Notes under the pieces: model-generated | Database searches by the model: none | What the model saw: the letters and a program-made list of their open reading frames with translations, nothing else | Told to the model about the DNA's origin: nothing | Shown: positions 1 to 64,000 of the stretch, piece after piece | Numbering within the stretch: position 1 is the stretch's first letter | Layout of the letters: every line of letters starts with the position of its first letter | NCBI GenBank assembly: GCA_964555185.1 | Contig: CAZKRD010000003.1 | Span: 83,943 to 147,942, forward strand | From: an uncultured Candidatus Saccharibacteria bacterium | Lineage (GTDB): Bacteria; Patescibacteriota; JAQUNI01 | Direction: 5' to 3' | Length of the DNA: 64,000 nt | Made by a program: the position numbers and the translations under genes

Positions 1-578
1 TAAAAATTACCCGTGATCAGAGTCCAGAGCAGGAATATATACTTACTTCCAATACCCCTCTCTGGGTTCATAAGGGAGACATGGTCTCAAAAGGGGCTCA
101 ACTCACTGATGGTTATTTGGATTTGCGGAAGCTGTTTGAGATCACAAATGCTGAAACTGTGCAGAAGTATATTATCAGAGAAGTGCAACATATTTATTCT
201 ACTCAAGGCCAGGATATTAATGATAAACATATTGAGATTGTAACCCGGCAGATGTTTTCTAAAGTAAGAGTAGAGGAACTCGGTGATACCAAATTTATTC
301 GGGAGTCGGTTGTTGACAAGGTTCACTTTGAACGGACCAATAAAGAGATAGAAAAACAAGGGAAGCAAAAAGCCAAAGGAGAACATCTTCTGCTTGGTAT
401 TACCAAAGCTTCTTTAAATACAGAGAGTTTTTTATCAGCCGCTTCCTTCCAGGAAACAGCGCGGGTCCTAATTGAGGCGGCAGTTATGAACAAAGAAGAT
501 AGACTGGAAGGACTAAAAGAGAACGTGATTATTGGTCATTTGATTCCAGCCGGTACGGGTTTTAGGGGGAAGATATGA
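1..578 (+). CDS. rpoC: DNA-directed RNA polymerase subunit beta' (RpoC), C-terminal fragment; 5' end is outside the window
   Basis: The frame is open from window position 3 (KITRDQSPEQEYIL...) and continues into the listed ORF. The C-terminal ...NVIIGHLIPAGTGFRGKI is the conserved RpoC terminus (GxLIPAGTG). Confidence 0.8.
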   Translation, partial: KITRDQSPEQEYILTSNTPLWVHKGDMVSKGAQLTDGYLDLRKLFEITNAETVQKYIIREVQHIYSTQGQDINDKHIEIVTRQMFSKVRVEELGDTKFIRESVVDKVHFERTNKEIEKQGKQKAKGEHLLLGITKASLNTESFLSAASFQETARVLIEAAVMNKEDRLEGLKENVIIGHLIPAGTGFRGKI

Positions 579-654
579 AGATAGATACGAATTGTGCCAA
601 TCAGGATCAGGTCTTTTTAAGAATAATAAACAATAAATAAAAAATAGATATATT

Positions 655-2970
655 ATGTTGGGGGCTCTCAGATCTCGTCGGGGGAGACCGCCGGGATCTA
701 AAAATAAAAAAAGAGGTCGCCCAAGGAAAGAACAAACCGTGTTGCCCGCAATCCGTCAGAATTCAAGTGTACGTTTAAGTCCTAGGATGAGACGGGCAGT
801 GTTTTTGGTTTGTTTATTTATTGCCGGTTTGATTGGCGTTTTGAGTATTGCCAATTTAGCAGGACCGGTTGGTCAGTATTATAAATTAATTTTGATCAAT
901 CTTTTTGGTTGGGCTTACTTTTTTATCCCCTTTGTGTTATTAGGCCTTTGTTATTTCGTCTTGAGGAGCAATAGATACAAGGTGCGTGTTTTAAATTATA
1001 TTGGCTTGGTTTTATTTCTGCTGGGCTTTTTAACCCTGCTTCAACTGATTTTAGCGGCTGATCTGCGTTTCCAGGACATGAAGGGTTGTATTGGCGGCGG
1101 TTATTTAGGATTTGCAGTCGCGATGATGCTCCAGAGGGCTTTGGGCCTTTGGGGCAGTTTGGTTTTAGCTTTTGGCGTTTTTGTCTTGGGTTTTCTTCTG
1201 ATGTTTAACATTTCTCTCCAAAAGATGGCCCAGACCACCAAAAAAGGACTGGACAAGGCCTCGGATTTCCGGTCTAAGCTGAAAGATACTTCTTCTCATG
1301 ACATTAGGATTAAAGATATTGACGGCAAAGAAGAATTATTAAGCGAGAAAGGACTCCAGCGAAAGATAAGGCTTAAGAGAATTAAAGGGCGGCCCTGGAT
1401 CAGTCTGCCCAGTGACGTTGAATTGACAACCACAAGCAAAAAAAGAGCTCGCCTAGTTGATGCGGGTTGGAATTTGCCTCCCTTGTCTCTTTTAAAGGAA
1501 GCGCGAGGCAAGCCGGTCTCTGGCAATATTCGCTTACGTTCTCAAATTATTGAAAAGACTTTAGCCGATTTTGGCATTGCGGTAGAAATGGATCAGGTTA
1601 ATATCGGCCCAACCGTTACCCAATATACCCTAAAACCTGCTACCGGCGTTAAATTGCGGCAGATTACCACGCTCCAAAATGATCTTGCCATGGCTTTGGC
1701 TGCTCACCCGATTCGGATTGAGGCCCCAATCCCAGGCAAGTCTTTGGTCGGCATTGAAATTCCCAACCAGGAGGTTGCTTTGGTCCGTCTCAAAGAAATA
1801 TTGGTTTCTAATCCGTTTCAGCAAATCAACTCCGATTTAAGAATCTGTTTGGGCAAGGATGTGGCCGGCCATTCGGTGGCGGCTGATTTGGAGAGGATGC
1901 CCCATCTTCTGATTAGCGGGGCGACAGGCTCGGGCAAGTCAGTATGTCTTAATAGCATTATTTTAAGTCTCCTTTATCAACGTTCGCCGCGCGAGCTTAA
2001 ATTTATTTTGGTTGATCCCAAACGGGTGGAGATGACGAATTATAACAAGCTCCCCCATCTTTTAACACCAGTGGTCACGGAACCGAAAAAGACAGTCAAT
2101 GCTTTGAAATGGGCAGTTAAGGAAATGGATAGGCGGTTTCAGATTCTATCTGAATCGGGTAAAAGAAATATAGGGGATTTCAATACCAAGTGTGATCTGC
2201 CAGAAAGATTACCCTATATTGTAATCATTATTGATGAATTGGCAGATTTAATGGCGGTAGCGGCCCGCGATGTGGAAGCGGCGATTGTCAGGCTTGCCCA
2301 AATGGCGCGAGCAACCGGTATTCATTTGGTGGTAGCGACTCAACGGCCATCAGTTGATGTGATTACGGGATTAATTAAAGCGAATATCACCGCCCGGGTC
2401 GCTTTTAATGTCGCAAGCCAGATTGATTCACGGACAATTCTTGATATCGCCGGCGCGGAAAAACTTTTGGGCAACGGCGATATGTTGTATATTTCCTCAT
2501 CAGAATCAAAGCCCAAGAGAATCCAAGGAGCTCTGGTTTCAGATTCTGAAATTGAGGCAGTAGTGAAATTTTCAGGGCAACAGGAAAAGCCCGAGTTTAA
2601 TAGCGAGGTTACAGAAAAGCAGGGGCGACTCACTTTTGGCGGTTTGCCTGTAGGAAAAGTAAGGGGTGAGGTTGACGATGAATTGTTTGAGGAGGCGCGG
2701 GAGCTTGTCATTAATGCGGGCAAGGCTTCGGCTTCGCTTTTGCAGAGACGTTTAAAAATTGGTTATGCGCGGGCAGCGCGTCTCTTAGATTACTTAGAAG
2801 AGCAAGGTATTGTTGGGCCCTCTGACGGCGCTAAGCCGCGAGAGATTTTGGTTAAGGGATTAGAGGCCCAAAGCGGAATAGTAGAGAGTAGAGGAGAGCG
2901 GCAGGGTTTGAGAGAGGATTTAGAAAAGATCAGAACTATTGAGGAGCAGGAGAAGAATAATCAGTATTAG
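655..2970 (+). CDS. ftsK: DNA translocase FtsK/SpoIIIE with an N-terminal AT-hook-like basic tail and TM segments
   Basis: Walker A GATGSGKSVCLN and a Walker B IIDELADLM are present. The C-terminal gamma winged-helix domain reads LLQRRLKIGYARAARLLDYLEEQGIVGP. There are four or more N-terminal hydrophobic helices. The N-terminus carries RRGRPPGSKNKKRGRPRK. Confidence 0.9.
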   Translation: MLGALRSRRGRPPGSKNKKRGRPRKEQTVLPAIRQNSSVRLSPRMRRAVFLVCLFIAGLIGVLSIANLAGPVGQYYKLILINLFGWAYFFIPFVLLGLCYFVLRSNRYKVRVLNYIGLVLFLLGFLTLLQLILAADLRFQDMKGCIGGGYLGFAVAMMLQRALGLWGSLVLAFGVFVLGFLLMFNISLQKMAQTTKKGLDKASDFRSKLKDTSSHDIRIKDIDGKEELLSEKGLQRKIRLKRIKGRPWISLPSDVELTTTSKKRARLVDAGWNLPPLSLLKEARGKPVSGNIRLRSQIIEKTLADFGIAVEMDQVNIGPTVTQYTLKPATGVKLRQITTLQNDLAMALAAHPIRIEAPIPGKSLVGIEIPNQEVALVRLKEILVSNPFQQINSDLRICLGKDVAGHSVAADLERMPHLLISGATGSGKSVCLNSIILSLLYQRSPRELKFILVDPKRVEMTNYNKLPHLLTPVVTEPKKTVNALKWAVKEMDRRFQILSESGKRNIGDFNTKCDLPERLPYIVIIIDELADLMAVAARDVEAAIVRLAQMARATGIHLVVATQRPSVDVITGLIKANITARVAFNVASQIDSRTILDIAGAEKLLGNGDMLYISSSESKPKRIQGALVSDSEIEAVVKFSGQQEKPEFNSEVTEKQGRLTFGGLPVGKVRGEVDDELFEEARELVINAGKASASLLQRRLKIGYARAARLLDYLEEQGIVGPSDGAKPREILVKGLEAQSGIVESRGERQGLREDLEKIRTIEEQEKNNQY

Positions 2971-3109
2971 AGATGTGAAGTTTTTTTGTTTCTTATTTCT
3001 TATTTTTTAATTTTTATTTATTTTTTGTTTTTTATTGAATAGTATTCCACGCTTTCTTTAAAATTTAAAAATAAGAAATAAAAAATCAATAAGAAACAAG
3101 CAAGAGGAA

Positions 3110-3147
3110 ATAAAAAATTACCCCAAATTCTTTGGGGAAATTTTTTA
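3110..3147. terminator. Bidirectional rho-independent terminator between the convergent ftsK and pyrG
   Basis: The hairpin is ccccaaattctttgggg, flanked by an A-run on the 5' side and a T-run on the 3' side. Confidence 0.55.
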
Positions 3148-3165
3148 CCTTCAGTTTTCTGTTAC

Positions 3166-4809
3166 TCATCCCAAGGAGCGTGTCTGCCGCGAATTGGCTT
3201 GTTTGATAAATTCTAAAAACAAAGGGTGAGGCCGCAGGGGGCGGGATTTAAACTCGGGATGAAACTGGGTTCCGACAAAGAAGGGATGGTCAGAAAGTTC
3301 AATGATTTCAACGAGGTTGCACTTGGGGTTGACCCCACTCACAACCAATCCTTTTTTAATAAGCCGGTCGCGGTATTTGTTGTTTAGTTCATAGCGGTGG
3401 CGGTGACGTTCGCGCACTTGCCTCTGCCTATATGCCTTTGCTGCGATGGTGTTCTTTTTCAGAAGACGGCAGGTGTAAGCGCCCAAGCGCTGGGTTTTGC
3501 CGTAACCTTTAATTTTCAAAAGGTCCTTTTGTTCTTCCATCAGGCAGATGACCGGATAGGGGGTTTTAGGGTTAATTTCCGTGGTGTGGGCATTGTTCAT
3601 TCCGGCTAGATTGCGGGCAAATTCAATCGTGGCCAGCTGCATACCATAACAAAGTCCCAAATAAGGGATTTTTTGTTCGCGAACATACTGGATCGCGAGG
3701 ATTTTTCCTCTTACTCCTCGTGATCCATACCCGCCCGGCACAATAATCCCGCCGTAGTTTTTCAATTCTTTTAGTTTTTTCTTATCTTTTTCATATTTTT
3801 CCGAGTTGATCCATTGGATATTTGGTTTGCAATCACAGGCCCAGGCAGCGTGTTTTACAGCCTCAATTACGGAAATATAGGAGTCCTTTAAGGTGAAGTC
3901 GCCGGTTTTAAAGTATTTGCCGACAATTCCGATTTTGACCTTCCCTTTGACTGTTTTGATTGTCTGAACCAATTTTTTCCAGTTGTTAAGATCCCCCTGC
4001 CTTGGTTTGAGTTTGAAGAGTTTGAGAATTTTCTTAGCGAATTTCTGTTGATTGAAGATAAGCGGCACCTCGTAGATTGAATCCAGGTCAGGGTTGGCAA
4101 TGACATGGGCTTCGGGCACGCCGCAGAAGAGTGAAATTTTACTGATCCTCTTTTTGTCTAGTGGGAGGCTGGCCCGGCCGACAATAAAATCAGGCTGAAT
4201 GCCGGCAGCGTTTAAGGTCCGGACAGAGTATTGCACCGGTTTGGTCTTCATCTCACCCACAGTCTTGGGCAGGGGAAGGTAAGAGACATGGATATGGGCG
4301 ACGTTTTCCGGATCCGCTCTTTTCATCATTCGGTTTGCCTCCAAGAAGAGTACGCCCTGGTATTCACCGACCGTGCCGCCTAATTCAATAATTACAAACT
4401 CGGCGCGCGCCCGTCTTCCCGCTTTTTTAAATCTCCTGATGATTTCTTCTGGTATATGGGGCACTACTTCCACGTCTTCGCCCTCATATTCGAGGTTCCT
4501 TTCTTTTTTAATCACGGCTTGGTAGATTTGACCTGTGGTCAAGAAATTGGAGGTATTGAGGTTAGTATCCAAGAATCTCTCATAAGAGCCGATGTCCTGA
4601 TCGGTTTCAATCCCATCTTCGGTCACAAAGACTTCGCCGTGTTCTGTGGGGCGGATTGTGCCGGCGTCAATGTTGACATACATTTCGCATTTAACATTAG
4701 TGACCCGGTAATCTTGGACCTGGAGGAGTTTGGCCACGGAAGCGGCGGTTATCCCTTTACCTAAACTTGAGATCACACCGCCAGAGATAAAGATGTATTT
4801 TGTTTTCAT
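3166..4809 (-). CDS. pyrG: CTP synthase
   Basis: The N-terminus MKTKYIFISGGVISSLGKGITAASVAKLL is the canonical PyrG start. The GLCYGMQ motif is the glutamine amidotransferase active-site Cys. Length is 547 aa. Confidence 0.95.
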   Translation of the reverse strand: MKTKYIFISGGVISSLGKGITAASVAKLLQVQDYRVTNVKCEMYVNIDAGTIRPTEHGEVFVTEDGIETDQDIGSYERFLDTNLNTSNFLTTGQIYQAVIKKERNLEYEGEDVEVVPHIPEEIIRRFKKAGRRARAEFVIIELGGTVGEYQGVLFLEANRMMKRADPENVAHIHVSYLPLPKTVGEMKTKPVQYSVRTLNAAGIQPDFIVGRASLPLDKKRISKISLFCGVPEAHVIANPDLDSIYEVPLIFNQQKFAKKILKLFKLKPRQGDLNNWKKLVQTIKTVKGKVKIGIVGKYFKTGDFTLKDSYISVIEAVKHAAWACDCKPNIQWINSEKYEKDKKKLKELKNYGGIIVPGGYGSRGVRGKILAIQYVREQKIPYLGLCYGMQLATIEFARNLAGMNNAHTTEINPKTPYPVICLMEEQKDLLKIKGYGKTQRLGAYTCRLLKKNTIAAKAYRQRQVRERHRHRYELNNKYRDRLIKKGLVVSGVNPKCNLVEIIELSDHPFFVGTQFHPEFKSRPLRPHPLFLEFIKQANSRQTRSLG

Positions 4810-5025
4810 TTTGTAAGTGATAGTTTATTTTAGGAAAAAACACAAAAACCCTTGGTTTTTTGTTCTAGGGTTTTTTTTAACTCTAATGATTAAATTCTGA
4901 TTATATTGTAACTATGCTAAATTTAAAAGTCAACCCTACTTTTTCATTTTCTATGGTTTCTTAAATAACAAATACCTGATATATTATATAAAGAGGGATG
5001 TGTGATGTAGGAATTTTAAACTTTT

Positions 5026-6042
5026 ATGCCTGACTTCAATTCCAAAAAAATAAGAGGGGAGAGCTTTGGTGAGACTTTAAGAAAGAGAAGACTGGATTTG
5101 GGCTACAGCTTGAAGCAGGTGGCAGAGGTTTTACAAATTAGAAAGAACTACCTAGAGGCTTTAGAGGGAGAGGACTTGAAGTCTCTGCCTTCGTCAGTCT
5201 ACGTCCAGGGATTCTTGAGACACTATGCGCGTTTTTTGAAATTAGATCAAGGAGCCATTCTTAAATCTTATCAGACAGAACGCACTATTTCAGATAACCT
5301 AGAGTCGAAGGCTGAATTGCCTTATCCAAACAAGGTTAAGCGGATTTCTCCTTTGGCTCTGAACCCTCGCTTGGTCAAGTTGAGCCTAATTGTTTTGGCT
5401 GTAGTGGCCTTTTTTATTTATCTTGGCTGGGAACTTTCCGGCTTTTCTGCCCCGCCTTCTCTGAAGATAATTTCGCCTCAAGACGATGAGAGAATTAATA
5501 CTGATTTTGTGATGATTGTGGGACAGACAGATGAAGGAGCAGAAGTTTTGATTAATAGTCAGCCGGTTTTCATTGATCCTAAGGGGTATTTTAGGGAGCA
5601 GATTATTTTATCCGAAGGGCTTAATACTGTCGAAGTATTGGCTAAGAACAAGCTGGGCAGAGAGCGTAGGGAAGAGAGGAAAATTTTAGTTACTTTGTCA
5701 CCCGACGTGTTTTCGGAAAGAAGTTCGGGCGCTCAAAAGAAACAAAAAGGTGAGAGCAGTGTTTTATCAGAAGAGATAGGGCTTCAAGTTGAAATTAAAA
5801 ATAGCGCAACCTGGATCTCTGTGGATACTGATGAGGTCAATGCTTTTCAGGGCACAATGCTGCCTGGAACTTCACAGGATTTTTATGCCCAGAAAAAGAT
5901 CAGTATTACTTCCGGTCAAGCAGGCAATACTTATATTATTTTTAATGGTGAAGACTTGGGTAATTTAGGAGAGCCTGGAGAGGTGGTGAGGGATGTTGAG
6001 TTTACAAGGGAGTTGGAGGTGGGAAATTTGAAGGAGGAGTGA
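5026..6042 (+). CDS. rodZ: RodZ-like cytoskeleton protein (N-terminal HTH, single TM, C-terminal DUF4115-like domain)
   Basis: The HTH reads LGETLRKRRLDLGYSLKQVAEVL...VYVQGFLRHYARFL. One TM helix is LSLIVLAVVAFFIYLGW. The C-terminal domain reads ATWISVDTDE...QAGNTYIIFNGEDLG. Confidence 0.6.
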   Translation: MPDFNSKKIRGESFGETLRKRRLDLGYSLKQVAEVLQIRKNYLEALEGEDLKSLPSSVYVQGFLRHYARFLKLDQGAILKSYQTERTISDNLESKAELPYPNKVKRISPLALNPRLVKLSLIVLAVVAFFIYLGWELSGFSAPPSLKIISPQDDERINTDFVMIVGQTDEGAEVLINSQPVFIDPKGYFREQIILSEGLNTVEVLAKNKLGRERREERKILVTLSPDVFSERSSGAQKKQKGESSVLSEEIGLQVEIKNSATWISVDTDEVNAFQGTMLPGTSQDFYAQKKISITSGQAGNTYIIFNGEDLGNLGEPGEVVRDVEFTRELEVGNLKEE

Positions 6043-6053
6043 TTTGCTGATAT

Positions 6054-6084
6054 CCTGCCTGCGCTTATGAGCTTCGGCAGGCAA
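6054..6084 (+). repeat. GC-rich palindrome (cctgcctgc...gcaggcagg family) 12 nt downstream of the rodZ stop
   Basis: The 7-bp stem tgcctgc/gcaggca is read directly. It belongs to the same motif family as the palindromes at 10798, 13864 and 25805/25836. Confidence 0.5.
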
Positions 6085-6132
6085 ACTTCAAATGATTTTA
6101 GTTTTGACGTTTGGCATTTATTTGTTTCTGGG

Positions 6133-6290
6133 TTATAAGCAAGCTTGAAATTCTTGTTCGGAAAAAGTGAAAAGGAATTTCACTTTCTCCTCACTGCGAA
6201 TTATAAGCAAGCTTGAAATTCTTGCTCGAAGAAAATGCAAGTGGTTACTTGCTTTTCTTCTCACTACGAATTATAATATTCTGATAAGTC
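6133..6290 (+). repeat. Tandem direct repeat of about 68-70 bp (2.3 copies) immediately upstream of recA
   Basis: Unit 1 (6133-6200) and unit 2 (6201-6270) both begin ttataagcaagcttgaaattcttg and both end tc(c)tcact(g/a)cgaa. A partial third unit begins at 6271. Each unit has an 8-bp palindrome CAAGCTTG and an internal hairpin of different sequence (gtgaaa-agga-tttcac versus gcaagt-ggtt-acttgc). Confidence 0.8.
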
Positions 6291-6304
6291 AATAAATAAA
6301 AAAT

Positions 6305-7339
6305 ATGACAAAAGAAATAACAGAGGATGGGAAATCTCAAGCCGTGGAGGCGGCGATCAGTCAGATCAAGGAAAGGTTTGGTGAAGGATCGATTATGCAC
6401 CTTGGCGAGGCCAAGATTATGCAGGTCGAGTCGATCCCCACTGGTTCGGTTTCTTTAGATATCGCTCTTGGTATTGGCGGGGTGCCGCGCGGGAGGGTTC
6501 TTGAGATCTTCGGACCGGAAGCTTCCGGGAAGACTACCTTGGCCCAGCACATTGTGGCCGAGATTCAAAAGCGGCGAGGGGTGGCCGCTTTTGTTGATGC
6601 CGAGCACGCTTTGGATCCTGATTATGCGAAAATAATCGGTGTTAATGTGAACCAATTGTTGATTTCTCAACCCGACACAGGCGAGCAGGCATTGGAAATT
6701 GTTGAGACCCTAGTCCGCTCTAACGCGATTGATGTGATTGTGATTGATTCAGTGGCAGCTTTAACCCCCCGGGCCGAGATTGAGGGCGAGATGGGGGATG
6801 TTCATATGGGTTTGCAGGCCAGATTGATGAGTCAGGCTCTCCGCAAACTGACTGCCGTGATTGCCAAATCCAAGACCACGGTAATTTTTTTAAACCAGAC
6901 ACGGATGAAGATTGGTGTTTTTTTTGGCAATCCAGAAACGACCCCTGGCGGCAAGGCGTTGAAATTCTATGCTTCGGTCCGGATTGAGCTGCGCAGGTCT
7001 GCCCAGATTAAACAGGGTGATAAAATAATCGGCAACCGGGTTAAGGTCAAAGTGGTGAAGAACAAAGTGGCTCCTCCTTTTCAGACCTGCGAGTTTGATA
7101 TTATGTATAACGAAGGGATTTCTTATACCGGAGATCTTTTGGATGTGGGGACGGCTTACCAGGTTGTAGACAGGAGTGGGTCTTGGTATCAATATGGAGA
7201 TCAGAAATTAGGCCAAGGTAGAGAGGTAAGCAAGCGGTATTTAAGGGAAAACCCAAAGATAGCGCGCGAGATCGAGAAGAGGATTTGGCAGAAAGTAAAA
7301 GAAGAAGGAAAAGCCAAACAAGAGAAATTTGGTAAATAA
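6305..7339 (+). CDS. recA: Recombinase RecA
   Basis: The Walker A region reads [70 protein letters not shown] at 6272-6277 lies upstream. Length is 344 aa. Confidence 0.95.
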
Positions 7340-7405
7340 AAAATAAATAACCACTTCTTCTGTCATTTATTTTAGGTTAATTAGAACAATTAGGTTAATT
7401 TTTTC

Positions 7406-7963
7406 CTATACTCTCTCTACATATTCCCCTGTTTTTGTGTTTATTTTTATCCGGTCTCCCTCTTTAATGAAAAGAGGCACTGTGACTTTCGCACCGGTTT
7501 CTAAAACAATTTGTTTACTGCCGCCTTGAGCTGTATTGCCTCGAATATTTGGTGGGGCCCTTTTAACCTCTAATGCTGTTTTGGGAGGGAGTTCAATATT
7601 GATTGGCTGATTATTGAAATTGATAATTTCAACTTCCATCCCTTCTTTCAAAAAATTTGTTTTGTTCCTCAAACTTTCTTTGTTGAAAGAGAACTGTTCA
7701 TAACTTTTTTGATCCATAAAATGGAACCTGCTTCCCTCGCAATACAAAAATTGAGCCTTTGTTTTTGGAAGCTCAATTTTTGAGAATTTATTATTCCCCT
7801 TGAAGTTCTGTTTGATCACGTTGCCGGTTGCGAGATTCTTGAGTTTTGTCTGTCGAATAGCGCCGCCGCGTCCTAGCTTTACATGGCGAGATGAAAGCAC
7901 CTGGTATGGTTCACCTTTATATTCAATTGTCGTGCCGATTTTAAGGTCGTTGATACCGAGCAT
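7406..7963 (-). CDS. efp: Elongation factor P
   Basis: The protein is 185 aa. The N-terminal KOW-like region reads NDLKIGTTIEYKGEPYQVLSSRHVKLGRGGAIRQTKLKNLATGNV and resembles EF-P. Confidence 0.85.
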   Translation of the reverse strand: MLGINDLKIGTTIEYKGEPYQVLSSRHVKLGRGGAIRQTKLKNLATGNVIKQNFKGNNKFSKIELPKTKAQFLYCEGSRFHFMDQKSYEQFSFNKESLRNKTNFLKEGMEVEIINFNNQPINIELPPKTALEVKRAPPNIRGNTAQGGSKQIVLETGAKVTVPLFIKEGDRIKINTKTGEYVERV

Positions 7964-7966
7964 TGT

Positions 7967-8197
7967 TTAACGTAAAGTAAATGGAAGGAGGGCGATAAAG
8001 CGGGCTTGTTTTACCGCTTTTTCTAATTGGCGCTGATGAGCAGAACAGGTGCCGGTTCGTTTTTTGGCCCTGATTTTGGCGTAGCTAGAAAGACACCCCT
8101 TGAGCAATTCAGGATTTTTGTAATTGATTATTTTATTAGGGTCAACGCAAAAGCGGCAGTATTTTTTGGGAGGCACGGATTTTAGTTCAAAGTTCAA
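7967..8197 (-). CDS. rpsR: 30S ribosomal protein S18
   Basis: The 76-aa protein has YCRFC...INYKNPELL...RAKKRTG.C...QRQLEKAVKQARFIALLP, the S18 signature. It sits in the conserved rpsF-ssb-rpsR arrangement. Confidence 0.9.
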   Translation of the reverse strand: MNFELKSVPPKKYCRFCVDPNKIINYKNPELLKGCLSSYAKIRAKKRTGTCSAHQRQLEKAVKQARFIALLPFTLR

Positions 8198-8228
8198 AAT
8201 TAAAAATTCAAAGTGACAAATTTCAATT

Positions 8229-8277
8229 TGTCATTGCGAGGAGCCCGTCCGAAGGACGAGGCGACGAAGCAATCTCA
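8229..8277 (+). repeat. MITE-like palindromic dispersed element, copy A (tgtcattgcgagg-N-cgaagcaatctcat)
   Basis: It lies in the rpsR-ssb spacer. The same arms recur at 41892-41943, 41968-42014 and 43632-43674. The inner hairpin is CGTCC-gaa-GGACG. Confidence 0.75.
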
Positions 8278-8318
8278 TACAGAGCAGTATAGATGACAGC
8301 TCGCGCTGTCACTTTTAA

Positions 8319-8912
8319 CTAGAACGGAATATCCTCAATACTAATCCCTTCGTTTTCTGTTTGTTCTCCCGAGGAAGCGGGGGCTGGTTTTTTTTTGTCT
8401 TCTTCTGGTTTGGTTTCTGCCTTGGTATCCACTGGCTCAACATTAATCGTGGGAATTTCTTCGGGAGGGCCTTGGGTCTTGAGTATAGCCTCTGCTGTCG
8501 GGGTTTGAGCTGGCTGGATTGGCGCGGTGGTCGGTCCCAGGTTTTTTCTGGATTCAGCCATTGCTTCGGGAGGCCTGCCGCCTGGAGGGGAGCCGAGCAT
8601 AATCAGATCGCGAGCCACGATTTCGGTGCGATAACGTTTAATCCCATCTTGGCCTTCCCAGTCCCTGGTCTGGAGTCGGCCTTCGATATAGACTTTGTTT
8701 CCTTTTTTCAAGTACTGGCCGCAGATGTCAGCGAGTTTTCTCCAGGCCACAACATTGTGGTACTCAACAGCTTCTTGTCGCTGGCCCGCCTGATCAGTCC
8801 AGATGCGATTGGTTGCCACGCCGAAGTTAGCCACGGAATCTCCGGAAGGGACATTGCGCATTTCCGGGTCGCGGGTTAGATTGCCAATAACCATTACCTT
8901 ATTTAGATCCAT
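8319..8912 (-). CDS. ssb: Single-stranded DNA-binding protein
   Basis: The OB-fold N-domain reads [10 protein letters not shown]...[33 protein letters not shown] Pro/Gly/Gln-rich linker follows. The acidic C-terminal tail is IEDIPF (the conserved DIPF tip). Confidence 0.9.
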
Positions 8913-9061
8913 ATTTTTCCTTTTTTAAAATTATTTTATCTATCAGGGTATTATAACCTGCGGAGGTTTCTAGGGCAAGGCTTTCTGAACCTCCAATCTC
9001 CAAGCTTAAAAATCATAGTTATTCTTTGAGAATTGAAATTTAGAGTTTTATTGGTGCTTAC

Positions 9062-9110
9062 ACCTTCGTCCCGAGGGCGTTCGACTGAGCTCAGCCGAAC
9101 GCCTCAGGTC
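9062..9110. promoter_or_regulatory. GC-rich near-perfect palindrome between rpsF and ssb (possible intra-operon attenuator or processing hairpin)
   Basis: gggcgttcgactgagctcagccgaacgcc is near-palindromic around a gagctc centre. It is located 3' of rpsF and 5' of ssb on the minus strand. Confidence 0.4.
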
Positions 9111-9130
9111 GAGGGAGATTGGAAATTATT

Positions 9131-9640
9131 TCACAACACTTCCTCTTTTAAGATCTTGTCTAATTTGTCATCTAAATCTTGCAAATCTGATTTTTTTGTT
9201 TTTGTGATTTTCTTTTCAGTTTTTTCCTCTTTGATTTTACTCTCTTTTTTTTCTGGTACTGTTGCCTTTTCTTTTTTCAGGGGTTTTGCTTTTGTTGTTC
9301 TGATTTCTTTTTCCCCTTTTTCAGTTTCTTGTTTTCTGGGAGGAATAAGTTTTTTGGGCTCTGCTTGAGTAATTAAGAATCTTAATAGCTTATTTATTGA
9401 TTTAAGTTTTTGGTTCAGCTTTAAGACTTGGTTTTTTTTAAACTTAAACCAGGCTACGTGATAATAGCCTTGTCTATGGTGTTGGATCGGGTAGGAGAGC
9501 TCTCTTAACCCCCAGTATTCTTCTTTTTCAATTTCACCTCCGAGCTGTTTGATGATCTGATTGGTTTTCTTGATTTTTTCTTTTGCTTCTTTTTCTGATA
9601 TTTTTGGAGAAAAAAGATACATCACTTCATAGTTTGGCAT
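9131..9640 (-). CDS. rpsF: 30S ribosomal protein S6 with a long K/E-rich C-terminal extension
   Basis: The N-terminus MPNYEVMYLFSPKISEKEAKEKI...QLGGEIEKEEYWGLRELSYPIQHHRQGYY matches the S6 fold. The extension runs about 70 aa. Confidence 0.85.
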   Translation of the reverse strand: MPNYEVMYLFSPKISEKEAKEKIKKTNQIIKQLGGEIEKEEYWGLRELSYPIQHHRQGYYHVAWFKFKKNQVLKLNQKLKSINKLLRFLITQAEPKKLIPPRKQETEKGEKEIRTTKAKPLKKEKATVPEKKESKIKEEKTEKKITKTKKSDLQDLDDKLDKILKEEVL

Positions 9641-9726
9641 TGCTTGTTTTTAAGGTTTAATGATTTTACTATTTATATACTAACAAAGGCAGGGCGTAAA
9701 GGCAAGGTTAGTTTTTAGAGAGAAGT

Positions 9727-10788
9727 TCAGGTTTTAAATTTAAATTCGATCACATCGCCATCGCGGACAATATAGTCTTTGCCCTTGGTTTTGATTAAGC
9801 CCAAATCATGGGCCTTAACCCAAGAGCCGGCCACAATGAGTTCTTGCCAGTTGGCAACTTCGGCTTTGATAAAGCCCTGTTCAAAATCCGTGTGTACCCT
9901 GCCCGCGGCTTTTGGCGCGAGAATCCCAGAGGGCACGGGCCAGGCGCGGAGCTGTTTTGTACCTTTTATTGTATAGAAGGTGATTAAATCCAATATCTTA
10001 AAGCTGGATCGGATCAGTTTGTTGATACCGGTTTCCTTTAAATTTAATTCATCGCGGTATTCTTTTTGTTCTTTTGCTGGCAATTCAGAGATTTCTAATT
10101 CCAACCGAAGCGGCAGAGCGAGATCTATCTTTGGATTTTCTTCTGGCCTTCTATTTTCGTCACAGTTTAAAAGCTGGATTGTTGGCTTAGAGGTTAAGAG
10201 AGAGAGGCTGTGGATGATCCTCTCCTCTTCTTTGTTGAATTTTTTGTCCTTGATCAAATCTCTTTTTTTTAAATATTTTTCCAGTTTTTTTAAAAACTCC
10301 AGTTCTTTTATTTTTTCTTTGTCTTCGCCTGCCCTCCTGGTTTTTTCTATTCTTTTTTGGACAGCAGCCAAGTCAGCGAGGGCAAGTTCGGAATTGATAA
10401 TTTTGATATCCCGTTCGGGGTTAATGTTTTTTTCCGTGTTTTGAATATTGGGATCAGAAAATCCGCGGACAACATGAATAATCGCGTCCACTTCCCGGAT
10501 CCGGGCTAAGAATTGATTGCCCAAGCCCTCGCCTTTATGCGCATTACGAACCAGGCCGGCGATATCTGAAAATTCAACTTGGGCGGGCAGGACCCGGATC
10601 CCTGGAACGAGTTTAGCGATTTTTTTAAGCCGTGAGTCTGGCACCTTGACGACGCCGACATTGGGATCAATCGTGCAAAAAGGATAATTCGAAATAGCCA
10701 CCTGTTTTTTGGTCAGGATCTGGAAAAGAGTAGATTTGCCCACATTGGGGAGGCCGATGATGCCGATCTGCATAATTTGTAAGATCAA
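9727..10788 (-). CDS. ychF: Ribosome-binding ATPase YchF (Obg-family)
   Basis: MQIGIIGLPNVGKSTLFQILTK...NYPFCTIDPNVGVVKVPD is near-identical to the YchF G1 region. A TGS C-terminal domain is present. The true start is probably the internal MQIGIIG at about 10773. Confidence 0.9.
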   Translation of the reverse strand: MILQIMQIGIIGLPNVGKSTLFQILTKKQVAISNYPFCTIDPNVGVVKVPDSRLKKIAKLVPGIRVLPAQVEFSDIAGLVRNAHKGEGLGNQFLARIREVDAIIHVVRGFSDPNIQNTEKNINPERDIKIINSELALADLAAVQKRIEKTRRAGEDKEKIKELEFLKKLEKYLKKRDLIKDKKFNKEEERIIHSLSLLTSKPTIQLLNCDENRRPEENPKIDLALPLRLELEISELPAKEQKEYRDELNLKETGINKLIRSSFKILDLITFYTIKGTKQLRAWPVPSGILAPKAAGRVHTDFEQGFIKAEVANWQELIVAGSWVKAHDLGLIKTKGKDYIVRDGDVIEFKFKT

Positions 10789-10797
10789 AAATCAAAT

Positions 10798-10818
10798 CCC
10801 TGCCTACCGGCAGGCAGG
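10798..10818. repeat. REP-like GC-rich palindrome ccctgcctaccggcaggcagg followed by caaaatg(c/t)aaa tandem repeats
   Basis: It is a near-perfect palindrome in an AT-rich spacer. The same motif appears at 13864-13884 and 25836-25856. Confidence 0.6.
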
Positions 10819-10948
10819 TCAAAATGCAAAATGTAAATGCAAAATGTAAAATTGTCAAATTCAAAAAGTTCCATTGCTTTCATTATAGAATATTGTCAAA
10901 AAATATAAAGGGAGTATAATGTTGAAGTATCATTAACCTTCAAAATGT

Positions 10949-12373
10949 ATGAAAATAAATCCAGAGATTTTTCGCGGTTATGATCTACGAGGAGTTGTTG
11001 ACCGCGATTTAAACCCTGAAATTGTAGAACATTTGGGCAAGGCCTACGGCACTTATCTGCGCAAAAAACGGATCAAAAGGGCGGTTATTGGTTATGACTG
11101 CCGGCTATCAAGCCCTGATTACAAGCAGGCAATGATCCGCGGTCTTGTCAAAACCGGCATTGACGTGATTGATATTGGTTTGACCCTGGCCGGCACTTTT
11201 TATTGGGCCCAGTATTATTTACGATCCCGAGGCGGAGTGATGGTTACGGCTTCTCATAATCCTCCAGAGTATAATGGTTTTAAGTTCGCGCTTGGCTATT
11301 CGCGGACAATGGTTACGGACGAAATTCAGGATTTGAGAAAATTAGCAGATGGAGGACAGTTTGTCAAGGCAAAGAAGAAAGGGACGGTTAGCAAGCGGGA
11401 GATCACTGCTGCTTATTTTGCTGATTTAGCAAAACGTTTTAAGAAGATTAAGAAATTCAGAGTGGTGATTGATCCAAGCAATACCACGGCCGGCGCTTTT
11501 ATTCCCAAGCTTTTACGTAAAGTCGGCTGCACGGTGATTGAACAAAATTGCAGGATTGATGGTTCATTCCCTGTGGGCACCCCTGATCCAACCGAAAAAA
11601 AGGTAGCAGAGAGACTCTCTCGAGGGGTTCGAGAGAGAAAAGCAGACCTTGGTTTTTCTTATGATGCTGATGGCGATCGAATCGGTATTGTTGACGAGCA
11701 GGGGAATATTCTTTGGAATGATATCCTGGTTGCCTTGTTTGCGGCTGATGTCATTGATCAAAATCCAGGGGCCAAAATCGTTTTTAATACTCTATGCTCC
11801 AAAGTTGTGGAGGATGTAATTAAGGCAAAAAAGGGAAAGCCAATAATGTGGCGCACCGGACATTCTTTTATCAAAGCTCAAGCCCAGAAGATAAAGGCGA
11901 AGTTTGCCGGTGAGTTGTCGGGTCATTTCTTTTTCTTGGACAAGTTTTATGGCCATGATGACGGCGCCTATGCTACTTTGCGGGTGCTTGATTATCTTTC
12001 CCGCACCGGCCAGACTTTGGGTCAAGCGGTTGCTTCCTTTCCTAAGTACATTTCCAGCCCCGAGATCAAGGTCGGCTGTCCGGATTCAAAAAAAGTGAAG
12101 CTGATCGCAAAGATTGCGAAGGTTTTGAGAGGCGACTTTAAAGACGCAAAAGTCATTGATGATGACAAGCGGGCGGGCGACGGAGCAAGATTAGAAATGC
12201 CGGATTCGATGTTTGTGATTCGTTATTCTCAAAACGGGCCTTATCTTACGATTAAATTTGAAGCTAAGACTCAAGTAGAATATAACAGGTTGAAAAGATA
12301 TATCAACAAGCTTCTGCATTCCTATCCCGAGGTTGATTGGAGTTTTGGCGTGAATGTGGAGAGTTTGAAATAG
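10949..12373 (+). CDS. Phosphomannomutase/phosphoglucomutase (alpha-D-phosphohexomutase family)
   Basis: The active-site loop is MVTASHNPPEYNGFKF (the TASHNP phosphoserine motif). The metal-binding DADGDR motif is present. Length is 474 aa. Confidence 0.85.
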   Translation: MKINPEIFRGYDLRGVVDRDLNPEIVEHLGKAYGTYLRKKRIKRAVIGYDCRLSSPDYKQAMIRGLVKTGIDVIDIGLTLAGTFYWAQYYLRSRGGVMVTASHNPPEYNGFKFALGYSRTMVTDEIQDLRKLADGGQFVKAKKKGTVSKREITAAYFADLAKRFKKIKKFRVVIDPSNTTAGAFIPKLLRKVGCTVIEQNCRIDGSFPVGTPDPTEKKVAERLSRGVRERKADLGFSYDADGDRIGIVDEQGNILWNDILVALFAADVIDQNPGAKIVFNTLCSKVVEDVIKAKKGKPIMWRTGHSFIKAQAQKIKAKFAGELSGHFFFLDKFYGHDDGAYATLRVLDYLSRTGQTLGQAVASFPKYISSPEIKVGCPDSKKVKLIAKIAKVLRGDFKDAKVIDDDKRAGDGARLEMPDSMFVIRYSQNGPYLTIKFEAKTQVEYNRLKRYINKLLHSYPEVDWSFGVNVESLK

Positions 12374-12441
12374 GGACGATTGTGGATGAATTCTCTTGAC
12401 CAGTTTCCAGAGAGTATGATAAAGTATGATAGTATAATACT

Positions 12442-13308
12442 TTGTTATACTTTTTTTATTTTATGTCTCGTGAACGATTAACAATCACAATCAGCAAAAG
12501 ATTAATCAAACTCCTCGATGATTCAATTGATGGGGCTAAAATCAGAAATCGCTCCCACGCGATTGAGTATCTGTTAAGCAGAGTCCTAGTCCCGAAGGTG
12601 AACCGCGCGGTTATCTTAGCCGGCGGTGAAGGAGTGAAGATGCGGCCTTTTACTTATGAAATGCCTAAATCCTTGATTCCAATCAAGGGGAGGCCTCTTT
12701 TGGAACACACGATTGAGCTTTTAAGCAAACACGAGATCCGGGAGATCATTTTAGTGATCGGCCATTTGGGCGACAAGATTCGCAATCACTTTGGCGATGG
12801 TTCGCGCTTTGGCGTGAAGATCACTTATGCTGACCAGGGTGAAGCTTTCAGAGGGACCGGCGGCGCTTTGAAAGCAACGAGCCACCTAGTTGGCGGGAAG
12901 CCTTTTTTGCTGGTCTATGGCGATGTTCTAGCAGACATTGATTTACATGACTTGATTGATTTTCATAAAAGCCATGGCAAAATTATGACCATGGCCTTAA
13001 CCAGTGTAGAAGACTCCTCGATTTGGGGCGTGGTCCAACTGCACGGCACCCAGATTAGGGACTTTACCGAGAAACCAAAACCGAGCCGGAAATTGTCGCG
13101 GCTGATTAATGCCGGCATTTATGTGGTTGAGCCCAAAATCTTTGATTATTTTTTCAAGAAAAGAGTTTTTCGCCTCGAAGAGAATGTTTTCCCAAAATTG
13201 GCCCGCGAGGATCAGCTTTACGGTTATCCGTTTGAAGGCCAATGGTTTGACATCGGCACCCCCGAGATTTATGAGCGGGTTTTGAAGGAATGGAGAGGAA
13301 TAAAATAG
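12442..13308 (+). CDS. Sugar-phosphate nucleotidyltransferase with an N-terminal ribbon-helix-helix (CopG-like) extension
   Basis: The RHH-like N-terminus reads MSRERLTITISKRLIKLLDDSIDGAKIRNRSHAIEYLL. The NTP-transferase signature is AVILAGGEGVKMRPFTYEMPKSLIPIKGRPLL. The probable start is the Met at about 12466. Confidence 0.7.
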   Translation: MLYFFYFMSRERLTITISKRLIKLLDDSIDGAKIRNRSHAIEYLLSRVLVPKVNRAVILAGGEGVKMRPFTYEMPKSLIPIKGRPLLEHTIELLSKHEIREIILVIGHLGDKIRNHFGDGSRFGVKITYADQGEAFRGTGGALKATSHLVGGKPFLLVYGDVLADIDLHDLIDFHKSHGKIMTMALTSVEDSSIWGVVQLHGTQIRDFTEKPKPSRKLSRLINAGIYVVEPKIFDYFFKKRVFRLEENVFPKLAREDQLYGYPFEGQWFDIGTPEIYERVLKEWRGIK

Positions 13309-13350
13309 AATTTTCAATTTTCAAGTACCAATTTTCAATCAATTTTCAAT
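13309..13350. repeat. Left arm of a perfect 41-bp inverted repeat (aattttcaattttcaagtaccaattttcaatcaattttcaa)
   Basis: Its exact reverse complement occurs at 14975-15015 (ttgaaaattgattgaaaattggtacttgaaaattgaaaatt). I checked this base by base. Confidence 0.85.
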
Positions 13351-13479
13351 GTTTTAATGATTTAATTTTAAAAAACAAAGAATAAGGTTTTGGTTTGAAA
13401 TGTTTCAAGTCAAAATTTTGCTTTTTGGATTACATTTTTTTAGAGAAAATTCTCGATCTTTTTTTTGGAGGGAGGAACC

Positions 13480-13668
13480 ATGGGTCAAACAAATAAGCTT
13501 CCGGACTATTGTATTGCGGGTGCCATAGGTAGGGCATGCTTACAATTGAAAGGTACTGGTTGTCCTGGTCATGATTTTTGTTACCGGGGAGATGAATGTA
13601 AAAAGAAAAGAAAGGAAAGGGGGACAATAGGCCATGGATCTGACACAGTTGATCAGTCACCAGTTTAG
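13480..13668 (+). CDS. Small Cys-rich hypothetical protein (62 aa, 6 Cys)
   Basis: The protein is MGQTNKLPDYCIAGAIGRACLQLKGTGCPGHDFCYRGDECKKKRKERG... A strong SD GGAGGGAGG at 13467-13475 precedes it. A terminator follows at 13790-13819. Confidence 0.45.
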   Translation: MGQTNKLPDYCIAGAIGRACLQLKGTGCPGHDFCYRGDECKKKRKERGTIGHGSDTVDQSPV

Positions 13669-13789
13669 AGCCGGCTCAAGCAGCGCTTGCCAGAGAGTTT
13701 TTGGCTTTATGTGGCAATTCAGGGAGTGAGGGATTGGCCGCTGCCGCTGCTCTATGAATTAGTAATACCTTAGATTTGCTCTTTTTTGT

Positions 13790-13819
13790 AGGCCGATATA
13801 TCTAATCGGCCTTTTTTTG
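13790..13819 (+). terminator. Rho-independent terminator
   Basis: The stem aggccgatatatctaatcggcct is followed by TTTTTTT. Confidence 0.65.
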
Positions 13820-13863
13820 TTTGATTTAAAAAAACCAAAACCAGAGAAAAATTTTAGTTTTTG

Positions 13864-13884
13864 CCCGTCTGCCGGCAGGCAGGG
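13864..13884. repeat. REP-like palindrome cccgtctgccggcaggcaggg just 3' of trpS
   Basis: It belongs to the same cctgcc..ggcagg family. Confidence 0.55.
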
Positions 13885-13904
13885 ATTCAAGATTTTAGAT
13901 TAAA

Positions 13905-14879
13905 TCATCGTGCACCGATTTTCTTCCTAATCTCTTGCAGATTCGTTTTCGCCATTTCACGCGCTCGTTTCGCACCATCCCTTAAGATTTGTTCGACCTC
14001 TTCTGGTTTTTGTTTCAGATTTTCATAACGGATCCGGATATCACCTAGTTTGGCGGCAATGTTTTGAGCTAGAATTTTTTTGCATTCGACACAGCCTAAT
14101 TTTCCGCTTTTACAGTCTTTTTCAATGGTTGTTGCGAGATCAGTGAGGGAAAAGATTTGATGTAAAGAATAGATATTACATTTTTCCGGGTGGCCCTTTG
14201 ATCCTTTTTTGATTTTCTTGGGATCAGTAAAGGCTCCGGCCAGTTTTTTTTCTATGTTTTCTTGAGGTTCAAAGATGCCGATGTAATTATTTCTGCTTTT
14301 GCTCATTTTGTATTTTCCATCTAGGCCCACGATTCGCGGCGCTTTAGTCTTTAAGGTTTTGATTTCAGGAAAGGTGTCGCCGAATTTTTTATTGAATTTT
14401 CTGGCGACGAGGCGAGCAAATTCCAAATGAGGATCCTGATCTTGACCCACAGGCACAGCCTCGGCTTTGTAAACCAAGATATCCGCTGCCATTAAAACCG
14501 GGTAAGCTAAAAGACCGAGATTGAGATTCTCGGGAAATTGCTTCTTTTTTTCTTTATAAGTGGGCATTCTTTTGAGTAAAGGGATCTGGGTTAAGGTCCC
14601 TAAAATCCAGGCCAGTTCAGTCTGTTCGGGAATATAGGATTGCACAGCTAAAATAGATTTAGCAGGGTCAATGCCGCAGGCCAAGAGTTGAGTAGCCATT
14701 TCAAAAACGCCACGCCGCAAGTCTTTGGGTTTAAAGGGCGTGGTCAGGGCGTGGTAATCCACAATTTCGAAAATACATTGGTATTTATCTTGCAATTCCA
14801 CCCAGTTTTTGACTGCGCCAAAATAATTGCCCAGATTAAGATCACCAGTTGGACGAATGCCGGAGAAGAGGGTCTTCAT
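13905..14879 (-). CDS. trpS: Tryptophan--tRNA ligase
   Basis: MKTLFSGIRPTGDLNLGNYFGAVKNWVELQDKY...IVDYHALT aligns closely to bacterial TrpS. The KMSKS motif is present (KMSKSRNNYIGI). Length is 324 aa. Confidence 0.9.
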   Translation of the reverse strand: MKTLFSGIRPTGDLNLGNYFGAVKNWVELQDKYQCIFEIVDYHALTTPFKPKDLRRGVFEMATQLLACGIDPAKSILAVQSYIPEQTELAWILGTLTQIPLLKRMPTYKEKKKQFPENLNLGLLAYPVLMAADILVYKAEAVPVGQDQDPHLEFARLVARKFNKKFGDTFPEIKTLKTKAPRIVGLDGKYKMSKSRNNYIGIFEPQENIEKKLAGAFTDPKKIKKGSKGHPEKCNIYSLHQIFSLTDLATTIEKDCKSGKLGCVECKKILAQNIAAKLGDIRIRYENLKQKPEEVEQILRDGAKRAREMAKTNLQEIRKKIGAR

Positions 14880-14974
14880 ATAATTTTTAATTTCTAATTC
14901 TTAATTTTTAATCAATGTTTAATTTTCGAATAGATTTAATTTTCAAACAGTTTGAACATTTAGTCATTGGTTAT

Positions 14975-15015
14975 TGAAAATTGATTGAAAATTGGTACTT
15001 GAAAATTGAAAATTG
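14975..15015. repeat. Right arm of the perfect 41-bp inverted repeat
   Basis: It is the reverse complement of 13310-13350. Confidence 0.85.
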
Positions 15016-15087
15016 ATTAGTAAACCCTTCGGCAAGCTCAGGGTGGTGAGCATAGTCGAACCATTAAGAATTAAAAATTAGTGCTGA

Positions 15088-16893
15088 TTAGGCTTCAATC
15101 ACCACTGGCAAAATCATTGGTCTTCTTTCGGTTTTCTTAAACAGGTATGCGCCGATTTCATTTCTTATCCGGGATTTGATATAGGCTGCATTAGCGCTCA
15201 TATTTTTTCTGCCGGTTGGATTAACGATTCTTTTGACTTGGTTTTTGACTTCTTTTATTAGTTTATCAGATTCTTTCATATAAATAAAGCCGCGGGAAAC
15301 AATATCCGGCTCGCTGATCAGGGCCCCGTTCTCTTTGTTGATCGTGACGATTACCACGAACATCCCGTCTTTCGCCATTTGCTGACGGTCCCGCAAGACC
15401 ACCTGACCGACATCACCAACGCCCAGCCCATCAACCAGAACATATCCGGAAGGAGCTCTTTCTTTTTGGATCCGAGCGTTTTGCTTTTGGTCAATGCCTA
15501 AGATTTGTCCATTCTCCATAATAAAGATTTGTTCGTTTGTGAAACCAAGCTCTTTCGCGATCCAAGTGTGGTTAACGAGCATATGGTGTTCGCCGTGGAT
15601 TGGGATGAAATATTTCGGCTTTAAGAGGGAAAGCATCAGCTTTAGGTCTTCTTTATGTCCGTGTCCGCCTGTGTGGATGTCCATGATTTTTTCATAAAAT
15701 ACCCGTGCTCCTTGTCGGAAAAGATTGTCCATCATATTGTAGATAGAACGTTCATTGCCCGGTATTGGCGAAGAGGAGAGCAGGATAGTATCTCCTTTCT
15801 TGATTTTGATTTCTCTGTGTTCATTGCGGCTCATTCGGGCTAAAGCAGAGGCCTCTTGGCCTTGGCTGCCGGTTGCCACGATCGCCACCTTGTTCGGGGC
15901 AAGGTTTTTCGCTTGACGTAGACTGACAATGGTATTAGGCGGGATTTTGAGATAATTAAGATCGACAGCGATTTTAATACTCTTCTCCAGAGAGAGGCCG
16001 GAAAAAGCAATTTTGCGGCCGCTTGAGTAAGCAGAGTTAATTGCTTGCTGGACGCGGCTGATCAAGGAAGAGAAAGTGGCCATAATGATTCGCCCTTTCG
16101 CTGTTTCAAAGATCCGGCGCAGAGTCCGGCCGATCTTTTTTTCCGAGATAGAATGACCCTCTTTTTCTGCGCTGGTTGAGTCGCACATCGCGACCAAGAC
16201 CCCTTGTCCTCCCAGTTTTGCGATCCGAGAGAAGTCACTCGGTTTTTCGTCAACCGGGGTGTAGTCAAACTTAAAGTCGCCGGTTGTAACGCAAAGCCCG
16301 ACTGGTGTATAGATCGCAATCCCTACTCCATCAGGGATATTGTGGTTGACCCGAAAGAATTCGAGCTCAAAGTCGCCGATCCGGATGTTGTCATTAACCG
16401 TAAAGGTGTTCAGCTTGGATTTGTTATTCATCTTGAATTCAGAGAGCCGGTCGCGCAGAAACGCCATAGTCAGGGGCGTACCGTAAAGATAAGGATTTCC
16501 TAATTTTTCTAAGAGATAGGGGACAGCACCAATGTGATCTAAATGGCCGTGGGTAAAGACTACGCCCCGGATGTTTTTCCGCCTTTTTACAAGATAAGAA
16601 ATATCAGGGATCACATAATCAATTCCCAGCATTTCTTCGTTAGGAAACATCAGGCCCATATCCACAATCAAAATATCATTGCCGTATTCAAACACAGTCA
16701 TATTCCTGCCCACTTCTTCTAAGCCTCCCAAGGGGATTATTTTCAAAAGTTTTTTTTCTTTTGGTTTTGGCTGCTTTTGCTTGACTTTTATTTTTTTGGG
16801 AGGACTAGTGGTTTTAGGTTTGCTTTTTCGAGGAGCGATTTCTAGAGTAGGGATTGGTTTGGTTTTGAATTTTGGTCTTTTTGTTTTGGACAT
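15088..16893 (-). CDS. rnj: Ribonuclease J (metallo-beta-lactamase/beta-CASP) with a 55-aa K/P-rich N-terminal extension
   Basis: The zinc motif is VVFTHGHLDHIGAVPYLL (HxHxDH). A beta-CASP region and an RNase J C-terminal domain are present. Length is 601 aa. Confidence 0.9.
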   Translation of the reverse strand: MSKTKRPKFKTKPIPTLEIAPRKSKPKTTSPPKKIKVKQKQPKPKEKKLLKIIPLGGLEEVGRNMTVFEYGNDILIVDMGLMFPNEEMLGIDYVIPDISYLVKRRKNIRGVVFTHGHLDHIGAVPYLLEKLGNPYLYGTPLTMAFLRDRLSEFKMNNKSKLNTFTVNDNIRIGDFELEFFRVNHNIPDGVGIAIYTPVGLCVTTGDFKFDYTPVDEKPSDFSRIAKLGGQGVLVAMCDSTSAEKEGHSISEKKIGRTLRRIFETAKGRIIMATFSSLISRVQQAINSAYSSGRKIAFSGLSLEKSIKIAVDLNYLKIPPNTIVSLRQAKNLAPNKVAIVATGSQGQEASALARMSRNEHREIKIKKGDTILLSSSPIPGNERSIYNMMDNLFRQGARVFYEKIMDIHTGGHGHKEDLKLMLSLLKPKYFIPIHGEHHMLVNHTWIAKELGFTNEQIFIMENGQILGIDQKQNARIQKERAPSGYVLVDGLGVGDVGQVVLRDRQQMAKDGMFVVIVTINKENGALISEPDIVSRGFIYMKESDKLIKEVKNQVKRIVNPTGRKNMSANAAYIKSRIRNEIGAYLFKKTERRPMILPVVIEA

Positions 16894-17003
16894 ATTTTGT
16901 AAGCTAAGAGCTAAAAGTGTAAAGCTAAAAGTTAGAAATTTAAAAAACTTTTAATTTTAGACTCAACTTTTAACTTTGCATTTTTAACTTTGAACTGAAT
17001 CTG

Positions 17004-17088
17004 TGCCGGAGGTGGGATTCGAACCCACAAGCCATTTTGTGGCACGCGGCCCTGAACCGCGCATGTTTTCCAGTTTCATCACTCCGGC
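17004..17088 (-). tRNA. tRNA-Leu (anticodon CAG), 85 nt, no encoded CCA
   Basis: The reverse complement reads GCCGGAG...CGCGG-TTCAGGG-CCGCG...TGTGGGTTCGAATCCCACCTCCGGCA. It has a long variable arm, a GTTCGAATC T-loop, and a matching 7-bp acceptor stem. Confidence 0.7.
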
Positions 17089-17203
17089 CAATTGGGAGCA
17101 TTATTTTTAACATAAAATTTGAGCGGAAGCAACGCCTTTTATTTTTTATTATTTTTTTAAAACAATGGAACAATAAAATAATGAAATGATTTTTGTTTTT
17201 ATC

Positions 17204-18985
17204 TTAATCCTCTTTTTTAACCCATTTCCTTTCCTGTTCAATGTACCAGTCTGACAGCCCGGCGAATCTTTCATGGGGGAACACGACTTCCTGGGCCTTG
17301 ATCCCTTTGATTTTTTTAGTGATGCCGTAAAGATAATGAGGGGTGTAAAGAGGGATTACGGGTGTTTCTTGGCTGATGATTTCTTCCAGCGCCTTGTATT
17401 TTTCTTTTCTCTCTTCTGGATTTAAGGTCCTGATTTCTTCTAAGATTTTGTCAGCCTCTTGATTTTCAAAGCAGGCGATATTGAGCCCTGGGTCTTTGAT
17501 TTGAGAGGAATGCCAGAAAATGTAAGGGTCGGGGTTGTGGACCAGGATCTCTCCGTAGAGCAGGGCTTCGAAATTGCGCGGCCTGATGTATTCCTGTTGG
17601 ATTTTGGCAGTGTTGTAAGATTCAGTGACTAATTCGATCCCCGCTTGTTTGTATTTTGCTTTTAAAATTTCCGCGGTTTTTAAGTATTCGGGCCAATCAG
17701 TAGTGACCAAGGTCAAGCTTAGTCGTTCTGCGGCTTTAGTATAGATGCCGTCTTCTTCATCTTTTGTCCATTCTTGGGCTTCTAACAATTCCTCTGCCTT
17801 GAGAGGATCGAATTCTCTTGTGGCAAGTTCATCATCTTTGCTAAGGAGCAGAGGGGAATAGATTATTTTGCCGTTGCCAAAGATCGCTTGCTCTAGGATT
17901 TCTGTTTTTGGCGTAGCGTACTCCAGAGCTTGTCTGATATATTGATTTTCTAAAAGTTCGTTTTGGTTTTGGTTTAAGAAAATAGAGTAGGCGTGGGGCA
18001 GTTCTAGTGAATAAATCTCCAGGTATTCGCCGCCGTTTAGTCTGTCCTTCTTTTCTTTTGGGATATAGGAAAGACCGTCTACCTGCCTTGCTTTTAGGTC
18101 GGAGAGCAGGCTCTCAAAATCAGGATAAAATTGGAAGCTGATTTTTTCCAAAAAAGGAGATTTGCCGTAATAATGAGGATTGGGTTTTAAGGAATAAGAT
18201 TCAATATTGCCCTCTTTATTTTTTTTAAGCTTGTGAAACTGCCAGGGTCCGGACCCGATCGGTTTTAGGTTGTATTCAGCCAGGGCGGCATTAGCTGACG
18301 GAATGGTTTCCCAGATGTGCATTGGCAGGATGCCGAAATTTAAGTTAGAGAGAAAAGGGGAATAGGGTTCTTTTAAGACAAACTTCAATGTTCTCTCGTC
18401 AATTTGATCCATCTTTACGCCCAAGAAAACCGAGCGCAGAGGACTTTTAAAATCTGGGTCTTGAATCCGATGCACGGTGAAGATGATGTCATCGGTGGCT
18501 AATGGCTCGCCGTCCTGCCAAAAGAGGTTGGGTTTCAGGGTGAATCGGTAAGTTTTTTTATCTTCAGAAATTTCGTACTCCGAAGCTAAGTCCAGAGCCA
18601 GTTCTTGATTTTGATCGTATTTGACAAGACCTGAGAAAATGAGGCTGGATAGGTCCAGATCGATATCATTGGTTTGGGCCAGGGCTGGATTGATGTACTT
18701 GGGCTGGCCGACCATTCCTTCTGTGTATTGGCCGCCGACCTTCGGGACTAGCTCTGAATGCTTGAGATAATAGATTTGAATCCAGAAGATTAGGCTGACA
18801 ATAATAATGCCGGCAAGGGTGAAAATCAGAATTCGTTCCCAGGTGGTTAAGGTGCGGGGGAGATTGGCGATTTGTTTTAATTTGGGAATCTTGAGTTTTT
18901 TTGATTCTTCTCGAGAAAAAAACTGAGTCCGCTGGGAGCGGATTTTTTTTAAGCCATCAAGGGATTTTTTAAAAGGTGGCTTCAT
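17204..18985 (-). CDS. ABC-transporter-type extracellular solute-binding protein, family 5 (peptide/nickel-like), N-terminally membrane-anchored
   Basis: The protein is 593 aa with one N-terminal TM helix. The SBP_bac_5-like core includes LKPNLFWQDGEPLATDDIIFT. No permease gene is adjacent. Confidence 0.6.
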   Translation of the reverse strand: MKPPFKKSLDGLKKIRSQRTQFFSREESKKLKIPKLKQIANLPRTLTTWERILIFTLAGIIIVSLIFWIQIYYLKHSELVPKVGGQYTEGMVGQPKYINPALAQTNDIDLDLSSLIFSGLVKYDQNQELALDLASEYEISEDKKTYRFTLKPNLFWQDGEPLATDDIIFTVHRIQDPDFKSPLRSVFLGVKMDQIDERTLKFVLKEPYSPFLSNLNFGILPMHIWETIPSANAALAEYNLKPIGSGPWQFHKLKKNKEGNIESYSLKPNPHYYGKSPFLEKISFQFYPDFESLLSDLKARQVDGLSYIPKEKKDRLNGGEYLEIYSLELPHAYSIFLNQNQNELLENQYIRQALEYATPKTEILEQAIFGNGKIIYSPLLLSKDDELATREFDPLKAEELLEAQEWTKDEEDGIYTKAAERLSLTLVTTDWPEYLKTAEILKAKYKQAGIELVTESYNTAKIQQEYIRPRNFEALLYGEILVHNPDPYIFWHSSQIKDPGLNIACFENQEADKILEEIRTLNPEERKEKYKALEEIISQETPVIPLYTPHYLYGITKKIKGIKAQEVVFPHERFAGLSDWYIEQERKWVKKED

Positions 18986-19034
18986 TGTTCTTTTTTCAAA
19001 ATAGTTCTTTGATTCCTGTTGCTTCTAAAACATT

Positions 19035-19250
19035 TTAGATCAACACATTAACTAAGGCTAAAGCCAGGAATACGATCGATAGAACTACCGTCGCTTTGAA
19101 AATGAATTTTTCCGCTCCCCGTTTGGTGCGATAGACATTGCCGTCGCCGCCAAATGTACTGCCCAGTCCCATGCCGCGCGCTTGCAATAAAATAGCGCCT
19201 GAAAGTAAAACAGCTAAAATAATCTGGACGATTTTAAGTATTTGTGACAT
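19035..19250 (-). CDS. secG: Preprotein translocase subunit SecG
   Basis: The protein is 71 aa with two TM helices. The LLQARGMGLGSTFGG loop is typical of SecG. Confidence 0.8.
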   Translation of the reverse strand: MSQILKIVQIILAVLLSGAILLQARGMGLGSTFGGDGNVYRTKRGAEKFIFKATVVLSIVFLALALVNVLI

Positions 19251-19420
19251 AATTTAGGGTATTCTTAGAAGAGGAGAGAATCAGTAGTATCAGTAGTAAG
19301 GATAGCATTTTGAAGGCCGGGAGTCAATAAGTTGGAATCATGAATTATGCCACCAATTCCGGGTGGTCATCCAGTACGGGTGAAATTATGAATTATGAAT
19401 GATTCTCAATTCAAGATTTA

Positions 19421-19540
19421 CTATTTGCTCTTTTTATCAATAATCCGTTTCAGGCTCACTACAGAACGGCCTGAAACTTTCATCCGCTTTTTTCTTTTGG
19501 CTTCTCGTTTTTTGATTTTGTGTTTAAGTTTTCTTTCCAT
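19421..19540 (-). CDS. Very small basic hypothetical ORF (39 aa, MERKLKHKIKKREAKRKKRMKVSGRSVVSLKRIIDKKSK); could instead be a structured RNA
   Basis: I translated it by hand. It contains a 9-bp hairpin gtttcaggc...gcctgaaac inside the frame. It is not in the supplied ORF track (<60 aa). Confidence 0.2.
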   Translation of the reverse strand: MERKLKHKIKKREAKRKKRMKVSGRSVVSLKRIIDKKSK

Positions 19541-19771
19541 ACAGGAGTGATTTGAATGTCAAAGGTGATGATAATGTCTGATATACCTAAAGGTGCGGAA
19601 GAGGCGCTTTGGGAATTTTGGTTCATCCCCCACCTAAGAGTTCGTTCCATGTGTGGAGAGGTAGGGCTTGAACTTTTAGTTGGGGAAGTTTCTCATGAGA
19701 GCCCCGGAGAGGATCACGAATCCCTTGACGAAGAATTGATGGAAGCTCTTTCGATTGTGGGTGACCGGTAG

Positions 19772-21217
19772 CTAATACGCTGTCGGTTTTTTTAACCTAT
19801 TTTTTACTCTTTGCGCTATTTTTTTGTCTAACACTTTTTCAAGGTCGGTTATTCTTGCTTTTTTGATGTTTTCGATTGAGCCGAATTCTTGAAGAAGCAC
19901 TTGTTTTCTTTTTGGGCCAATGCCTGGGATCTGATCGAGCTTGGAAGCAATTGTTGCTTTTTTGCGCAGTTTGCGGTGATAGCTGATTGCAAAACGGTGG
20001 GCTTCATCGCGGATTTGTTTTAGAAGCATTAAGGACCTGGAATCATCTGGCAGAGTAATCGCTTTCTTCTTTTTTGGAAAGTAGATCTCTTCCAGTTTTT
20101 TAGCGAGAGCGCGTACAGGTATTTTAAGATTATATTTCTTGATTGCTTTGAGAGCAGTATTAAGCTGGGCTTTGCCTCCGTCAATCACAATAAGATCGGG
20201 CTTTGGCCATCCCTCTCTTTGTTTTCTAAATCGCCTTTCTAAAATTTCTTGGATCATCGCGACATCATTCGCGCCTTTGACGGTTTTAATTTTAAAGCGG
20301 CGGTAGTCAGATTTTGATGGTTTCCCATTATAGAACACAATCATCGAGCCGGTTGCTTGCTTTCCTTGGATATTGGAAACATCATAGGCCTCAATCCGGT
20401 AGGGGATCCCGAGAAGTTTTAAGTCGCCTTTTAGTTTAGCTCCGAGAGTTTCTTGATAGAGGTTAAGCTTGCCTCCTTGGATATTTTGTAAGAATTCTTT
20501 AATACTTTTTTTGCTCATCGCCTGAATCTTTTCTAAAGCAAACAATCGGTTGCGGTAAAATGTTGCTTTTTCATAATTTTGCTCTTGACTTGATTCAAGC
20601 ATTCTCTTCTTGCTTTCTCTTGTTATTTTTTTATGCTTCCCGCGTAGGAATTCTTGGATGCTTTTGATAATTTCCTGATAATCTTCTTTTTTGATTTTAT
20701 GAACACAAGGCGCAGGACAGAGTTCAATGTGATAGAAAAGACAGGTCTTCTTTGGTAGATTTTTACAGGAACGATAGGGAAAGATTTTGCGCAGAATTTT
20801 TAAGGTCTGTTTGGCAGCAAAGGAGGAAAGATAAGGACCAAAGAGTTTCCCTGAGAATTTGTCCTTTTCTTTCTCGCGCAGAATAAAAATCAGGGGGAAC
20901 TCTTCGCGGGTTAGGGCGATATAGGCGTGGGATTTGTCGTCTCTACCAATGATATTGTAATCTGGCCTGTATTTTTTAATCAGACTGTATTCTAAAAACA
21001 AGGCCTCGGTTTCGTCTATGACCACGATGTGCTCGATTTTTTTAATCTTGGCGAGCATCTGCTTTTTATCCGGGGCAAGGTTATTTCTTTCGCGAAAATA
21101 GGAAGAGACCCGTTTTTTTAGGTCCTTGGCTTTGCCAACATAAATAACGTGATTTTTAAAATCACGGAAGATATAGACACCGGGTTTTTTTGGCAACTCT
21201 GCTATTTGTTTTTTCAT
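19772..21217 (-). CDS. uvrC: Excinuclease ABC subunit C (short form, 481 aa)
   Basis: The N-terminal GIY-YIG domain reads PGVYIFRDFKNHVIYVGKAKDLKKRVSSYF. The C-terminal HhH reads IPGIGPKRKQVLLQEFGSIENI. It is shorter than the typical 600-aa UvrC. Confidence 0.8.
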   Translation of the reverse strand: MKKQIAELPKKPGVYIFRDFKNHVIYVGKAKDLKKRVSSYFRERNNLAPDKKQMLAKIKKIEHIVVIDETEALFLEYSLIKKYRPDYNIIGRDDKSHAYIALTREEFPLIFILREKEKDKFSGKLFGPYLSSFAAKQTLKILRKIFPYRSCKNLPKKTCLFYHIELCPAPCVHKIKKEDYQEIIKSIQEFLRGKHKKITRESKKRMLESSQEQNYEKATFYRNRLFALEKIQAMSKKSIKEFLQNIQGGKLNLYQETLGAKLKGDLKLLGIPYRIEAYDVSNIQGKQATGSMIVFYNGKPSKSDYRRFKIKTVKGANDVAMIQEILERRFRKQREGWPKPDLIVIDGGKAQLNTALKAIKKYNLKIPVRALAKKLEEIYFPKKKKAITLPDDSRSLMLLKQIRDEAHRFAISYHRKLRKKATIASKLDQIPGIGPKRKQVLLQEFGSIENIKKARITDLEKVLDKKIAQRVKNRLKKPTAY

Positions 21218-21321
21218 AATTTAAAGAGTATACTTAAGATTAGACGCCTGATTGTCCTGCGGTCTGTAGCTAGCTTTTTCGTTCTTTCATAATAACAGGT
21301 TGCGGTCTATCTCGAAAGGGG

Positions 21322-22035
21322 ATGAGATCGATGCGAAAGAAATGGAGCTACCTACTTATAGTTTTAGTGGTTTGTTGTTTATCGTGTGCGACGGTTGTCC
21401 CCAAGAAGCTCGAACAAGAGCCTGTCAAGATGACATTTTCCCCTAAGGCAGAATACCGCAGATTGCTTGCTGAAAAGCAGGAAGGGAGTATTCGTTTCAG
21501 GATATTTCTCTGTGGCGAACTCCGTGACTTTGATCAAGAGTTTTTTCTGTGGTATTGGTTTAGCTGCACAGTGGAAAATGTGGGAGAAGAAAAGATCGTT
21601 GTTCGGCCTCCTATGCCGCGGGGTGCGGTGGTTATGGATCTGACCATAGACGACGGCAAAACAGTCTCTCTTTTTCTTTACTCTGGAGTCATTTGCTACC
21701 TGGATCCGGTTGAGTTAATGCCTGGTTCAGGTATTGTCGTGGATAAGATCGCACCTTGGCTTCTGGAGTGGGGGCCTTTGGGGATCTTTGAAAAGCCCCG
21801 AGAGTATGTACTTGAATATAGGTACACTTACCATTACGATCCGTGGGGGCCGGAAAGTGAGAGGAGTTACAAGAGCTTGAAGGGAACAACATCAGGAAGA
21901 TCATTCTTCCCAGAATGGGTGGATCATGTTTGCCCTTGTTTTGATGTTGAGTTCCCCGTGGTTACTATTTACCAGCAGGGGGAAAAGTTCATCCCAGAGC
22001 GCTTTGGCATCTATATTATTGATGTTGAAGAATAG
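21322..22035 (+). CDS. Hypothetical secreted protein or lipoprotein
   Basis: The N-terminal signal peptide is MRSMRKKWSYLLIVLVVCCLSCATV. I recognise no domain. Confidence 0.4.
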   Translation: MRSMRKKWSYLLIVLVVCCLSCATVVPKKLEQEPVKMTFSPKAEYRRLLAEKQEGSIRFRIFLCGELRDFDQEFFLWYWFSCTVENVGEEKIVVRPPMPRGAVVMDLTIDDGKTVSLFLYSGVICYLDPVELMPGSGIVVDKIAPWLLEWGPLGIFEKPREYVLEYRYTYHYDPWGPESERSYKSLKGTTSGRSFFPEWVDHVCPCFDVEFPVVTIYQQGEKFIPERFGIYIIDVEE

Positions 22036-22191
22036 GCCTTTTGCTGGTTTGTCCCTGAATCTTCACCGCCGGTGTCTTTACCTGCGGTTTTTTTTGATAA
22101 AAACTGTGATTGTGTTAAAGTTAGTAATCGTTTTTAGTTTTACTTAGAAGTATATATTTGTTCATTTTCTAGTTCAAACCTTTATTTCGAT

Positions 22192-22788
22192 TTGAGAGGA
22201 GTGATTAGAATGTTCGTGCTTATAGGACTCATTATTATTGGTATTGGAGTTATAGTAACGATTATTTCAACAATCAAGGGAAAGGTAAGTCGTCGCTGGC
22301 TTAAATCTAATCTTGTGTTGAATGTACTTCTGTTGGTCCTTATTTTTGGAACACTTCTTGCTCGTGAGCGAGGAAGGTATGAATTCAAAGATTTTGATTT
22401 AGTATGTCAGGCTAGTCATCAGGGTTCGGTTTTCGGCTGGACTTATAGCGACGGAGAAGAAAGTAAAGACTTTTTGCCTTTCGGTCCTTTGGATTGCAGT
22501 GAGACAGAGGTTTTACGTTCTGCCGATGTTGAAGCAGAGCCTCATTTGATCGCGGGAGGGTCTATTGTTTGCCAGGCTTTGTCTTACGATGATACGGTCG
22601 TGGGCTGGTTTGAGAAGGGCAGTGACAGGAGAATGGTTCCTTATCTTTTGCCCTGTATGTTCTTCCGTGGTGGAAAGGATGGCAAGTTAACCTTTAGCAA
22701 AGGAGAGGCTAAGCTTCAAATAAGTTGTTTGGATAATGGTTTTGGAAAAGGAAAAAGGTATCAAATTGAGATCAAGAGTGTTCGCTAA
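22192..22788 (+). CDS. Hypothetical membrane-anchored Cys-containing protein
   Basis: A TM helix is MFVLIGLIIIGIGVIVTIISTI. The probable start is 22210, preceded by SD GAGGAG. A terminator follows at 22796-22830. Confidence 0.4.
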   Translation: MRGVIRMFVLIGLIIIGIGVIVTIISTIKGKVSRRWLKSNLVLNVLLLVLIFGTLLARERGRYEFKDFDLVCQASHQGSVFGWTYSDGEESKDFLPFGPLDCSETEVLRSADVEAEPHLIAGGSIVCQALSYDDTVVGWFEKGSDRRMVPYLLPCMFFRGGKDGKLTFSKGEAKLQISCLDNGFGKGKRYQIEIKSVR

Positions 22789-22795
22789 AGTTTTA

Positions 22796-22830
22796 CCCGG
22801 GATTTTTATTCTATGATCACGGGTTTTTTT
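22796..22830 (+). terminator. Rho-independent terminator
   Basis: The stem cccgggatttttattctatgatcacggg is followed by TTTTTTT. Confidence 0.6.
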
Positions 22831-22939
22831 ATTTAAACCATTTTGCCTGCCAGCCGAAGCTTATGAGGCGAAGGTTGGACTTTTAACTTTTCACGATGTA
22901 TAATTAGAAAGTTAATTTTTTGACAAAATCAAAAAGGAA

Positions 22940-25777
22940 ATGCCAAAAGAAATTCTGATCCGCGGGGCGCGGGTCCATAATTTAAAGAACATTGATCTTA
23001 AGATCCCGCGAGACAAACTGGTTGTGATCACTGGTCTTTCTGGTTCTGGGAAGTCTTCTTTGGCTTTTGACACGATTTATGCTGAAGGGCAAAGGCGGTA
23101 TGTCGAGAGTCTCTCTGCTTATGCCCGGCAGTTTTTGGGATTGATGGACAAGCCGGATGTGGATCAGATTGAAGGGTTGTCGCCCGCGATCTCGATTGAC
23201 CAAAGGTCAGCTTCTTCTAATCCCCGTTCGACCGTGGGCACGATCACGGAAATTTATGACTATCTAAGACTGCTATTCGCGCGAGTGGGCAGACCGCATT
23301 GCTCGAAGTGCGGTAAGCCGGTTTCAGCTCAGACCGTAAGCCAAATCACGGATAAAATCCTTTCGGTTCGCAAAGGGACCAAGGTGGTCATTCTAGCGCC
23401 AATGGTTCGCGATCAGAAAGGCGAACACAAAAGAGAGATTGCCGAGATTCAGAAAGCGGGTTTTGTTCGGGTGCGTCTGGATGGGACAATTATGGATGTA
23501 GAGGAAGCCTTAGAGACTGCGATTAATCGACGGAGGAGACACAACTTGGATGTGGTTGTTGATCGGTTGATCTTAGAGAAAAACAAAGAAGAGCGGGAGC
23601 GGCTTGTTGATTCTCTGGAGACTGCTTTGGATTTGGGCAATGGCTTGGTGATTATCAATCAGCCTGATGCCAAAAAGGACGTTCTTTTTTCGGAACACTT
23701 TGCTTGTCCGGATTGCGATATTAGCCTGCCGGCTTTGGAGCCGCGCAATTTTTCTTTTAATTCTCCGCACGGCGCCTGTCCTGAATGCACGGGTTTGGGC
23801 ACCAAGCTTGAGATTGATCAGAAGCTGATTATTCCGAATAAAAAGCTCTCGGTGCGCGAAGGAGCGATCCGGCCTTGGGCGCGGGCCGTTTCGGCTGGCG
23901 GCTGGTATATCCAGATGCTGGAATCAGTAGCCAGTCACTATGGCTTCTCTTTAGATCTTGCTGTAAATAAATTAAAACAGGACGATCTCAATATCATTCT
24001 TTACGGTACCAAAGGCGAGCGAGTGCCCACTACTTATCGTAAAGAGTATAGGCATTTTGAGGCAAAGATTCCTTTTGAGGGCGTGATCCCGAATCTGGAG
24101 CGCAGGTACAAAGAGACCCAGTCTGACTATATCCGGCGCGAGATTGAAAAGTATATGCGGATCTATCCCTGCCCGACCTGCCAGGGCGCCCGCCTCAAAC
24201 TCGAGATTTTAGCTGTCACTGTAGGAGAGAGATCAATTATTGATATTGTCAGGATGAACATTGCCGAAACCTCTGATTTCTTTAAGGATTTGAGTAAGTC
24301 TTTAACCCCTAAAGAAAGGATAATTGCGAAGCAGATCCTAAAAGAGATCAGAGAACGGCTTTCTTTTTTGCAGAATGTGGGTCTGCCTTATTTAACCCTA
24401 GACCGCTCCGCTTCTTCTCTGGCCGGGGGCGAGGCCCAGAGGATCAGACTGGCGACTCAGATTGGTTCTTCACTTTCTGGCGTTCTCTATATTTTAGATG
24501 AACCTTCAATCGGTTTACATCAGAGGGATAACCTGCGGCTCCTTGCTACCTTGAAGCAGTTAAGGGATCGGGGTAATACCGTGATTGTGGTTGAACATGA
24601 TGAAGAAACGATCTTGAATGCCGACCACATTATTGATATCGGACCAGGGGCAGGCAAACACGGCGGCGAGATCGTGACCCAAGGTTCGCCTGCACAGGTT
24701 AAGAATTGCAAAAAGTCCTTAACCGGCCAGTATCTAGCCCACAGATTGGAAATTCCTCTACCTCAACACTATCGTCGCGGCAATAGCCGCAAGGTTTCGA
24801 TTAAAGGAGCAAGAGAGCACAACTTGAAGAATATTGATGTTGAGATTCCTTTGGCCAAATTCGTTTGCATCACCGGTGTTTCTGGTTCAGGCAAGTCCAC
24901 TTTGATGGATGATATCTTGGCGCGGGCCTTGGCCCAAAAGTTTTATCGCGCAAAAAGACTGCCGGGAAAACACAGACGGATCACGGGTTTTTCTTATTTA
25001 GATAAAGTGATTACGATTGACCAGTCGCCGATCGGCCGGACGCCCCGTTCCAACCCAGCTACTTATACCGGCGTTTTTACTCCGATCCGCGAACTTTACG
25101 CCAAAGCCCCGGAAGCCAAGATCCGCGGCTATCGGGCGGGCCGGTTCAGTTTTAATGTTAAAGGCGGGCGCTGCGAGGCCTGCCGCGGCGAGGGCTTGGT
25201 CAGGATTGAAATGCAGTTTCTGCCTGATGTTTATGTGGAGTGTGAGGAGTGCCAAGGCAGCCGTTACAACAAGGCGGCTTTGGAGATTTATTGTAAAGGG
25301 AAGAACATCGCGCAGGTTTTGGAAATGACCGTGGAAGAGGCCTTGCAGTTTTTTTACAATATTCCGATTGTTCGTCAAAAATTTCAAATATTAAGTGAGG
25401 TCGGATTGGGTTATCTCCGCTTGGGGCAGCCCGCGCCTACCCTGTCTGGCGGCGAGGCGCAGAGAGTCAAATTAGCCACTGAACTTTCGCGCCGGGCCAC
25501 AGGCAAGACCCTCTACATTTTAGACGAGCCCACAACCGGTCTCCATTTTGATGATGTGAAGAGACTCTTAGGGGTCCTGAATCAATTAGTGGATAAAAAG
25601 AATACGGTTTTGGTGATTGAACACAATCTGGATGTGATTAAATCCGCGGATTGGATTATTGATTTGGGGCCGGAAGGAGGAGAGGCCGGAGGGGAGATTG
25701 TGGCACAGGGCACGCCGCGGCAGATGGCGAGAGTGAAGAAGAGTTATACGGGGCAGTTTTTGAAAAAATATTTTTAA
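22940..25777 (+). CDS. uvrA: Excinuclease ABC subunit A
   Basis: The protein is 945 aa. It has two ABC ATPase modules ([19 protein letters not shown] and [15 protein letters not shown]) and zinc-finger Cys pairs (CPDC, CPEC, CEAC, CEEC). Confidence 0.95.
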
Positions 25778-25804
25778 CATCTCAAATCTCAAAAGTCAAA
25801 AATG

Positions 25805-25856
25805 CCTCGCCTACCGGGAGGCAGGCAAATTAAATCCCTGCCTGCCTGCCGGCAGG
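25805..25856. repeat. Two adjacent REP-like GC-rich palindromes (cctcgcctaccgggaggcagg; ccctgcctgcctgccggcagg) flanked by imperfect inverted (a/g)tctcaaa/gtcaaaa tandem repeats
   Basis: Read directly from the uvrA 3' spacer. The second palindrome is perfect over 20 nt. Confidence 0.65.
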
Positions 25857-25939
25857 TTAAAAATATTTTTGACTTTCCCTCGACCTGAGGCTCGAGACTC
25901 GAAGGTTGATCTACATTTTTGAGATTTGACTTTTGACTT

Positions 25940-26905
25940 TTGACTTTTTATAACCGAGGAGATCCAACTCTAAGAAAGAGTATTTTATATACTCTCCACT
26001 ACTTCAACCTTCAAGGTAAGCCCTTGACTTTATTTGAGTGTTGGCGCAATCTTTTTTGGGCGGGCAAGGGAAGGCCTGTGATAGATTTGTTAGCGCTCCA
26101 GAGGGTTTTGGAAAAGATGCCAGGGGTGGAAACGGGGAGGGGATTTTACTTTTTAAAAGGCGACCTGGGTTTGGTTAAAAAAAGATTAGATTTTCACAAT
26201 TTTTCCCAGCCCAAATGGAAGCGGGCGAGAAGAGTAACGCGGCTTTTAGCTTTATTGCCTTTTGTCCGGATGATAGGGGTCTGCAATACAGTCGCTTTTA
26301 ATACTGCTAACCGCGAGAGTGATATTGATCTCTTGATTATTGTCAGGACAGGCAGAATGTGGACAGCCAGATTTTTGGTAACCTCTTTAGTTTCTTTTTT
26401 GGGTTTGCGGCGGCATAAAGACAAGATCGCTGACCGTCTCTGCCTCTCTTTTTATTTAGCTGATTCCCATTTGGATCTTCAGAAGGTTGCTTTGAAAGAC
26501 AAGGGTGAGATCCGTGATCCTTATTTGGCTCATTGGTTATCACAGGTCAGTCCGATTTACGATGATGGTGTTGCTTTAGAATTTTTTCGTCAGAACAAAA
26601 AACTCCTCTCGTCTTTGCCTTTTTATGTCCGATATTCCGGCGTGCCGCGGAGAATCGTGAAGCCTTTGATCCTTGGCGAGATTGCCAAGAGATTGCAGGA
26701 AATGTTGTTAGGTCACAGATTGGGAGATCTGATCGAGGCGGCTTTAAAAAAAATCCAGATTTCCAAGATGTCGCGCAACACTAAAAGTGCTGCCCAAGAG
26801 GATAATACCAAGGTTATTATTTCTGACGAGATTCTCAAATTTCACGAAAAAGATCTGCGTGAATATTACCACGATACTCTTGCCAAAAGATTTGGTTTGG
26901 TGTAG
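25940..26905 (+). CDS. Hypothetical protein, putative Pol-beta-superfamily nucleotidyltransferase
   Basis: GVCNTVAFNTANRESDIDLLIIV resembles the GS-x(n)-DxD nucleotidyltransferase motif. It is otherwise unrecognised. Confidence 0.35.
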   Translation: MTFYNRGDPTLRKSILYTLHYFNLQGKPLTLFECWRNLFWAGKGRPVIDLLALQRVLEKMPGVETGRGFYFLKGDLGLVKKRLDFHNFSQPKWKRARRVTRLLALLPFVRMIGVCNTVAFNTANRESDIDLLIIVRTGRMWTARFLVTSLVSFLGLRRHKDKIADRLCLSFYLADSHLDLQKVALKDKGEIRDPYLAHWLSQVSPIYDDGVALEFFRQNKKLLSSLPFYVRYSGVPRRIVKPLILGEIAKRLQEMLLGHRLGDLIEAALKKIQISKMSRNTKSAAQEDNTKVIISDEILKFHEKDLREYYHDTLAKRFGLV

Positions 26906-26931
26906 TATAGAATACTTGGAATTTATTAGTA

Positions 26932-26958
26932 TTGGCACTCTTGACAAGAGTCTGCTAA
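26932..26958 (+). promoter_or_regulatory. CIRCE-like inverted repeat (putative HrcA operator) upstream of groES
   Basis: The observed TTGGCACTC-N9-GTCTGCTAA compares to the consensus TTAGCACTC-N9-GAGTGCTAA. Three positions differ. Confidence 0.6.
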
Positions 26959-26969
26959 GAGAATATAAT
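26941..26969 (+). promoter_or_regulatory. Sigma70-type promoter TTGACA-N17-TATAAT overlapping the CIRCE element
   Basis: TTGACA is at 26941-26946 and TATAAT at 26964-26969, with a 17-nt spacer. Confidence 0.6.
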
Positions 26970-27010
26970 ATAAGTCCGAAGTAAAATTTTTTAATTAAAA
27001 AAGCAAAATT

Positions 27011-27301
27011 ATGAAAATTCAACCCCTAGAAGACAAAGTAGTAATCAAGCCTTTAAGCGAAGATGAAACAACTAAATCAGGGATTGTTTTGCCTGATACA
27101 GCGGAAAAAGAGAAGCCGGAAAAAGGCACGGTTTTGGCTGTCGGACCGGGCAAACTTTTGGATAATGGCAAACGGGCAGAGATGAGTGTTAAGCGCGGTG
27201 ATACGGTCCTTTTTACTAAATACAGCCCAAATGAAATCAAGATTGACGATAAAGAAGTTTTAGTTATCTCTGAATCTGACATTTTAGCAATTATTAAATA
27301 A
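27011..27301 (+). CDS. groES: Co-chaperonin GroES
   Basis: The protein is 96 aa. MKIQPLEDKVVIKP...GIVLPDTAEKEKPEKGTVLAVGPG is the GroES mobile-loop region. Confidence 0.95.
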   Translation: MKIQPLEDKVVIKPLSEDETTKSGIVLPDTAEKEKPEKGTVLAVGPGKLLDNGKRAEMSVKRGDTVLFTKYSPNEIKIDDKEVLVISESDILAIIK

Positions 27302-27324
27302 CCCGTAACCCTTGCTGCTTATAA

Positions 27325-29022
<1,698 letters not shown>

Positions 29023-29107
29023 GTGAACCCCACAAAATCTGCGATTTTCCGGGGGCCCCAAATATACCCCACAAATAAAACCAAGAAAACTTAAAATATT
29101 CAAAAAA

Positions 29108-29137
29108 CTCCGGGTATTTGACCCGGGGTTTTTTATT
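29108..29137 (+). terminator. Rho-independent terminator of groESL
   Basis: The stem ctccgggtatttgacccgggg is followed by TTTTTT. Confidence 0.7.
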
Positions 29138-29248
29138 ACTAAATTATTCAATGAACGGATTAGCGGATCGCGGATTTTTTGTTTGTTTTTTCTTGTTTTG
29201 CCCGAGAATCAGTGTTAGAATGTTTTAACGAAGGGAATTGAGATAAAT

Positions 29249-30169
29249 ATGATCGATTTAAACAAAAAGAAGATTCTAGTGACCGGCGCTTATGGTTTTT
29301 TAGGCCGGCATTTGGTTAAAAATCTTTTGGAGAAAAGAAAAGTACCAAGAAGAAATCTTACTCTGCCCCATTATCCAGGGTGTGATTTGCGCGAGATGGA
29401 GAATTGTCAGAGGGTGGTCCAGGGTCAAGACATTGTGATCCATCTGGCAGCCAAAGTTGGCGGGATTGGTTTGAATCAGAGAATTCCCGGTGAGATGTTT
29501 TACGATAATGAAATCATGGGCGTTCAACTGATGGAAGCAGCAAGGCAGGCCGGGGCCCAGAAATTTGTCGCCCTTGGCACGATCTGCTGTTATCCTAAGT
29601 TTACACCCCTGCCTTTTCGCGAAGAGGATTTGTGGCAGGGGTATCCTGAAGAGACCAATGCGCCCTATGCTTTGGCGAAGAAGATGCTTTTAGTCCAAGC
29701 CCAAGCCTATCGCAAGCAGTATGGTTTTAATGCGATTTTCTTAATACCGGTCAATCTCTATGGCCCGGGTGATAAATTTGATCCCCGGTTTTCACATGTG
29801 ATTCCAGCCCTGATCCGCAAGATTAGCGAAGCAAAAGAAAAGCACAAAAAACAGATTCGGGTTTGGGGCACAGGCAAAGCTACCCGCGAGTTTCTTTATG
29901 TGGAAGACGCGGCAGAAGGGATCCTGCTTGCCACTGAACTATATAATAAACCTGAACCTGTGAACTTGGGTTCGGGCAAAGAAATTTCAATTAAGGATTT
30001 AGTTGGTTTATTAACCAAGATTATGGATTATGAAGGGAAGATCTATTGGGATCGTTCTAAACCTGATGGCCAGCCCAAACGGCGAGTGGCAACAGAGAAG
30101 GCGCAAAAGGAGTTTGGCTTCAAAGCGAAAACTAATTTTACAACCGGGCTTAAGAAGACGATTACTTAG
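29249..30169 (+). CDS. fcl: GDP-L-fucose synthase (GDP-4-keto-6-deoxy-D-mannose 3,5-epimerase/4-reductase)
   Basis: IHLAAKVGGI, TNAPYALAKK (YxxxK) and NLYGPGDKFDPRFSHVIPALIRK parallel E. coli Fcl motifs. Length is 306 aa. Confidence 0.8.
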   Translation: MIDLNKKKILVTGAYGFLGRHLVKNLLEKRKVPRRNLTLPHYPGCDLREMENCQRVVQGQDIVIHLAAKVGGIGLNQRIPGEMFYDNEIMGVQLMEAARQAGAQKFVALGTICCYPKFTPLPFREEDLWQGYPEETNAPYALAKKMLLVQAQAYRKQYGFNAIFLIPVNLYGPGDKFDPRFSHVIPALIRKISEAKEKHKKQIRVWGTGKATREFLYVEDAAEGILLATELYNKPEPVNLGSGKEISIKDLVGLLTKIMDYEGKIYWDRSKPDGQPKRRVATEKAQKEFGFKAKTNFTTGLKKTIT

Positions 30170-30240
30170 CGGGAGAGTTATCAGAAATAAACCCCAAAAA
30201 ATCATCAGGTTTTCCCTAGGACCCCAAAGGGAAAATAAAT

Positions 30241-31212
30241 ATGTCTAAACCCAAGAAAACAAAAATACTAGTCACTGGCGCAGGCGGGTTTATTGGTCAT
30301 CACCTGGTCCGTTTTTTAAAAAAGAAAAGATATTGGGTGAGAGGGGTGGATCTTAAATATCCTGAATTTTCACCAAAAAACGAAGCAGATCAGTTTTTGC
30401 TTTTAGATTTGCGAGATCCCTCAAATTGCATTAAGGCAACCAAAGGTATGAGTAAGGTTTATTCCCTCGCCGCCAACATGGGGGGAATTGGTTTTATCAG
30501 CAGTGTTAAGGCCGAGGTAATGCGCGACAATGTTCTGATCAATGCTCATATCGCGGAAGCTTGCTATCGCAATAGTGTAAAGAGATTATTTTTTTCTTCT
30601 TCCGCCTGTGTCTATCCTGTTTCCAAACAGACAAATTCAAAAGTGATCGCCTTGAGAGAAAAAGACGCTTATCCGGCTGATCCGGATAATGAATACGGCT
30701 GGGAAAAATTATTTTCCGAAAGAATCTATCAAAACTATTATCAAGATCGGGGTTTGGATATCCGAATTGCCCGTTTTCATAATATCTTTGGTCCCGAAGG
30801 GACTTTTGAAGGCGGCCGGGAGAAAGCGCCAGCCGCTCTCTGCCGCAAGGCGGCAAAAGCCCAGCCAGGTGGGGTAATTGAGATTTGGGGTGATGGCCGT
30901 CAGACCCGATCCTTTTGCTATATTGATGATTGTTTGGAAGGGATTTATCGGTTGATGAATTCGAGTTGTCGTCAGCCTTTGAATGTTGGCTCTGACCGTC
31001 TCGTGACAATCAACAGGTTAGTTGATATAATTATCGGAATTTCGGGAAAAAAGTTAAAAAAGAAATATCTTACAAACAAGCCCCAAGGCGTGCGCGGACG
31101 TAATTCAGATAATAGATTGTGTAAAAGGATTTTAGACTGGAGCCCGCAGATTTCCCTAGAAGAGGGATTGCGCCGGAATTATCAATGGATCGCAGATCAG
31201 ATTAGGTCTTAA
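30241..31212 (+). CDS. GDP-mannose 3,5-epimerase (GME-type extended SDR)
   Basis: The protein starts ILVTGAGGFIGHHL. YGWEK...RFHNIFGPEGTFEGGREKAPAALCRKA...GVRGRNSDN aligns closely with plant/bacterial GME (RFHNIYGPFGTWKGGREKAPAAFCRKA...GVRGRNSDN). Confidence 0.75.
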   Translation: MSKPKKTKILVTGAGGFIGHHLVRFLKKKRYWVRGVDLKYPEFSPKNEADQFLLLDLRDPSNCIKATKGMSKVYSLAANMGGIGFISSVKAEVMRDNVLINAHIAEACYRNSVKRLFFSSSACVYPVSKQTNSKVIALREKDAYPADPDNEYGWEKLFSERIYQNYYQDRGLDIRIARFHNIFGPEGTFEGGREKAPAALCRKAAKAQPGGVIEIWGDGRQTRSFCYIDDCLEGIYRLMNSSCRQPLNVGSDRLVTINRLVDIIIGISGKKLKKKYLTNKPQGVRGRNSDNRLCKRILDWSPQISLEEGLRRNYQWIADQIRS

Positions 31213-31225
31213 CCTGTATTATAAA

Positions 31226-32257
31226 ATGCAAGTATTTTTATCCGGAGCCCACAACCGACCATCAGGAGGGACCAAGGTGATTAATCAGACTGCCCGGTTG
31301 TTTTCGGAGAAAGGGCATAGGGCTTGCGTTGTGATTCCAGGCAAACCTTATCGGGCGCATTTTATTTCTGACCCGGCAGAGATAATCGGTTTTTCCGATA
31401 TGGTTTCTCGCTGCAAACGAGAAGATATTATTATTGATGGCTGGCCGCTCAAAGAATCATGGGAAGCGACAAAAAAAGCAAAAGCAGAACGAAAGGTTTT
31501 TTGGCAGCAGGGCGCCTCGATTCCAATTGGTTGGAATTTTGTCGGTCCCAAAGTCTTTGCTCCTAATAGTATCTACACCCATCACTGGAACGTGAGCCGC
31601 GCCTGCCGGGATTATCTCCAAGACAAATACAATCTTTCTAAAATAGATATTGTTCATCCCTTTTTTGATACCCCAGGCTTAAATAAATATGTCAACAAAA
31701 GGCAGATCAGGGAAAGGAGAGGCATTCTTTGTTTGGCTGCAAGGGGTTCTTCCGTCCTCCCTTATATCTTAAGAGCATTTTCTGCTAGGACGAAAATTAC
31801 TGTGATTCACGGTCGTTATCATGAAGAAGAGTTTTTTAGGGAGCTTCTCTGTCATAAGTTTTTTGTTTCTTTGGATCAGGGAATAGGCAATCCGCCTTTT
31901 TGGCTTAAACTAAAGAGGAGAGCCCTGTTTTTAGTTAGCGCGGAGGAAAGGTATAAGAATTTTTGGCTCGTGCCAAGGGGCCGGATCTTGGGCTTTCCGA
32001 TGCCGCCAGCTGAAGCTGCGCGGTGTGGCGCTGTCGTGATCGGTTTTGCGATGGGCGGGGGCTTGGAATGGATGAACAAAAAGAATTGTTTTTTAGCAAA
32101 AGACAAGAATTTAAAATCGCTTTTGTTGAATATCAGAAGAGCTTTGAATACCAGTGAAGAAGAGTTGCAAGCTGTTGCAAAAAGGGGTTTCCGGGCCACC
32201 AATAAATTTACCAAAGCGCATACCTGGCAGCAGATATGTTCTTCTTTGGGGCTATGA
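31226..32257 (+). CDS. Hypothetical protein, possible GT-B fold glycosyltransferase
   Basis: The C-terminal GFPMPPAEAARCGAVVIGFAMGGGLEWM resembles the GT1/GT4 donor-binding region. This call is weak. Confidence 0.35.
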   Translation: MQVFLSGAHNRPSGGTKVINQTARLFSEKGHRACVVIPGKPYRAHFISDPAEIIGFSDMVSRCKREDIIIDGWPLKESWEATKKAKAERKVFWQQGASIPIGWNFVGPKVFAPNSIYTHHWNVSRACRDYLQDKYNLSKIDIVHPFFDTPGLNKYVNKRQIRERRGILCLAARGSSVLPYILRAFSARTKITVIHGRYHEEEFFRELLCHKFFVSLDQGIGNPPFWLKLKRRALFLVSAEERYKNFWLVPRGRILGFPMPPAEAARCGAVVIGFAMGGGLEWMNKKNCFLAKDKNLKSLLLNIRRALNTSEEELQAVAKRGFRATNKFTKAHTWQQICSSLGL

Positions 32258-33021
32258 GATTAAATCGAAAGAAAGCAGTTAAAACAATAGTTGATTTTTT
32301 AATCAAAGAATTCCGAAAGAGAAATAAGACAAAGGCCGTGGTTGGGATTTCTGGCGGATTAGACTCTGGGCTTACTGCTTTCTTGTGCCAAAGAGCGGGC
32401 TTAGACCTGTATGCCGCGATTTTGCCTTATCAAAAAAGGGGATTGCGGGACAGCAAGAGAGTGTGTTCTTTTTTGAATTTGGGCAGAAACCGAGTGGTGG
32501 TTTTAGATCTTGGCCCTTGGATTGATTTGCAGACTAAAACCTTACAAGATTTGATTAAGCTGGACCGGGTTGATCAAGGCAATCTCGCGGCCAGGCAAAG
32601 AATGGCGGTTCAGTATGCGGTTGCCAGATCGTTAGGCGGTTTGGTCGTCGGTACCGAGAACTTGAGCGAATATTATCTGGGTTATTTTACTCTGCACGGT
32701 GACAGCGCTTGTGATTTGAACCCGCTCGCCTGTCTTTTTAAAACCGAGGCGATTGCCCTGGCCAAGGATTTAGGCTTGCCCAAATGGCTTTTCAGCAAAA
32801 CACCCTCTGCCAATCTTTGGCCGGGTCAGAGCGACGAGAAAGAACTGGGTTTTAGTTACAAAAAAGCAGACCCAATTATTTATCTTTATAAAGTAAAGAG
32901 AATAGCGCCCTCTCTGATAGTCAAAAAATATGGTTTCAAAGAAAGCCTAGTTTTAGAAGTGATAGAGAGGATAAAACTTACGAATTATAAGCGCAAGAGA
33001 CTCCCGCGGCCAAATTTATGA
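32236..33021 (+). CDS. nadE: NH3-dependent NAD+ synthetase
   Basis: The PP-loop is AVVGISGGLDSGLTAFL (SGGxDS). It is NadE-sized, about 250 aa from the internal Met. Confidence 0.8.
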   Translation: MFFFGAMRLNRKKAVKTIVDFLIKEFRKRNKTKAVVGISGGLDSGLTAFLCQRAGLDLYAAILPYQKRGLRDSKRVCSFLNLGRNRVVVLDLGPWIDLQTKTLQDLIKLDRVDQGNLAARQRMAVQYAVARSLGGLVVGTENLSEYYLGYFTLHGDSACDLNPLACLFKTEAIALAKDLGLPKWLFSKTPSANLWPGQSDEKELGFSYKKADPIIYLYKVKRIAPSLIVKKYGFKESLVLEVIERIKLTNYKRKRLPRPNL

Positions 33022-33791
33022 GTGAGATTTTAGAAGTCGAAAGATTTTGGGACAACCGCCCTTGTAATATCCGCCACTCAAAAAAGCCGGTCGGCAGCCG
33101 CGTCTATTTTGACGAGGTAGAAAGACGTAAATATTTTATTGAGCCCCATATCCCATCTTTTGCTCAATTTAAAAAATGGAAAGGCAAGAAGGTTCTTGAG
33201 ATCGGTTGTGGGATTGGGACGGATGCAGTTAATTTTGTTCGCGCTGGCGCCAAGCTGACTGCTACTGAAATTTCAGGTAAAACCTTGGAAGTTTGCAGAA
33301 AGAGATTCTGGGTTTACAATCTTCCTGCTCGTTTCTATCTTGGCAATGCCGAGAAGTTAAGCTTTTTTGTGCCAGAGGAGAAGTACGATTTGATTTATTC
33401 TTTCGGCGTAATCCACTATACCCCTCGTCCAGAAAGAGCGATTTCGGAGATTAAAAAATATTGCGGCCCAAGGACCGAGGTTAAAATTATGCTTTACTCT
33501 AAGTGGAGCTTCAAGGTTTTGTGGATTATTTTCAAATTCGGCAAAGGGGCATTTTGGAGGGTCAATGAATTAGTGCCAGAATATTCGGAAGCCCAAACCG
33601 GCTGTCCAGTTACTTGGTGCTATTCTCTCCGCGAGATCCGCAGGCTTTTGCCTGGTTTTAAAATCATTGAAATCCGCAAGGAACATATTTTCCCTTACAA
33701 AATTTTCAAATATATCAAATATCAGTATGAAAAGATGTGGTATTTTCGTCTGATGCCGCAATCTTTGTCTCGTTGCTTGGAAAGAATTTGA
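33018..33791 (+). CDS. Class I SAM-dependent methyltransferase
   Basis: The SAM-binding motif I is VLEIGCGIGTDAVNFVRAGAKLTATEIS. Confidence 0.7.
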   Translation: MSEILEVERFWDNRPCNIRHSKKPVGSRVYFDEVERRKYFIEPHIPSFAQFKKWKGKKVLEIGCGIGTDAVNFVRAGAKLTATEISGKTLEVCRKRFWVYNLPARFYLGNAEKLSFFVPEEKYDLIYSFGVIHYTPRPERAISEIKKYCGPRTEVKIMLYSKWSFKVLWIIFKFGKGAFWRVNELVPEYSEAQTGCPVTWCYSLREIRRLLPGFKIIEIRKEHIFPYKIFKYIKYQYEKMWYFRLMPQSLSRCLERI

Positions 33792-33839
33792 GGTTGGCAC
33801 ACTTTAGTCACGGCTCAACTTAAAGATTAGTGGTTATTT

Positions 33840-35141
33840 ATGTCCCAAAAACAAAAAATTTCCGTAATCGGTTTAGGCAAACTAGGCGCTCCCCTCCTTG
33901 CTTGTTTTGCTTCGCGCGGGTATCAGGTGATTGGCGTAGATCTAGACCCTCGTCCGGTTAGTTTAATCAATCAAGCCAGGTCTCCGGCTTTTGAACCAGG
34001 GGTCCCCACTCTTTTGCGCAAGAATAAAGAGAGGATCAGAGCGACCCGGGACTATAAAGAAGCTATTTTGGATTCCGACTTTACTTTTATTATTGTGCCA
34101 ACGCCGAGCCAAGCAAATGGTCAATTTTCTAATCGATATGTTAAGGTGGCGGGCAGGGAAATCAGCAAAGCCTTAAGAGAAAAAATGGGTTTCCATCTGG
34201 TCGCCCTAGTCAGTACAGTCAGTCCGGGTTCAACCGAAGGAGAGCTTTTGCCGGTTTTAGAAAAGTATTCTGGCAAAAAAGCAGGCCGTGATTTTGGCTT
34301 GTGTTATAACCCCACCTTCATTGCTTTGGGTAATGCGATCAGAACTATTCTTTATCCTGATTTTATCTTGATTGGCGAGTGTGACAAGAAGAGCGGCAAT
34401 ATGCTGGAAGAATTCTATCAAAACTTATGTCCTGATCATCCGCCGATCAAAAGAATGGCGATGATCAATGCTGAAATTACCAAGATCGCCCTGAATACTT
34501 ATGTTACGACCAAGATTTCTTATGCTAATATGTTGGCAGAACTATGTGAGAGGGTGCCGGGAGGCAATGTTGACGCGGTAACAGATGCTTTGGGCTGTGA
34601 TCAACGGATCGGTTCCAAATATTTAAAAGGGGCTTTGGGTTATGGCGGACCCTGCTTTCCGAGGGACAATCGCGCTCTACTTTCTTATGGCCGCAACTTG
34701 GGTATTCCTTTGCCGCTTGCCGAGGCGACAGACAAGATTAATCAGAGACAGACCTCTCGTTTGATTAAAAAGATTATTTCTCTTTTGCCAAAAAGAGGAA
34801 GGGTCGGTATCTTAGGCCTTTCTTATAAGCCGGATACGAATGTTGTGGAAGAATCACAGGGTATTTTGCTTATTAAGGTTCTGCTCCGCCGGGGAATTTC
34901 AGTGATTGCTTACGACCCTCGTGCCTTGGAAAATGCCAGGAAAGTTTTAGGAGACAAAATAACTCTTGCTTCTTCTGGCGAAGAATGCGCGAGACAAGCA
35001 GATCTTATTGTCTTGATCACTCCCTGGCCAGAGTTCCGTAGGATCAAAAAAGCAGATTTGAGAAACAAAAAAGTGATTGACTGCTGGCGCTTCTGGGGTC
35101 AGCCAAAACAAAAGGGGCATTTAGCTTTAGGAATCAATTAA
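33840..35141 (+). CDS. Nucleotide-sugar dehydrogenase (UDP-glucose/GDP-mannose/UDP-ManNAc 6-dehydrogenase family)
   Basis: The N-terminal NAD Rossmann is ISVIGLGKLGAPLLACF. The catalytic Cys motif is GYGGPCFPRD. Length is 433 aa. Confidence 0.8.
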   Translation: MSQKQKISVIGLGKLGAPLLACFASRGYQVIGVDLDPRPVSLINQARSPAFEPGVPTLLRKNKERIRATRDYKEAILDSDFTFIIVPTPSQANGQFSNRYVKVAGREISKALREKMGFHLVALVSTVSPGSTEGELLPVLEKYSGKKAGRDFGLCYNPTFIALGNAIRTILYPDFILIGECDKKSGNMLEEFYQNLCPDHPPIKRMAMINAEITKIALNTYVTTKISYANMLAELCERVPGGNVDAVTDALGCDQRIGSKYLKGALGYGGPCFPRDNRALLSYGRNLGIPLPLAEATDKINQRQTSRLIKKIISLLPKRGRVGILGLSYKPDTNVVEESQGILLIKVLLRRGISVIAYDPRALENARKVLGDKITLASSGEECARQADLIVLITPWPEFRRIKKADLRNKKVIDCWRFWGQPKQKGHLALGIN

Positions 35142-35151
35142 GCTCTTCACT

Positions 35152-36027
35152 ATGGATTATCCACGGATCAGCCTAGTTACGGGCTGTTACAATCACGAGA
35201 AATATATTGGTGAAACCATCGAGTCTGTGGTCTCCCAAGGGTACCCCAATTTGCAGTATGTGGTGGTTAATGACGGGAGTACAGATAAGAGTGAAAAGAT
35301 AATCAAAAAGTATGCCCGTTATCTTGATCATTGGGAAACCTGGCCGGGTTATCGCAAGAATATTGTGCCAGCAATCAATCGAGGATTTTCTCATACCAAC
35401 GGTGAGATTATGGGTTGGTTGAACAGTAAAAATATTCTATTCCCGAAAAGTCTTTTCACCCTTGCTGAGATTTTTAGAGAACTCCCTAAAATAAATTGGC
35501 TGACGGGACTTGCCGCGAATATTGATCATCAGGGAAGAATCTTAAGCGTTAATTCTTACAAAAAGAATGTCTATGATTATTTAAGCGGAGATTGGTCAGT
35601 GATCCAGCAGGAATCAACCTTTTGGCGGCGTCCCCTTTGGGAGCGGGCAGGCGGCCGTCTTGTTAATCGCTGGGCTTTTGACCTTGAACTTTGGACCCGG
35701 TTTTTTTTACGCGCTAAACTTTATCATGTCAATACTGTTTTAGGCGCTTATCGTCTTATTCCAGAGGCTTCGTCAATTAAAAACAAAGGGAGGTATCGTC
35801 GTTTGGCCGAAAAAGGATTAAGGGAGATGCGCGAGAGATCATCAAAAAAACTTGTTGCTAGAGCGAGGGTCTACCGCTTTGGGAGAAAATATTTTTATCC
35901 TATTTTAGGTTTGATGCCAGGGAAAATGTTCGGCCATTTTTTTCCGCGTTGCGCCTACAAGACAATCTCCTACTCTTTTCAACATAAATCTTGGCAGATC
36001 GCAGCCCGAAACCCTTTTAAAAAGTGA
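35152..36027 (+). CDS. Glycosyltransferase family 2
   Basis: ISLVTGCYNHEKYIGETIESVVSQGYPNLQYVVVNDGSTDKS is the GT-A N-terminus with DxD. Confidence 0.8.
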   Translation: MDYPRISLVTGCYNHEKYIGETIESVVSQGYPNLQYVVVNDGSTDKSEKIIKKYARYLDHWETWPGYRKNIVPAINRGFSHTNGEIMGWLNSKNILFPKSLFTLAEIFRELPKINWLTGLAANIDHQGRILSVNSYKKNVYDYLSGDWSVIQQESTFWRRPLWERAGGRLVNRWAFDLELWTRFFLRAKLYHVNTVLGAYRLIPEASSIKNKGRYRRLAEKGLREMRERSSKKLVARARVYRFGRKYFYPILGLMPGKMFGHFFPRCAYKTISYSFQHKSWQIAARNPFKK

Positions 36028-36031
36028 TCAA

Positions 36032-36925
36032 TTGAATATGTATCCTCTTGTCTCTGTAATTATTCCGAGCCACAACGCGGGCCGCACACTTGCAACGGCG
36101 ATTCATTCAATTCTGGGACAAACCTATCCTCGTTTAGAGATTATTGTCGTAGATGATAACAGCGTTGATCATACTAAAGAGATCATCTCTGGATTTCTAA
36201 AAGAGTTTGATAATATTAGATATTACTCCTTGCCCTATGATGACCCCAAACGGCTTGATCATAAGGGAAAGAATATCAATGCTGGCTGGCTCGCCCGCAA
36301 CTATGGGATCAGAGAGGCAAAAGGCGAATGGATTACTTTTCAGGATGCGGATGATGCTTCCTTGCCTAGTCGGATTTTGTTTCAGTATAGGGCGGCAGAG
36401 AAGTTTAATTCTTCCCATGTCTGCATTGATTGGCAAAGATTTCAAAAAAGGCTTTTAGCTAAATCTGTTAATTTTAGCTCGATCAAAGGAGGTGGCCGCA
36501 AACTCTTTGTTTCAACAGATAAGATATTAGGTTTAGTCCGAAAAACCAAGGGCCCTCTTTTTTCTGTCCTGGGAGCGGCACACAGGAAGATCCCCTTTAT
36601 AATCAAGAAACAATGGCCGCTTGAGCCTTTGTTTTTTAAATCATGGGTTTCTTATCCTTGCGCTGGTAATTGCGCCTTGGTTAAAAAAGAGGTGTTGGAG
36701 AAGATAAGATTCAGGCCGTTATCCCAAAGAATCTGGCCCTCAAAGCGCGGCCGGGGCGCGGACCGGGATTTTAATTTCCAAGTAGCAGAAATATTTCGCA
36801 ACAGCATCTGCCTTAAAATTCCCCTGTATCTTTGGCGGGTTAAAAGGCAAAATTCAAATTATCTAAAATTATGCAGAAACTTTGGGAGAAAACAATTAAT
36901 ACCATCTTCCAAAAAGCAGGATTAG
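36032..36925 (+). CDS. Glycosyltransferase family 2
   Basis: VSVIIPSHNAGRTLATAIHSILGQTYPRLEIIVVDDNSVDHT and a later DADD motif are present. Confidence 0.8.
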   Translation: MNMYPLVSVIIPSHNAGRTLATAIHSILGQTYPRLEIIVVDDNSVDHTKEIISGFLKEFDNIRYYSLPYDDPKRLDHKGKNINAGWLARNYGIREAKGEWITFQDADDASLPSRILFQYRAAEKFNSSHVCIDWQRFQKRLLAKSVNFSSIKGGGRKLFVSTDKILGLVRKTKGPLFSVLGAAHRKIPFIIKKQWPLEPLFFKSWVSYPCAGNCALVKKEVLEKIRFRPLSQRIWPSKRGRGADRDFNFQVAEIFRNSICLKIPLYLWRVKRQNSNYLKLCRNFGRKQLIPSSKKQD

Positions 36926-37683
36926 AAGTCAAAAGACTAGATAAGAAAAAGAACCGCATGTCTCTCCGGGGAGCATTGTTGCATATTAAACGGTTGGGGT
37001 TTTATCCTAAGACCGTGATTGATCTGGGGGCGGCATTTGGGTCTTGGACAAGAAACTGCGTCCAGGTTTTCCCGAGAGCGCGCTACTTTCTGATTGATCC
37101 ATTGGGGGAGTATAGGAACTCACTCCAAGCAGCAGTTTCGGGAATTAAAAAGGCAAAGTATTTTAAAGTTGCCACAGGGTCGGAAAATAAAACCGCAACA
37201 ATCAACGTTCATAATGATTTAGTAGGTTCATCATTTTTCAGAGAACAGGAAGGGGCATCTGCAGATGGAACACCACGAAAAGTGGAGATGAAACGTTTGG
37301 ATGATATTGTTGCAGAACAGGGTGTCTTAGGGCCATTTTTAATCAAGATAGATGTGCAAGGAGCGGAGTTAGAGGTGCTGACTGGCGCAGAGAAGACATT
37401 GACCAGCACAGAGTATGTTATTTTGGAGACTACTCTCTTTTGCAGTATGATTGGTAGCCGGGGGATATACGATGTTTTAAAATTTATGAAAGAGCGAGGC
37501 TTTGTTTTCTATGATATTATTTCCTGTTTGTATCGTCCCTTGGATGGCGCTTTGTGTCAGATTGACACCGCTTTTGTAAAAGAAGATTCCTTGTTTCGGA
37601 AAGATCATCGGTATTGTACCCGGAGACAGCGGATTGTTCAGGATAAGCGGTTCCGGAAAAAGAACAAGAAAAGATTAATTTAA
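36871..37683 (+). CDS. FkbM-family methyltransferase
   Basis: VIDLGAAFGSWT...FLIDPLGEY...TATINVHNDLVGSSFF fits the FkbM domain pattern. Confidence 0.7.
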   Translation: MQKLWEKTINTIFQKAGLEVKRLDKKKNRMSLRGALLHIKRLGFYPKTVIDLGAAFGSWTRNCVQVFPRARYFLIDPLGEYRNSLQAAVSGIKKAKYFKVATGSENKTATINVHNDLVGSSFFREQEGASADGTPRKVEMKRLDDIVAEQGVLGPFLIKIDVQGAELEVLTGAEKTLTSTEYVILETTLFCSMIGSRGIYDVLKFMKERGFVFYDIISCLYRPLDGALCQIDTAFVKEDSLFRKDHRYCTRRQRIVQDKRFRKKNKKRLI

Positions 37684-37772
37684 GGCCCCAGTCATATGTG
37701 GAATCTTGGGTGTTTTTGGCAACACGTAATCCATATTTCTGACGGGTTAAGAATCAAACCCCAATTATGTAA

Positions 37773-38876
37773 ATGTTTCTAAATAATCCCAAAATTTTAT
37801 TTATTTACAGAAGCTCTCTGATTGTTGATGCCTTGAAAGATATATCTTCTTCGCAGCACCCCAAGGATTTCCTTTATGGTTTGGATCGCCTCCTTTCTCA
37901 AAAAGATTTAAATGTTGACTGGATTAATATTAAGAAAGGCAAGCGCGATACTTTAGCTCGTAAACTTTTCTATTTTATTGAAAAGCCATTCTCTTTGTTT
38001 ACTAAATTAGGTATGCCACTGGAAATCTATTTTGAGAACAAGAAGAAGATTCGTGAAAGTGAGGTAATTATTTGCGTTAACGATGCGATTAGCCTTTCTT
38101 TGTTATTCGCGAAGATGCTTGGTTTAGTAAAAGGCAGGGTCTTTATCTTGATCCAGTCTTTGCCTGAACGTTTAAAATATTTTAGAAGAAACAAGCCCCT
38201 AATTTTTTTTATCCAAAGGCTTTTGTCTAAAGCCGATCTTGTTCTCACTTTATCTGATTGCGCAAAAAGGCCTTTGGTTACAACTTTTAAGGTGCCCGCA
38301 AAGAAATTGCTATCCTTCTATTTTGGCGCGGACCTAAATTACTGGAAAGCCGCCTCTGGGATCAAAAGAAAGGATTTCATCTTGTCCGTGGGCAATGATT
38401 TTAACCGCGATTACGAAACCCTTGTTCGCACAGCGCCTCCAGATAGACGGCTTGTGATTGTGACCAAGAAAAAAATTGATTTCAGGGGCAAAAAAAACAT
38501 CAGAGTAGTTTCTGATATTCCTGATAGATTTTTGCGCCACCTTTATCGTTCTTGCTCTTTAGTTGTGATTCCTTCTGTTAAAATCAAGCGTGAGTCATCT
38601 GGTTTAAGCTGTGCTCTTCAGGCGATGGCTTGCGGCGCTCCGGTCTTGCTCTCAGATAGCCCGCCTATGCGCGAATATTTTAAAGAGGATAAACATGTTT
38701 TCTTTTATAGGCCAGAGGACGCAGAGGATCTTAAAAACAAAATTGTGATGGTATTAAGTGATCCCGTAAGCTGCGCTTCCAAGGCGCAAACAGAAGCCCA
38801 AGGCTTAATTTTTCGTAAATTCACGACAAGGCGGATGGCTGGGACATGGCACGATATCTTCAAAGGTAAGAGCTAG
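37773..38876 (+). CDS. Glycosyltransferase family 1 (GT4-like)
   Basis: The C-terminal donor-binding region is VIPSVKIKRESSGLSCALQAMACGAPVLLSDSPPMREYF. Confidence 0.7.
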   Translation: MFLNNPKILFIYRSSLIVDALKDISSSQHPKDFLYGLDRLLSQKDLNVDWINIKKGKRDTLARKLFYFIEKPFSLFTKLGMPLEIYFENKKKIRESEVIICVNDAISLSLLFAKMLGLVKGRVFILIQSLPERLKYFRRNKPLIFFIQRLLSKADLVLTLSDCAKRPLVTTFKVPAKKLLSFYFGADLNYWKAASGIKRKDFILSVGNDFNRDYETLVRTAPPDRRLVIVTKKKIDFRGKKNIRVVSDIPDRFLRHLYRSCSLVVIPSVKIKRESSGLSCALQAMACGAPVLLSDSPPMREYFKEDKHVFFYRPEDAEDLKNKIVMVLSDPVSCASKAQTEAQGLIFRKFTTRRMAGTWHDIFKGKS

Positions 38877-38903
38877 TTAAGATTGAATTTGTGCTTTGTT
38901 GTC

Positions 38904-40154
38904 TTATGTTTTTTTAAATAGAAATATTTGTAAGGCAAAACCAACGCTTTGAGAAACAAGCGAGGCAATAACAGCGCCGCCTAATCCCCAGATAGGGACG
39001 AAAATCAAGAGAGCGGTAATTGTCATAACAGGAGAAAAGATGCTTAAAATATAGAGAGTCTTTTTTTGTTTTTGAGCTTGGAAATAGATACCGAGCAGGG
39101 TTTGGGGGATAAAGATGATCGTTAAGCTAAAGATTTGGGAATAGAAGATTGAGTCAAGGTATTGAGGGAAGAAGACTTTATAAATAAAAGGAGCAAGAAA
39201 GAGATAAAGGATAATCAAGGGGATCAAGACAAAGTAGAGTTTAATTATTTTTTTTAACAGGGTGGCTTTGATTTCGCTTTTTTTCTGTTCACTGAATTTA
39301 GGCAGAGCAATGGGGAAAACATTAGTAAAAAGATTTTTTAGCTGTTGGGGGACGAGGATCGCGAAAGAATAAATGGCCAAAGAGCTTGCGCCCATGGAAT
39401 GCCAAAGAACAATCGGCGCTGCCTGGTTCGCGATCGTGTGAAATACCCCGATCAGGCTTAAGTGCTTACCGTAGGAGATGGCTTTAGGATCACTCTTTTT
39501 GTTCAAGGGCTGTTTTTTTAAAGAAAATATAAGGAAGAAAAGACGCAAAATTGTGAAAGAGAGAAAATAGACAAGAAGAATGAGGAATAAATTCTTGGTG
39601 AGAAGCAGGGTTGCGACCAAAGCCGAAGTAGAGAGAACCTGAATCACAATATTGTATTTTGTGTTGCGGTCGAAGCGCTTCCTGCCCTTCCAAAGCGCGC
39701 CATAGAGCATAAAGGGGTACATCAGGGGCAAAAAGAGAGCGACAATTAAGAAGGAGATTGCCAGTGTTCTGTTTTCAATAATCAAGTAGTATTCAGCAAG
39801 CCCCAAACTTGCGAGACTGCCAATTAGGCTCCAAATGAGTTTTGTTTTGAGCGCGGGGATAAAGCAGGCCTCTCGTCCGCGGGCGACAGCGCGGATCACT
39901 GCCGTATTGATTCCAGAAAGGGTCGGGATTGCCAGGATACTGATTAGGGAGAGGATATAACGATAATTGCCATAGGTTTCACGAGGCAGAAGGTTGGCAA
40001 AAGCAATAGCCAAGAGAATTCCAGATAAGGTCGCGACCGCTTGATTTAAGGTTAACCAAAAACCTCCCGAGGCTAAATAAACCATGTCGGTTTTAGTATA
40101 TTTTTCTGACCAGCGGAGGAGGTTATGAATTTTTTGTTTTACGTGCTTGATCAA
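38904..40154 (-). CDS. Polysaccharide/O-unit flippase (Wzx/MOP superfamily, about 12 TM)
   Basis: The protein is 416 aa and almost entirely hydrophobic helices, with a basic loop KGRKRFDRNTKYN. It sits in a GT cluster. Confidence 0.65.
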   Translation of the reverse strand: MIKHVKQKIHNLLRWSEKYTKTDMVYLASGGFWLTLNQAVATLSGILLAIAFANLLPRETYGNYRYILSLISILAIPTLSGINTAVIRAVARGREACFIPALKTKLIWSLIGSLASLGLAEYYLIIENRTLAISFLIVALFLPLMYPFMLYGALWKGRKRFDRNTKYNIVIQVLSTSALVATLLLTKNLFLILLVYFLSFTILRLFFLIFSLKKQPLNKKSDPKAISYGKHLSLIGVFHTIANQAAPIVLWHSMGASSLAIYSFAILVPQQLKNLFTNVFPIALPKFSEQKKSEIKATLLKKIIKLYFVLIPLIILYLFLAPFIYKVFFPQYLDSIFYSQIFSLTIIFIPQTLLGIYFQAQKQKKTLYILSIFSPVMTITALLIFVPIWGLGGAVIASLVSQSVGFALQIFLFKKT

Positions 40155-40221
40155 TTTTTTTACTTTTTTTGTTTACTAAATTTAAAAGATGGATTAGAAT
40201 GAAAGGAACTCAGAAAGATGT

Positions 40222-40884
40222 ATGCAAAATAAAACTTTTGTCGTGATTCCGGCCTATAATGAAGGAAAGCGGATTAGCAAGGTATTGAGGGAGACCAAGA
40301 AGTATTGTCCGAATATTATCGTAGTTGATGACGGATCAGAGGATGATACTTTTAGGCAAGCCAAAGAGGAGGGAGAGGCTTTGGTTTTGCGGCATAAAGT
40401 AAATTTAGGCAAAGGAGCGGCTCTCACAACCGGTTGCGAGGCAGCGCTTTTCTCGGACGCTCGGACTATAATCCTAATGGACGCGGATGGTCAGCATCAG
40501 TCTTCTGATCTGCCGCGGCTGGCGCAAGGCGTGGAGAGAGGGGATTACGATATTGTCTTTGGCTTGCGCCGCTTGCGCCGCAGAATGCCTTTTTCAATGT
40601 TAGCCGGCAATAAGTTTTTTTCCAAGGCGATTGAATACTTATATAATTTCAAGTTGACCGATACCCAGTGCGGGTTCCGCGCTTTTCGCTCTTTAGTTTA
40701 TCCTAAAATCCGCTGGCATTCCCAGGGTTATGATGTCGAGACAGAAATAATCATCAATGCCTTAAAAAATCATTTAAAGTGCGGCGCTCTCTACATTGAT
40801 ACTGTGTATCATGATAAGTACAAAGGGACAACGGTTTTGGACGGTTTAAGGATTTTAATTAAAATTATTGGCAGGAGATTTTAA
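40222..40884 (+). CDS. GtrB-like GT2 polyprenyl-phosphate glycosyltransferase (Dpm1-like)
   Basis: FVVIPAYNEGKRISKVLRET...IIVVDDGSEDDT...DADGQH is the GtrB/DPM1 signature. Length is 220 aa. Confidence 0.8.
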   Translation: MQNKTFVVIPAYNEGKRISKVLRETKKYCPNIIVVDDGSEDDTFRQAKEEGEALVLRHKVNLGKGAALTTGCEAALFSDARTIILMDADGQHQSSDLPRLAQGVERGDYDIVFGLRRLRRRMPFSMLAGNKFFSKAIEYLYNFKLTDTQCGFRAFRSLVYPKIRWHSQGYDVETEIIINALKNHLKCGALYIDTVYHDKYKGTTVLDGLRILIKIIGRRF

Positions 40885-40887
40885 AAG

Positions 40888-41229
40888 ATGACTACTTTCT
40901 TGGGCGTGCAAATTATTGGCGCGATCTTTGGTCTGTTTATGGCCTATTTCAGCTTTATCTATTTTAAGCGGGAGCAATTTTCCCTGCCGACTTTGATTTT
41001 TTGGGAGATTCTTTGGGTGGCACTGATTTTCGTCACGATCTTTCCCGCATCCACCAATTTCTTTTTGGAGAAATTAGGCTTAACCCGAGCAATGGACCTT
41101 TTTATGATTTTGGGGTTTATGGTTATTCTTGGTCTTTCTTTTTATAACTACATCATAATCGCAAATTTAAGGAAGAAGATCGAGAAGGTAGTGAGAAAGG
41201 AAGCATTGAAGGATTTTAGGAAGAAGTAG
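40888..41229 (+). CDS. Small 3-4 TM membrane protein (DUF2304/GtrA-like partner of the GtrB-like GT2)
   Basis: The protein is 113 aa and hydrophobic. The 4-nt gap to the upstream GT2 suggests translational coupling. Confidence 0.5.
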   Translation: MTTFLGVQIIGAIFGLFMAYFSFIYFKREQFSLPTLIFWEILWVALIFVTIFPASTNFFLEKLGLTRAMDLFMILGFMVILGLSFYNYIIIANLRKKIEKVVRKEALKDFRKK

Positions 41230-42508
41230 AATTTAATGTTTTTCGATAGATCTGTTCGTGATCTTGGGCGATTTTACCCCAGGTTAAATAGTTGGCAAGG
41301 TATTGATAAGCATTTTCTATTAATTTTTGATCAGGATTTTTGAGGGTTTTAAGAATTTTTTCCTTCCAGAGATTTACATCATTATAGGCTAAAACGAGGC
41401 CTAATTTTTTTTGAGAAAAAAGGTCAGCAATCCCTTCGCATTGGTCTGAAATAATTACAGGGGTTTTGGAGGCGGTTGCTTCCAAGGGGGACAGGGGGAA
41501 GGCCTCATATTGAGAAGGATAAACAAAAAGATTCGCTTCGTGGAGAGCAGCAAGCTTTATTTTTCCAAAAAGCGGACCAGTGAAAATGATTTTTTGTTCT
41601 AATTTTTTTTGTTGAATTTTTTTTTCTAGTTTTTTTTGATAATTTTCATCTGGTCCAGCAAGGACTAGTTTTGCTTGAGGCAATTCTTTGTCAACTTTAC
41701 TGAATACATCAATCAGGAAATCAAGTCCTTTGATTGGATTAATTCTGCCCAAAAAAAGAATAAAAGGAGAGCTTCCTAATCTGAATTTTTGGCGGAAGAG
41801 GTTTTTGGGAATAGGTTTTCTGAATTTTTCAAGATTAACTCCATTTTTTATTTGAATGATTTTCTTTTTCTTGTCATTGCGAGGAGTCCCGAGTTTGTCG
41901 AGGGACGACGAAGCAATTTCATATGGATAGTATTTTGTGGGGTCTCTTGAGATTGCTTCGGTCGTTCGCTCCCGCTCACTGCCTCGCAATGACATTTTAA
42001 TAAACTCTTGTTTTTCTTTTTTACTTAAGACAAGAATCCGGCTTGCCTTTTGCAGAATCCTTTTACCAAAAAGGAAATCAAATTTTTTTTTGACTGTTAT
42101 GAACTTTTTATGATAAGAAAGTGAGCCGTGTAAAGTGAGGACGCAGGGGATATTGTATTTGCGCGCGTAATGCGAGATCACAATATTTTGAAAAGTGCGG
42201 TATTCGTGTAAGTGAATAAGATCAAATGTTTTTACAAAATGCTTGGTCCCTAAAATAGAAGGGGTGATCGGTAGTTTGATCTGCGGGGATAGAGCATGAG
42301 ATATATTTTTGAAACAAAAGATTTCAAGATTGTTTATTTTTTTCTGTGTATAAGGGATTCTTTTCTGGGAATTCAAAGTATCTGTTGTATAGACTGTAAT
42401 TTCGTGGCCGCGCGTTGCCAAGGCTTTGCTTAACTCGAAAACAGCCCGGGCCGTGCCGCCGGAGCTTGGCCTCGGATAAAAATAAGGAGTAACTTGCAGG
42501 ATTTTCAT
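41216..42508 (-). CDS. Glycosyltransferase family 1 (GT4) carrying an in-frame 123-bp (41-aa) insertion of a palindromic repeat element between its two Rossmann domains
   Basis: The N-terminus is MKILQVTPYFYPRPSSGGTARAVFELSKALATRGHEITVY. Residues 165-206 (..MSLRGSERERTTEAISRDPTKYYPYEIASSSLDKLG..) are encoded by the element at 41892-42014. Confidence 0.75.
   Translation of the reverse strand: MKILQVTPYFYPRPSSGGTARAVFELSKALATRGHEITVYTTDTLNSQKRIPYTQKKINNLEIFCFKNISHALSPQIKLPITPSILGTKHFVKTFDLIHLHEYRTFQNIVISHYARKYNIPCVLTLHGSLSYHKKFITVKKKFDFLFGKRILQKASRILVLSKKEKQEFIKMSLRGSERERTTEAISRDPTKYYPYEIASSSLDKLGTPRNDKKKKIIQIKNGVNLEKFRKPIPKNLFRQKFRLGSSPFILFLGRINPIKGLDFLIDVFSKVDKELPQAKLVLAGPDENYQKKLEKKIQQKKLEQKIIFTGPLFGKIKLAALHEANLFVYPSQYEAFPLSPLEATASKTPVIISDQCEGIADLFSQKKLGLVLAYNDVNLWKEKILKTLKNPDQKLIENAYQYLANYLTWGKIAQDHEQIYRKTLNSTSS
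41892..42014. mobile_element. Head-to-head dimer of the MITE-like palindromic element (copy B 41892-41943 forward, copy B' 41968-42014 inverted), 123 bp, inside a GT1 coding sequence
   Basis: It reads tgtcattgcgaggagtcccgag...cgaagcaatttcata, then 24 bp, then tgagattgcttcggtcg...cctcgcaatgaca. Both arms match copy A (8229-8277) and copy C (43632-43674). Confidence 0.75.
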
Positions 42509-42511
42509 ATT

Positions 42512-43618
42512 TTAAGGAGTTAGTTCTTGAAATTGGTTTGGGATTTTTAGGATTCTGGCAATCAAAGAAATTGCCCAGAGAAACATTAAGGTGCCGTGGA
42601 TGTCAGGTTCTCTTTTACCTTTTGTAATTTTGGCATTGTAATAATAAACATTGGCTTTATGAGGCAAGAGAGAAAAAGCACCGACTTTTGGGAAATAGTA
42701 ATCGTGATAAATGTGTTTTAATTGATTCTGGGCAAATCTTTTGATTTCAGCAGGTTGGTAATTACCACCTGCTTTTTTATAGGCATGATAGAGGACATAG
42801 AGGGTGTTTAGGATATCACAAGCTTGTTTTGATTCGGCAGGCGACCCACGGGTCGCCCCTACATATTTTATTTGTAAACAGAGATCAATTAGTTTTTCAG
42901 GATAGGAAATTGGGAGATAGTTAATTAGCCTAAAACCCGTGATTATTTTCATCGCGCCATTGATTTTTTCTTGCAGAGGAGGTTTGCCACAGTACCAGGC
43001 GCCGTCTTTTGAGTGTTCTAATCTAGCGATCAGTTTAAGAGCAAAGGTAGTAAGCTCTTTTTTGTTTTTTAGGTTGCTGTTTTGTAAGAAGAAAACAAGG
43101 TGAGAGAAATGACTGCCGGCGTCCCAAGGTTTCTGCCAGTTGAGTTTGTTAAGATACAGATTTATCCTCCTTTTTGTTTTTGGGAAATTTTGATAAGGAT
43201 GATCAGGCTTTGCGCTTAAGAGCTTGAGGCTAGAAATTGCTTGCCTGGTCTCCGCACGCTTAGTTTTTTGACCAAAAGCATTTTGGAAGTTAAGAGAGGT
43301 GAGAGCGGACGCAATATTGCGCGGTCGTGCCTTTCTTGAAACTAAAGGATCAGAGATGCTTCCGTCTTCTCTTTCAAAGCTTTTGATAAATTGAATTATC
43401 TCTTTTTTTTCTTTTGAGGGTAATTTTTCTAGTTGATTTAAAATATAATAAATCTTTACGGCGAACACAGTGTTGCCTAATCCCCATTTTATGTTTTCAT
43501 TATAGAGATCACCAGACAGACTATAATGGAAAAAACCGGGCGCTTTTTCGCCCTTTAATTTTTTTAAGAATTTAGGAATTGTATTTTTTAATTCAAAGAC
43601 CCAGTCTATGTTTTGCAT
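42512..43618 (-). CDS. Hypothetical protein (possible alpha/alpha-toroid fold); the annotated ORF start at 43675 runs into repeat copy C
   Basis: The 368-aa core has motifs DGSISD, DGAWYCG and IHGTLMFLWAISLI. The N-terminal MSLRERATARPKQSHSPLN of the long ORF is translated repeat, so the start is probably the Met at 43618 (MQNIDWV). Confidence 0.4.
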   Translation of the reverse strand: MQNIDWVFELKNTIPKFLKKLKGEKAPGFFHYSLSGDLYNENIKWGLGNTVFAVKIYYILNQLEKLPSKEKKEIIQFIKSFEREDGSISDPLVSRKARPRNIASALTSLNFQNAFGQKTKRAETRQAISSLKLLSAKPDHPYQNFPKTKRRINLYLNKLNWQKPWDAGSHFSHLVFFLQNSNLKNKKELTTFALKLIARLEHSKDGAWYCGKPPLQEKINGAMKIITGFRLINYLPISYPEKLIDLCLQIKYVGATRGSPAESKQACDILNTLYVLYHAYKKAGGNYQPAEIKRFAQNQLKHIYHDYYFPKVGAFSLLPHKANVYYYNAKITKGKREPDIHGTLMFLWAISLIARILKIPNQFQELTP

Positions 43619-44675
43619 ATTTAGTGGGGAATGAGATTGCTTCGGTCGGGCAGTAGCCCTTTCTCGCAATGACATTTAAGATTTTCCATTTCAAGATCGC
43701 GAGTTTGATTTGATAAAAATGAATTCGTTTGATTCTTTTGGCTTTGTATTCTTTGTCCTTTAGGATTCTTTTGGCAAAAGTATAGTATTCTTGAGCGGTT
43801 TTTTGCAAGGAAAATTGGGGGAGCCTAGATTGATAATTGTGATAATCATTTTTAACTTTTTCAATTTTGGCAATCACATTTTTTTTGCCTTGGAATAATT
43901 CCCCGCCGTTTTTTAAAAGTTCGGGATGGCCGCCGCTTCTTCTTGCGACAACCGGAAGACCGGAAGACAGGGCTTCGATTAGGGAATTAGAACAAGGGTC
44001 ATTGAGGCTGCCAGTGATAAAGATATCACTCCTCTTTAGGATTTGGCCTAGATTCTCGGGGACAAGCGGGGTTAACCATTTTATGTTTTTAAATTTGATT
44101 GGCGAGTTGCCGATAAAGTACATTGCATAGCGACCAAAATCTAAGTTCCGGTCTAAGTATTGATAGATAGCAAAGCCTTTGCGGATATTTTTTGACCAAC
44201 TGACAGCCACCACTACGGTTTTTCTATTGGGGCGGAATTTTATTTTTTCAATCTGGTTAAAGATTTCAGGGTCAGGAGCATTGTGGATTATGGTTTGGTA
44301 AGGAGAAACTAGACCAAAAGATTTTCTGTTTTGTCTTTGTGACCAGCTAGACTGGAAGACAATGCCGTCAGCAAAATTGCGGGCAAAGCAGGCAATGATT
44401 TTATCTATTGTTCTGTTTTTGCCGCGATAAAAAGAGATCGGTCCGTCAACACGATGGATAATGATTTTGTTTGGGTCTTTTTGTTTTAGCTCCCAGATTT
44501 TTTTAAAAAGATATTCTGCGCCAAAAGGATAACTGTTGAAAATAATAACCTCTGCTTCTTGAGGGGTTTTACTATAGACACCTTGCTTTTCCAATTCTTT
44601 CCTTAAAGCTTGCAAGAATTGATTGCCTCCTCCCCAAGGGCTTTTGCGGAAATTGTAGAGGACGTGGATTTTCAT
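43593..44675 (-). CDS. Glycosyltransferase family 1
   Basis: The C-terminal region is GLPVVARRSGGHPELLKNGGELF. Confidence 0.65.
   Translation of the reverse strand: MKIHVLYNFRKSPWGGGNQFLQALRKELEKQGVYSKTPQEAEVIIFNSYPFGAEYLFKKIWELKQKDPNKIIIHRVDGPISFYRGKNRTIDKIIACFARNFADGIVFQSSWSQRQNRKSFGLVSPYQTIIHNAPDPEIFNQIEKIKFRPNRKTVVVAVSWSKNIRKGFAIYQYLDRNLDFGRYAMYFIGNSPIKFKNIKWLTPLVPENLGQILKRSDIFITGSLNDPCSNSLIEALSSGLPVVARRSGGHPELLKNGGELFQGKKNVIAKIEKVKNDYHNYQSRLPQFSLQKTAQEYYTFAKRILKDKEYKAKRIKRIHFYQIKLAILKWKILNVIARKGYCPTEAISFPTKYAKHRLGL
43632..43674. repeat. MITE-like palindromic element, copy C (inverted orientation)
   Basis: The reverse complement of tgagattgcttcggtcgggcagtagccctttctcgcaatgaca matches the arms of copy A. 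Confidence 0.7.
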
Positions 44676-45706
44676 TGTAGTTTTTTGTAGATTTTTTGGT
44701 AGTATCTTTTGCTGATTTCTGACCAGGAATAATTTTTTACAATGGTCAGGCCGTTTTTAATCAATTTTTTTTGCAAGGATTTGTTTTTGAGAAGTAAAGA
44801 AGATTTTTGGACAAGACCTTTTATCTCTGGCTCCGAGAGCAGGGCGTCGTGTCCATCTTGCGCAATATCTGGTACCATGCCTACGGTCGTCGCGACCACT
44901 GGAACCCCTGAAGCCCATGCCTCTAGGATTTGTTTTGGTCCGCCTTCGATTCGAGAAGTGATTAAGTAAAAATCAAGAGCAGGGTATAGTTTGGCGATTG
45001 TTGGGTAACTTTTAAGATAAAAATGTTTGTAAGGGATCCCTCTTTTTGCTAACTCTTTTTTAACATAACCGCGGGCTGGGCCTGTGAGCAGAACAAAAGG
45101 ATTGTATCTCTTTAAGTGAGCAATAACTTCCACCAATATATCCGGCCCTTTGATTGTTTTTGGTTTTTCGCCTTTACCCCAGCCCTTTCCGTCTTTTTGA
45201 AACGAGCCGATGATTGGCTGGCCTCCCGGCAAGCCCAAGCTTTCCCTTGTTCTTTTTTTCGGCTTGGGCTTGAAAAGGGCAAGATCAATTCCTAAGGGAA
45301 TTACAACTATTTTTTCTTTAGGGATTCCGATTGCAATAAGTTGTTGGCGCGTGATCTGGCAGGAGGTATGAAAAAGGTCAATCTGTTTTTCAATTCTTTT
45401 CAGATTTTTAACGCGAGGATTCTCGGGATCAAGATGAAAGCAGGTCAGGATTCTTTTATTTGAGTTGTGAGAAGGGCGCCAGGTGTGCAAGGACCCGAAA
45501 TGAATGATCTGCTTTTTAAGACCAAAGGGAAGGGTTGTGGTTCTTGCTTTGAGTAATTTTTTTTGGTTTAAGTTTTCAGCAAGATCATGACCAATCCTTT
45601 TAACTACCCAGTCGCCGGGCTCTGTCACATAAGACAGATCATAGTTTTTGCCCTGCCAGAGATTAAGATTTAAGTCTTTGATTGTTTGGATAATACCACT
45701 GCCCAT
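44672..45706 (-). CDS. Glycosyltransferase family 1 (GT4)
   Basis: The region reads EAWASGVPVVATTVGMVPDIAQDGHDALL. A 4-nt overlap with the downstream gene suggests translational coupling. Confidence 0.75.
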   Translation of the reverse strand: MGSGIIQTIKDLNLNLWQGKNYDLSYVTEPGDWVVKRIGHDLAENLNQKKLLKARTTTLPFGLKKQIIHFGSLHTWRPSHNSNKRILTCFHLDPENPRVKNLKRIEKQIDLFHTSCQITRQQLIAIGIPKEKIVVIPLGIDLALFKPKPKKRTRESLGLPGGQPIIGSFQKDGKGWGKGEKPKTIKGPDILVEVIAHLKRYNPFVLLTGPARGYVKKELAKRGIPYKHFYLKSYPTIAKLYPALDFYLITSRIEGGPKQILEAWASGVPVVATTVGMVPDIAQDGHDALLSEPEIKGLVQKSSLLLKNKSLQKKLIKNGLTIVKNYSWSEISKRYYQKIYKKLQ

Positions 45707-46326
45707 ATTTCATTAAATTGAATTGAATATTTTTTTATAGAAAGCCCTGATTTTGTTAGTTCTTTATGAAGAGAGCGAAGGGTATATTCGGTATAATGCG
45801 TTTGATCGAGACGCCATTCGCAGTGCAATTCTTTTTTGTAAAGCGTCAGCCAATCGCGGTTGAAAAGCGGTACGCGCAGCAAGATCTTTGGTCCTGTTTT
45901 TTTTATTTTTTGTAAGAAAGAAACCCGGTTTTTAATGTGTTCAAGGACATTGGAAAGCACAATAACATCAAATCCTTGTTTTTTTATTTTGGTTATATCA
46001 GCCGCTTTATATTTTAGATTAGCGGCGCTAAATTTTTTGCGGGCAAAGGCAATGTTTTTAGGATTAAGATCAAGGCCCAAGACAAGTTTTGCTTTTTGAG
46101 CTAAGGCAAAGGTCAGAAAGCCATTGCCGCAGCCAAGATCCAAAACCCGATCTCCTTTTTTGATATTTTTTAAAAAAAACAGGTGATATTTCAAGAGACG
46201 GTGTTTGGGGTGGAGGCCGTTGTTTAATTTGAGAGCGAGGGCAGAGATCTGGTTGTAGCTAAAGTTATGGAGACGGACAAGCAGTTTGATTGCGAGGAGA
46301 AGAATTTTTTTAGATAAGGTTTTCAT
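45670..46326 (-). CDS. Class I SAM-dependent methyltransferase
   Basis: Motif I is VLDLGCGNGFLTFALAQKAKLVLGLDLNP. Confidence 0.7.
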   Translation of the reverse strand: MKTLSKKILLLAIKLLVRLHNFSYNQISALALKLNNGLHPKHRLLKYHLFFLKNIKKGDRVLDLGCGNGFLTFALAQKAKLVLGLDLNPKNIAFARKKFSAANLKYKAADITKIKKQGFDVIVLSNVLEHIKNRVSFLQKIKKTGPKILLRVPLFNRDWLTLYKKELHCEWRLDQTHYTEYTLRSLHKELTKSGLSIKKYSIQFNEIWAVVLSKQSKT

Positions 46327-47404
46327 AAAGCTTCACTTCTTTTGCTGCAATTTTATCCAAAGAATGATTTTTTAAAATAAATTTGCGAGCAGCCTGGCCT
46401 AAATTTTTTTGCTGTTTGGGGTTATTGATCAAATTCAAGATGTTTTTGCGTAAACTTTGAGCATTGGGTTTTGCGAGCAGACCGGTTTTTTTGTGAGTGA
46501 TTATTTCGCGGGAGCCGGGAACAGTAGTCGCAACACAAGCCAAGCCGCAGGCCATTGCTTCGAGTAAGCTTTTTGGACATCCTTCATAGCTTGATGGCAG
46601 AACAAAGATTGGATAGCGCGTCAGTGTTTGGGGTAATTCATTGTGTTCGATTTTTCCTTTAAAATCAACCCTTACTTTTTGATTTTTCGCTGTTTGCTCC
46701 AGACTCTTTTTGAGCGGGCCTTTGCCAATAAGATCAAGAGCGACCTTGGTTCCTTTTAAGGCGTTGATCAGAGAGAAAAGATTTTTTTGTTTGTGCAGGC
46801 GGCCGAGATAGACAATTCTGTTTCGGGCTTTGGGCTTTCGGTTTTGAGATTTGAAAAGGTTAGTGTCAACCCAGTTAGGGAGGGTTTTTATTTTAGATCT
46901 GGATTTTTCCAAAAGAGAGGCAGTGAGGGCAAGATCAGAGGCGCGGCAAAGCCACTTTTCAAGCAGATAGACAAGGGGGTAGAATAATTTGTTTTCAGAT
47001 CGCAAAAACAGCGACCAAGGGAAACCACTGCGGAAAACAAATTTTGCTTTGGGATTGACCAATTTTGCGAAATAAGCGCTCCAGGCGCCGTCTGTCTGAT
47101 TGGATTTAAAAAAAGAACACCTTTTTAGGATGCGGCGGTGATAGAAAGGAATTAGAAAAGAATAGATAAGAGGAGAGAATCGGCTGTTTTTGAAAACTAT
47201 TTTTATGTTTGGTTTTAAATATTTTTGGTAGTTTAATTCATTTTTATTGCCGTAAGTGAAAAAGTAGATCTTTTTAAAATGTTGAGCGAGAAGATTATAA
47301 AGCGCGGCCTCTCGGGTTAGTGTGCCGTCCCTGTTCCATTTTTGCAAAGACATACCTCGGGTGAAAAAGAGGGCGAGGCAATGGTCTTTTAGTTCGTTGT
47401 TCAT
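46310..47404 (-). CDS. Glycosyltransferase family 1 (GT4)
   Basis: The region reads EAMACGLACVATTVPGSREIITHKKTGLL. Confidence 0.75.
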   Translation of the reverse strand: MNNELKDHCLALFFTRGMSLQKWNRDGTLTREAALYNLLAQHFKKIYFFTYGNKNELNYQKYLKPNIKIVFKNSRFSPLIYSFLIPFYHRRILKRCSFFKSNQTDGAWSAYFAKLVNPKAKFVFRSGFPWSLFLRSENKLFYPLVYLLEKWLCRASDLALTASLLEKSRSKIKTLPNWVDTNLFKSQNRKPKARNRIVYLGRLHKQKNLFSLINALKGTKVALDLIGKGPLKKSLEQTAKNQKVRVDFKGKIEHNELPQTLTRYPIFVLPSSYEGCPKSLLEAMACGLACVATTVPGSREIITHKKTGLLAKPNAQSLRKNILNLINNPKQQKNLGQAARKFILKNHSLDKIAAKEVKLYENLI

Positions 47405-47456
47405 TTAGGATTATTTGTGGGGACTATTTAATGCGGGCGACCACACGGAGTCGCCT

Positions 47457-48251
47457 CTACAGGATTGTTTGCGGGTCAAAATCAGAATATTGGTCTTGGC
47501 CGTATTTTAGTCTCTGTTTATAGAATTCTCTTGCTTTGCGGGCAAACCTTTTTTGTTTTTGTTTTAAGGTACAAGTGAGAGAGCTGGGGTGAGATCTGTG
47601 TTTAATTAAAAGGCGAGGGAGGACGGTAATTTTTTTGTCCATACTTAAGAGGCGCAGATAAAGATCATAATCCTGAGCTAAGTAGAATTTTTGACGGTAG
47701 GCGATACCTTGGTTTAGAAACATAATGGAAGAATGAAACAGGGGATTAAAACGTTTAAGTCTGCGGGCAAGTCTGGCGGGGTTGTCTTTTCGTTGATAGC
47801 GAGCAGTTTCTTGGCCGCTCTGATCAATCACGATCGCGCCGGCGCCGACCAGAAAGACAGCAGGATTCTTTCTTAAATAAGAGTATTGATAAGCGAGCCG
47901 TTTGGGCAAAGAGATTTCGTCTGCATCCTGACGGGCAATGTATTTGCCGCGCGCTAACTTCAAACCTCGATTTAGGGAATAGGTTAGTCCCTTGTTTTGT
48001 TTGTTTTGGAACGGTTTGATTCTTTGGTCTTTTTGGGCAAATTCTTGGATGATTTTCCAGGACCTATCTTTTGATCCATCGTCAATAATAATAAATTCAA
48101 AATCCTTGAAAGTCTGATTTAAGATTGAGTTGACGCCCTCTAGGAGATAGCGGGCTTGGTTGTAGACGGACATTATGACAGAGATTGAGGGAGGTTTTTT
48201 AGTCGTGGACATAGAATTCTTAATTTCCAATAACCAATTTCCAATTTCCAA
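47457..48251 (-). CDS. Glycosyltransferase family 2
   Basis: ISVIMSVYNQARYLLEGVNSILNQTFKDFEFIIIDDGSKD is the GT-A N-terminus. Confidence 0.8.
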   Translation of the reverse strand: MEIGNWLLEIKNSMSTTKKPPSISVIMSVYNQARYLLEGVNSILNQTFKDFEFIIIDDGSKDRSWKIIQEFAQKDQRIKPFQNKQNKGLTYSLNRGLKLARGKYIARQDADEISLPKRLAYQYSYLRKNPAVFLVGAGAIVIDQSGQETARYQRKDNPARLARRLKRFNPLFHSSIMFLNQGIAYRQKFYLAQDYDLYLRLLSMDKKITVLPRLLIKHRSHPSSLTCTLKQKQKRFARKAREFYKQRLKYGQDQYSDFDPQTIL

Positions 48252-48386
48252 ATAATTTCCGAATGACCAATTTCCAATTTTTTAGATCAATAACAAGATG
48301 AATGTTTGGAAATTGGATGTTGCTCACCTTCCGAGGTCTGGGCGCGAGAACAGGGATTTGTTTAGGTAGAGCTTAGAATTTTAATT

Positions 48387-50171
48387 TTATTCTTCTCTAA
48401 CTTTAAACAGTCTCACCCACTTCCCCGTTGCCTGGTCTGTCTCTTCGTGAATCAGCTCCACTTCTTTTAATTCAGTGGGTTTGTAGACCAGATTATGAAT
48501 CAGGGACTGGATTAAAGTTTCTGTTTTAAGGCCTTGCGGCGTTGTCCCGCGAAAGGTGTAGGCTATTCTTTGAGTGTTGGTTTGTCTTTGGATTTGGAAA
48601 TCTTCAGAATTAATCAAAAAATATTTTATTTCGTGTTCTTTAGCATAAGCCACTGCGCTAGCTTCAGGCTCCCAATATATTTTTGTTTCATCTATCTTGC
48701 TTCGCTCAAGATCATTAATCGGGACGAGATCGGTTAAGAAGTCATAATAGTGCTCCTCACCCCAGTTTAGGAAAATCCGCTCACCTTTTTGGGTGTTATT
48801 GCGGAGCCAAGCGGCCATCTGATATTCTCCTTCAGAAAGCGCGGGGTGAACCCAATACTTGTAGACAAACAGGGTTAAGAAAGAGGGGGCCAGGAGGATG
48901 ATGATTACAGCGGCAGTGTGAACTTTTTGTTTAAGCGCTTGATCATACATTGAGAAGTATTTTTTAAAGGCCCAGAGTGTAACCAAAGGGACGATAAAGA
49001 AAATCATTTTATCAAGCGGCCTAAGAATACTAGAGCCGGGGTTTACAAAAAGAACAATAATCAGAATACCGACCATTAGATAATCAAGGATGTAGAACTT
49101 TTTTTTGTACCAGAGGGCGTAGCTTGCGACCATCGCCATTCCCATATTCAGGATGCGCGAACCGCGGTCCACGGTGGAAGCAATAAAGTAACCCATAATC
49201 AGGAGGGTGGGGCCGACGACTTCTCTCTTTTTGTAAGCGGCATAGAAGCCGAAAGGGACAAAGAAACAAAGCAGATAGATGTCCAGAAATTTTTTATCCA
49301 TATCGGTCGGCACAAGGTCCTTGGAGTTGCGGCCTAAGATTTCGATTAGGTCAATACTGCGGTAGTGCATCGTAAAAGCGTTTAAAACCTGCAGGGTTTG
49401 TTCGTAAAACACATAACGGACCAGAATCAAACCGACAATTAAGATAATATAGAAATAGACTTGAGGATCAATTTTTTTGAAAAAGGAAAGAGGAGCAGTG
49501 CTTTTAGTTCCCTCTTTCTTTTTAGGGAGAAAGCAGAAAATGAGATAGACTAAAAGCAGAGGGAGAGCAAGGAGGAAGACTGGATTTAGGTTATAGCCGA
49601 TATAGGCAAGGATAAGAGCGGCTGCAAGATAATACCAATTTTTTTTCCAAGCTCCTTTTTTTGCCCGGGATCTTCTGGTAAAAGAGATGATCGCGATCAG
49701 AAAACCAAGCATAATTGGATACTGCAATAAATCATGAGTGAAGGAAACCACGGAGAGTGCTTGGACAGAAGAAATGCCGGTGTAGAAAAAGGCAGCTGCC
49801 AGGGCAATCAAGTTTAAACCCTTGGCATCAGTCTCTCCTTGTTTTTTGCTCGAGATGATCAGGTTCTTTATTAAGTAAAAAATCAAGACTCCGGTGAGAC
49901 TAGAGAGGATTGCCGCCAAAATACTGACGGCGTGAAGAAGATACTGATCAGAAAAGCCGTAGCCCAAGAATCTTAGCAGGTAGATCGTGATGTCCAAGCC
50001 CTGAAAGCCCTGGTACCGGGCTGCTACTTTGCAGTAAAACCAGATTTCAGTTAGATGGGAAGCGTGCCAGCCATATTTTTCCCAGAAGGCAATGTCCAAG
50101 AGCACCCTCTGCAACAGGCCGTAGCCGAAAATGATTAGAGCGAGCAGTTTGGAGTTTTTTAAAAGTTTCAT
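48387..50171 (-). CDS. Large polytopic membrane protein with a C-terminal soluble domain; putative GT-C-fold glycosyltransferase (ArnT/PMT/oligosaccharyltransferase-like)
   Basis: The protein is 594 aa with about 12 TM helices followed by a hydrophilic region of about 150 aa. It co-occurs with a GtrB-like lipid-sugar synthase and a flippase. No diagnostic WWDYG motif is present. Confidence 0.45.
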   Translation of the reverse strand: MKLLKNSKLLALIIFGYGLLQRVLLDIAFWEKYGWHASHLTEIWFYCKVAARYQGFQGLDITIYLLRFLGYGFSDQYLLHAVSILAAILSSLTGVLIFYLIKNLIISSKKQGETDAKGLNLIALAAAFFYTGISSVQALSVVSFTHDLLQYPIMLGFLIAIISFTRRSRAKKGAWKKNWYYLAAALILAYIGYNLNPVFLLALPLLLVYLIFCFLPKKKEGTKSTAPLSFFKKIDPQVYFYIILIVGLILVRYVFYEQTLQVLNAFTMHYRSIDLIEILGRNSKDLVPTDMDKKFLDIYLLCFFVPFGFYAAYKKREVVGPTLLIMGYFIASTVDRGSRILNMGMAMVASYALWYKKKFYILDYLMVGILIIVLFVNPGSSILRPLDKMIFFIVPLVTLWAFKKYFSMYDQALKQKVHTAAVIIILLAPSFLTLFVYKYWVHPALSEGEYQMAAWLRNNTQKGERIFLNWGEEHYYDFLTDLVPINDLERSKIDETKIYWEPEASAVAYAKEHEIKYFLINSEDFQIQRQTNTQRIAYTFRGTTPQGLKTETLIQSLIHNLVYKPTELKEVELIHEETDQATGKWVRLFKVREE

Positions 50172-50228
50172 TGTTTCATTGTTTCATTGTTTGATCGCTG
50201 CTTTTTAGGGCAACCAAACAATGTTTTG

Positions 50229-51200
50229 TTATGTTTTTGTTTTGTAATTTTTGGCGAATGTACCGGAAACAAGGGCAGCGAGAGCGACGCAGTTGCGCAG
50301 GAAGCTGACAAAAGGATAAAGAAGTATTACAGGATCCCTTTTTCGTTTTAGGGTCCAAACCAGAGGAGGGAGGGTGAGGAGCAAATAAGCAGCAATCAAG
50401 ATAAGTAATACGTAATATGTAATGGTTAATGTGTAAATAAGAAAGATTGAAAAGAAACCCAGTAAGATGATCAAGAGCTGGATCTGGATGATGTTGTCAT
50501 AAGAGTAAGAAGCAGAACCCTGCAGATAAGGACGGTAATAGGCATAGGCCCAAGAACGCTTTAAGAAGGACTTCAGGGTTGGCTTATAGTGGTGCCAGGC
50601 ATGAGCTTTTTTATTTAAAACGAGGCAAAAGCCCGACCCCACAAGCCGTAGGTTAAATTCGTTGTCAAAGGCGGCATTGATCAGTTCTTCTTTAAAAAAG
50701 CGGCTGACGCGGGAAAGAACAGAAGCGCGGTAGATAAGGTTAGCGGAGGTTAAGTGCAGGGGGCTTACCGACTGCTTCTTCATCTTGTATTCTACCTCGT
50801 AACCGGCAATCCGGGCAATCCAAGGGTCGTCCTCAAAGGGGTGTAAGATTCCGCCTACGCCGGCCACGCGGGAGTTCTTAAACTTTCGCAGGTTTTTCAA
50901 AAGCCACCTTTTTTCAATCCTGACATCCGATTCAACAAGAGCGACAAATTCATATTTTTTCGCTTTTTCTAAGCCCCGGTTTAAGGCGGCGGCCTGGCCT
51001 TTGTTTTTCTGGCCTAAAAGCTTGATCTCTCTGTATTTTTGAGCAAGCTTTTGGACAATCTCTCCTGAATTGTCTTGGGAGCCATCGTCAACCACGAGGA
51101 TCTCTTTTTGGAAGCCGCCTTTTTGCCTTAAAATTGAAAGCAGGGCGCCCTTGATCCAGCGCGCGTCGTTAAACAAACTGACGACAAAGAGAATTTTCAT
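50229..51200 (-). CDS. Glycosyltransferase family 2 with a C-terminal membrane anchor (two TM)
   Basis: The protein starts MKILFVVSLFNDARWIKGALLSILRQ... and has VVDDGSQDNS. The C-terminal TM pair is LLIILLGFFSIFLIYTL. Confidence 0.75.
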   Translation of the reverse strand: MKILFVVSLFNDARWIKGALLSILRQKGGFQKEILVVDDGSQDNSGEIVQKLAQKYREIKLLGQKNKGQAAALNRGLEKAKKYEFVALVESDVRIEKRWLLKNLRKFKNSRVAGVGGILHPFEDDPWIARIAGYEVEYKMKKQSVSPLHLTSANLIYRASVLSRVSRFFKEELINAAFDNEFNLRLVGSGFCLVLNKKAHAWHHYKPTLKSFLKRSWAYAYYRPYLQGSASYSYDNIIQIQLLIILLGFFSIFLIYTLTITYYVLLILIAAYLLLTLPPLVWTLKRKRDPVILLYPFVSFLRNCVALAALVSGTFAKNYKTKT

Positions 51201-52657
51201 TTTAAGATTCTGGTTATTATCTTTAGGTCTTTTGTGAGATTTTTGGGATTCCTATAGGTCCTGATCCGTTCTTTTAAAAATCCAAGCCTTAAATAAAAGT
51301 GGCGATAGGCCCATTTTTGCATTTTTTCCAACTCTTGATTAGAGAGATTGGGATAGGAGAGCAAAGCCCGGCGGCTTGGGTCTAATTTTTCGGTATTGAT
51401 TTTAAGGTATCCTTTCTTTTTACAAAAAGCGTGGTAAGGGGTGCCGGGAAAGGGGGTGGCAATCGAGAACATCACATTATTAACCTTCATTTTTTTGAGT
51501 TCTTTCACTGTATTTTTGATGTCAGCGACTGTTTCTTGGGGGCAGGTGCCAAAGACAATGTTGAATTTGGCTTCAATTCTGTATTTTTTGAGATTAGAAA
51601 GCGCCTTTTCAATATCATCGACCTTTAATCCTTTATGGATATAGTTTAATATTTTTTGATTTAGGCTTTCCACGCCGATATCAATGACCCTACAGCCGGC
51701 TTGGGCCAGTTTTTGAACAAGTTCAGGATCGGTCAGAAAATCAGCCCGAGAGAGACAGCCCCATTCTAAGTTAAGGTCGCGGATTCCGCTGCAGATTTTG
51801 ATTGTCCGTTTCCTGTCCCAGAGAAACTGGTCGTCAATAATCATCACGGCCCGAAAGCCCTGTTTTTTGATCAAGTTGAATTCAGAGATCACTCTTTCTG
51901 CCGAGAGCAGGCTGGGCGCTGGTTTGCCCTTGTGTTTTTTTAGGTGCTCTTGCTCGCGGGCAAAGCTTATACTGTTTGGAACGCAAAAAAGACAATGGAA
52001 AGCACAGCCGCGGGAAGTGATCATTACGGTTTGGGGGGAGCGCGAAAGCTTCGGGTTATAGTAGGACAGAGCATAATCGGCAATACTTTTATGCAGGCGG
52101 TCGAGAAGGGGAAATTTATTGATATCAAGAGGTTTTCCAGAGTAAGGCAGGTGGATGACCTCTCCTTTTTTTAAATAAGACAGGCTTTCTGGTTTACTTT
52201 TGGTTAAGAAACGGAGGATGTTTTCTTCTGGTTCTCCCCGGAAAACGATCAGATTAGGATCGAGAAGATATTCTCCGGGCACGCGCGTGGGTTCAGGGCC
52301 GTGGACCAAGACAAGGGAGCGGGGATTATACTTTCTTAACTTTTTGATCGTAAAGAGGTCGGCTTTTTTCGAAAGAATCACTGAATGGATGATATAGATT
52401 TTTGAATCATCCTGGGACAGTGTTTTTAAGAAAGCGGGCCAAGAGAGTTTGTCTAAAATAGCATCGAGGTAATTCATTTTGAAACCCTGCTTGTCCAAGA
52501 GGGTCAGGATGTAGAGATTGGCCAAATCCAGGGAATGGTAGAGTTGATAAGAACAGCCGAAGATTCTTTCGGGAATTTTTTTGGGATTTAAGCTGGGCGG
52601 TTCGATAAAAGTTATTTTCATTGAAGTTTTTTTTGTTTCCAAGCGAGAGCGTCGCAA
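51197..52657 (-). CDS. B12-binding-domain radical SAM enzyme (class B rSAM, methyltransferase-like)
   Basis: The N-terminal cobalamin-binding Rossmann-like region (MKITFIEPP...) is followed by the radical SAM motif ITSRGCAFHCLFCVP (CxxxCxxC). Length is 486 aa. Confidence 0.75.
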   Translation of the reverse strand: MRRSRLETKKTSMKITFIEPPSLNPKKIPERIFGCSYQLYHSLDLANLYILTLLDKQGFKMNYLDAILDKLSWPAFLKTLSQDDSKIYIIHSVILSKKADLFTIKKLRKYNPRSLVLVHGPEPTRVPGEYLLDPNLIVFRGEPEENILRFLTKSKPESLSYLKKGEVIHLPYSGKPLDINKFPLLDRLHKSIADYALSYYNPKLSRSPQTVMITSRGCAFHCLFCVPNSISFAREQEHLKKHKGKPAPSLLSAERVISEFNLIKKQGFRAVMIIDDQFLWDRKRTIKICSGIRDLNLEWGCLSRADFLTDPELVQKLAQAGCRVIDIGVESLNQKILNYIHKGLKVDDIEKALSNLKKYRIEAKFNIVFGTCPQETVADIKNTVKELKKMKVNNVMFSIATPFPGTPYHAFCKKKGYLKINTEKLDPSRRALLSYPNLSNQELEKMQKWAYRHFYLRLGFLKERIRTYRNPKNLTKDLKIITRILK

Positions 52658-53580
52658 AAAGCGCAGATTTTTTCCTGTTCAGCCCGGAAATGTTTAAATT
52701 TTTTGTTTGTCCAGATTTGGCTTAAAGTTTCCTCTCCCAGACTGCCGCAAATTTTGTTGCGCAGATTGCAGCAGGGCGCGGCCTTGCCGTCAACCGTGAT
52801 GTAAAGATGGTTGTCGGTTTTGAGGCATTTCCGGTCACAATCAGTCGCCAGATAACGGAACAGGTTAAACTGGTTAAGACAGAGGAATTTTAAATTAAGT
52901 TTTCTGGCGGCCTTTTTAGCGCGCCTGATTATTCTCTGTTCCTTTTGTGAAGAGGGTCGAGAGAGTTTGCTCCCCGGGTACTTGATTAGGCGAATCAGAT
53001 TGATTTTGTCCACTTTGTTTGCTGCGGCGAATTCGATCACATCTTTCACATCCCGGTATCCTTTTTGGCTGATAATGGTTTGGAGAGAGATCAAGGGGAG
53101 TTTTTTAGAACCCCTAATTTTAATGAAGTCCTTGATATTATTTAAGACTTGGATGTTGTTCTGATGGCCGGCGGAATTATTGTTGATTGCGTCGATTGAA
53201 AAAGAAACTTCGTAGATATTTGATTTAAGCAGATTTCTGGCCCAAGTCTGGTTTAAGAGAGATCCATTGGTTGTAAATTTTATTTTGCTTTTCGGAAATT
53301 TTTGGTTAATGTATTTTATCATTTTGGACAAGTCCTTGTGAAGCAGGGGTTCGCCCCAGCCAGTAAGGGTAATCGTCCGGGGGTGCTTTAGAGCGTCAAT
53401 CGCTTTTCGGAATGTTTTCCAGGTTATGTCCTTTTGTTTAGCTCCGATTAGTTTTCGGGGGCAGATTGGACAAGCAAAATTGCAGCGGTTAGTGATCTCG
53501 ATTTGGATCTCTTGGGGGTAGGGTTCTTGGACATTAAAAAACAAACAAAAAAACTTTTCTATTTTTTGAAAGAGGGCCAT
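52618..53580 (-). CDS. Radical SAM enzyme with a C-terminal SPASM/twitch Cys-rich domain
   Basis: The rSAM motif is EITNRCNFACPICP (CxxxCxxC). The C-terminal Cys cluster is ...GKAAPCCNLRNKICGS...CAFCDALAW. Length is 320 aa. Confidence 0.75.
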   Translation of the reverse strand: MALFQKIEKFFCLFFNVQEPYPQEIQIEITNRCNFACPICPRKLIGAKQKDITWKTFRKAIDALKHPRTITLTGWGEPLLHKDLSKMIKYINQKFPKSKIKFTTNGSLLNQTWARNLLKSNIYEVSFSIDAINNNSAGHQNNIQVLNNIKDFIKIRGSKKLPLISLQTIISQKGYRDVKDVIEFAAANKVDKINLIRLIKYPGSKLSRPSSQKEQRIIRRAKKAARKLNLKFLCLNQFNLFRYLATDCDRKCLKTDNHLYITVDGKAAPCCNLRNKICGSLGEETLSQIWTNKKFKHFRAEQEKICAFCDALAWKQKKLQ

Positions 53581-53740
53581 TTCTTTTATTATAGCAAAGA
53601 ATTCAGTTCTTGTTGTAATATTATATTCTATGCTATAATGGATTTAAGTTCAATCTTTAAAATAGAAAACAAAAAAAGATCGGAAAAATATCTTTTTGTT
53701 TGGGTTTTTAAATAATTAAAAAGATTTTAATTTCGCAAGT

Positions 53741-54127
53741 TTGGTTAGACAAAATTTAGATATAGCTGAATTTGCGATAAAAATTATGCCTGAAGGACAA
53801 AAGACGGAAGCTTCACCAACTCCTGCTCAAGGAGGACAAGACAAAGATGTTGAGGAGAATAAGGTCTTGGCGGCAATCAGCTACCTCTGGATTATCAGTT
53901 TGATCATTCTTCTGGTCAAGAAGGAGAGCGCGTTTGCCAAATTCCATGCCAAGCAGGGTCTTATTCTCTGGATCGCGTCAACCATCCTCTGGATTATTCC
54001 CTGGGTTGGCTGGGTCCTGAACATTGTAGTCTTTGTCTTCATCGTGATTGGTTTTATCAAGGCAATATCGGGCAAGTGGTGGAAGGTTCCTGGCGTTGGT
54101 CAACTGGCGGAAAAGATCAAGTTCTAA
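53741..54127 (+). CDS. DUF4870-like small membrane protein
   Basis: It matches the DUF4870 pattern (AAISYLW...FAKFHAKQGLILWI) and has two TM helices. The start is probably the Met at 53786. Confidence 0.55.
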   Translation: MVRQNLDIAEFAIKIMPEGQKTEASPTPAQGGQDKDVEENKVLAAISYLWIISLIILLVKKESAFAKFHAKQGLILWIASTILWIIPWVGWVLNIVVFVFIVIGFIKAISGKWWKVPGVGQLAEKIKF

Positions 54128-54196
54128 CTCTAAGATTTCGACTGGAGACTTAAGAGAAATTAATTTTTTGACCTGTTTGTCGGGGGCTTTATTTTC

Positions 54197-55648
54197 GTGT
54201 ATCAAAAAAGGACAAAAATCATCTGTACGATCGGGCCTTCATCTTCTGAAATGAGGGAGATTTTGGCTATGCTTAAAGCCGGGATGAATCTGGCCCGGAT
54301 AAATTTTTCCCACGGAAACGAGGAAGACAATGCTCATTTGGTAAGGCAGGTGCGCGGCGCGGCCAAAGCTTTGGGTCGAGCAGTGGCGGTTATCCAAGAT
54401 TTGCAAGGAGCGCGGGTCAGGGTGAGCAGTGTTAAGAGGGGAGGTTTAGAGTTACGGGAAGGGGAAGTGGCGGTGATTACAACCGGATCAATCTCGGCAA
54501 AAGAAAAAGAAGGAGAGGGTAAGAGTAAGGTCTTTCAAGTTACTTATAAAAAGTTAGCTCGCGACTTGGGGCGGGGGAGTATTATTTTAATCGATGACGG
54601 CTTGATTAAGTTAAAGGTTTTGAGCATCCGAGGGGGAAAAATCAAATGCCGGGTTGTGATTGGCGGGATCTTAACCCAAGGGCGGGGGATGAATTTTCCC
54701 AGCACTACTTTGGGCCTGCCCGCAATTACAGTAAAAGACCGTAAAGATTTAGAGGATGGCATTAAACTCGGCGTTGATTATGTTGCCCTTTCTTTTGTCC
54801 AGGGGCCAGAAGACATTGTCGCTTTGAAGAGGTTGATTAAGATTTATGAAGATTGCGCTTTGCCGCGGACTAAAGTGATTGCCAAGATTGAGAAGCAAGG
54901 GGCCTTAGACAACTTTGACAAGATTTTGGCCGAGACCGATGCGGTGATGATTGCCCGCGGCGATTTGGGGATTGAGGTTGATCCTACTCGTTTGCCTCTA
55001 ATCCAGAAAGAGATCATTATTAAGTGTTTGGAGGCGATAAAGCCGGTGATTGTTGCGACCCAAATGCTGGACTCAATGCAGGATAAGCCGCGTCCGACCC
55101 GGGCGGAAGTTTCTGATGTTGCGGCCGCGGTTATCGACCACACTGACGCGGTGATGCTTTCTCAAGAAACCGCGACAGGCAAATATCCAGTGGCGGCGGT
55201 AAAGGTGATGGCCCAAACCGCTTGCAGGACCGAACATTCGCGCTATGATGACATTATTTACCATAACGGTATTCAAAAAGAGTTTTCATCTGTTTCCGCG
55301 ATGAGCCGCTCGGCCTGTGTCCTTGCTTCTGATATTAAGGCCAAGGCAATATTGGTTACTACTCGTTCCGGCTTTTCCGCCCGCAGTCTGATAAGCCACC
55401 GGCCAGAGATGAACGCGATCATTGCCGTAACTAACAGTTTGAATGTTTACCGCGAGCTTTCTTTGTCTTGGGGGATCACCCCTTATTTGATCCGTGATTT
55501 CCGCGATGGCCAGGAACTAATTAGCAAAAGCATTAAAGCGATCAAAGCGGATGGCTTAGTTCGAGCCCAAGACAAGGTCGTGGTTATGACCGGCTTTAAA
55601 GAACGAGGCGACGGCTGGTCCAGTTCTCTCCGGGTTGTCGAGATTTGA
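54197..55648 (+). CDS. pyk: Pyruvate kinase
   Basis: The N-terminal signature is RTKIICTIGPSS...MNLARINFSHG. The K+/substrate motif MIARGDLGIEV is present. Length is 483 aa. Confidence 0.95.
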   Translation: MYQKRTKIICTIGPSSSEMREILAMLKAGMNLARINFSHGNEEDNAHLVRQVRGAAKALGRAVAVIQDLQGARVRVSSVKRGGLELREGEVAVITTGSISAKEKEGEGKSKVFQVTYKKLARDLGRGSIILIDDGLIKLKVLSIRGGKIKCRVVIGGILTQGRGMNFPSTTLGLPAITVKDRKDLEDGIKLGVDYVALSFVQGPEDIVALKRLIKIYEDCALPRTKVIAKIEKQGALDNFDKILAETDAVMIARGDLGIEVDPTRLPLIQKEIIIKCLEAIKPVIVATQMLDSMQDKPRPTRAEVSDVAAAVIDHTDAVMLSQETATGKYPVAAVKVMAQTACRTEHSRYDDIIYHNGIQKEFSSVSAMSRSACVLASDIKAKAILVTTRSGFSARSLISHRPEMNAIIAVTNSLNVYRELSLSWGITPYLIRDFRDGQELISKSIKAIKADGLVRAQDKVVVMTGFKERGDGWSSSLRVVEI

Positions 55649-55672
55649 CTTTTTTTAATTTTGAGGTATAAT
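55644..55672 (+). promoter_or_regulatory. Putative sigma70 promoter TTTGAC-N17-TATAAT immediately after pyk
   Basis: tttgac is at 55644-55649 and tataat at 55667-55672. Confidence 0.4.
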
Positions 55673-55754
55673 AAATTATCCTTTCATTCACGCTGTTTTT
55701 TGGTTTTTAAAATTTTGGATTTTTGTAACCTTTTTTGTATTCAGGGAGGGTGAT

Positions 55755-55910
55755 GTGGTGTTCAAAAAGAGAAAGAGCAACACGAAGAGTGAAAATGGCA
55801 AAGGGAAGTGTGGAGCATGTTCGCACTTCTGGGGTTGCCGGAATAAGGGTAAGAATATAGGATTATTGACGCAACAACCCGAAGATTGCAAAGAACGTGG
55901 TTTAAAGTAG
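55755..55910 (+). CDS. Small Cys-rich basic peptide (51 aa; VVFKKRKSNTKSENGKGKCGACSHFWGCRNKGKNIGLLTQQPEDCKERGLK), GTG start
   Basis: I translated it by hand. The SD AGGGAGGG at 55744-55751 lies directly upstream. It is not in the ORF track (<60 aa). Confidence 0.3.
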   Translation: MVFKKRKSNTKSENGKGKCGACSHFWGCRNKGKNIGLLTQQPEDCKERGLK

Positions 55911-55942
55911 ATTGTGCGGCGAAACCCGAAAGGAGGTTTTGG

Positions 55943-55999
55943 ATGAAACGACAGTTTTGTTTTGCTTGTTTAATCTGCGTTTCCTTCCCGGTCCATTAA
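55943..55999 (+). CDS. Micro-ORF, 18 aa (MKRQFCFACLICVSFPVH), with a perfect SD
   Basis: AGGAGG is at 55931-55936, 6 nt before ATG 55943. The stop TAA is at 55997-55999 (hand translation). Confidence 0.3.
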   Translation: MKRQFCFACLICVSFPVH

Positions 56000-56124
56000 A
56001 GGAGGTGATCCTAATTGCAGAAAACCGGGAAATGGTTCTTTAGAAATAATCACAGTCCTCCTTATGTTCACGAATCTTGAAAAAAGAATCAAGAACTAAA
56101 ACCAAATAATGGGAGGACCGATAA

Positions 56125-56370
56125 ATGCCGCGACATAAAGTTACGCAGGAAGCAAGGGATTTCTGGCAGGCTCTGGAAGAGCTGTTGGGAGAGCGATTTT
56201 CTGGGATAAAGGCCTTGATAATTGTTAAGCCAAAAGGCAATTATATAATTGTTTTGATTTCAGTCAAGGCGGTCAGGTTGTTGGGTTTAGGAGGAAGACG
56301 TCGGAGATTCAGGGGTAGTTCGGAAGTTGTGATACATGGAATCTCCAAAGAAATGAGTGCAGCTGCTTGA
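56125..56370 (+). CDS. Hypothetical 81-aa protein
   Basis: SD GGGAGG is at 56111-56116. The protein is MPRHKVTQEARDFWQALEELLGERFSGIKALIIVKPKGNYIIVLISVKAV... I found no recognisable domain. Confidence 0.35.
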   Translation: MPRHKVTQEARDFWQALEELLGERFSGIKALIIVKPKGNYIIVLISVKAVRLLGLGGRRRRFRGSSEVVIHGISKEMSAAA

Positions 56371-56482
56371 ACTAGGTAGGTTTACTCTTGCGTGGAGGTA
56401 AGCTTGGGGTGTGCGAAAAGCATGCCCTCTTTTCTTTTTGGCTAAAATTGGTTAGAATTTAGAGTGTAGAGTAATGAATTCT

Positions 56483-56570
56483 GAAGAGGTGCCTGAGCGG
56501 TCGAAAGGGCTTGCTTGGAGAGCAAGTGTATCCATTTTGGGTACCGAGGGTTCGAATCCCTCCCTCTTCG
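56483..56570 (+). tRNA. tRNA-Ser (anticodon GGA), 88 nt, no encoded CCA
   Basis: The acceptor is GAAGAGG/CCTCTTC. The anticodon stem-loop is cttgc-TTGGAGA-gcaag. It has a long variable arm and T-arm AGGGTTCGAATCCCT. Confidence 0.8.
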
Positions 56571-56590
56571 CAAAGTTTAGTTAGAAAAAA

Positions 56591-57232
56591 ATGAAAATCA
56601 AAAATAGAATCAGTGTTTCGAACATTAGAATTGCGGATTTCAAGAGCGGCAAATTCAGGAAACAATTGCCGGAGCTTTATGAATTAAAAAAGGTCATTGA
56701 AAACAATAGCTGGCATAACAATGATCCTGTCTTTGATCATACAATCGCTACTTTGGAAGAGCTTGATGGATTGTTGAAAAAAGCAAAAGGTAAAATTAAT
56801 TCGCGTCTCAATCAAAAAGTAGATCAACACACAAGAAAAGAATTGTTATTCTTGAGTGCGCTTTTTCATGACATTGCTAAAAAAGAGACTTACGTTTTAG
56901 AAGAAGATGATCAAACCTCTTGCTTAAATCATGAAAAGACTGGCGCTTGTAAAGCAAAGAAGATTCTAGAGAGATTTGATTTATCAGACAAAGAAAAAGA
57001 GATTGTGGTTAAGATTATTAAGTATCATGGCGAGATTCATGTTATACTAGATATAGGTAATGAGAATTTAGAGGGGGATTACGAAGCATTAAAGGCTAAA
57101 CATTCTGATATTTTTCTGGAGTTGATTCTGCTCGCAACAGCAGATACCCTAGCCAGTCAATTGAAAGACAACAATCCCGAAAAGTTTAACTATAGAATGG
57201 ACTTTTACCATAATATTTATGAAAACTTCTAA
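56591..57232 (+). CDS. HD-domain phosphohydrolase
   Basis: The H...HD metal motif reads VFDHT...LSALFHDIAKKETY, with a downstream LLATADTLAS Asp. Length is 213 aa. Confidence 0.6.
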   Translation: MKIKNRISVSNIRIADFKSGKFRKQLPELYELKKVIENNSWHNNDPVFDHTIATLEELDGLLKKAKGKINSRLNQKVDQHTRKELLFLSALFHDIAKKETYVLEEDDQTSCLNHEKTGACKAKKILERFDLSDKEKEIVVKIIKYHGEIHVILDIGNENLEGDYEALKAKHSDIFLELILLATADTLASQLKDNNPEKFNYRMDFYHNIYENF

Positions 57233-58478
57233 AAAAAGCTGGCTGCCGATTGTCGTTCTTGTGATTATTGTAGGCAGCATTATTGCCGGGATCTATCTTT
57301 GGCCAGGTAATTTTGACGAGAAAGCAGAGGTCATACAGAATGTCAGGTCTGCTGCTTTGGCAGACAGATACAAAGGTTATATTCTCTTAGACAGCGGAGA
57401 CCAAAATAAAGCTTGGTACATCTATCCGGTCAATGGCAGGAGATATTTTTTAGGTCAGCCCGAGAGGGGTTTGCAAGCTATGCGTAAGCTAGGAGCGATT
57501 ATTGGCAGCGGTGAGCTTGCGAAATTGCCGATTGCGGACAGCGGCGAGCAAGGGGATTTAGCTTTGCGTCAAGCAAGAGCTGGTTTTGTTTTAAAGCACG
57601 GGGCAGACACCTGGTATTTGAACCCGAAAAATTTAAATCGCTATTATTTAAATAGTCCAGGAGATCTCTCTCACCTTATTTCCCGTTTTGGCGTCAGCGT
57701 CAAAACCAGTGATTTGGTTTTAATCCCTTTGGCCATGGAGAACAAAAGCGCCTACATTCGCAAGAACATTCAAACCAAGCGCGGTAGTTTTTTGATTGAT
57801 CTGGTTACGATTGATCTCTCTCAAAATAATATCGGGGTAGTAACCGCAACCGCGAGTAAAACTGATTGCTATAATAACTGTCCGGCAAGACCTTTAGCTG
57901 ATTTTGTTAAAGCTGCTAATGGCTTTGTCGGCATCCACGGCGCTTATTTCTGCCCACCCGATTATGCTTCTTGTCAGAGCAAGATTAATTACTACTTTTT
58001 TCCTTTCTATGAAGTCAGCAATGGATTTTTAGTCAATGCCGGCCAAGTGAAGTGGCTCCAGGGTTCGATTTTAGTTTTTGATCAGAACAACAATCATTAC
58101 TTTTTCGTTGACGGTCGTGATTTTAAAAGCGTTACTGACTTTGAATTGAAATACAATGCTAAGATTCAGGCTCTAGCTTCCAATTCCCCGGCTTTGATTG
58201 CTAATGGTCAGAACGTCGTCGCAACGCAGAAGATGGATGACAAACAGCGCTCGGTTAAAGGTTACCGAGGGGGGATTGGGGTCCGAGGCAAGGTTGTTTA
58301 TCTCGTGATTGCGCGGGGAGCAACCGTGCCGGACATGGCGAGTGTCATGGAGGCTTTGGGCGTGCAGACTGCCTTGAATCTAGACGGCGGCGGTTCTTCT
58401 GCTTTGTATTGGAAAGGCCAGTATAAGGTCGGTCCCGGCCGGCTTCTGCCCACCGCGATTATCTTTAAGGAAAAGTAA
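57219..58478 (+). CDS. Membrane-anchored secreted protein with a C-terminal phosphodiester glycosidase (NAGPA-like) domain
   Basis: The N-terminal TM is SWLPIVVLVIIVGSIIAGIYLW. The C-terminal ALNLDGGGSSALYW is the NAGPA-family signature. Confidence 0.55.
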   Translation: MKTSKKSWLPIVVLVIIVGSIIAGIYLWPGNFDEKAEVIQNVRSAALADRYKGYILLDSGDQNKAWYIYPVNGRRYFLGQPERGLQAMRKLGAIIGSGELAKLPIADSGEQGDLALRQARAGFVLKHGADTWYLNPKNLNRYYLNSPGDLSHLISRFGVSVKTSDLVLIPLAMENKSAYIRKNIQTKRGSFLIDLVTIDLSQNNIGVVTATASKTDCYNNCPARPLADFVKAANGFVGIHGAYFCPPDYASCQSKINYYFFPFYEVSNGFLVNAGQVKWLQGSILVFDQNNNHYFFVDGRDFKSVTDFELKYNAKIQALASNSPALIANGQNVVATQKMDDKQRSVKGYRGGIGVRGKVVYLVIARGATVPDMASVMEALGVQTALNLDGGGSSALYWKGQYKVGPGRLLPTAIIFKEK

Positions 58479-58541
58479 AATAGTTTAAAAAACAAAAACC
58501 CTCAAAACAAATTTTGAATCAGGGGTTTTTATTTTCAAAAG

Positions 58542-59372
58542 CTATAATTCCTCGATATATTGAGTAAATAAATTCATCAGGATTTTTGTATTTTTGCCCA
58601 CCTTGCTGTTTCCGATTTGAAGGTTGTTGATTTTAGTAACCGGCATTACTCTTTTTATCGTGGCGGTAATGAAGATTTCGTCTGCTTCTTTTAATTCTTT
58701 GATTCTAATTTTTCTTTCATTGACTTTAAATTTCTTGCGGGCAAGCTTTAAAACCAGATTGCGGGTCGTGCCGATTAAGATATCATCTTTGGGTGTGATT
58801 AAAGCATTATTTTTAAAAATAAAAAAATTGCTGGTTGAGCATTCCAAAACATTGCCTTTAGAGGTATAGAGAATTTCTTGGGCGCGGGCAAGATTCAGCT
58901 TGGGTTTGTTTTGGAGCAGGCAGGTATAGTTTAAGGTTTTGGCGCGTGGATTATCTCTTTGGTATTCGGTAGTGATCAGTTTGATCCCTTTTGTGTAATA
59001 TTCTCGAGGAAAAGGATGAAGCGGCTCGGCTAAGATCAAGAAGCTTGGTTTCCCTCTGGGCGTTAAGCTGTCTTTGCCAACACCACCAGTCAAAACCAGG
59101 CGGATTGTTGCCTCGCGAAAGTTGTTTTTCTTAAGAAGTTTGTTAATTATTTCAGTTAGTTCTTTTTTTGATTTAGGTAACGGGAGATTGAGCAGTTTTG
59201 CTGAATTTTGAAAGCGCTGCAAGTGTTCTTTGAGCAGGAATGGCTTGCCGGCAAAAGTGCGGAGAAAATCAAAAATTCCGTACCCGCGTAAAAACCCTAA
59301 GTCATTAGGGCTTAGGCGAACGTTCTTTGCTTCCGTGATTTTGTTTTGGAAGAAATAATATTTTTTAGCCAT
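58542..59372 (-). CDS. Class IV (fold-type IV) PLP aminotransferase (branched-chain/D-amino-acid aminotransferase or ADC lyase family)
   Basis: LRGYGIFDFLRTFAGKPFLLKEHLQRFQNSAKLL is typical of class IV aminotransferases. Length is 276 aa. Confidence 0.65.
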   Translation of the reverse strand: MAKKYYFFQNKITEAKNVRLSPNDLGFLRGYGIFDFLRTFAGKPFLLKEHLQRFQNSAKLLNLPLPKSKKELTEIINKLLKKNNFREATIRLVLTGGVGKDSLTPRGKPSFLILAEPLHPFPREYYTKGIKLITTEYQRDNPRAKTLNYTCLLQNKPKLNLARAQEILYTSKGNVLECSTSNFFIFKNNALITPKDDILIGTTRNLVLKLARKKFKVNERKIRIKELKEADEIFITATIKRVMPVTKINNLQIGNSKVGKNTKILMNLFTQYIEEL

Positions 59373-59469
59373 GAATACTTTATTCTACCACCCTTTATTT
59401 TATCTGCAAACTTGTTTATAATTTAAAGACAAAGTAAAGTTCAAAATTCCAGTTTCAAAATTTCAACTT

Positions 59470-61257
59470 ATGAACGAAGTCGAAGAGATAAAAAATCGTC
59501 TTAATATCGCGGATGTTATTTCAGAATACATTCAACTGACTCAAGCAGGGGTGAATTACAAGGCCCGTTGTCCTTTTCATGATGAAAAAACACCCTCCTT
59601 TTTTGTTGCTCCAGATAAACAGATTTGGCATTGTTTCGGTTCTTGTGATGAAGGAGGGGACATTTTTACCTTTGTCCAGAAAATGGAAGGGATTGAATTC
59701 AGAGAGGCCTTGAAGATACTGGCGGATCGAGCGGGCGTGAAGTTGACCCCCCGTAATCCGCAGGCAGAGTCTAAAAAGAATCGCCTGCTCGAAGTCTGTG
59801 ATTGGGCAGCCAGGTTCTTCCATCAAGCCCTTCTCCGTTCCAAAGAGGCCCAGATCGCCCGCGACTATTTGGCCTCGCGTAAGGTAGAAAAGAAATCAAT
59901 CGAAGAATTTATTTTAGGTTATTCGCCTAATTCCTGGGATCTTTTAAGTCGGTTTTTGCGGAAAAGAGGTTACCATGATTTAGAGATCGCGCAAGCCGGA
60001 CTTTCGGTTCAAAAGAACCAGGGTAAATTTTATGACCGCTTCCGCGGCCGCTTGATTTTTCCGATTAACAACATCCACGGCCAGACCTTGGGCTTTGGCG
60101 CGCGGGTTTTGGACGAACAACGCGATCCTTTGGGCAAATACATCAATTCCCCTCAAAGTTTAATTTATGATAAAAGTGGAGTGCTTTATGGTTTGGATCG
60201 GGCCAAGAATGAGATCAAGAAGCGAGGTTTCTGCATTGCGGTTGAAGGCTATTTGGACGTGATTACTTCGCATGCCATTAGCATTCGCAATGTAATCAGC
60301 GTGTCCGGCACAGCCTTAACCCTAAGACAGATAGGTTTGATCAAACGCTACGGCAAGAACCTCGCTCTTTCTTTTGACGCGGATTCAGCCGGGTTCCAGG
60401 CCGCGAAAAAAGGGATTGACAATGCGATCGCCACCGGTATGAACGTAAAGGTTATTGTCTTGCCCCCTGGTGAAGATCCGGATTCTTTGATTAAAAAAGG
60501 CCCCAAACTCTGGCGAGCAGCGATTAAGCGAGCCCAGTCCGTGATGGATTTTTACTTTAACCGCGCCTTTGGCGACCATAACTCTAAAGAATTAGAAGGA
60601 AAAAAATTGATTGCCGCTGAGCTCCTGCCTGTGATCAAAAAAATACCAGACGACATTGAACAAGCGCATTATTTGCAGGAGCTCTCTAGCAAGATTGAAA
60701 TGAAGGAAGAAATTTTGCGTAAAGCAATGGACAAGGTTAGTTTTGACCAAAGACCCAAAACACAAGAGACAGAAGAGTCTCCCCAAGGCGTGGATTCTGG
60801 TTTATCTCTGGAAGAAGTCTTGGGCCGTCGTATTTTGGGTTTGGGCTTGAGGTATCCCCGCTTTCTAGGTCAGATTTTAAAAGGAGTAAAGACAACGATT
60901 CTTCCATCTTATCTCCAGGAGATTTACAGGATCTTAAAAAAATATTATAATAAAGATGAAGCTTTTGTTTTCAGTGATTTTAAGCGGAAAATAGAATCTT
61001 CGCATCCTAGTTTAGCCTCTAAAATAGATGTGGCTGTTTTGGGTGTTGAGAAAGATTTTGAGCAAGAAACAGAGGAAAGTGTGATTTCAGAAGAGCTGGA
61101 AGCTAACTTGAAACGTTTGCAAAAAGAATATTTGCAGAAAGAGTTAAAAGAGCTTGAGATTGAAATCAAAAAAGCAGAAGATGAAGGGAATAGAGCGACA
61201 TTGAAAGAATTAACAGAGAGATTTTCCTCTCTAACCCAGGGGCTTGCAGGACTGTAA
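59470..61257 (+). CDS. dnaG: DNA primase
   Basis: The CHC2 zinc finger is CPFHDEKTPSFFVAPDKQIWHCFGSC. A Toprim domain is present (EGYLDVIT, DAD). The gene is upstream of rpoD in the conserved operon. Confidence 0.9.
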   Translation: MNEVEEIKNRLNIADVISEYIQLTQAGVNYKARCPFHDEKTPSFFVAPDKQIWHCFGSCDEGGDIFTFVQKMEGIEFREALKILADRAGVKLTPRNPQAESKKNRLLEVCDWAARFFHQALLRSKEAQIARDYLASRKVEKKSIEEFILGYSPNSWDLLSRFLRKRGYHDLEIAQAGLSVQKNQGKFYDRFRGRLIFPINNIHGQTLGFGARVLDEQRDPLGKYINSPQSLIYDKSGVLYGLDRAKNEIKKRGFCIAVEGYLDVITSHAISIRNVISVSGTALTLRQIGLIKRYGKNLALSFDADSAGFQAAKKGIDNAIATGMNVKVIVLPPGEDPDSLIKKGPKLWRAAIKRAQSVMDFYFNRAFGDHNSKELEGKKLIAAELLPVIKKIPDDIEQAHYLQELSSKIEMKEEILRKAMDKVSFDQRPKTQETEESPQGVDSGLSLEEVLGRRILGLGLRYPRFLGQILKGVKTTILPSYLQEIYRILKKYYNKDEAFVFSDFKRKIESSHPSLASKIDVAVLGVEKDFEQETEESVISEELEANLKRLQKEYLQKELKELEIEIKKAEDEGNRATLKELTERFSSLTQGLAGL

Positions 61258-61282
61258 TTTTTTAATTTACTAGACTTACACT

Positions 61283-62713
61283 GTGACACGCAAAAAGAAC
61301 AAAACAAAAAGAGGCAAGCCCGCCTTGCCCGCAAAGCGAGGCAGGCCGCGTAAAAAACCCCGGCGCAAGACTGTCCCAAGGAAAACGGTTAAAGCCCGCC
61401 GCAGAAAAGAAACTGTCAAAAGGAAACCAAAGACCACTCGGAAAACCACACGCCGTAGAAAGTCTGCTATTCGCAAGACTGTTCGCAAGAAAGGCAAAAC
61501 CCGCGCTTATGCCAGTAAGAGCAAGAAAAGAACTCCTCGTCGCAAAAAAGCAGCAAGGAGATATAGGTCCGCCTTGCCCGCAAAGCGAGGCAGGCGTCCG
61601 CGAATAAGCAAAAAATCCAAACCCAAGCCAAAAGTATACAAGCTTAAGTATCTTTTCAAGAAAGGAAAGCAGCAGGGTTTTATTACCGAGAATGAACTCC
61701 TTGCCGCCATCCCTGAAATAGAGGAACAGGGTGAGGTTTTAGATCAGTTTTTAAGTGAATTAGACAGAGAAGGGATTGGGCTCCAAGAGACGAGCAGAGA
61801 CCTGATTAAGATCGAGACTAAAGCCGAGGGAATGAAAAAGCGTTCAAAAGAGGAGGAAATTTTTGCAAGAACTTTGGATCTTGGGGATATTTCTTCGGAT
61901 TCAGTCCAGATGTATTTGCGGGAGATTGGCAAGGTCCCTCTTTTGACCGGAGAGCAAGAGGTTGATTTAGCAAAGCGGCAGGAGAAGGGCGAACGGGAAG
62001 CAAAGAAACAACTGATTGAGGCCAACCTTCGTTTAGTGGTTTCCGTGGCCAAGAAATACGCCGGCCGTTCTCTTTCTCTTCTGGATTTGATTCAAGAAGG
62101 AAACATCGGTCTTTTTCGTGCTGTAGAGAAGTTTGATTACCGCCGGGGTTATAAATTTTCTACTTACGCGACTTGGTGGATCCGCCAGGCAATCACGAGA
62201 GCGTTAGCAGATCAGTCACGCACAATCCGAATCCCGGTTCATATGGTGGAGACGATCAACAAATTCACCCAGACTGAGCGGCGGCTGGTTCAGGACTTGG
62301 GCCGCGAGCCGATGCCGGAAGAGATCGCCGCCGAGATGGGGATCCCCTTGGAAAAGGTCCGCCAGATTTTGAAAGTTTCCCAAGAGACTGTTTCTTTAGA
62401 GACCACAGTAGGAGAAGATGATGAGGATTCCACCTTGGGTGATTTTATTGAAGACCAAAAGACACCCACGCCAGACCGCTTAGCCAGCCGTGAGCTTTTA
62501 AGGAATCATATCCAGGATGTAATTGGCGATCTGAACCCTCGGGAACAAAAGATTTTGAGTATGCGCTTTGGTTTGGCTGATGGTATTTCTCGTACCCTTG
62601 AAGAAGTAGGGAGGGAATTCGGCGTTACCCGTGAGCGGATCCGCCAGATTGAAGCCAAGGCCCTAGAAAAAATCCGAGACCATCATTTGGTGAAGAGATT
62701 GAAGGATTATTAA
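61283..62713 (+). CDS. rpoD: RNA polymerase sigma factor RpoD with a 115-aa extremely basic N-terminal extension carrying two AT-hook motifs
   Basis: Regions 2-4 are present ([61 protein letters not shown], ...[20 protein letters not shown]). The N-terminus has [11 protein letters not shown] and [13 protein letters not shown]. Confidence 0.9.
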
Positions 62714-62745
62714 TGTTTGAATTTAGAATTTTGAATTTAGAATTT
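62709..62745 (+). repeat. AT-rich tandem repeat (gaatttagaatttt x about 2.4)
   Basis: Read directly from the sequence. Confidence 0.6.
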
Positions 62746-62789
62746 TGAATTCTGTATTTAATATTTTTTTATATTTTAGGTTTCAACAA

Positions 62790-62864
62790 TCCGGGGTAGC
62801 TCAATGGTAGAGCAATTGACTGTTAATCAATTTGTTGTCGGTTCGAGTCCGACCCCCGGAGCCA
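62790..62864 (+). tRNA. tRNA-Asn (anticodon GTT) with encoded CCA
   Basis: The acceptor is TCCGGGG/CCCCGGA. The anticodon loop is CTGTTAA. The T-arm is GTCGGTTCGAGTCCGAC and the 3' end is GCCA. Confidence 0.85.
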
Positions 62865-62896
62865 ATAAAATAATCGCATAAACAAGCGGTTATTTT

Positions 62897-62922
62897 TGGT
62901 TACCCTGAATCGGATTCGAACC
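62897..62922 (-). other. Orphan tRNA 3'-end fragment (T-arm plus acceptor plus CCA, about 26 nt) with no tRNA body
   Basis: The reverse complement reads GGTTCGAATCCGATTCAGGGTAACCA. Upstream flanking sequence is pure AT, so no D-arm or anticodon arm exists. Confidence 0.4.
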
Positions 62923-63074
62923 TTTTAATTTATTTAATCAAAATAATCTGCTATAATTAAAGCAGGTTTTATTGTAATTAAGACTAGGCCCAGAAAAGGT
63001 TCCTGGCACCTTTTTCTATAATCAGTCTATGATGGTTATAGTGCGTCAATAATTGATAATAATTCAGAAATTCT

Positions 63075-63959
63075 ATGCAACGCCATCTTTTATATGTAGA
63101 TGAATCTGGTTTTGGAAACCTTGCTGACAGCCGTCAGAATCTGTTGTTGACAGGTCTTATTGTTGAAGAAAAAGAGGATTCTGAAATATCAGCATATTTT
63201 AATTACATAAAAAAAATCTACAAAATCGTTGAGGGCACTACCTTTCATTCTTATGATTTGTTTGAAAATCCAAAATCAAAATTATATCTTACACCTAAGA
63301 AAGCATTAAAGCTTGTGGCATCTTTGATTGAATTTATAAAAATTATTCCTATCAAGGTCTCTATACGTTACTTGGACAAAAAAAGACTTAGAGATTTTTT
63401 TAAAATGAAAGATGGTGAAAATAGATACTTCACTGGTAGTGAAGAAGCAGAGAGATGGAAAGATATTCCTTACGAGGTTCTCGCATCAAAAATATTTTTT
63501 TGGTTTGCCGATTATGTCGCTTCAGATAAAAAGTCTCGTGGCTCAATAGTAGCCGAATCAAGAAAGGAATCTGACCACGCATTACTTAGGTCATATTTAA
63601 GATGTAAAACACCGTCTCAATATAATTCTCAAAATATGAGAAAGTGTTCAGAAAAGATGCAAAGAGTGGTAAGCTCAATTAGATTTGAAGGAAAGATTGG
63701 ATGTCGGCCAGGATTAGAAATCGTGGATCTATTTTCTTATGTCGCTTATCAGTCGATTACAAATAAATTAAGGACTAAGCACTTCAAGGAAAGAAATTTT
63801 GCTAGCTTGTGGAGAGCAATAAAGAGTAAGATTGATAATAAAAAAATAAGTGAGGCTAATAACCGCACTTTTAAAACTTACCTTTTTTCGCGTAGAGTTT
63901 ACAAGATATCCAATAAGGTCAAGATGGTCAATAATCCAGAATCATTGGAAACCTTGTGA
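63075..63959 (+). CDS. DUF3800-family protein
   Basis: The N-terminal LLYVDESG is the DUF3800 hallmark motif. The gene is very AT-rich and sits downstream of tRNA-Asn. Confidence 0.55.
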   Translation: MQRHLLYVDESGFGNLADSRQNLLLTGLIVEEKEDSEISAYFNYIKKIYKIVEGTTFHSYDLFENPKSKLYLTPKKALKLVASLIEFIKIIPIKVSIRYLDKKRLRDFFKMKDGENRYFTGSEEAERWKDIPYEVLASKIFFWFADYVASDKKSRGSIVAESRKESDHALLRSYLRCKTPSQYNSQNMRKCSEKMQRVVSSIRFEGKIGCRPGLEIVDLFSYVAYQSITNKLRTKHFKERNFASLWRAIKSKIDNKKISEANNRTFKTYLFSRRVYKISNKVKMVNNPESLETL

Positions 63960-64000
63960 ACCCCACCCGAAGGTGGATGTCCACTATTTTTATTATAGCA

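What the first reader, a model, noticed from the sequence alone, without database searches (positions are those of the whole stretch)
6054..6304. 68-bp tandem repeat with CAAGCTTG palindromes and compensatory hairpins directly upstream of recA
2.3 copies of a 68-70-bp unit end 15 bp before the recA -10 box. Each unit starts with the 8-bp palindrome CAAGCTTG followed by AAATTCTTG. Each unit also contains a short hairpin, gtgaaa/tttcac in unit 1 and gcaagt/acttgc in unit 2. The hairpin sequences differ but the structure is retained. I found no convincing LexA (Cheo or CTGT-type) box. The repeat could be a lineage-specific operator array for a dimeric repressor spaced at about 6.5 helical turns, a phase-variable promoter spacer, or remnants of a small element. 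A REP-like palindrome (6054-6084) sits just upstream.
Basis: seen in the sequence. Interest (0 to 1): 0.55.

Follow-up and report, generated by a model that had tools for sequence, protein, structure and literature searches.

The report
Small mobile hairpin repeat in recA promoter
The tandem repeat upstream of recA is two copies of a small, dispersed, hairpin-forming repeat element that landed inside the gene's -10 promoter box in an ultra-small (Patescibacteria) bacterium. It is not an array of repressor-binding sites.

Summary
The repeat is real: two units (6133-6200 and 6201-6270) plus a third TTATAA at 6271-6276. It is not specific to recA. Near-identical units lie at two other loci of the same metagenome assembly (ydjC and pnp). 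A fourth locus (ftsK-pyrG) carries one in a sister genome that is about 91% identical in DNA. Three of the four loci are filled in one genome and empty in the other. Window unit 1 is 93-98% identical to copies at other loci but only 79% to its tandem neighbour, so the array is not a simple local duplication. Deleting exactly the two units restores TGGGTTATAATA, the promoter motif invariant in three relatives that lack the repeat. The element therefore sits inside the recA -10 box. Its 3' end supplies TTGCTT, 17 bp, TATAA+T, a likely replacement promoter (inferred, not shown). The "compensatory hairpins" are 13-14-bp stems. Three hairpin subtypes differ at five positions by paired changes that keep base pairing. 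CAAGCTTG is not conserved among units. No unit lies upstream of uvrA, uvrC or ssb. No inverted terminal repeats, clean target duplication or transposase were found, so the way it moves is unknown. Verdict: a new family of a known kind (REP/MITE-like), of moderate interest.

The parts
5026..6042 (+). Upstream gene for a RodZ-like membrane protein (HTH_25, RodZ_C); same order as in all relatives
   Evidence: Pfam; synteny
6054..6081 (+). GC-rich hairpin CCTGCC-N16-GGCAGG after the upstream gene. It is terminator-like but has no T run, and it belongs to a second small repeat type rather than to the 68-bp unit
   Evidence: a 24/27 relative at L037 1306-1332; a looser relative upstream of uvrA at 22846-22880
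6111..6139 (+). Upstream half of the ancestral recA promoter: -35 TTGGCA (6111-6116), 17-bp spacer, then TGGGTTATAA (6129-6138). The insertion turned the -10 into TATAAG, losing the final T
   Evidence: aligns with TTGCTy-17-TGGGTTATAAT of L005, L008 and L010
6133..6200 (+). Unit 1 (68 bp; 5' module 'a', hairpin type 1). Short hairpin 6138-6143/6153-6158; long hairpin 6160-6172/6178-6190
   Evidence: 98.5% identical to the ydjC-locus copy and 93-98% to the pnp-locus copies
6201..6270 (+). Unit 2 (70 bp; 5' module 'a', hairpin type 2). Short hairpin 6206-6211/6221-6226; long hairpin 6228-6242/6247-6260, with an A-tract / hairpin / T-tract layout that the scan flagged as terminator-like on both strands
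   Evidence: 90-91% identical to the sister genome's recA units
6249..6277 (+). Inferred working recA promoter, a hybrid of element and host sequence: -35-like TTGCTT (6249-6254, inside the 3' arm of the long hairpin), 17-bp spacer, TATAAT (6272-6277 = element end TATAA plus host T)
   Evidence: The same TTGCTT-17-TATAAT is found in relatives L008 and L010 and at the last unit of L004. TATAAT is about 4-fold enriched in intergenic DNA, and TTATAAT also precedes ssb and dnaG. An rpoD gene with regions 2-4 is in the window
6271..6276 (+). Third copy of TTATAA, closing the array. It is either a duplicated target or the element's own terminal sequence
6305..7339 (+). recA
   Evidence: Pfam RecA, E = 2.6e-135

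Best explanation
The repeat is two head-to-tail copies of a roughly 68-bp non-coding, dispersed repeat element. The element is found in one narrow Patescibacteria lineage. Each unit has a conserved 5' module with a short hairpin (AGCAAG-N9-CTTGCT). It also has a long imperfect palindrome of 31-33 nt that exists in at least three subtypes, and a conserved 3' tail ending in CGAATTATAA.

In the common ancestor of this genome ('A') and a sister genome ('B', RecA 94% identical), a unit entered the recA promoter inside the -10 box, at TGGGTTATAA^T. A second unit of a different subtype now sits next to it in A. In B the array was remodelled to about 2.7 units of one subtype, and the upstream half of the old promoter was lost.

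The element ends in TATAA and carries TTGCTT exactly 17 bp upstream of that end. Its junction with the host T therefore rebuilds a sigma-70-type promoter (TTGCTT-17-TATAAT), from which recA is most likely transcribed. The old -10 upstream was weakened to TATAAG.

The long palindrome is kept as a hairpin by paired substitutions. This points to a structure-dependent role. It may be recognised as single-stranded DNA by whatever copies the element, or it may act as a weak two-way terminator or RNA hairpin.

Shown: dispersal, presence/absence differences between genomes, the insertion point, and hairpin covariation. Inferred: promoter function, terminator function and the mode of movement.
For: (1) Dispersal. 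Units occur at recA (window), at the 3' end of a 402-aa gene convergent with ydjC (L024 = L094, on scaffold_19 of the same ENA assembly as the window), and between pnp and a 551-aa gene (L037, 2.5 units). Genome B has them at recA (L004) and between ftsK and pyrG (L101 6668-6739).

(2) Presence/absence. A and B are 91% identical over 17 kb of shared gene order. The pnp site is filled in A and empty in B, where the spacer is only 48 nt. The ftsK-pyrG site is filled in B and empty in A. The ydjC site carries a unit only in A. Relatives with 83-88% RecA identity have no unit at recA.

(3) Not a local duplication. Window unit 1 is 93-98% identical to copies at other loci and 79% to its neighbour unit 2.

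(4) Insertion point. Removing the two units restores TGGGTTATAATA, which is invariant in L005, L008 and L010.

(5) Hairpin kept by covariation. Among the three subtypes, five stem positions change on both sides and stay paired; there is one mismatch in each of two subtypes and one bulge in the third. The short hairpin shows G-C, G-T and A-T at one position.

(6) Promoter. TTGCTT-17-TATAAT is the same hexamer pair and spacing as in relatives' recA promoters. TATAAT is enriched in intergenic DNA. A full-length rpoD is present.

(7) Short-read contigs (Logan) end inside the unit at two different loci, as expected for a multi-copy repeat.
Against: No terminal inverted repeats exist beyond the 6-bp palindrome TTATAA (sequence read directly; folds leave the ends unpaired).

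No clean target-site duplication was found. The recA site fits an ATAA or TTATAA duplication. At the pnp and ftsK-pyrG sites, however, the insert replaces 11-18 nt, and one array ends inside a unit.

No transposase is linked to the element in about 110 kb of genome A. The only transposase-like gene seen, of the rve type, shows no similarity to the unit.

Copy number is low: only three loci are known in A and two in B, and no further copies occur in the 64-kb window or its 10-kb flanks. Spread by recombination rather than transposition is therefore possible.

That scaffold_19 and the L037 contig belong to the same organism as the window is likely but not proven. They share the assembly or sample, and both have paired orthologous contigs in the second sample.

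Promoter and terminator activity are untested. TTGCTT matches only 3 of 6 positions of TTGACA.
Confidence: 0.75

Rival explanations
1. Operator array: the units are binding sites (CAAGCTTG or the long palindromes) for a dimeric, lineage-specific repressor that controls recA in place of LexA.
For: The palindromes overlap the -35 position of the proximal promoter. No LexA gene or known SOS box was seen in the DNA examined.
Against: CAAGCTTG is not conserved among units. The hairpin subtypes differ in half-site sequence and spacing. No unit lies upstream of uvrA, uvrC or ssb. Units sit downstream of unrelated genes, in both orientations. They are absent from orthologous sites in the sister genome and from recA promoters of slightly more distant relatives.
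Confidence: 0.04
2. Local tandem duplication of the recA promoter region by slippage or unequal crossing-over, perhaps acting as a variable-copy, phase-variable promoter.
For: Copy number differs between the two genomes (2.1 against 2.7 units). The three long hairpins of genome B are identical to each other, which points to local duplication or gene conversion there. Each junction repeats a promoter-like -35/-10 pair.
Against: Window unit 1 is closer to copies at other loci (93-98%) than to its neighbour (79%). The unit exists at loci unrelated to recA. Spacing between -35 and -10 does not depend on copy number. Local duplication probably did act after insertion, but it does not explain where the unit came from.
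Confidence: 0.08
3. Host-useful terminator/insulator modules: the units are mainly two-way intrinsic terminators, each with a following promoter. They are copied between gene ends by recombination rather than being selfish mobile DNA.
For: All four loci lie just after a stop codon: from overlapping it to about 90 nt downstream. The long hairpin has the A-tract / hairpin / T-tract layout of the genome's clear two-way terminator (window 3112-3146). Orientation relative to the upstream gene is the same at two loci and opposite at two, which fits a symmetric function. Junctions show microhomology and no target duplication.
Against: The stems are AT-rich and weak, and only the type 2 hairpin passed the terminator scan. 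The units are dispensable at orthologous sites in a genome 91% identical. Two loci already have another terminator-like hairpin beside the unit. This reading overlaps the main explanation, differing in function rather than in origin.
Confidence: 0.12
4. Cis-regulatory leader RNA or tiny RNA gene: transcription from the upstream promoter (6111-6139) gives a roughly 165-nt leader whose hairpins attenuate or stabilise recA mRNA, or each unit is a small transcription unit of its own.
For: The 6100-6310 region folds better than shuffles (z = -3.3). GCAAG/CTTGC occurs in both hairpins of unit 2, which would allow alternative pairings (sequence). G-T pairs are tolerated on the + strand in the short hairpin.
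Against: No Rfam family matches. Genome B lacks the upstream promoter altogether. Units occur in both orientations relative to neighbouring genes. The upstream -10 lost its final T.
Confidence: 0.04

Closest known systems
Correia repeat enclosed elements (CREE / nemis) of Neisseria
   Same: Both are small non-coding dispersed elements found next to genes. Both differ in location between close strains, which is taken as evidence of mobility. A CREE can create a promoter at its end together with host sequence, and it forms hairpins in RNA (PMC2649163). Here the element end TATAA plus a host T makes TATAAT, with an internal -35-like hexamer 17 bp away.
   Different: CREE has 26-bp terminal inverted repeats, a TA target duplication, lengths of about 105 or 155 bp and more than 100 copies per genome (PMC2649163). 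This unit has no inverted ends beyond TTATAA and no clean target duplication. It is 68 bp long, is known at only 2-3 loci per genome, and forms head-to-tail arrays.
REP / BIME / REPIN elements of proteobacteria (own knowledge)
   Same: Both are imperfect palindromes of about 30-35 nt in extragenic DNA just after genes, often clustered. The hairpin rather than the exact sequence is conserved. Known roles are as terminators or mRNA stabilisers. REP elements are mobilised as single-stranded hairpins by a domesticated transposase (RAYT).
   Different: REP clusters alternate in orientation, carry a conserved tetranucleotide next to the hairpin, reach hundreds of copies and co-occur with a RAYT gene. 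Here the units are head-to-tail and have an extra conserved 5' module with a second hairpin. Copy number is low, and no such gene was seen in the DNA available.
Pneumococcal BOX elements (own knowledge)
   Same: Both are modular intergenic repeats whose modules can be tandemly multiplied. Both form stable secondary structure and can alter expression of neighbouring genes.
   Different: The sequences are unrelated. BOX has three module types (A, B, C) and many copies per genome. Here two 5' variants and three hairpin variants reassort.
Putative mobile promoters (Nijveen, Matus-Garcia and van Passel 2012, PMC3575422)
   Same: The concept is the same: highly similar promoter-bearing sequence found upstream of unrelated genes, and promoter replacement by a mobile sequence.
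   Different: That is a descriptive class, not a mechanism. Only one of the four loci here places the unit in front of a gene in the right orientation.
LexA/SOS operators upstream of recA
   Same: Both are palindromic DNA overlapping the recA promoter.
   Different: There is no shared motif upstream of uvrA, uvrC or ssb. The palindrome sequence is not conserved between units. The unit is absent in relatives.

Membership tests
MITE (miniature inverted-repeat transposable element) | Small, non-coding, several dispersed copies | tested here: met
   Units are 68-70 bp. There are three loci in genome A and two in genome B.
MITE (miniature inverted-repeat transposable element) | Terminal inverted repeats | tested here: not met
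   Only the 6-bp self-complementary TTATAA is shared by the two ends. The folds leave the ends unpaired.
MITE (miniature inverted-repeat transposable element) | Target-site duplication of fixed length | tested here: inconclusive
   The recA site fits an ATAA or TTATAA duplication. The pnp and ftsK-pyrG filled/empty pairs show replacement of 11-18 nt and a truncated unit.
MITE (miniature inverted-repeat transposable element) | Parent insertion sequence with matching ends in the genome | not testable with these tools
   Only about 110 kb of genome A could be read. The one rve-type gene seen (L100 15041-16080) shows no similarity to the unit.
REP/BIME/REPIN | Imperfect palindrome of about 20-40 nt, extragenic, with structure conserved | tested here: met
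   The palindrome is 31-33 nt with 12-14 pairs, and five positions covary. All loci are extragenic or at a gene's last codons.
REP/BIME/REPIN | Clusters with alternating orientation; conserved flanking tetranucleotide | tested here: not met
   The arrays are strictly head-to-tail.
REP/BIME/REPIN | Associated RAYT (Y1 transposase) gene; high copy number | tested here: inconclusive
   No Y1 transposase domain appears in any gene table or Pfam scan of the DNA held, but most of the genome is unseen. Few copies are known.
IS200/IS605-derived palindrome-associated element | Different subterminal hairpins at the two ends, no inverted ends, no target duplication, insertion 3' of a short fixed sequence | tested here: inconclusive
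   Two subterminal hairpins are present and inverted ends are absent. The left flanks end in ATAA at three sites, but the sample is too small and no transposase is known.
LexA-type SOS operator | Conserved palindromic motif upstream of several DNA-damage genes and conserved in relatives | tested here: not met
   No unit or motif lies upstream of uvrA, uvrC or ssb. The unit is absent from relatives' recA promoters.
Phase-variable promoter repeat | Repeat number changes the -35/-10 spacing or promoter integrity | tested here: not met
   Every unit carries its own hexamer at a fixed 17-bp spacing.
Intrinsic (two-way) terminator | Stable hairpin flanked by an A-tract and a T-tract, at a gene's 3' end | tested here: inconclusive
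   The layout is present in all three subtypes and the position fits at all four loci. The stems are AT-rich, and only type 2 passes the scan. Activity is untested.
Known RNA family (riboswitch, leader, sRNA) | Match to an Rfam covariance model | tested here: not met
   Nothing reaches the gathering score. The best hit in the region has E = 0.71 and is far below threshold.

The most novel reading that the evidence does not exclude
The unit may be a new type of hairpin-dependent mobile 'terminator-plus-promoter cassette' of ultra-small Patescibacteria genomes. It has no inverted ends and no target duplication. It would be copied as single-stranded DNA by an enzyme not yet identified, and it would prefer TTATAA-like sequences such as -10 boxes and the AT-rich DNA after stop codons. 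On this reading it can replace promoters of core genes such as recA and rewire their control in a lineage where no LexA-type control was seen in the DNA examined.
Probability: 0.15. Interest if true: 0.6.

Novelty: new member of a known kind. Interest (0 to 1): 0.36.

Why it matters
Patescibacteria (CPR) genomes are tiny and are usually described as poor in repeats. Two full-text searches found no description of REP- or MITE-like elements in them. Here a small structured repeat is caught turning over between two genomes only about 9% apart. It sits inside the -10 box of recA, a core gene, and the promoter appears to have been rebuilt from element sequence. That makes it a compact natural example of promoter replacement by a mobile sequence.

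It also carries two practical warnings. Tandem palindromes in front of a repair gene are not necessarily operators. And such units break short-read assemblies exactly at promoters.

The finding opens no major question by itself. The mechanism of movement, with no inverted ends and no target duplication, is the part that could turn out to be new.

Tried and rejected
Rfam found nothing relevant, either at gathering thresholds over the whole window or by E-value over 5900-6400.

The collection scans with GAAATTCTTGYTCGRARAAA returned 56 metagenome and 27 genome loci. By BLAST and nhmmer, all but two (L024, L037) are chance 20-mers in unrelated organisms.

No matches were found in viral contigs, phage records or plasmid records.

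I looked for inverted terminal repeats and for a fixed target duplication. Neither was found (see the membership tests).

I did not build a covariance model or use the count of structure pairs. MAFFT places the right arms of the three hairpin subtypes one column out of register, so one consensus bracket string would miscount. I tabulated the pairs per subtype instead.

The ydjC locus was tried as an empty-site control. The sister genome is too diverged there (YdjC 75%), and the 3' end of the neighbouring gene looks rearranged, so no exact junction could be read.

The -35-like TTGAAA inside the 5' module has no usable -10 hexamer 17 bp downstream (read directly), so I rejected it as a promoter.

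An rve-type gene beyond the window end shows no similarity to the unit.

Literature searches for CPR or Patescibacteria together with MITE or REP gave nothing relevant.

Full report
**Setting**

The window is part of a 707-kb scaffold from a metagenome assembly (ENA ERZ23486238, scaffold_1). Its RecA is closest to proteins labelled Patescibacteria or Doudnabacteria. The gene order pyrG(-), rodZ-like, recA, efp(-), rpsR, ssb, rpsF is shared with relatives. I call the window's organism A. Organism B is a sister genome from JGI sample 3300033148, with RecA 94% identical and 91% nucleotide identity over 17 kb of shared gene order.

**The observation**

- Tandem Repeats Finder gives 6133-6276, period 68, 2.1 copies, 80% matches.
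- The first 24 nt of the two units are identical, and the 20-mer AAGCAAGCTTGAAATTCTTG occurs twice against 0.03 expected.
- The units are 6133-6200 and 6201-6270, followed by a third TTATAA at 6271-6276.
Unit 1 has GGAAAAAGTGAAA/TTTCACTTTCTCC at 6160-6190. Unit 2 has GAAGAAAATGCAAGT/ACTTGCTTTTCTTC at 6228-6260.
- Each unit also has a short hairpin, AGCAAG-N9-CTTGyT.
- The array does not stop 15 bp short of the -10 box. Its last TTATAA plus the next T is the best -10 hexamer (TATAAT, 6272-6277), 28 nt before the ATG.

**Comparison at the recA locus**

Relatives with 83-88% RecA identity (L005, L007/L008, L010) have an intergenic region of only 87-109 nt with no repeat. Their promoter is TTGCTy, 17-18 bp, TGGGTTATAAT. 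In the window, TGGGTTATAA is at 6129-6138, immediately where unit 1 begins, with TTGGCA 17 bp upstream of the TATAAG hexamer. If the two units are removed, the sequence reads TGGGTTATAATATTCTGATAAG. This aligns with the relatives, and TGGGTTATAATA is invariant in all four sequences. The array is therefore an insertion inside the recA -10 box, flanked on both sides by TTATAA.

Genome B also has the array, in another form. It has a 3' partial unit fused to the upstream GC hairpin, then two full units, all carrying the type 2 hairpin. The upstream half of the old promoter is missing. In B the CAAGCTTG palindrome reads ACAAGTTTG and GCAAAGCTCG, so it is not conserved.

**The unit occurs elsewhere**

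A pattern scan of the metagenome and genome collections gave 83 loci. BLAST and nhmmer showed that all but two are chance matches. The two real ones come from an NCBI assembly that shares an identical contig with the window's ENA assembly (SDBT01, GCA_004196315.1).

- L024 is identical to scaffold_19 of the window's own ENA assembly (L094). It carries one unit 98.5% identical to window unit 1. The unit overlaps the last codons of a 402-aa gene that is convergent with ydjC.
- L037 carries two full units and a partial third between the stop of pnp and a 551-aa gene.

In genome B the pnp site has a 48-nt spacer with no unit. Conversely, B has a unit of a third hairpin subtype between ftsK and pyrG (L101 6668-6739). 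Genome A lacks it at window 2971-3165. No further copies occur in the window, in 10 kb on either side of it, or in the other DNA held.

In total four loci are known. One is shared by A and B, and three are filled in only one of two genomes about 9% apart.

**Not a local duplication**

Window unit 1 is 93-98% identical to the ydjC and pnp copies but 79% to its neighbour unit 2. Unit 2 is 90-91% identical to B's recA units. The modules also reassort. The 5' variants 'a' (GCAAGCTTG) and 'b' (ACAAGTTTG) occur with hairpin type 1 or type 2 in all four combinations. This points to recombination or gene conversion among copies. B's three identical hairpins suggest that local duplication or conversion acted there as well.

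**Hairpin conservation**

Written in one register, the three subtypes of the long hairpin differ at five stem positions by changes on both sides that keep pairing: G-C/A-T at four positions and A-T/C-G at one. Types 1 and 3 each have one mismatch, and type 2 has one bulge. The short hairpin shows G-C, G-T and A-T at one position.

The sequence and spacing of the half-sites differ: GTGAAA-N5-TTTCAC, GCAAGT-N4-ACTTGC and TGCAAAT-N2-ATTTGCA. It is therefore the structure that is kept, not a protein-readable sequence. An alternative I cannot exclude is that imperfect palindromes are 'corrected' by template switching during replication. That process would mimic compensatory change without any selection.

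**Regulon test**

The window contains uvrA (22940-25777), uvrC (19772-21217, minus strand) and ssb (8319-8912, minus strand). None has the unit or its motifs upstream. The two other CAAGCTTG sites (23803, 42819) lie inside coding regions. No LexA-like or transposase gene is in the window.

**How it most likely works**

Shown:
- It is a dispersed unit of about 68 bp with two hairpins.
- It is gained or lost between close genomes.
- At recA it sits in the -10 box.

Inferred:
- The element ends in TATAA and has TTGCTT exactly 17 bp upstream of that end, so its junction with the host T recreates TTGCTT-17-TATAAT. This is the same hexamer pair and spacing as in relatives' recA promoters.
- TATAAT is about four-fold enriched in intergenic DNA. 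TTATAAT also precedes ssb and dnaG. The genome encodes a full-length sigma-70.
- The old promoter upstream now has TATAAG, having lost the conserved last T, and B has lost that promoter altogether. The proximal hybrid promoter is therefore the likely working one.
- The long hairpins have an A-tract / hairpin / T-tract layout like the genome's clear two-way terminator at 3112-3146. All four loci lie from overlapping a stop codon to about 90 nt after it, in either orientation. A weak terminator or insulator role is plausible but untested.
- How the unit moves is unknown. It has no inverted ends beyond TTATAA and no clean target duplication. Junctions show microhomology and small replacements. 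No enzyme candidate was found.

**Comparison with known systems**

- In effect it is closest to Neisseria Correia elements, which create promoters at their ends and differ in location between strains (PMC2649163). It lacks their 26-bp inverted repeats and TA duplication.
- In anatomy it resembles REP/BIME palindromes. It is head-to-tail rather than alternating, is low in copy number, and has no known RAYT gene.
- It fits the descriptive idea of 'mobile promoters' (PMC3575422).
- It fails the tests for an SOS operator, a phase-variable spacer and any Rfam family.

I file it as a new family of a known kind: a small dispersed palindromic repeat.

**Caveats**

- That scaffold_19 and L037 belong to the same organism as the window is likely, not proven.
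- Only about 110 kb of genome A and about 55 kb of genome B were readable.
- The number of copies per genome, the enzyme and the target rule remain open.
- Promoter and terminator functions are inferred from sequence alone.

Noticed in passing
window 6054-6081; L037 1306-1332; window 22846-22880: The GC-rich hairpin upstream of the array (GCCTGCGCTTATGAGCTTCGGCAGGC) has a 24/27 relative at another locus (L037) and a looser relative just upstream of the uvrA promoter. This looks like a second small GC-rich palindromic repeat or terminator type in an otherwise AT-rich genome.
   Followed up: partly
L037 6300-6365 compared with L098 6760-6790: The 551-aa gene next to the pnp-locus units carries a 45-nt, in-frame, GC-rich palindromic insertion near its 5' end. 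The insertion is absent from the sister genome's 536-aa ortholog. It recalls palindromic elements that insert in frame into genes.
   Followed up: partly
window 16953-16998; L037 3082-3128: An AT-rich 47-nt sequence (CAACTTTTAACTTTGCAyTTTwAACTTTGAAyTGA) lies next to tRNA-Leu in the window. It recurs at 87% identity at the comM/lspA junction of another contig and may be a third small repeat.
   Followed up: no
L100 15041-16080 (about 5-6 kb beyond the window's right end): A pair of genes of the rve (integrase-core) type lies in the same scaffold, among short unannotated genes. It is probably an insertion sequence and shows no similarity to the 68-bp unit.
   Followed up: partly
L002 1, L003 1, L096 1089-1116: Short-read (Logan) contigs from several runs end inside the unit's long hairpin at both the recA and ydjC loci. 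The element breaks de Bruijn-graph assemblies exactly at promoters and gene ends.
   Followed up: partly
L094 10860-11060: At the ydjC locus, sequence resembling the last 15 or so codons of the 402-aa gene appears on both sides of the unit plus an adjacent hairpin (CCATGATT...AATCATGG). This suggests a duplication or rearrangement that accompanied the insertion.
   Followed up: partly
window 8191-8214; L024 5255-5278: A 24-nt match (96%) links the region just upstream of rpsR in the window and the region upstream of murJ on another contig. It was not examined.
   Followed up: no
window 29249-53580: A cluster of about 24 kb holds sugar epimerases, glycosyltransferases, methyltransferases and a flippase-like gene. 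It ends in two radical-SAM genes (51197-53580), one of them with a SPASM domain.
   Followed up: no

What the first reader, a model, noticed from the sequence alone, without database searches (positions are those of the whole stretch)
13309..15015. Perfect 41-bp inverted repeats bracket a 1.6-kb cassette holding trpS and a small SD-driven Cys-rich ORF
The sequence aattttcaattttcaagtaccaattttcaatcaattttcaa at 13310-13350 recurs as an exact reverse complement at 14975-15015. I checked this base by base. The bracketed segment holds a 62-aa six-Cys ORF with a strong SD (GGAGGGAGG), its own terminator, a REP-like palindrome, and trpS on the opposite strand. Perfect 41-bp arms in an AT-rich genome imply a recent event or active maintenance. 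The cassette could be a DNA-invertible segment that flips trpS and the small ORF relative to outside promoters. It could also be a TIR-bounded non-autonomous mobile cassette carrying an aminoacyl-tRNA synthetase, or a footprint of recombination. No recombinase or transposase is visible in the window.
Basis: seen in the sequence. Interest (0 to 1): 0.72.

Follow-up and report, generated by a model that had tools for sequence, protein, structure and literature searches.

The report
Two heptamer-repeat copies flanking trpS
The perfect inverted repeat is real, but its arms are two copies of a short AT-rich 7-base repeat element found at gene ends in many candidate-phyla-radiation bacteria, and nothing shows that the trpS segment between them flips or moves.

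Summary
A 42-nt perfect inverted repeat lies at 13309-13350 and 14973-15014, with none expected by chance. The invertible or mobile cassette reading does not hold.

Each arm is a tandem array of the heptamer AATTTTC. It is one of 13 period-7 arrays in the window's intergenic spacers. The arm's 22-nt core matches at least 120 metagenome contigs exactly. Their shared consensus is a 42-nt "head" with the same limits as the arms, usually starting at a gene boundary.

NTP-transferase and RNase J read inward towards the block. Each is followed by such a head, so the two copies are necessarily inverted.

Six relatives keep the same gene order and trpS orientation, and the four checked lack the repeat. 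The closest relative has only a 28-nt left array and no right arm. Both arms share a private AAGTACC unit seen in 0 of 122 family members. The right arm is therefore most likely a recent local inverted copy.

No recombinase lies within -13 to +18 kb. There is no target-site duplication. Both enclosed genes keep their own upstream regions.

Separately, the enclosed block has about 3-4 times the synonymous divergence of its flanks against the closest relative, which points to past recombination. Read-level orientation could not be tested.

The parts
13309..13350 (+). Left arm. A 42-nt heptamer-array "head" (AATTTTC AATTTTC AAGTACC AATTTTC AATC AATTTTC AAT) that starts at the base after the NTP-transferase stop codon.
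   Evidence: Searches give the exact inverted repeat. TRF finds period 7 with 6.4 copies. The family profile scores E 5e-11. The orthologous 28-nt array is at the same site in L017, and a 22-nt array in L145.
14973..15014 (-). Right arm. An identical 42-nt head on the minus strand, 73 nt downstream of the RNase J stop codon and 94 nt upstream of the trpS ATG. It is nested inside another heptamer palindrome.
   Evidence: E 1e-10. It is absent from the orthologous spacer of L017, and L145's spacer has no array.
12463..13308 (+). Nucleotidyl-transferase gene reading inward. Its stop codon abuts the left arm.
   Evidence: PF00483, E 1e-39. Gene call.
15088..16893 (-). RNase J gene reading inward (541-601 aa depending on the start chosen). 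The right-hand spacer begins after its stop codon.
   Evidence: PF22505, PF17770 and PF00753..
13351..13479 (+). Upstream region of the small ORF. Positions 13351-13427 are about 95% identical to L017 and contain a hairpin at about 13376-13425. The Shine-Dalgarno sequence GGAGGGAGGA is at 13467-13476.
13480..13668 (+). Small 62-aa ORF with five Cys. It belongs to a lineage-restricted 4-Cys protein family held at this syntenic position.
   Evidence: Syntenic homologues in L017, L146 and L147 have P8, C11, C28, C34 and C40 invariant. There is no Pfam hit and no other database homologue.
13790..13812 (+). Intrinsic-terminator-like hairpin plus T-run after the small ORF. L017 has a hairpin at the same place with different stem bases on both sides.
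13864..13883 (.). GC-rich palindrome (CCCGTCTGCCGGCAGGCAGG) just downstream of trpS. It is a member of a small in-window family and is absent at this site in L017.
   Evidence: I15; D4, I4.
13905..14879 (-). trpS (tryptophan-tRNA ligase, 324 aa). There is no Shine-Dalgarno sequence, and a heptamer array ends 2 nt before its ATG.
   Evidence: PF00579.. Sequence.
14881..14953 (.). Proximal half of the RNase J-trpS spacer palindrome. It holds a TAATTTT array (14881-12). Positions 14888-14905 pair with 15063-15080, and 14909-14932 pair weakly with 14996-15019.
   Evidence: I5; I12. RNA fold of the whole spacer gives z = -4.4.
15025..15080 (.). GC-rich 38-nt insert (15025-15062) followed by the distal heptamer array (15063-15080), which starts 7 nt after the RNase J stop codon. 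Together with the right arm this is a roughly 120-nt stretch absent from L017.
   Evidence: Logan unitig L144 ends inside it at 15048.
13428..15085 (.). Block with anomalously high divergence from the closest relative L017. It includes the right arm but not the left.

Best explanation
The two arms are two copies of one short intergenic element. It is a 42-nt "head" made of AATTTTC heptamers that normally starts at a gene boundary.

This element type is widespread in metagenomes. The source organism and at least one other carrier are Patescibacteria (candidate phyla radiation, CPR). It is one flavour of the period-7 arrays that fill many intergenic spacers of this genome.

NTP-transferase (plus strand) and RNase J (minus strand) read towards each other. 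Each is followed by a head in the same gene-relative orientation. The two heads are therefore inverted with respect to each other, and they happen to enclose the two convergent genes that lie between them, the small ORF and trpS.

The left copy is ancestral. The right copy was created recently in this lineage. It is a local inverted copy placed in the loop of a pre-existing spacer palindrome. The most likely mechanism is replication template switching or short-tract non-allelic gene conversion between AT-rich arrays.

The repeat is a by-product of how these arrays spread. It is not a switch or a transposon end.

Shown: the anatomy, the family, the synteny, the absence of the right arm in relatives, and the private shared variant. 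Inferred: the copying mechanism, and any role of the arrays as transcribed AU-rich spacer or hairpin elements at gene boundaries.
For: The arms are heptamer arrays.
- TRF finds 13 period-7 arrays of at least 4 copies in the window, each with its own unit.

There is a family.
- The flanks of 118 distinct copies give the consensus AATTTTCAATTTtCAATTTt + core. Its 5' limit is sharp at -20, the same 42-nt extent as the arms.
- The head starts -4 to +12 nt from a stop codon in about 30 of 49 co-oriented cases.

The window is CPR.
- The closest named GroEL hits, at 83%, are Parcubacteria, Patescibacteria and Doudnabacteria.
- One family locus carries a Vogelbacteria protein.

Synteny and orientation are fixed.
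- L017, L018, L019, L145, L147 and L148 all keep trpS pointing at NTP-transferase.
- No flanking inverted repeat is found in L017, L018 or L019.

Polarity of the copy.
- L017 has a 28-nt left array at the orthologous site, 14 nt shorter with 1 mismatch, and no right arm.
- L145 has a 22-nt left array and no right array.

The copy is recent.
- Both arms share the AAGTACC unit, found in 0 of 122 family heads.
- A family profile finds only these two copies in 64 kb.

Local spread of same-flavour arrays recurs elsewhere.
- L112 has 59-61-nt exact inverted repeats in three consecutive spacers of a ribosomal-protein operon.
- L045 has a 32-nt exact inverted repeat 4.6 kb apart.
Against: - Identity stops exactly at the limits of the conserved head, and the tails differ. 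A random gene-conversion tract would not be expected to end there. The head may be a discrete copied module or under strong constraint, in which case the copy could be older.
- The right arm lies inside the block that is divergent from L017. Its absence in L017 could therefore reflect replacement of that spacer in L017 rather than a gain here.
- Neither arm has a significant local pairing partner (z -0.95 and +0.07). About half of family members do. That leaves room for the two arms being each other's functional partner.
- The rest of the 707-kb genome could not be scanned for further copies.
- No read-level data on orientation were available.
Confidence: 0.68

Rival explanations
1. Homologous (RecA-dependent) recombination between the two perfect 42-bp arms inverts the 1.6-kb segment at some frequency. 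This would give an orientation polymorphism, neutral or functional, whose recombination also keeps the arms identical.
For: - The arms are perfect 42-bp inverted repeats 1.6 kb apart.
- recA is encoded about 6 kb away at 6305-7339.
- Concerted evolution of the arms fits, given the shared private variant.
- k=31 unitigs cannot see orientation, so the Logan data do not speak against it.
Against: - The segment has the same orientation in the source scaffold, in the independent NCBI contig across the left arm, and in six relatives.
- The scaffold assembled through both arms without a break.
- Both genes and their upstream regions lie inside the arms, so inversion changes no promoter-gene link.
- 42 bp is near the lower limit for efficient RecA recombination (own knowledge).
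- No dedicated recombinase lies within -13 to +18 kb.
Confidence: 0.1
2. The arms are the ends of a non-autonomous mobile or exchangeable cassette that carries trpS and the small ORF. The high divergence of the enclosed block reflects cassette replacement by horizontal transfer.
For: - The enclosed block differs from L017 far more than the flanks. Fourfold-degenerate sites differ at 38.6% against 11.6%, p = 1e-10. dS is 0.83 against 0.14-0.27, with dN/dS 0.13.
- The TrpS N-terminal third is mosaic.
- In other genomes, inverted arrays of the same family bracket a PF05635 gene in 9 loci.
Against: - trpS sits at this locus, in this orientation, in all six relatives, down to about 71% nucleotide identity, without such arms.
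- The divergent block (13428-15085) does not coincide with the arms. The left arm lies 77 nt outside it and the right arm lies inside it.
- The middle of trpS is as similar to L017 as the flanks are (dS 0.36). This indicates ordinary homologous recombination tracts rather than swapping of a whole unit.
- There is no target-site duplication.
- No transposase was found.
Confidence: 0.07
3. The arms act as partners at the RNA level. In a read-through transcript they form a 42-bp duplex that RNase III cuts. This would parallel the stems of 23S rRNA intervening sequences, which also enclose a gene.
For: - The family often forms hairpins. In 47% of members z is below -2, against 12% of controls.
- It encloses 23S_rRNA_IVP genes between inverted arrays in 9 loci.
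- It sits between cistrons of a ribosomal-protein operon.
- Neither window arm has a good local partner.
Against: - A single transcript holding both arms must run antisense through one of the two genes and past a terminator (13790-13812 or the palindrome at 13864-13883).
- The right arm is absent in relatives that have the same genes.
- No RNA data are available.
Confidence: 0.07
4. The right arm is an assembly artefact of the source scaffold, for example a mis-join through a repeated k-mer.
For: No contig independent of the ENA scaffold covers 14951-15047. Logan unitigs stop at 14950 and 15048.
Against: - Logan unitigs break 30 nt into the left arm from both sides. This requires a second context for the same 42-mer in those samples.
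- The flanks on both sides of the right spacer are collinear with L017.
- The right spacer has a coherent nested-palindrome structure.
Confidence: 0.03

Closest known systems
Intergenic heptamer tandem repeats: cyanobacterial STRR sequences (own knowledge, Mazel et al. 1990) and TAACTGA repeats of Beggiatoaceae, cyanobacteria and Bacteroidetes (PMC4679880)
   Same: - Short arrays of 2-9 copies of a 7-nt unit.
- Confined to intergenic spacers.
- Often end within a few nt of a start codon.
- Found even inside ribosomal-protein operons.
- Occur in spacers that lack a canonical ribosome-binding site, as with trpS here.
- Sporadic distribution across lineages.
   Different: - The unit is AATTTTC or CAATTNN, not TAACTGA or CCCCAGT.
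- The host is Patescibacteria.
- Arrays are frequently paired as inverted halves forming palindromes.
- A specific 42-nt head is conserved across many genomes.
- Many different units coexist in one genome.
- The function is untested in both cases.
REP/BIME, Correia and other MITE-like intergenic palindromic repeats
   Same: - Small non-coding repeats at gene ends and between cistrons.
- Hairpin-capable.
- Co-transcribed with neighbouring genes.
- Copies can be nested.
- Near-identical copies occur in neighbouring spacers.
   Different: - AT-rich tandem heptamer construction instead of a unique GC-rich palindrome.
- No target-site duplication.
- No associated transposase (RAYT or similar) seen.
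- Only the 42-nt head is shared between the two window copies, not a whole element.
Invertible DNA switches (fimS, hin, Bacteroides invertons, shufflons)
   Same: Inverted repeats flanking a segment of about a kilobase.
   Different: - No recombinase gene nearby.
- Complete genes with their own upstream regions lie inside the arms.
- Only one orientation is seen in all available assemblies and relatives.
- The arms are copies of a generic repeat family.
23S rRNA intervening sequences carrying a PF05635 ORF (Leptospira, Coxiella; own knowledge)
   Same: Inverted-repeat stems enclose a gene. In 9 related metagenome loci the enclosed gene is exactly this PF05635 family.
   Different: - The window's arms enclose trpS and a small Cys protein, not PF05635.
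- The location is not in rRNA.
- RNase III processing is untested.
Quasipalindrome correction and inverted duplication by replication template switching (own knowledge; Ripley, Lovett)
   Same: It produces perfect inverted copies of short tracts between nearby imperfect inverted sequences. It needs no recombinase and leaves no target-site duplication.
   Different: It is usually documented over tens of bases, not 1.6 kb. The mechanism here is inferred only.

Membership tests
Site-specific invertible DNA switch | Inverted repeats flank the segment | tested here: met
   42-nt perfect inverted repeat at 13309-13350 and 14973-15014.
Site-specific invertible DNA switch | Tyrosine or serine recombinase encoded nearby | tested here: not met
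   Pfam annotations for all genes from window 81 to about 32257 show none. Those found are FtsK, CTP synthase, RecA, EF-P, SSB, S6, YchF, PGM, NTP-transferase, TrpS, RNase J, SBP, UvrC, UvrA, GroES/EL and epimerases. Three ORFs have no hit. The window beyond 32 kb was not scanned.
Site-specific invertible DNA switch | Both orientations exist in a population or among strains | tested here: inconclusive
   Only one orientation is seen, in the ENA scaffold, in NCBI contig L005 across the left arm, and in six relatives.
Site-specific invertible DNA switch | Inversion reconnects a promoter or coding part with an outside gene | tested here: not met
   Both genes are complete and keep 130 nt and 94 nt of their own upstream sequence inside the arms. 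The flanking genes end outside the arms.
TIR-bounded mobile element or cassette (MITE or composite transposon) | Terminal inverted repeats | tested here: met
TIR-bounded mobile element or cassette (MITE or composite transposon) | Target-site duplication directly outside the repeats | tested here: not met
   The sequence outside the left arm is ...ATAAAATAG. The sequence outside the right arm is GATTAGTAAA... There is no direct repeat.
TIR-bounded mobile element or cassette (MITE or composite transposon) | Presence or absence of the unit at the locus among relatives (empty site) | tested here: not met
   trpS, with a small-ORF slot, lies next to NTP-transferase in all six relatives. RNase J (or a partial upstream ORF) lies on the other side in L017, L018, L145 and L147. 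The four checked have no such arms.
TIR-bounded mobile element or cassette (MITE or composite transposon) | Further copies of the whole unit elsewhere | not testable with these tools
   Only 64 kb of the 707-kb scaffold is held. There is no second trpS in the window.
Intergenic heptamer tandem-repeat arrays (STRR / TAACTGA type) | Tandem 7-nt units of at least 2-3 copies | tested here: met
   TRF gives period 7 with 6.4 and 6.7 copies at the two arms.
Intergenic heptamer tandem-repeat arrays (STRR / TAACTGA type) | Intergenic position, close to gene boundaries | tested here: met
   The left arm starts at the base after a stop codon. Family heads lie -4 to +12 nt from stop codons in about 30 of 49 cases.
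Intergenic heptamer tandem-repeat arrays (STRR / TAACTGA type) | Many arrays per genome and recurrence across genomes | tested here: met
   There are 13 period-7 arrays of at least 4 copies in the 64-kb window. At least 120 metagenome contigs carry the 22-nt core. Within the window only the two arms belong to this particular flavour.
Intergenic heptamer tandem-repeat arrays (STRR / TAACTGA type) | Same heptamer unit as the described families | tested here: not met
   The unit is AATTTTC or CAATTNN, not TAACTGA or the STRR units.
23S-rRNA-IVS-like element | Inverted-repeat stem enclosing a PF05635 ORF | tested here: not met
   The window's arms enclose trpS and a 62-aa Cys protein with no Pfam hit. 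PF05635 is enclosed in 9 other family loci.
23S-rRNA-IVS-like element | RNase III excision of the stem | not testable with these tools
   No RNA data are available.
TIGR-Tas guide-RNA arrays | Adjacent Tas (Nop-domain) gene and box C/D-flanked dual spacers | tested here: not met
   There is no such gene among the annotated neighbours. The array is a plain heptamer repeat. The family description is read from PMC12045711.

The most novel reading that the evidence does not exclude
The 42-nt heptamer head is a discrete, copied module of an undescribed element that marks gene boundaries and can enclose genes. The element may be Patescibacteria-wide. Its empty form is a hairpin, and its filled form encloses a PF05635 gene. 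On this reading the trpS and small-ORF block is a genuine enclosed unit. Pairing of the arms would have a consequence, either as DNA (inversion, or a hotspot for allelic exchange) or as RNA (an RNase III stem). Such pairing could explain why the enclosed block has 3-4 times the synonymous divergence of its flanks.
Probability: 0.1. Interest if true: 0.7.

Novelty: new variant of a known kind. Interest (0 to 1): 0.33.

Why it matters
Taken as found, this removes an attractive but unsupported claim of an invertible or mobile aminoacyl-tRNA-synthetase cassette. It also shows how a perfect inverted repeat can arise from two copies of a generic gene-end repeat placed behind two converging genes.

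The more useful outcome is the repeat family itself. A 42-nt heptamer head is conserved in more than a hundred metagenome contigs. It abuts stop or start codons, and it fills spacers even inside a ribosomal-protein operon. It often forms palindromes and sometimes encloses 23S_rRNA_IVP genes. I found no description of it in the searched literature.

If these arrays have a role in transcript processing, in translation initiation without a Shine-Dalgarno sequence, or in local rearrangement, they would be a general feature of gene organisation in a very large and poorly understood bacterial radiation. They also break short-read assemblies at k=31, which matters for reconstructing CPR genomes.

Tried and rejected
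- Rfam (E-value mode, 12000-17500): nothing at the arms, and no T-box or leader for trpS.
- Literature search for the arm sequence and for CPR intergenic repeats: no description found.
- TIGR-Tas arrays were considered because they occur in CPR. They were rejected because there is no Tas gene and no box C/D architecture.
- Promoter reading of the arms: each arm holds a TTGAAA-N17-GAAAAT match, but it points outward into the 3' end of the flanking gene. The count is not above shuffles, at 7 against 5.0 +/- 1.9.
- Local hairpin partner for each arm: not significant. The strong fold of the right spacer (z = -4.4) comes mainly from an outer 18-nt repeat, not from the arm.
- Genome-contig scan with TrpS: only distant hits of 48% or less, so it was no use for synteny.
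- Small-ORF homology search: only itself was found. Homologues came from synteny instead.
- Viral contigs: the 22-mer hits one unrelated phage coding locus only, and the arm-specific 22-mer has no hit.
- Cluster look-ups for taxon names: mostly empty.
- Look-ups of flanking proteins for contigs with the opposite junction: none found, but the data cannot exclude it.
- Split-palindrome origin (genes inserted into a hairpin): rejected, because trpS predates the right arm in all relatives.
Full report
OBSERVATION.
The repeat exists. Arms of 42 nt at 13309-13350 and 14973-15014 are 100% complementary and lie 1622 nt apart. Even with three mismatches allowed, these are the only two copies in the 64-kb window, and none was expected in 100 shuffles.

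- a Shine-Dalgarno sequence at 13467-13476;
- a 62-aa ORF at 13480-13668;
- a terminator-like hairpin at 13790-13812;
- a GC-rich palindrome at 13864-13883;
- trpS at 13905-14879 on the minus strand.

The small protein has five cysteines, not six. The window is about 42% GC.

An independent NCBI assembly contig (L005) matches 12555-14567 exactly. Logan k=31 unitigs break 30 nt into the left arm from both sides, which requires a second context for the same 42-mer. The right arm itself is covered only by the source scaffold.

WHAT THE ARMS ARE.
Each arm is a tandem array of the heptamer AATTTTC: AATTTTC AATTTTC AAGTACC AATTTTC AATC AATTTTC AAT. TRF finds 13 period-7 arrays of at least four copies in the window. 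Each has its own unit. Those I placed against the ORF map lie in spacers between genes, and several are paired as local palindromes.

Aligning 118 distinct copies by the core gives the consensus AATTTTCAATTTtCAATTTt + CAATTTTCAATCAATTTTCAAT + gatt.AATTTTcAAa. Its 5' boundary is sharp at -20, so the conserved head has exactly the 42-nt extent of the window's arms.

When the upstream gene is co-oriented, the head begins -4 to +12 nt from its stop codon in about 30 of 49 cases. When the neighbouring gene is on the other strand, the head tends to abut its start codon.

About half of the copies fold significantly better than shuffles. In 47% z is below -2, against 12% for control segments.

In locus L112 the same kind of palindromic element fills three consecutive spacers of a ribosomal-protein operon (L14, L24, L5, S14). 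Exact inverted matches of 59-61 nt lie 0.4-1.2 kb apart there.

The window's organism is a member of the Patescibacteria. GroEL is 83% identical to Parcubacteria, Patescibacteria and Doudnabacteria entries, and the source scaffold is 707 kb. One family locus carries a protein identical to a Vogelbacteria entry. The taxonomy of the other loci is not established.

WHY THE TWO COPIES ARE INVERTED.
NTP-transferase (12463-13308, plus strand) and RNase J (15088-16893, minus strand) read towards each other. The left head starts at the base after the NTP-transferase stop codon.

The right head lies downstream of the RNase J stop codon, in the same orientation relative to that gene. It is separated from the stop codon by a short TAATTTT-type array (15063-15080) and a 38-nt GC-rich insert (15025-15062).

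That outer array pairs with 14888-14905, next to the trpS start codon. The right arm therefore sits nested in the loop of another heptamer palindrome, one that spans the whole RNase J-trpS spacer. Two heads that each follow an inward-reading gene must be inverted relative to each other.

COMPARATIVE EVIDENCE.
Six relatives were recovered through TrpS homologues:
- L017 (TrpS 84% identical; flanks 92-96% identical at nucleotide level);
- L018, L019, L145, L147 and L148 (about 71-75% nucleotide identity).

All keep trpS pointing towards NTP-transferase, with a variable slot of small ORFs between them. Where the upstream side is on the contig, RNase J or a partial ORF is co-directional with trpS (L017, L018, L145, L147). 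No flanking inverted repeat was found in L017, L018 or L019, and L145's spacers show none.

At the orthologous left site, L017 has a 28-nt version of the array, two heptamer units shorter with one mismatch. L145 has a 22-nt version. L147 and L148 have arrays of another unit there.

At the right site, L017 has a simple palindrome of CCAATGA-type units and nothing resembling the arm. Relative to L017 the window has about 120 extra bases there, comprising the outer array, the GC-rich insert and the arm.

Both window arms share the deviant unit AAGTACC, which none of 122 family heads has. A profile of the family finds only these two copies in the window (E about 1e-10), plus L017's left array.

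The simplest history is an ancestral left array and a recent inverted copy of its head placed in the right spacer.

THE ENCLOSED BLOCK HAS ITS OWN HISTORY.
Against L017 the flanking genes have dS of 0.14-0.27. trpS has dS of 0.83 with a normal dN/dS of 0.13. By thirds of the gene, dS is 1.8 in the N-terminal third, 0.36 in the middle and 1.17 in the C-terminal third. The small ORF is 47% identical at protein level, with dS of 0.86.

At fourfold-degenerate sites the flanks differ at 100 of 860 positions and trpS at 39 of 101 (Fisher p = 1e-10). In the N-terminal third the two TrpS proteins are each closer to a third sequence (79-81%) than to each other (74%). Against the more distant relatives, trpS is no more divergent than the flanks.

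This is the signature of homologous recombination tracts from diverged lineages in one of the two genomes. It is not the signature of relaxed selection.

The divergent block runs from about 13428 to 15085. Its left end is 77 nt inside the left arm. Its right end is at the RNase J stop codon, outside the right arm. The arms are therefore not the recombination endpoints.

Invertible switch:
- No recombinase lies among the genes from window 81 to about 32 kb.
- Only one orientation is seen wherever it can be seen.
- Both genes keep their own upstream regions inside the arms.

Mobile cassette:
- There is no target-site duplication.
- There is no empty site in any relative.
- There is no second trpS in the window.

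The arms contain a -35/-10-like match, but it points outward and is not above chance. RecA-mediated inversion between 42-bp repeats cannot be excluded without reads, because k=31 unitigs cannot see it.

MECHANISM.
Shown: the array nature of the arms, the family, the gene-boundary rule, fixed synteny, absence of the right arm in relatives, and the shared private variant.

Inferred: the right arm arose by replication template switching or short-tract non-allelic conversion between nearby AT-rich arrays. This would be quasipalindrome-type copying, which needs no recombinase and leaves no duplication. Nearby same-flavour arrays in L112 and L045 suggest that such local spread recurs.

The arrays' function is unknown. 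The most likely role is as transcribed AU-rich spacer or hairpin elements at cistron boundaries. They could also serve as platforms for translation initiation without a Shine-Dalgarno sequence, since trpS has none and an array ends 2 nt before its ATG. That role was proposed for TAACTGA repeats (PMC4679880).

COMPARISON WITH KNOWN SYSTEMS.
The closest known kind is the intergenic heptamer tandem repeat: cyanobacterial STRR (own knowledge) and TAACTGA repeats. REP- and MITE-like palindromic repeats are a second analogue. The unit, the host, the palindromic pairing and the conserved 42-nt head all differ from those. I found no description of this family in the searched literature.

CAVEATS.
- Identity ends exactly at the limits of the conserved head. 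The head may be a copied module or under constraint, and the copy could then be older than argued.
- The right arm lies inside the divergent block. Its absence from L017 may therefore reflect replacement in L017.
- Most of the genome was not available.
- Logan unitigs stop unexpectedly at 14950, which is unexplained.

Noticed in passing
L024, L042, L062, L073, L076, L100, L121, L127, L137 (for example L127:54-523, L073:680-1290): In 9 of the 120 metagenome loci, a PF05635 (23S_rRNA_IVP, four-helix-bundle) gene of about 120 aa lies between a CAATTTT-type array upstream and an inverted array downstream. The arrays are about 40 nt and 80-90% complementary. This is the same geometry as the window's arms around the small ORF and trpS. 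It suggests elements like rRNA intervening sequences located outside rRNA, with empty and filled forms.
   Followed up: partly
L112:9973-11288: In a ribosomal-protein operon (L14, L24, L5, S14), every spacer is filled from stop codon to start codon by a palindromic heptamer element of 115-155 nt. Exact inverted matches of 59-61 nt link neighbouring spacers, and no Shine-Dalgarno sequences are visible.
   Followed up: partly
window 2982-3118, 8184-8226, 10820-10852, 16901-16996, 25772-25953, 27353-27386, 48222-48322, 62719-62751: Other intergenic period-7 arrays are present, each with a different unit (TTTTTTA/AAATAAG, AGTTCAA, CAAAATG, AAGCTAA/AACTTTT, TCTCAAA/TTTTGAC, GTTACAA, AATTTCC, GAATTTA). 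Several form local palindromes. The one at 16900-16998 weakly matches a miRNA-precursor model on both strands.
   Followed up: partly
window 13428-15085 compared with L017:4368-5880: trpS and the small ORF are far more divergent from the closest relative than the flanking genes are. Fourfold-degenerate sites differ at 38.6% against 11.6%. The pattern inside trpS is mosaic, with dS of 1.8, 0.36 and 1.17 by thirds. No donor lineage was found.
   Followed up: yes
window 10789-10824, 13855-13890, 25796-25862: A small family of GC-rich palindromes (CCCTGCCTGCCGGCAGGCAGG-like) is present. Two copies sit inside the loop of the heptamer palindrome at 25772-25953. The copy after trpS is absent in L017.
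   Followed up: no
window 15025-15062: A 38-nt GC-rich element (GGTTCGACTATGCTCACCACCCTGAGCTTGCCGAAGGG on the minus strand) is inserted between the RNase J stop codon and the right arm. It is single-copy in the window and in all loci. Logan unitig L144 ends inside it at 15048, which hints at further copies elsewhere in the sample.
   Followed up: partly
window 14950-14951: Logan unitigs from several runs (L002, L003) end at 14950. That is 22 nt before the right arm's inner edge, whereas about 15002 would be expected for k=31. The cause could be strain heterogeneity or a third copy of the arm plus its tail. It remains unexplained.
   Followed up: no
window 13480-13668; L017:5635-5826; L146:1237-1419; L147:1411-1584; also L018:7114-7797, L019:1778-2613, L148:2582-3397: The gap between trpS and NTP-transferase is a variable slot for small ORFs. 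Four genomes hold a fast-evolving protein of about 60 aa with four invariant Cys (P8, C11, C28, C34, C40). It has no Pfam or database match. Three other genomes hold different small ORFs there.
   Followed up: partly
window 14829-14846 (TrpS residues 12-17): The window's TrpS has TGDLNLGN where all nine closest homologues have H at the HIGH-motif position (xHLGN or xHIGN). This is one of 14 substitutions private to this protein. The KMSKS motif is intact.
   Followed up: no
L152-L160, L022, L050: The only matches of the 22-nt core in viral contigs are one conserved phage coding locus unrelated to the array family. Two of the metagenome hits are the same locus.
   Followed up: yes

What the first reader, a model, noticed from the sequence alone, without database searches (positions are those of the whole stretch)
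41216..53580. 12-kb minus-strand glycan operon headed by a SPASM radical SAM and a B12-binding radical SAM enzyme, ending in GT-C and GtrB-like modules
Thirteen genes are read from the same strand with 4-nt overlaps or short gaps. Their order is SPASM rSAM, class-B (cobalamin) rSAM, GT2 (TM-anchored), a 594-aa polytopic GT-C-like membrane protein, GT2, GT1, SAM methyltransferase, GT1, GT1, an unknown alpha-rich protein, and GT1. On the other strand are a GtrB-like polyprenyl-P glycosyltransferase with its small membrane partner, a Wzx flippase, FkbM and class I methyltransferases, a nucleotide-sugar dehydrogenase, fcl and a GDP-mannose 3,5-epimerase. The locus therefore looks able to make GDP-L-fucose and GDP-L-galactose/gulose-type donors. 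It could assemble a lipid-linked glycan, flip it, and transfer it extracytoplasmically, with O-, N- or C-methylation. The class-B rSAM suggests radical C-methylation of a sugar, as in GenK/Fom3-type chemistry. The SPASM rSAM partner is unusual in a glycan locus, because these enzymes normally act on peptides or cofactors. It could modify a sugar, or a small protein that is then glycosylated.
Basis: partly seen in the sequence, partly recalled or inferred. Interest (0 to 1): 0.6.

Follow-up and report, generated by a model that had tools for sequence, protein, structure and literature searches.

The report
Radical-SAM-tailored lipid-linked glycan operon
A bacterium from the poorly known candidate phyla carries a real surface-sugar operon in which two radical enzymes that probably remodel a sugar sit next to a membrane enzyme related to the protein-glycosylating enzymes of archaea and eukaryotes; the same radical-enzyme cassette recurs in many phyla and has never been studied.

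Summary
The operon is real. It has 11 co-directional genes at 41216-53580, not 13, and the domain calls are essentially right. Three points of the interpretation change.

1. The "SPASM" enzyme is a one-cluster, BtrN-like Twitch radical SAM (rSAM). It is not a peptide maturase and not an anSME.
2. The "class-B methylase" is closest to HpnJ (sugar ring contraction) and AprD4 (sugar dehydratase), not to methylases.
3. The 594-aa protein is a GT-C with clear STT3/AglB/PglB affinity. The model has pLDDT 88.5, the top 16 PDB hits are all oligosaccharyltransferases, and a family profile hits STT3A at E 3e-9. Its WWDYG motif is degenerate.

Main new result: Twitch-rSAM → B12-domain rSAM → TM-anchored GT2 is a conserved cassette in dozens of loci across phyla. 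A PpgS-like GT2, DUF2304 and a GT4 often accompany it, and a GT-C sometimes follows. Candidatus Torokbacteria-like relatives keep the collinear operon but lack exactly these five accessory genes.

Best reading: a lipid-linked sugar is radically tailored, flipped, and transferred by the STT3-like enzyme. The chemistry and the acceptor are unknown. I found no curated family and no paper covering the cassette.

The parts
52618..53580 (-). Twitch-type (truncated SPASM) radical SAM enzyme, 320 aa, BtrN-like
   Evidence: Pfam Radical_SAM 55.6 bits and SPASM 45.2 bits. In 23 homologs the invariant cysteines are C33/C37/C40 plus C252, C270, C271, C306 and C309 only. The best solved relative is BtrN (E 3.5e-21), with its four auxiliary-cluster cysteines aligned; anSME reaches only E~1e-4. 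The best NCBIfam hit is W_rSAM_matur at 139 bits, far below its 380-bit cutoff.
51197..52621 (-). B12-binding-domain radical SAM enzyme, 474 aa, HpnJ/AprD4-like; 4-nt overlap with both neighbours
   Evidence: Pfam Radical_SAM 74.6 bits; B12-binding 24.5 bits, below the 32.1 cutoff. NCBIfam HpnJ 161 bits over the full length (cutoff 577), AprD4 91 bits, PhpK 83 bits. The best PDB hit is AprD4, 6fd2, E 4e-20. The start is set by the 474-aa ortholog in L085.
50229..51200 (-). GT2a: membrane-anchored GT2 (GT-A domain plus 3 C-terminal TM segments), the hub of the cassette
   Evidence: Pfam Glycos_transf_2 78.7 bits and Glyco_trans_2_3. TM segments at about residues 234, 256 and 290. Orthologs are 38% identical next to the rSAM pair in L001, and 51% identical and translationally coupled to the GT-C in L166.
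48387..50171 (-). STT3/AglB/PglB-like GT-C glycosyltransferase, 594 aa, with a C-terminal extracytoplasmic domain
   Evidence: No Pfam or NCBIfam hit. AF2 model built on 45 family sequences: pLDDT 88.5, pTM 0.90. Foldseek against PDB: the top 16 hits are all STT3/PglB/AglB (E 2e-10 to 2e-6); DPY19 1e-5; ArnT 1e-2; the C-terminal domain matches the AglB-S2 domain with TMt 0.68. A family profile hits STT3A at E 3e-9 and the AglB-S2 C-terminal domain at 6e-7. Of 45 family members, 24 hit Pfam PMT_2 and 8 hit STT3.
47457..48251 (-). GT2b, soluble GT2 (probable start ATG at 48209)
   Evidence: Pfam Glycos_transf_2 123 bits; NCBIfam EpsE-like 146 bits. Orthologs in L085, L141, L166 and L168 align from residue 11-21 onward.
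46310..47404 (-). GT4a glycosyltransferase
   Evidence: Pfam Glycos_transf_1 126.7 bits.
45670..46326 (-). Class I SAM-dependent methyltransferase
   Evidence: Pfam Methyltransf_31/23/11/25.
44672..45706 (-). GT4b glycosyltransferase
   Evidence: Pfam Glycos_transf_1 71 bits.
43593..44675 (-). GT4c, divergent GT1/GT4-like protein; its C-terminal 22 codons run into a repeat element
   Evidence: Pfam Glycos_transf_1 40.5 bits. The L085 ortholog is 338 aa.
42512..43675 (-). Unknown soluble alpha-rich protein (probable start near 43618)
   Evidence: Only a weak Prenyltrans alpha-alpha toroid hit, E 0.004. No NCBIfam or PDB sequence hit. No TM segments. Orthologs are 76% identical in L085 and 54% in L166/L167.
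41216..42508 (-). GT4d glycosyltransferase, a member of the conserved cassette; carries an in-frame 38-aa insertion from a palindromic repeat
   Evidence: Pfam Glycos_transf_1 123.8 bits and Glyco_transf_4. It is 34% identical to the GT4 that ends the cassette in L001, with residues 175-212 as an unmatched insertion. GT4d-like genes occur in 13 cassette loci.
41873..41993 (.). Palindromic repeat element, about 121 bp (termini GTCATTGCGAG / CTCGCAATGAC), inside GT4d
   Evidence: Sequence read. Pattern matches at 41873, 41983, 43663 and 8230.
40888..41229 (+). DUF2304 small membrane protein (GacJ/Rv3632-type activator of the adjacent GT2)
   Evidence: Pfam DUF2304 64.3 bits, cutoff 25.5. 3 TM segments. 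The role of GacJ/Rv3632 is described in bioRxiv 10.1101/180810.
40222..40884 (+). GT2c: polyprenyl-phosphate glycosyltransferase of the PpgS/AglJ/ArnC/GtrB type
   Evidence: NCBIfam PpgS 117.8 bits and AglJ 95.6 bits, both below their cutoffs. The best PDB sequence hits are ArnC (2.5e-10), DPMS and GtrB sll0501.
38904..40154 (-). Wzx-type flippase
   Evidence: Pfam Polysacc_synt 59.3 bits. 8 TM segments by hydropathy. The ortholog in L166/L167 is 50% identical and sits in the same position.
29249..38876 (+). Plus-strand sugar-activation and tailoring genes of the wider locus: Fcl-like SDR, SDR epimerase, 343-aa unknown, NAD synthase, class I MT, UDP-Glc/GDP-Man dehydrogenase, two GT2, FkbM MT, GT4
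   Evidence: Pfam and NCBIfam results.

Best explanation
The locus is a lipid-carrier-based surface glycosylation system of a CPR-type bacterium, into which a conserved accessory 'radical tailoring' cassette has been plugged.

Shown:
- The genes and their domains.
- The STT3/AglB-like fold of the 594-aa GT-C.
- The PpgS-like GT2 with its DUF2304 partner, and the Wzx flippase.
- The cross-phylum conservation of the gene set: Twitch rSAM, B12-domain rSAM, TM-anchored GT2a, PpgS-like GT2c, DUF2304 and GT4d.
- The absence of exactly the five accessory genes from otherwise collinear relatives.

Inferred mechanism:
1. GT2a, and separately GT2c with DUF2304, load a sugar from a nucleotide donor onto polyprenyl phosphate at the cytoplasmic face.
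2. The two radical SAM enzymes remodel that sugar, either on the lipid or just before loading. The BtrN-like enzyme would oxidise a secondary alcohol to a ketone. The HpnJ/AprD4-like enzyme would carry out a radical rearrangement or dehydration. The product would be a deoxy-keto, rearranged or carbocyclic sugar rather than a simple C-methyl sugar.
3. GT4d and the other cytoplasmic GTs and methyltransferases build and decorate the glycan.
4. Wzx flips the lipid-linked product.
5. The STT3-like GT-C transfers the sugar or glycan to an extracytoplasmic acceptor. The acceptor is unknown; a surface protein is the leading guess.
For: Cassette conservation:
- SPASM→B12→GT2a in the same order in L001 and L002 (Chloroflexi), in several genome loci and in many metagenome loci.
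- 33 loci have a close B12 homolog and at least 2.5 kb of flank on both sides. In these, 23 have the Twitch rSAM within 3.5 kb, 19 have GT2a and 15 have both.
- Neighbour clustering over 69 loci gives B12 in 58, GT2a in 38, SPASM in 37, GT2c-like in 18, GT4d-like in 13 and DUF2304 in 10. No other family is present in more than 7 loci.

Co-variation:
- L166/L167 (Torokbacteria-like) have PK-MamF | GT2a-GT-C-GT2b-GT4a-MT-GT4b-GT4c-UNK-Wzx, collinear with the window. They lack SPASM, B12, GT4d, GT2c and DUF2304.

GT2a to GT-C coupling:
- The two genes overlap in L164 and L166.
- They stand alone as a pair in L164.
- In L091 the order is SPASM-B12-GT2a-PMT_2, and in L084 it is GT2-SPASM-PMT_2. Different GT-C families thus occupy the same position.

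Sugar-directed chemistry:
- The nearest characterised relatives are BtrN, HpnJ and AprD4.
- There is no RRE-sized N-terminal extension and no conserved small ORF next to the rSAM genes.

GT-C identity.

Lipid-P-sugar synthase plus activator.

Precedent for tailoring enzymes inside synthase/flippase/GT-C systems: PMC11127046.
Against: - No enzyme here reaches a curated family cutoff, so every substrate assignment is by analogy.
- GT2a itself is not specifically similar to polyprenyl-phosphate GT2s. Its best PDB hits are generic GT2 N-termini, with DPMS at only 2e-5. It could instead glycosylate a membrane lipid or a lipid-linked glycan.
- The window clade of the GT-C has NWGEEH where the wider family has WDxGY, the equivalent of WWDYG. 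Protein N-glycosylation is therefore doubtful.
- No initiating phosphoglycosyltransferase is present in the window.
- Most cassette loci have no GT-C within the sequence available.
- Many Nitrospinota and some Brocadiales homologs of the Twitch enzyme have no adjacent B12 partner.
- GT4d carries a 38-aa repeat insertion that may impair it.
Confidence: 0.5

Rival explanations
1. A glycolipid head-group pathway of the HpnI/HpnK/HpnJ or calditol-synthase kind. GT2a glycosylates a membrane lipid, not a polyprenyl-phosphate carrier. The HpnJ-like enzyme, helped by the Twitch enzyme, contracts or rearranges the sugar ring into an ether-linked, hydrolysis-resistant carbocyclic head group. The GT-C and the other GTs serve a separate glycan.
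For: HpnJ is by far the best curated match for all 26 family members. A GT2 directly follows the HpnJ-like gene, as HpnI accompanies HpnJ functionally (PMC13459092). GT2a resembles lipid- or processive-type GT2s (Glyco_trans_2_3, MftF) more than polyprenyl-phosphate GT2s. A GT2 beside a Twitch homolog in L084 has a weak Glyco_transf_21 hit. Most cassette loci show no GT-C.
Against: The HpnJ score is 161 bits against a 577-bit cutoff. GT2a has no HpnI hit at E<=0.01. There is no HpnK-type deacetylase and no hopanoid or other dedicated lipid gene in the window. In the CPR lineage GT2a is translationally coupled to a GT-C, and a PMT_2 follows it in L091. The cassette also contains a bona fide polyprenyl-phosphate GT2 with DUF2304.
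Confidence: 0.2
2. One reading: the B12-domain enzyme is a cobalamin-dependent class-B methylase that C-methylates a sugar (GenK/Fom3-like). The second rSAM is an epimerase or dehydrogenase acting on the same sugar.
For: An N-terminal B12-binding-like domain is present. It scores 24.5 bits in the window protein, and many homologs pass Pfam PF02310. Methylase families are among the hits: PhpK 83 bits, Sden_1168 51 bits, HpnR 31 bits. Many cassette loci carry a second, 25%-identical B12-domain paralog, as in sequential methylation pathways.
Against: The non-methylating families HpnJ, AprD4 and BchE score as high as or higher than every methylase family in all 26 members. The only solved relative with a strong sequence match is AprD4; from my own knowledge it carries this domain without using cobalamin. 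The locus already has three or more conventional SAM methyltransferases.
Confidence: 0.15
3. The rSAM enzymes act on the lipid moiety, either the polyprenyl carrier or a membrane lipid (cross-linking, cyclisation, methylation), as Tes, Grs, Mss and HpnP/R do. The glycosyltransferases are only neighbours.
For: Weak hits of both proteins to lipid-modifying rSAM families: Tes 56 bits and rSAM_ladder_B12 55 bits. The cassette is abundant in Brocadiales, Nitrospinota and Chloroflexi, which have unusual lipids according to the record names.
Against: These hits are generic and much weaker than HpnJ or BtrN. The tight, order-conserved linkage is to GT genes, not to lipid-synthesis genes.
Confidence: 0.07
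4. The SPASM-like enzyme matures a peptide or small protein that is then glycosylated (a RiPP-like or glycoprotein cross-link).
For: A Pfam SPASM hit. NCBIfam lists many peptide maturases at E 1e-10 to 1e-17. SkfB is the second-best PDB hit.
Against: Only one auxiliary cluster's worth of cysteines is present, and the protein ends 11 residues after the CxxC. The CX3CX2C motif starts at residue 33, leaving no RRE domain. No conserved small ORF flanks the gene in the window or in L001, L002 or L085. The neighbours are consistently GTs.
Confidence: 0.03

Closest known systems
GacI/GacJ/GacK/GacL (Streptococcus group A carbohydrate GlcNAc side chain) and PpgS/Rv3632/Rv3779 (mycobacterial GalN on arabinan)
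   Same: A GT2 polyprenyl-phosphate sugar synthase, an adjacent DUF2304 activator, a Wzx-type flippase and a GT-C that transfers the sugar outside the membrane (bioRxiv 10.1101/180810). The window has all four parts.
   Different: The GT-C here is STT3/AglB-like, not GacL/ArnT-like. A second, TM-anchored GT2 is the gene actually coupled to the GT-C. Two radical SAM enzymes are added. PpgS similarity is 118 bits against a 370-bit cutoff.
Archaeal Agl and Campylobacter Pgl N-glycosylation (AglJ, AglB / PglB, STT3; GT66)
   Same: The GT-C fold includes the C-terminal domain. Profile-level homology extends to STT3A and to the AglB-S2 domain. The family motif WDxGY aligns with WWDYGY, an acidic residue aligns with the SVSE/TIXE Glu, and a conserved Arg aligns as well. 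The locus has an AglJ-like GT2, a UDP-sugar dehydrogenase, methyltransferases, several cytoplasmic GTs and a flippase.
   Different: The window protein has no Pfam STT3 hit. Its clade has NWGEEH instead of WDxGY. No phosphoglycosyltransferase is seen. The acceptor is unknown. NCBI names family members GT39.
HpnI/HpnK/HpnJ (bacteriohopanetetrol cyclitol ether) and calditol synthase Cds
   Same: A GT2 lies next to an HpnJ-like B12-domain radical SAM enzyme. The known role is radical ring contraction of a lipid-bound hexosamine or hexose (PMC13459092).
   Different: The score is far below the HpnJ cutoff. There is no HpnI or HpnK and no hopanoid genes. A Twitch rSAM and a PpgS/DUF2304/GT4 set are present that the hopanoid pathway lacks.
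BtrN (butirosin 2-deoxy-scyllo-inosamine dehydrogenase), the founding Twitch radical SAM
   Same: A CX3CX2C motif plus a single auxiliary cluster. All four BtrN ligand cysteines align with invariant cysteines of this family. BtrN acts on a carbohydrate-type substrate.
   Different: Only distant similarity (E 3.5e-21 with the family profile). This protein is 50 residues longer, the family is uncharacterised, and its best curated hit is the equally uncharacterised W_rSAM_matur (139 bits against a 380-bit cutoff).
AprD4 (apramycin C3' deoxygenation, radical SAM diol dehydratase)
   Same: It is the best solved sequence relative of the B12-domain enzyme (E 4e-20 over the rSAM core) and acts on an aminoglycoside sugar.
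   Different: 91 bits against a 500-bit cutoff. No AprD3-like reductase partner was identified.
Three-component pentofuranose systems (PPPRS + MATE flippase + GT136 GT-C, with auxiliary epimerases)
   Same: The logic of lipid-linked donor, then optional tailoring enzyme, then flippase, then GT-C (PMC11127046).
   Different: The synthase, flippase and GT-C families all differ, and the tailoring here is by radical SAM enzymes rather than epimerases.

Membership tests
SPASM-domain radical SAM (two auxiliary clusters; peptide/cofactor maturases) | Seven-cysteine motif CX9-15GX4C ... CX2CX5CX3C ... C binding two auxiliary [4Fe-4S] clusters | tested here: not met
   Only C252, C270/C271 and C306-x2-C309 are conserved in 23 homologs. 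The protein ends 11 residues after C309, so no CX5CX3C is present.
SPASM-domain radical SAM (two auxiliary clusters; peptide/cofactor maturases) | Peptide-recognition (RRE/PqqD-like) N-terminal domain or an adjacent precursor peptide gene | tested here: not met
   CX3CX2C begins at residue 33. No conserved small ORF flanks the gene in the window, L001, L002 or L085.
Twitch radical SAM (BtrN-like) | CX3CX2C radical SAM cluster plus one auxiliary cluster with four Cys ligands in a truncated SPASM fold | tested here: met
   The family profile aligns C252, C270, C306 and C309 with the BtrN auxiliary-cluster cysteines; BtrN is the top PDB hit at E 3.5e-21.
Twitch radical SAM (BtrN-like) | Alcohol-to-ketone oxidation of a sugar/cyclitol | not testable with these tools
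   Needs an enzyme assay.
Anaerobic sulfatase-maturating enzyme (anSME) | Confident sequence clustering with anSME | tested here: not met
   anSME 4k37 reaches only E 8.7e-5 against BtrN at 3.5e-21. No anSME family is among the 25 best NCBIfam hits shown, of 52 in all.
Class B cobalamin-dependent radical SAM methylase (GenK/Fom3/PhpK/HpnR type) | N-terminal B12-binding domain | tested here: inconclusive
   Pfam PF02310 scores 24.5 bits against a 32.1-bit cutoff in the window protein. Many homologs at 42-53% identity carry a precomputed PF02310 hit.
Class B cobalamin-dependent radical SAM methylase (GenK/Fom3/PhpK/HpnR type) | Closest relatives are methylases | tested here: not met
   HpnJ 161 bits and AprD4 91 bits, against PhpK 83, Sden_1168 51 and HpnR 31 bits. 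The same ranking holds across 26 members.
Class B cobalamin-dependent radical SAM methylase (GenK/Fom3/PhpK/HpnR type) | Cobalamin binding and SAH formation | not testable with these tools
   Needs biochemistry.
HpnJ (TIGR03471) | Score at or above the curated cutoff of 577.6 bits | tested here: not met
   161 bits.
HpnJ (TIGR03471) | Hopanoid gene context (shc, hpnH, hpnI, hpnK) | tested here: not met
   None was found among the window's annotated ORFs.
GT-C, STT3/AglB/PglB type (GT66) | About 13-TM GT-C fold with a C-terminal extracytoplasmic domain | tested here: met
   Model with pLDDT 88.5. The top 16 PDB hits are all OST catalytic subunits (E 2e-10 to 2e-6, TMq 0.49-0.57). The C-terminal domain matches AglB-S2 with TMt 0.68.
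GT-C, STT3/AglB/PglB type (GT66) | Sequence-level homology to STT3 | tested here: met
   A profile of 45 family members hits STT3A at E 3.3e-9 and the AglB-S2 C-terminal domain at 5.9e-7. 8 of 45 members hit Pfam STT3 and 24 of 45 hit PMT_2; the window protein itself hits neither.
GT-C, STT3/AglB/PglB type (GT66) | WWDYG motif (binds the +2 Ser/Thr of the sequon) | tested here: not met
   The wider family has WD[HR]GY aligned with WWDYGY. The window clade has NWGEEH at residues 469-474.
GT-C, STT3/AglB/PglB type (GT66) | Catalytic acidic residues in EL1, TM3/EL2 and EL5, and a phosphate-binding Arg | tested here: met
   E42, H146-D147, D285 and R336/R339 are nearly invariant. D147, D285 and R336 align with the STT3A YDNE, SVSE and Arg positions. 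The alignment in the TM region is weak: that domain scores i-E 0.41.
GT-C, STT3/AglB/PglB type (GT66) | Transfer of a lipid-linked oligosaccharide to Asn of proteins | not testable with these tools
   Needs glycoproteomics or an assay.
GacI-GacJ / PpgS-Rv3632 type polyprenyl-phosphate sugar synthase pair | GT2 of the PpgS/ArnC/GtrB/DPMS type | tested here: inconclusive
   PpgS is the best NCBIfam hit but scores 118 bits against a 370-bit cutoff. The PDB top hits are ArnC, DPMS and GtrB.
GacI-GacJ / PpgS-Rv3632 type polyprenyl-phosphate sugar synthase pair | DUF2304 small membrane protein encoded immediately downstream | tested here: met
   DUF2304 scores 64.3 bits (cutoff 25.5). The gene starts 4 nt after the GT2 stop.

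The most novel reading that the evidence does not exclude
The Twitch-rSAM / HpnJ-like-rSAM / GT2 cassette is a widespread, unrecognised pathway. It would convert a lipid-linked hexose into an unprecedented sugar, such as a ring-contracted carbocyclic or a deoxy-keto sugar. In this CPR lineage an archaeal-type STT3 relative would then attach it to surface proteins such as type IV pilins. That would mean both a new class of radical sugar chemistry in cell-surface glycans and OST-type protein glycosylation in the Candidate Phyla Radiation.
Probability: 0.2. Interest if true: 0.8.

Novelty: new variant of a known kind. Interest (0 to 1): 0.55.

Why it matters
Radical SAM enzymes are well known in antibiotic sugar tailoring and in lipid head-group chemistry, but they are hardly known in ordinary cell-surface glycan assembly. 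This analysis shows a compact, order-conserved cassette: two, often three, radical SAM enzymes with two lipid-type GT2s, DUF2304 and a GT4. It occurs in Chloroflexi, Nitrospinota, Planctomycetota/Brocadiales, Acidobacteriota, CPR bacteria and some archaea. No curated family covers it and I found no paper on it.

Defining its product would add a new reaction to glycobiology. It could also explain unidentified sugars or lipids in uncultured anaerobes.

Separately, the 594-aa protein belongs to a very small family: 85 representatives among 1.84 billion proteins. The named members I looked up are mostly archaeal, and the family links PMT_2/GT39 and STT3/GT66. Its presence in CPR bacteria bears on how these episymbionts decorate their surfaces and on gene flow from archaea.

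Tried and rejected
- The first AF2 model of the 594-aa protein, built from 10 close homologs, was poor (pLDDT 60). It gave the same top hits at weaker E-values and was superseded by the 45-sequence model.
- The 387-aa unknown protein gave nothing in NCBIfam or in a PDB sequence search.
- Promoter and terminator scans were at chance level and say nothing about operon boundaries.
- No riboswitch or other Rfam family lies upstream of the operon.
- Five literature searches for the cassette found no paper describing it: rSAM/B12/SPASM/GT; HpnJ/polyprenyl/GT-C; CPR/OST; Patescibacteria/OST; cobalamin rSAM/polysaccharide.
- The taxonomy tool does not hold the name 'Torokbacteria'. That this group belongs to the CPR rests on my own knowledge.
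- I searched for homologs of the 594-aa family in all 168 fetched loci. They occur only in the CPR-type contigs, so this particular GT-C is not part of the cross-phylum cassette.
- I rejected anSME, PqqE/MftC-type maturase and true HpnJ assignments; see the membership tests.

Full report
**Observation**

The region 41216-53580 is filled by 11 minus-strand ORFs, not 13. Pfam and NCBIfam confirm the stated order:
- radical SAM with a SPASM-model hit
- radical SAM with a weak B12-binding hit
- GT2 with C-terminal TM segments
- a 594-aa polytopic protein with no family hit
- GT2
- GT4
- class I methyltransferase
- GT4
- weak GT4
- a 387-aa unknown protein
- GT4

Several junctions are 4-nt overlaps: SPASM/B12 once the B12 start is set to the ATG used in the sister contig, B12/GT2a, and GT4b/GT4c.

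The right boundary is a divergent DUF4870/MamF-like gene followed by pyruvate kinase. To the left, on the other strand, lie DUF2304, a 220-aa GT2 and a convergent Wzx. Further left are FkbM and class I methyltransferases, GT2s, a GT4, a UDP-Glc/GDP-Man-type dehydrogenase and two SDR enzymes. The window contains no GDP-mannose 4,6-dehydratase and no initiating phosphoglycosyltransferase.

A 92-94% identical sister contig (L085) has the same gene order.

**The 'SPASM' enzyme**

An alignment of 23 homologs (31-65% identity) shows as invariant cysteines only the CX3CX2C triad and C252, C270, C271, C306 and C309. The protein ends 11 residues after C309. The CX2CX5CX3C part of the SPASM motif is therefore absent.

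A profile of this alignment finds BtrN as the best solved relative (E 3.5e-21). The C-terminal alignment places the conserved cysteines on BtrN's auxiliary-cluster cysteines. anSME is at E~1e-4. The radical SAM motif starts at residue 33, leaving no room for a peptide-recognition domain.

This is a Twitch-type enzyme of the kind that acts on small molecules. The best curated family, W_rSAM_matur, scores 139 bits against a 380-bit cutoff, so the family is uncurated.

**The B12-domain enzyme**

HpnJ is the best NCBIfam match: 161 bits over the full length, against a 577-bit cutoff. AprD4 (91), PhpK (83) and BchE (62) follow. All 26 diverse family members scanned hit HpnJ, with E down to 1.7e-51. 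The best solved sequence relative is AprD4 (E 4e-20).

HpnJ is held to contract the glucosamine ring on bacteriohopanetetrol (PMC13459092). AprD4 is named in NCBIfam as a radical SAM diol-dehydratase.

The nearest characterised relatives thus act on sugars but are not methylases. Whether this protein binds cobalamin cannot be told from sequence.

**Synteny**

Homolog lists for the two rSAMs share many contigs. Gene maps show SPASM→B12→GT2 (about 320 aa) in the same order in L001 and in a Chloroflexi genome, L002.

Results from 80 genome loci and 78 metagenome loci:
- 69 loci carry a close B12 homolog.
- 33 of these have at least 2.5 kb of flank on both sides. Of those, 23 have the Twitch rSAM within 3.5 kb, 19 have GT2a and 15 have both.
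- Neighbour clustering gives only six recurrent families: B12 (58 loci), GT2a (38), SPASM (37), a 243-aa GT2 (18), a GT4 (13) and DUF2304 (10).
- These six correspond to window genes B12, GT2a, SPASM, GT2c (40222-40884), GT4d (41216-42508) and DUF2304 (40888-41229).
- Many loci add a second, 25%-identical B12-domain paralog that the window lacks.

**Co-variation**

The closest named relative of the 594-aa protein is from 'Candidatus Torokbacteria'. Its contigs (L166, L167) start at the same pyruvate kinase/MamF anchor. They run GT2a-GT-C-GT2b-GT4a-MT-GT4b-GT4c-(MT)-UNK-(MT)-Wzx, collinear with the window at 50-62% identity for all but GT4c (28%). They lack SPASM, B12, GT4d, GT2c and DUF2304.

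In the window these five genes sit at the two ends of the collinear block. In other phyla they form one contiguous cassette with GT2a. They therefore behave as one accessory unit that works with GT2a.

**The 594-aa protein**

It has only nine close homologs in 5.8 billion clusters. A profile finds 85 representatives in 1.84 billion proteins. Of 45 members scanned, 24 hit Pfam PMT_2 and 8 hit STT3.

An AlphaFold model on this alignment is confident (pLDDT 88.5, pTM 0.90). Foldseek results against PDB:
- The 16 best hits are all STT3, PglB or AglB (E 2.4e-10 to 1.6e-6, TMq 0.49-0.57).
- DPY19 follows at 1e-5.
- The isolated AglB-S2 C-terminal domain matches with TMt 0.68.
- ArnT follows at 1e-2.

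The family profile also hits STT3A (E 3.3e-9) and the AglB-S2 domain (5.9e-7) by sequence. That alignment puts the family's WDxGY on WWDYGY. In a weaker stretch it puts D285 on the SVSE glutamate, R336 on the conserved arginine and the FTHD aspartate on YDNE.

In the window's own clade the WDxGY position reads NWGEEH. Acceptor recognition has therefore probably diverged from sequon-reading OSTs. Named members of the wider family are mostly archaeal (Altiarchaeota, Methanofastidiosia) and are labelled GT39.

**GT2a to GT-C coupling**

- In L164, L166 and L167, GT2a and the GT-C overlap.
- In L164 they are the only glycan genes present on the contig.
- In L091 a PMT_2 protein directly follows SPASM-B12-GT2a. 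In L084 a PMT_2 follows GT2-SPASM. PMT-type proteins also occur in L008 and L121.
- A GT-C of varying family thus recurrently follows the GT2a module. This is the pattern expected of a lipid-linked-donor synthase and its transferase.

GT2c is a separate matter. Its best matches are PpgS and AglJ and ArnC, DPMS and GtrB, and it is followed by DUF2304. This is the GacI-GacJ / PpgS-Rv3632 arrangement, in which the small protein activates the polyprenyl-phosphate sugar synthase and a GT-C uses the product (bioRxiv 10.1101/180810).

**Mechanism**

The best-supported reading is a lipid-carrier glycosylation system: synthase(s), cytoplasmic GTs and methyltransferases, a Wzx flippase, and an STT3-like GT-C. 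The conserved cassette supplies a radically remodelled sugar.

Auxiliary tailoring enzymes inside synthase/flippase/GT-C systems have precedent (PMC11127046). So does radical remodelling of lipid-bound sugars, in HpnJ and Cds (PMC13459092).

The chemistry I favour is inferred from the nearest relatives only, and I give it about even odds:
- oxidation by the BtrN-like enzyme
- rearrangement or dehydration by the HpnJ/AprD4-like enzyme

Rivals are a glycolipid head-group pathway, class-B C-methylation, lipid-chain modification and peptide maturation. They are scored in the rival section.

**Novelty**

No enzyme of the cassette reaches a curated family cutoff, and five literature searches found nothing on it. 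The parts are known kinds of enzyme and the overall logic is known. The combination, a two-rSAM tailoring cassette welded to lipid-type GT2s and here feeding an STT3-like GT-C in a CPR bacterium, is a new variant.

Noticed in passing
window 41873-41993, 43633-43673, 8230-8240: A palindromic repeat element of about 121 bp (termini GTCATTGCGAG...CTCGCAATGAC) is inserted in frame in the GT4d gene. It adds 38 aa (residues 175-212) that the L001 ortholog lacks. A half copy creates the apparent 83-nt overlap between ORFs 43593-44675 and 42512-43675. Another terminus copy lies at 8230.
   Followed up: partly
L164 8271-8786 (-): In a relative where GT2a and the STT3-like GT-C stand alone as a pair, the next gene is a type IV pilin-like protein. 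It has an FTLIELLVV N-terminus and a Pfam N_methyl hit, and carries two N-X-S/T sequons (NST, NGT). It is a possible acceptor, but this is seen in one lineage only.
   Followed up: no
L001-L004, L008, L020, L086, L087, L094, L096, L097, L099, L105, L111, L113, L125, L144: Many cassette loci carry a second B12-domain radical SAM paralog, about 25% identical, just upstream of the Twitch enzyme. The window and its close relatives lack it.
   Followed up: partly
L001 3061-7553; L083 11033-11644: Sulfate-activation genes lie beside the Twitch rSAM in unrelated lineages. L001 has ATP sulfurylase, APS kinase, several type I phosphodiesterase-family (Pfam Phosphodiest) proteins and a SelD/NifS-like fusion. 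In a Brocadia genome (L083) an APS kinase sits directly downstream. This hints at sulfated glycans.
   Followed up: no
window 29249-32257: The 'fcl plus GDP-mannose 3,5-epimerase' pair is an Fcl-like SDR (266 bits against a 500-bit cutoff) and a generic SDR epimerase. The next ORF (31226-32257, 343 aa) has no Pfam or NCBIfam hit. No GDP-mannose 4,6-dehydratase is in the window.
   Followed up: partly
window 48387-50171 and proteins P0250-P0268: The GT-C family is tiny: 85 representatives at 50% identity in 1.84 billion proteins. Its named members are mostly archaeal (Altiarchaeota, Methanofastidiosia), which suggests transfer between archaea and CPR bacteria.
   Followed up: partly
window 53741-55648; L085, L164, L166, L167: A DUF4870/MamF-like small membrane protein and pyruvate kinase form a conserved synteny anchor. 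They lie immediately upstream of, and divergent from, the glycan operon in all CPR-type relatives examined.
   Followed up: no
window 17003-17088: ARAGORN calls a tRNA-Leu(CAG) here that the Rfam gathering-threshold scan did not report. The other two tRNAs (Ser-GGA at 56483 and Asn at 62790) are found by both tools.
   Followed up: no
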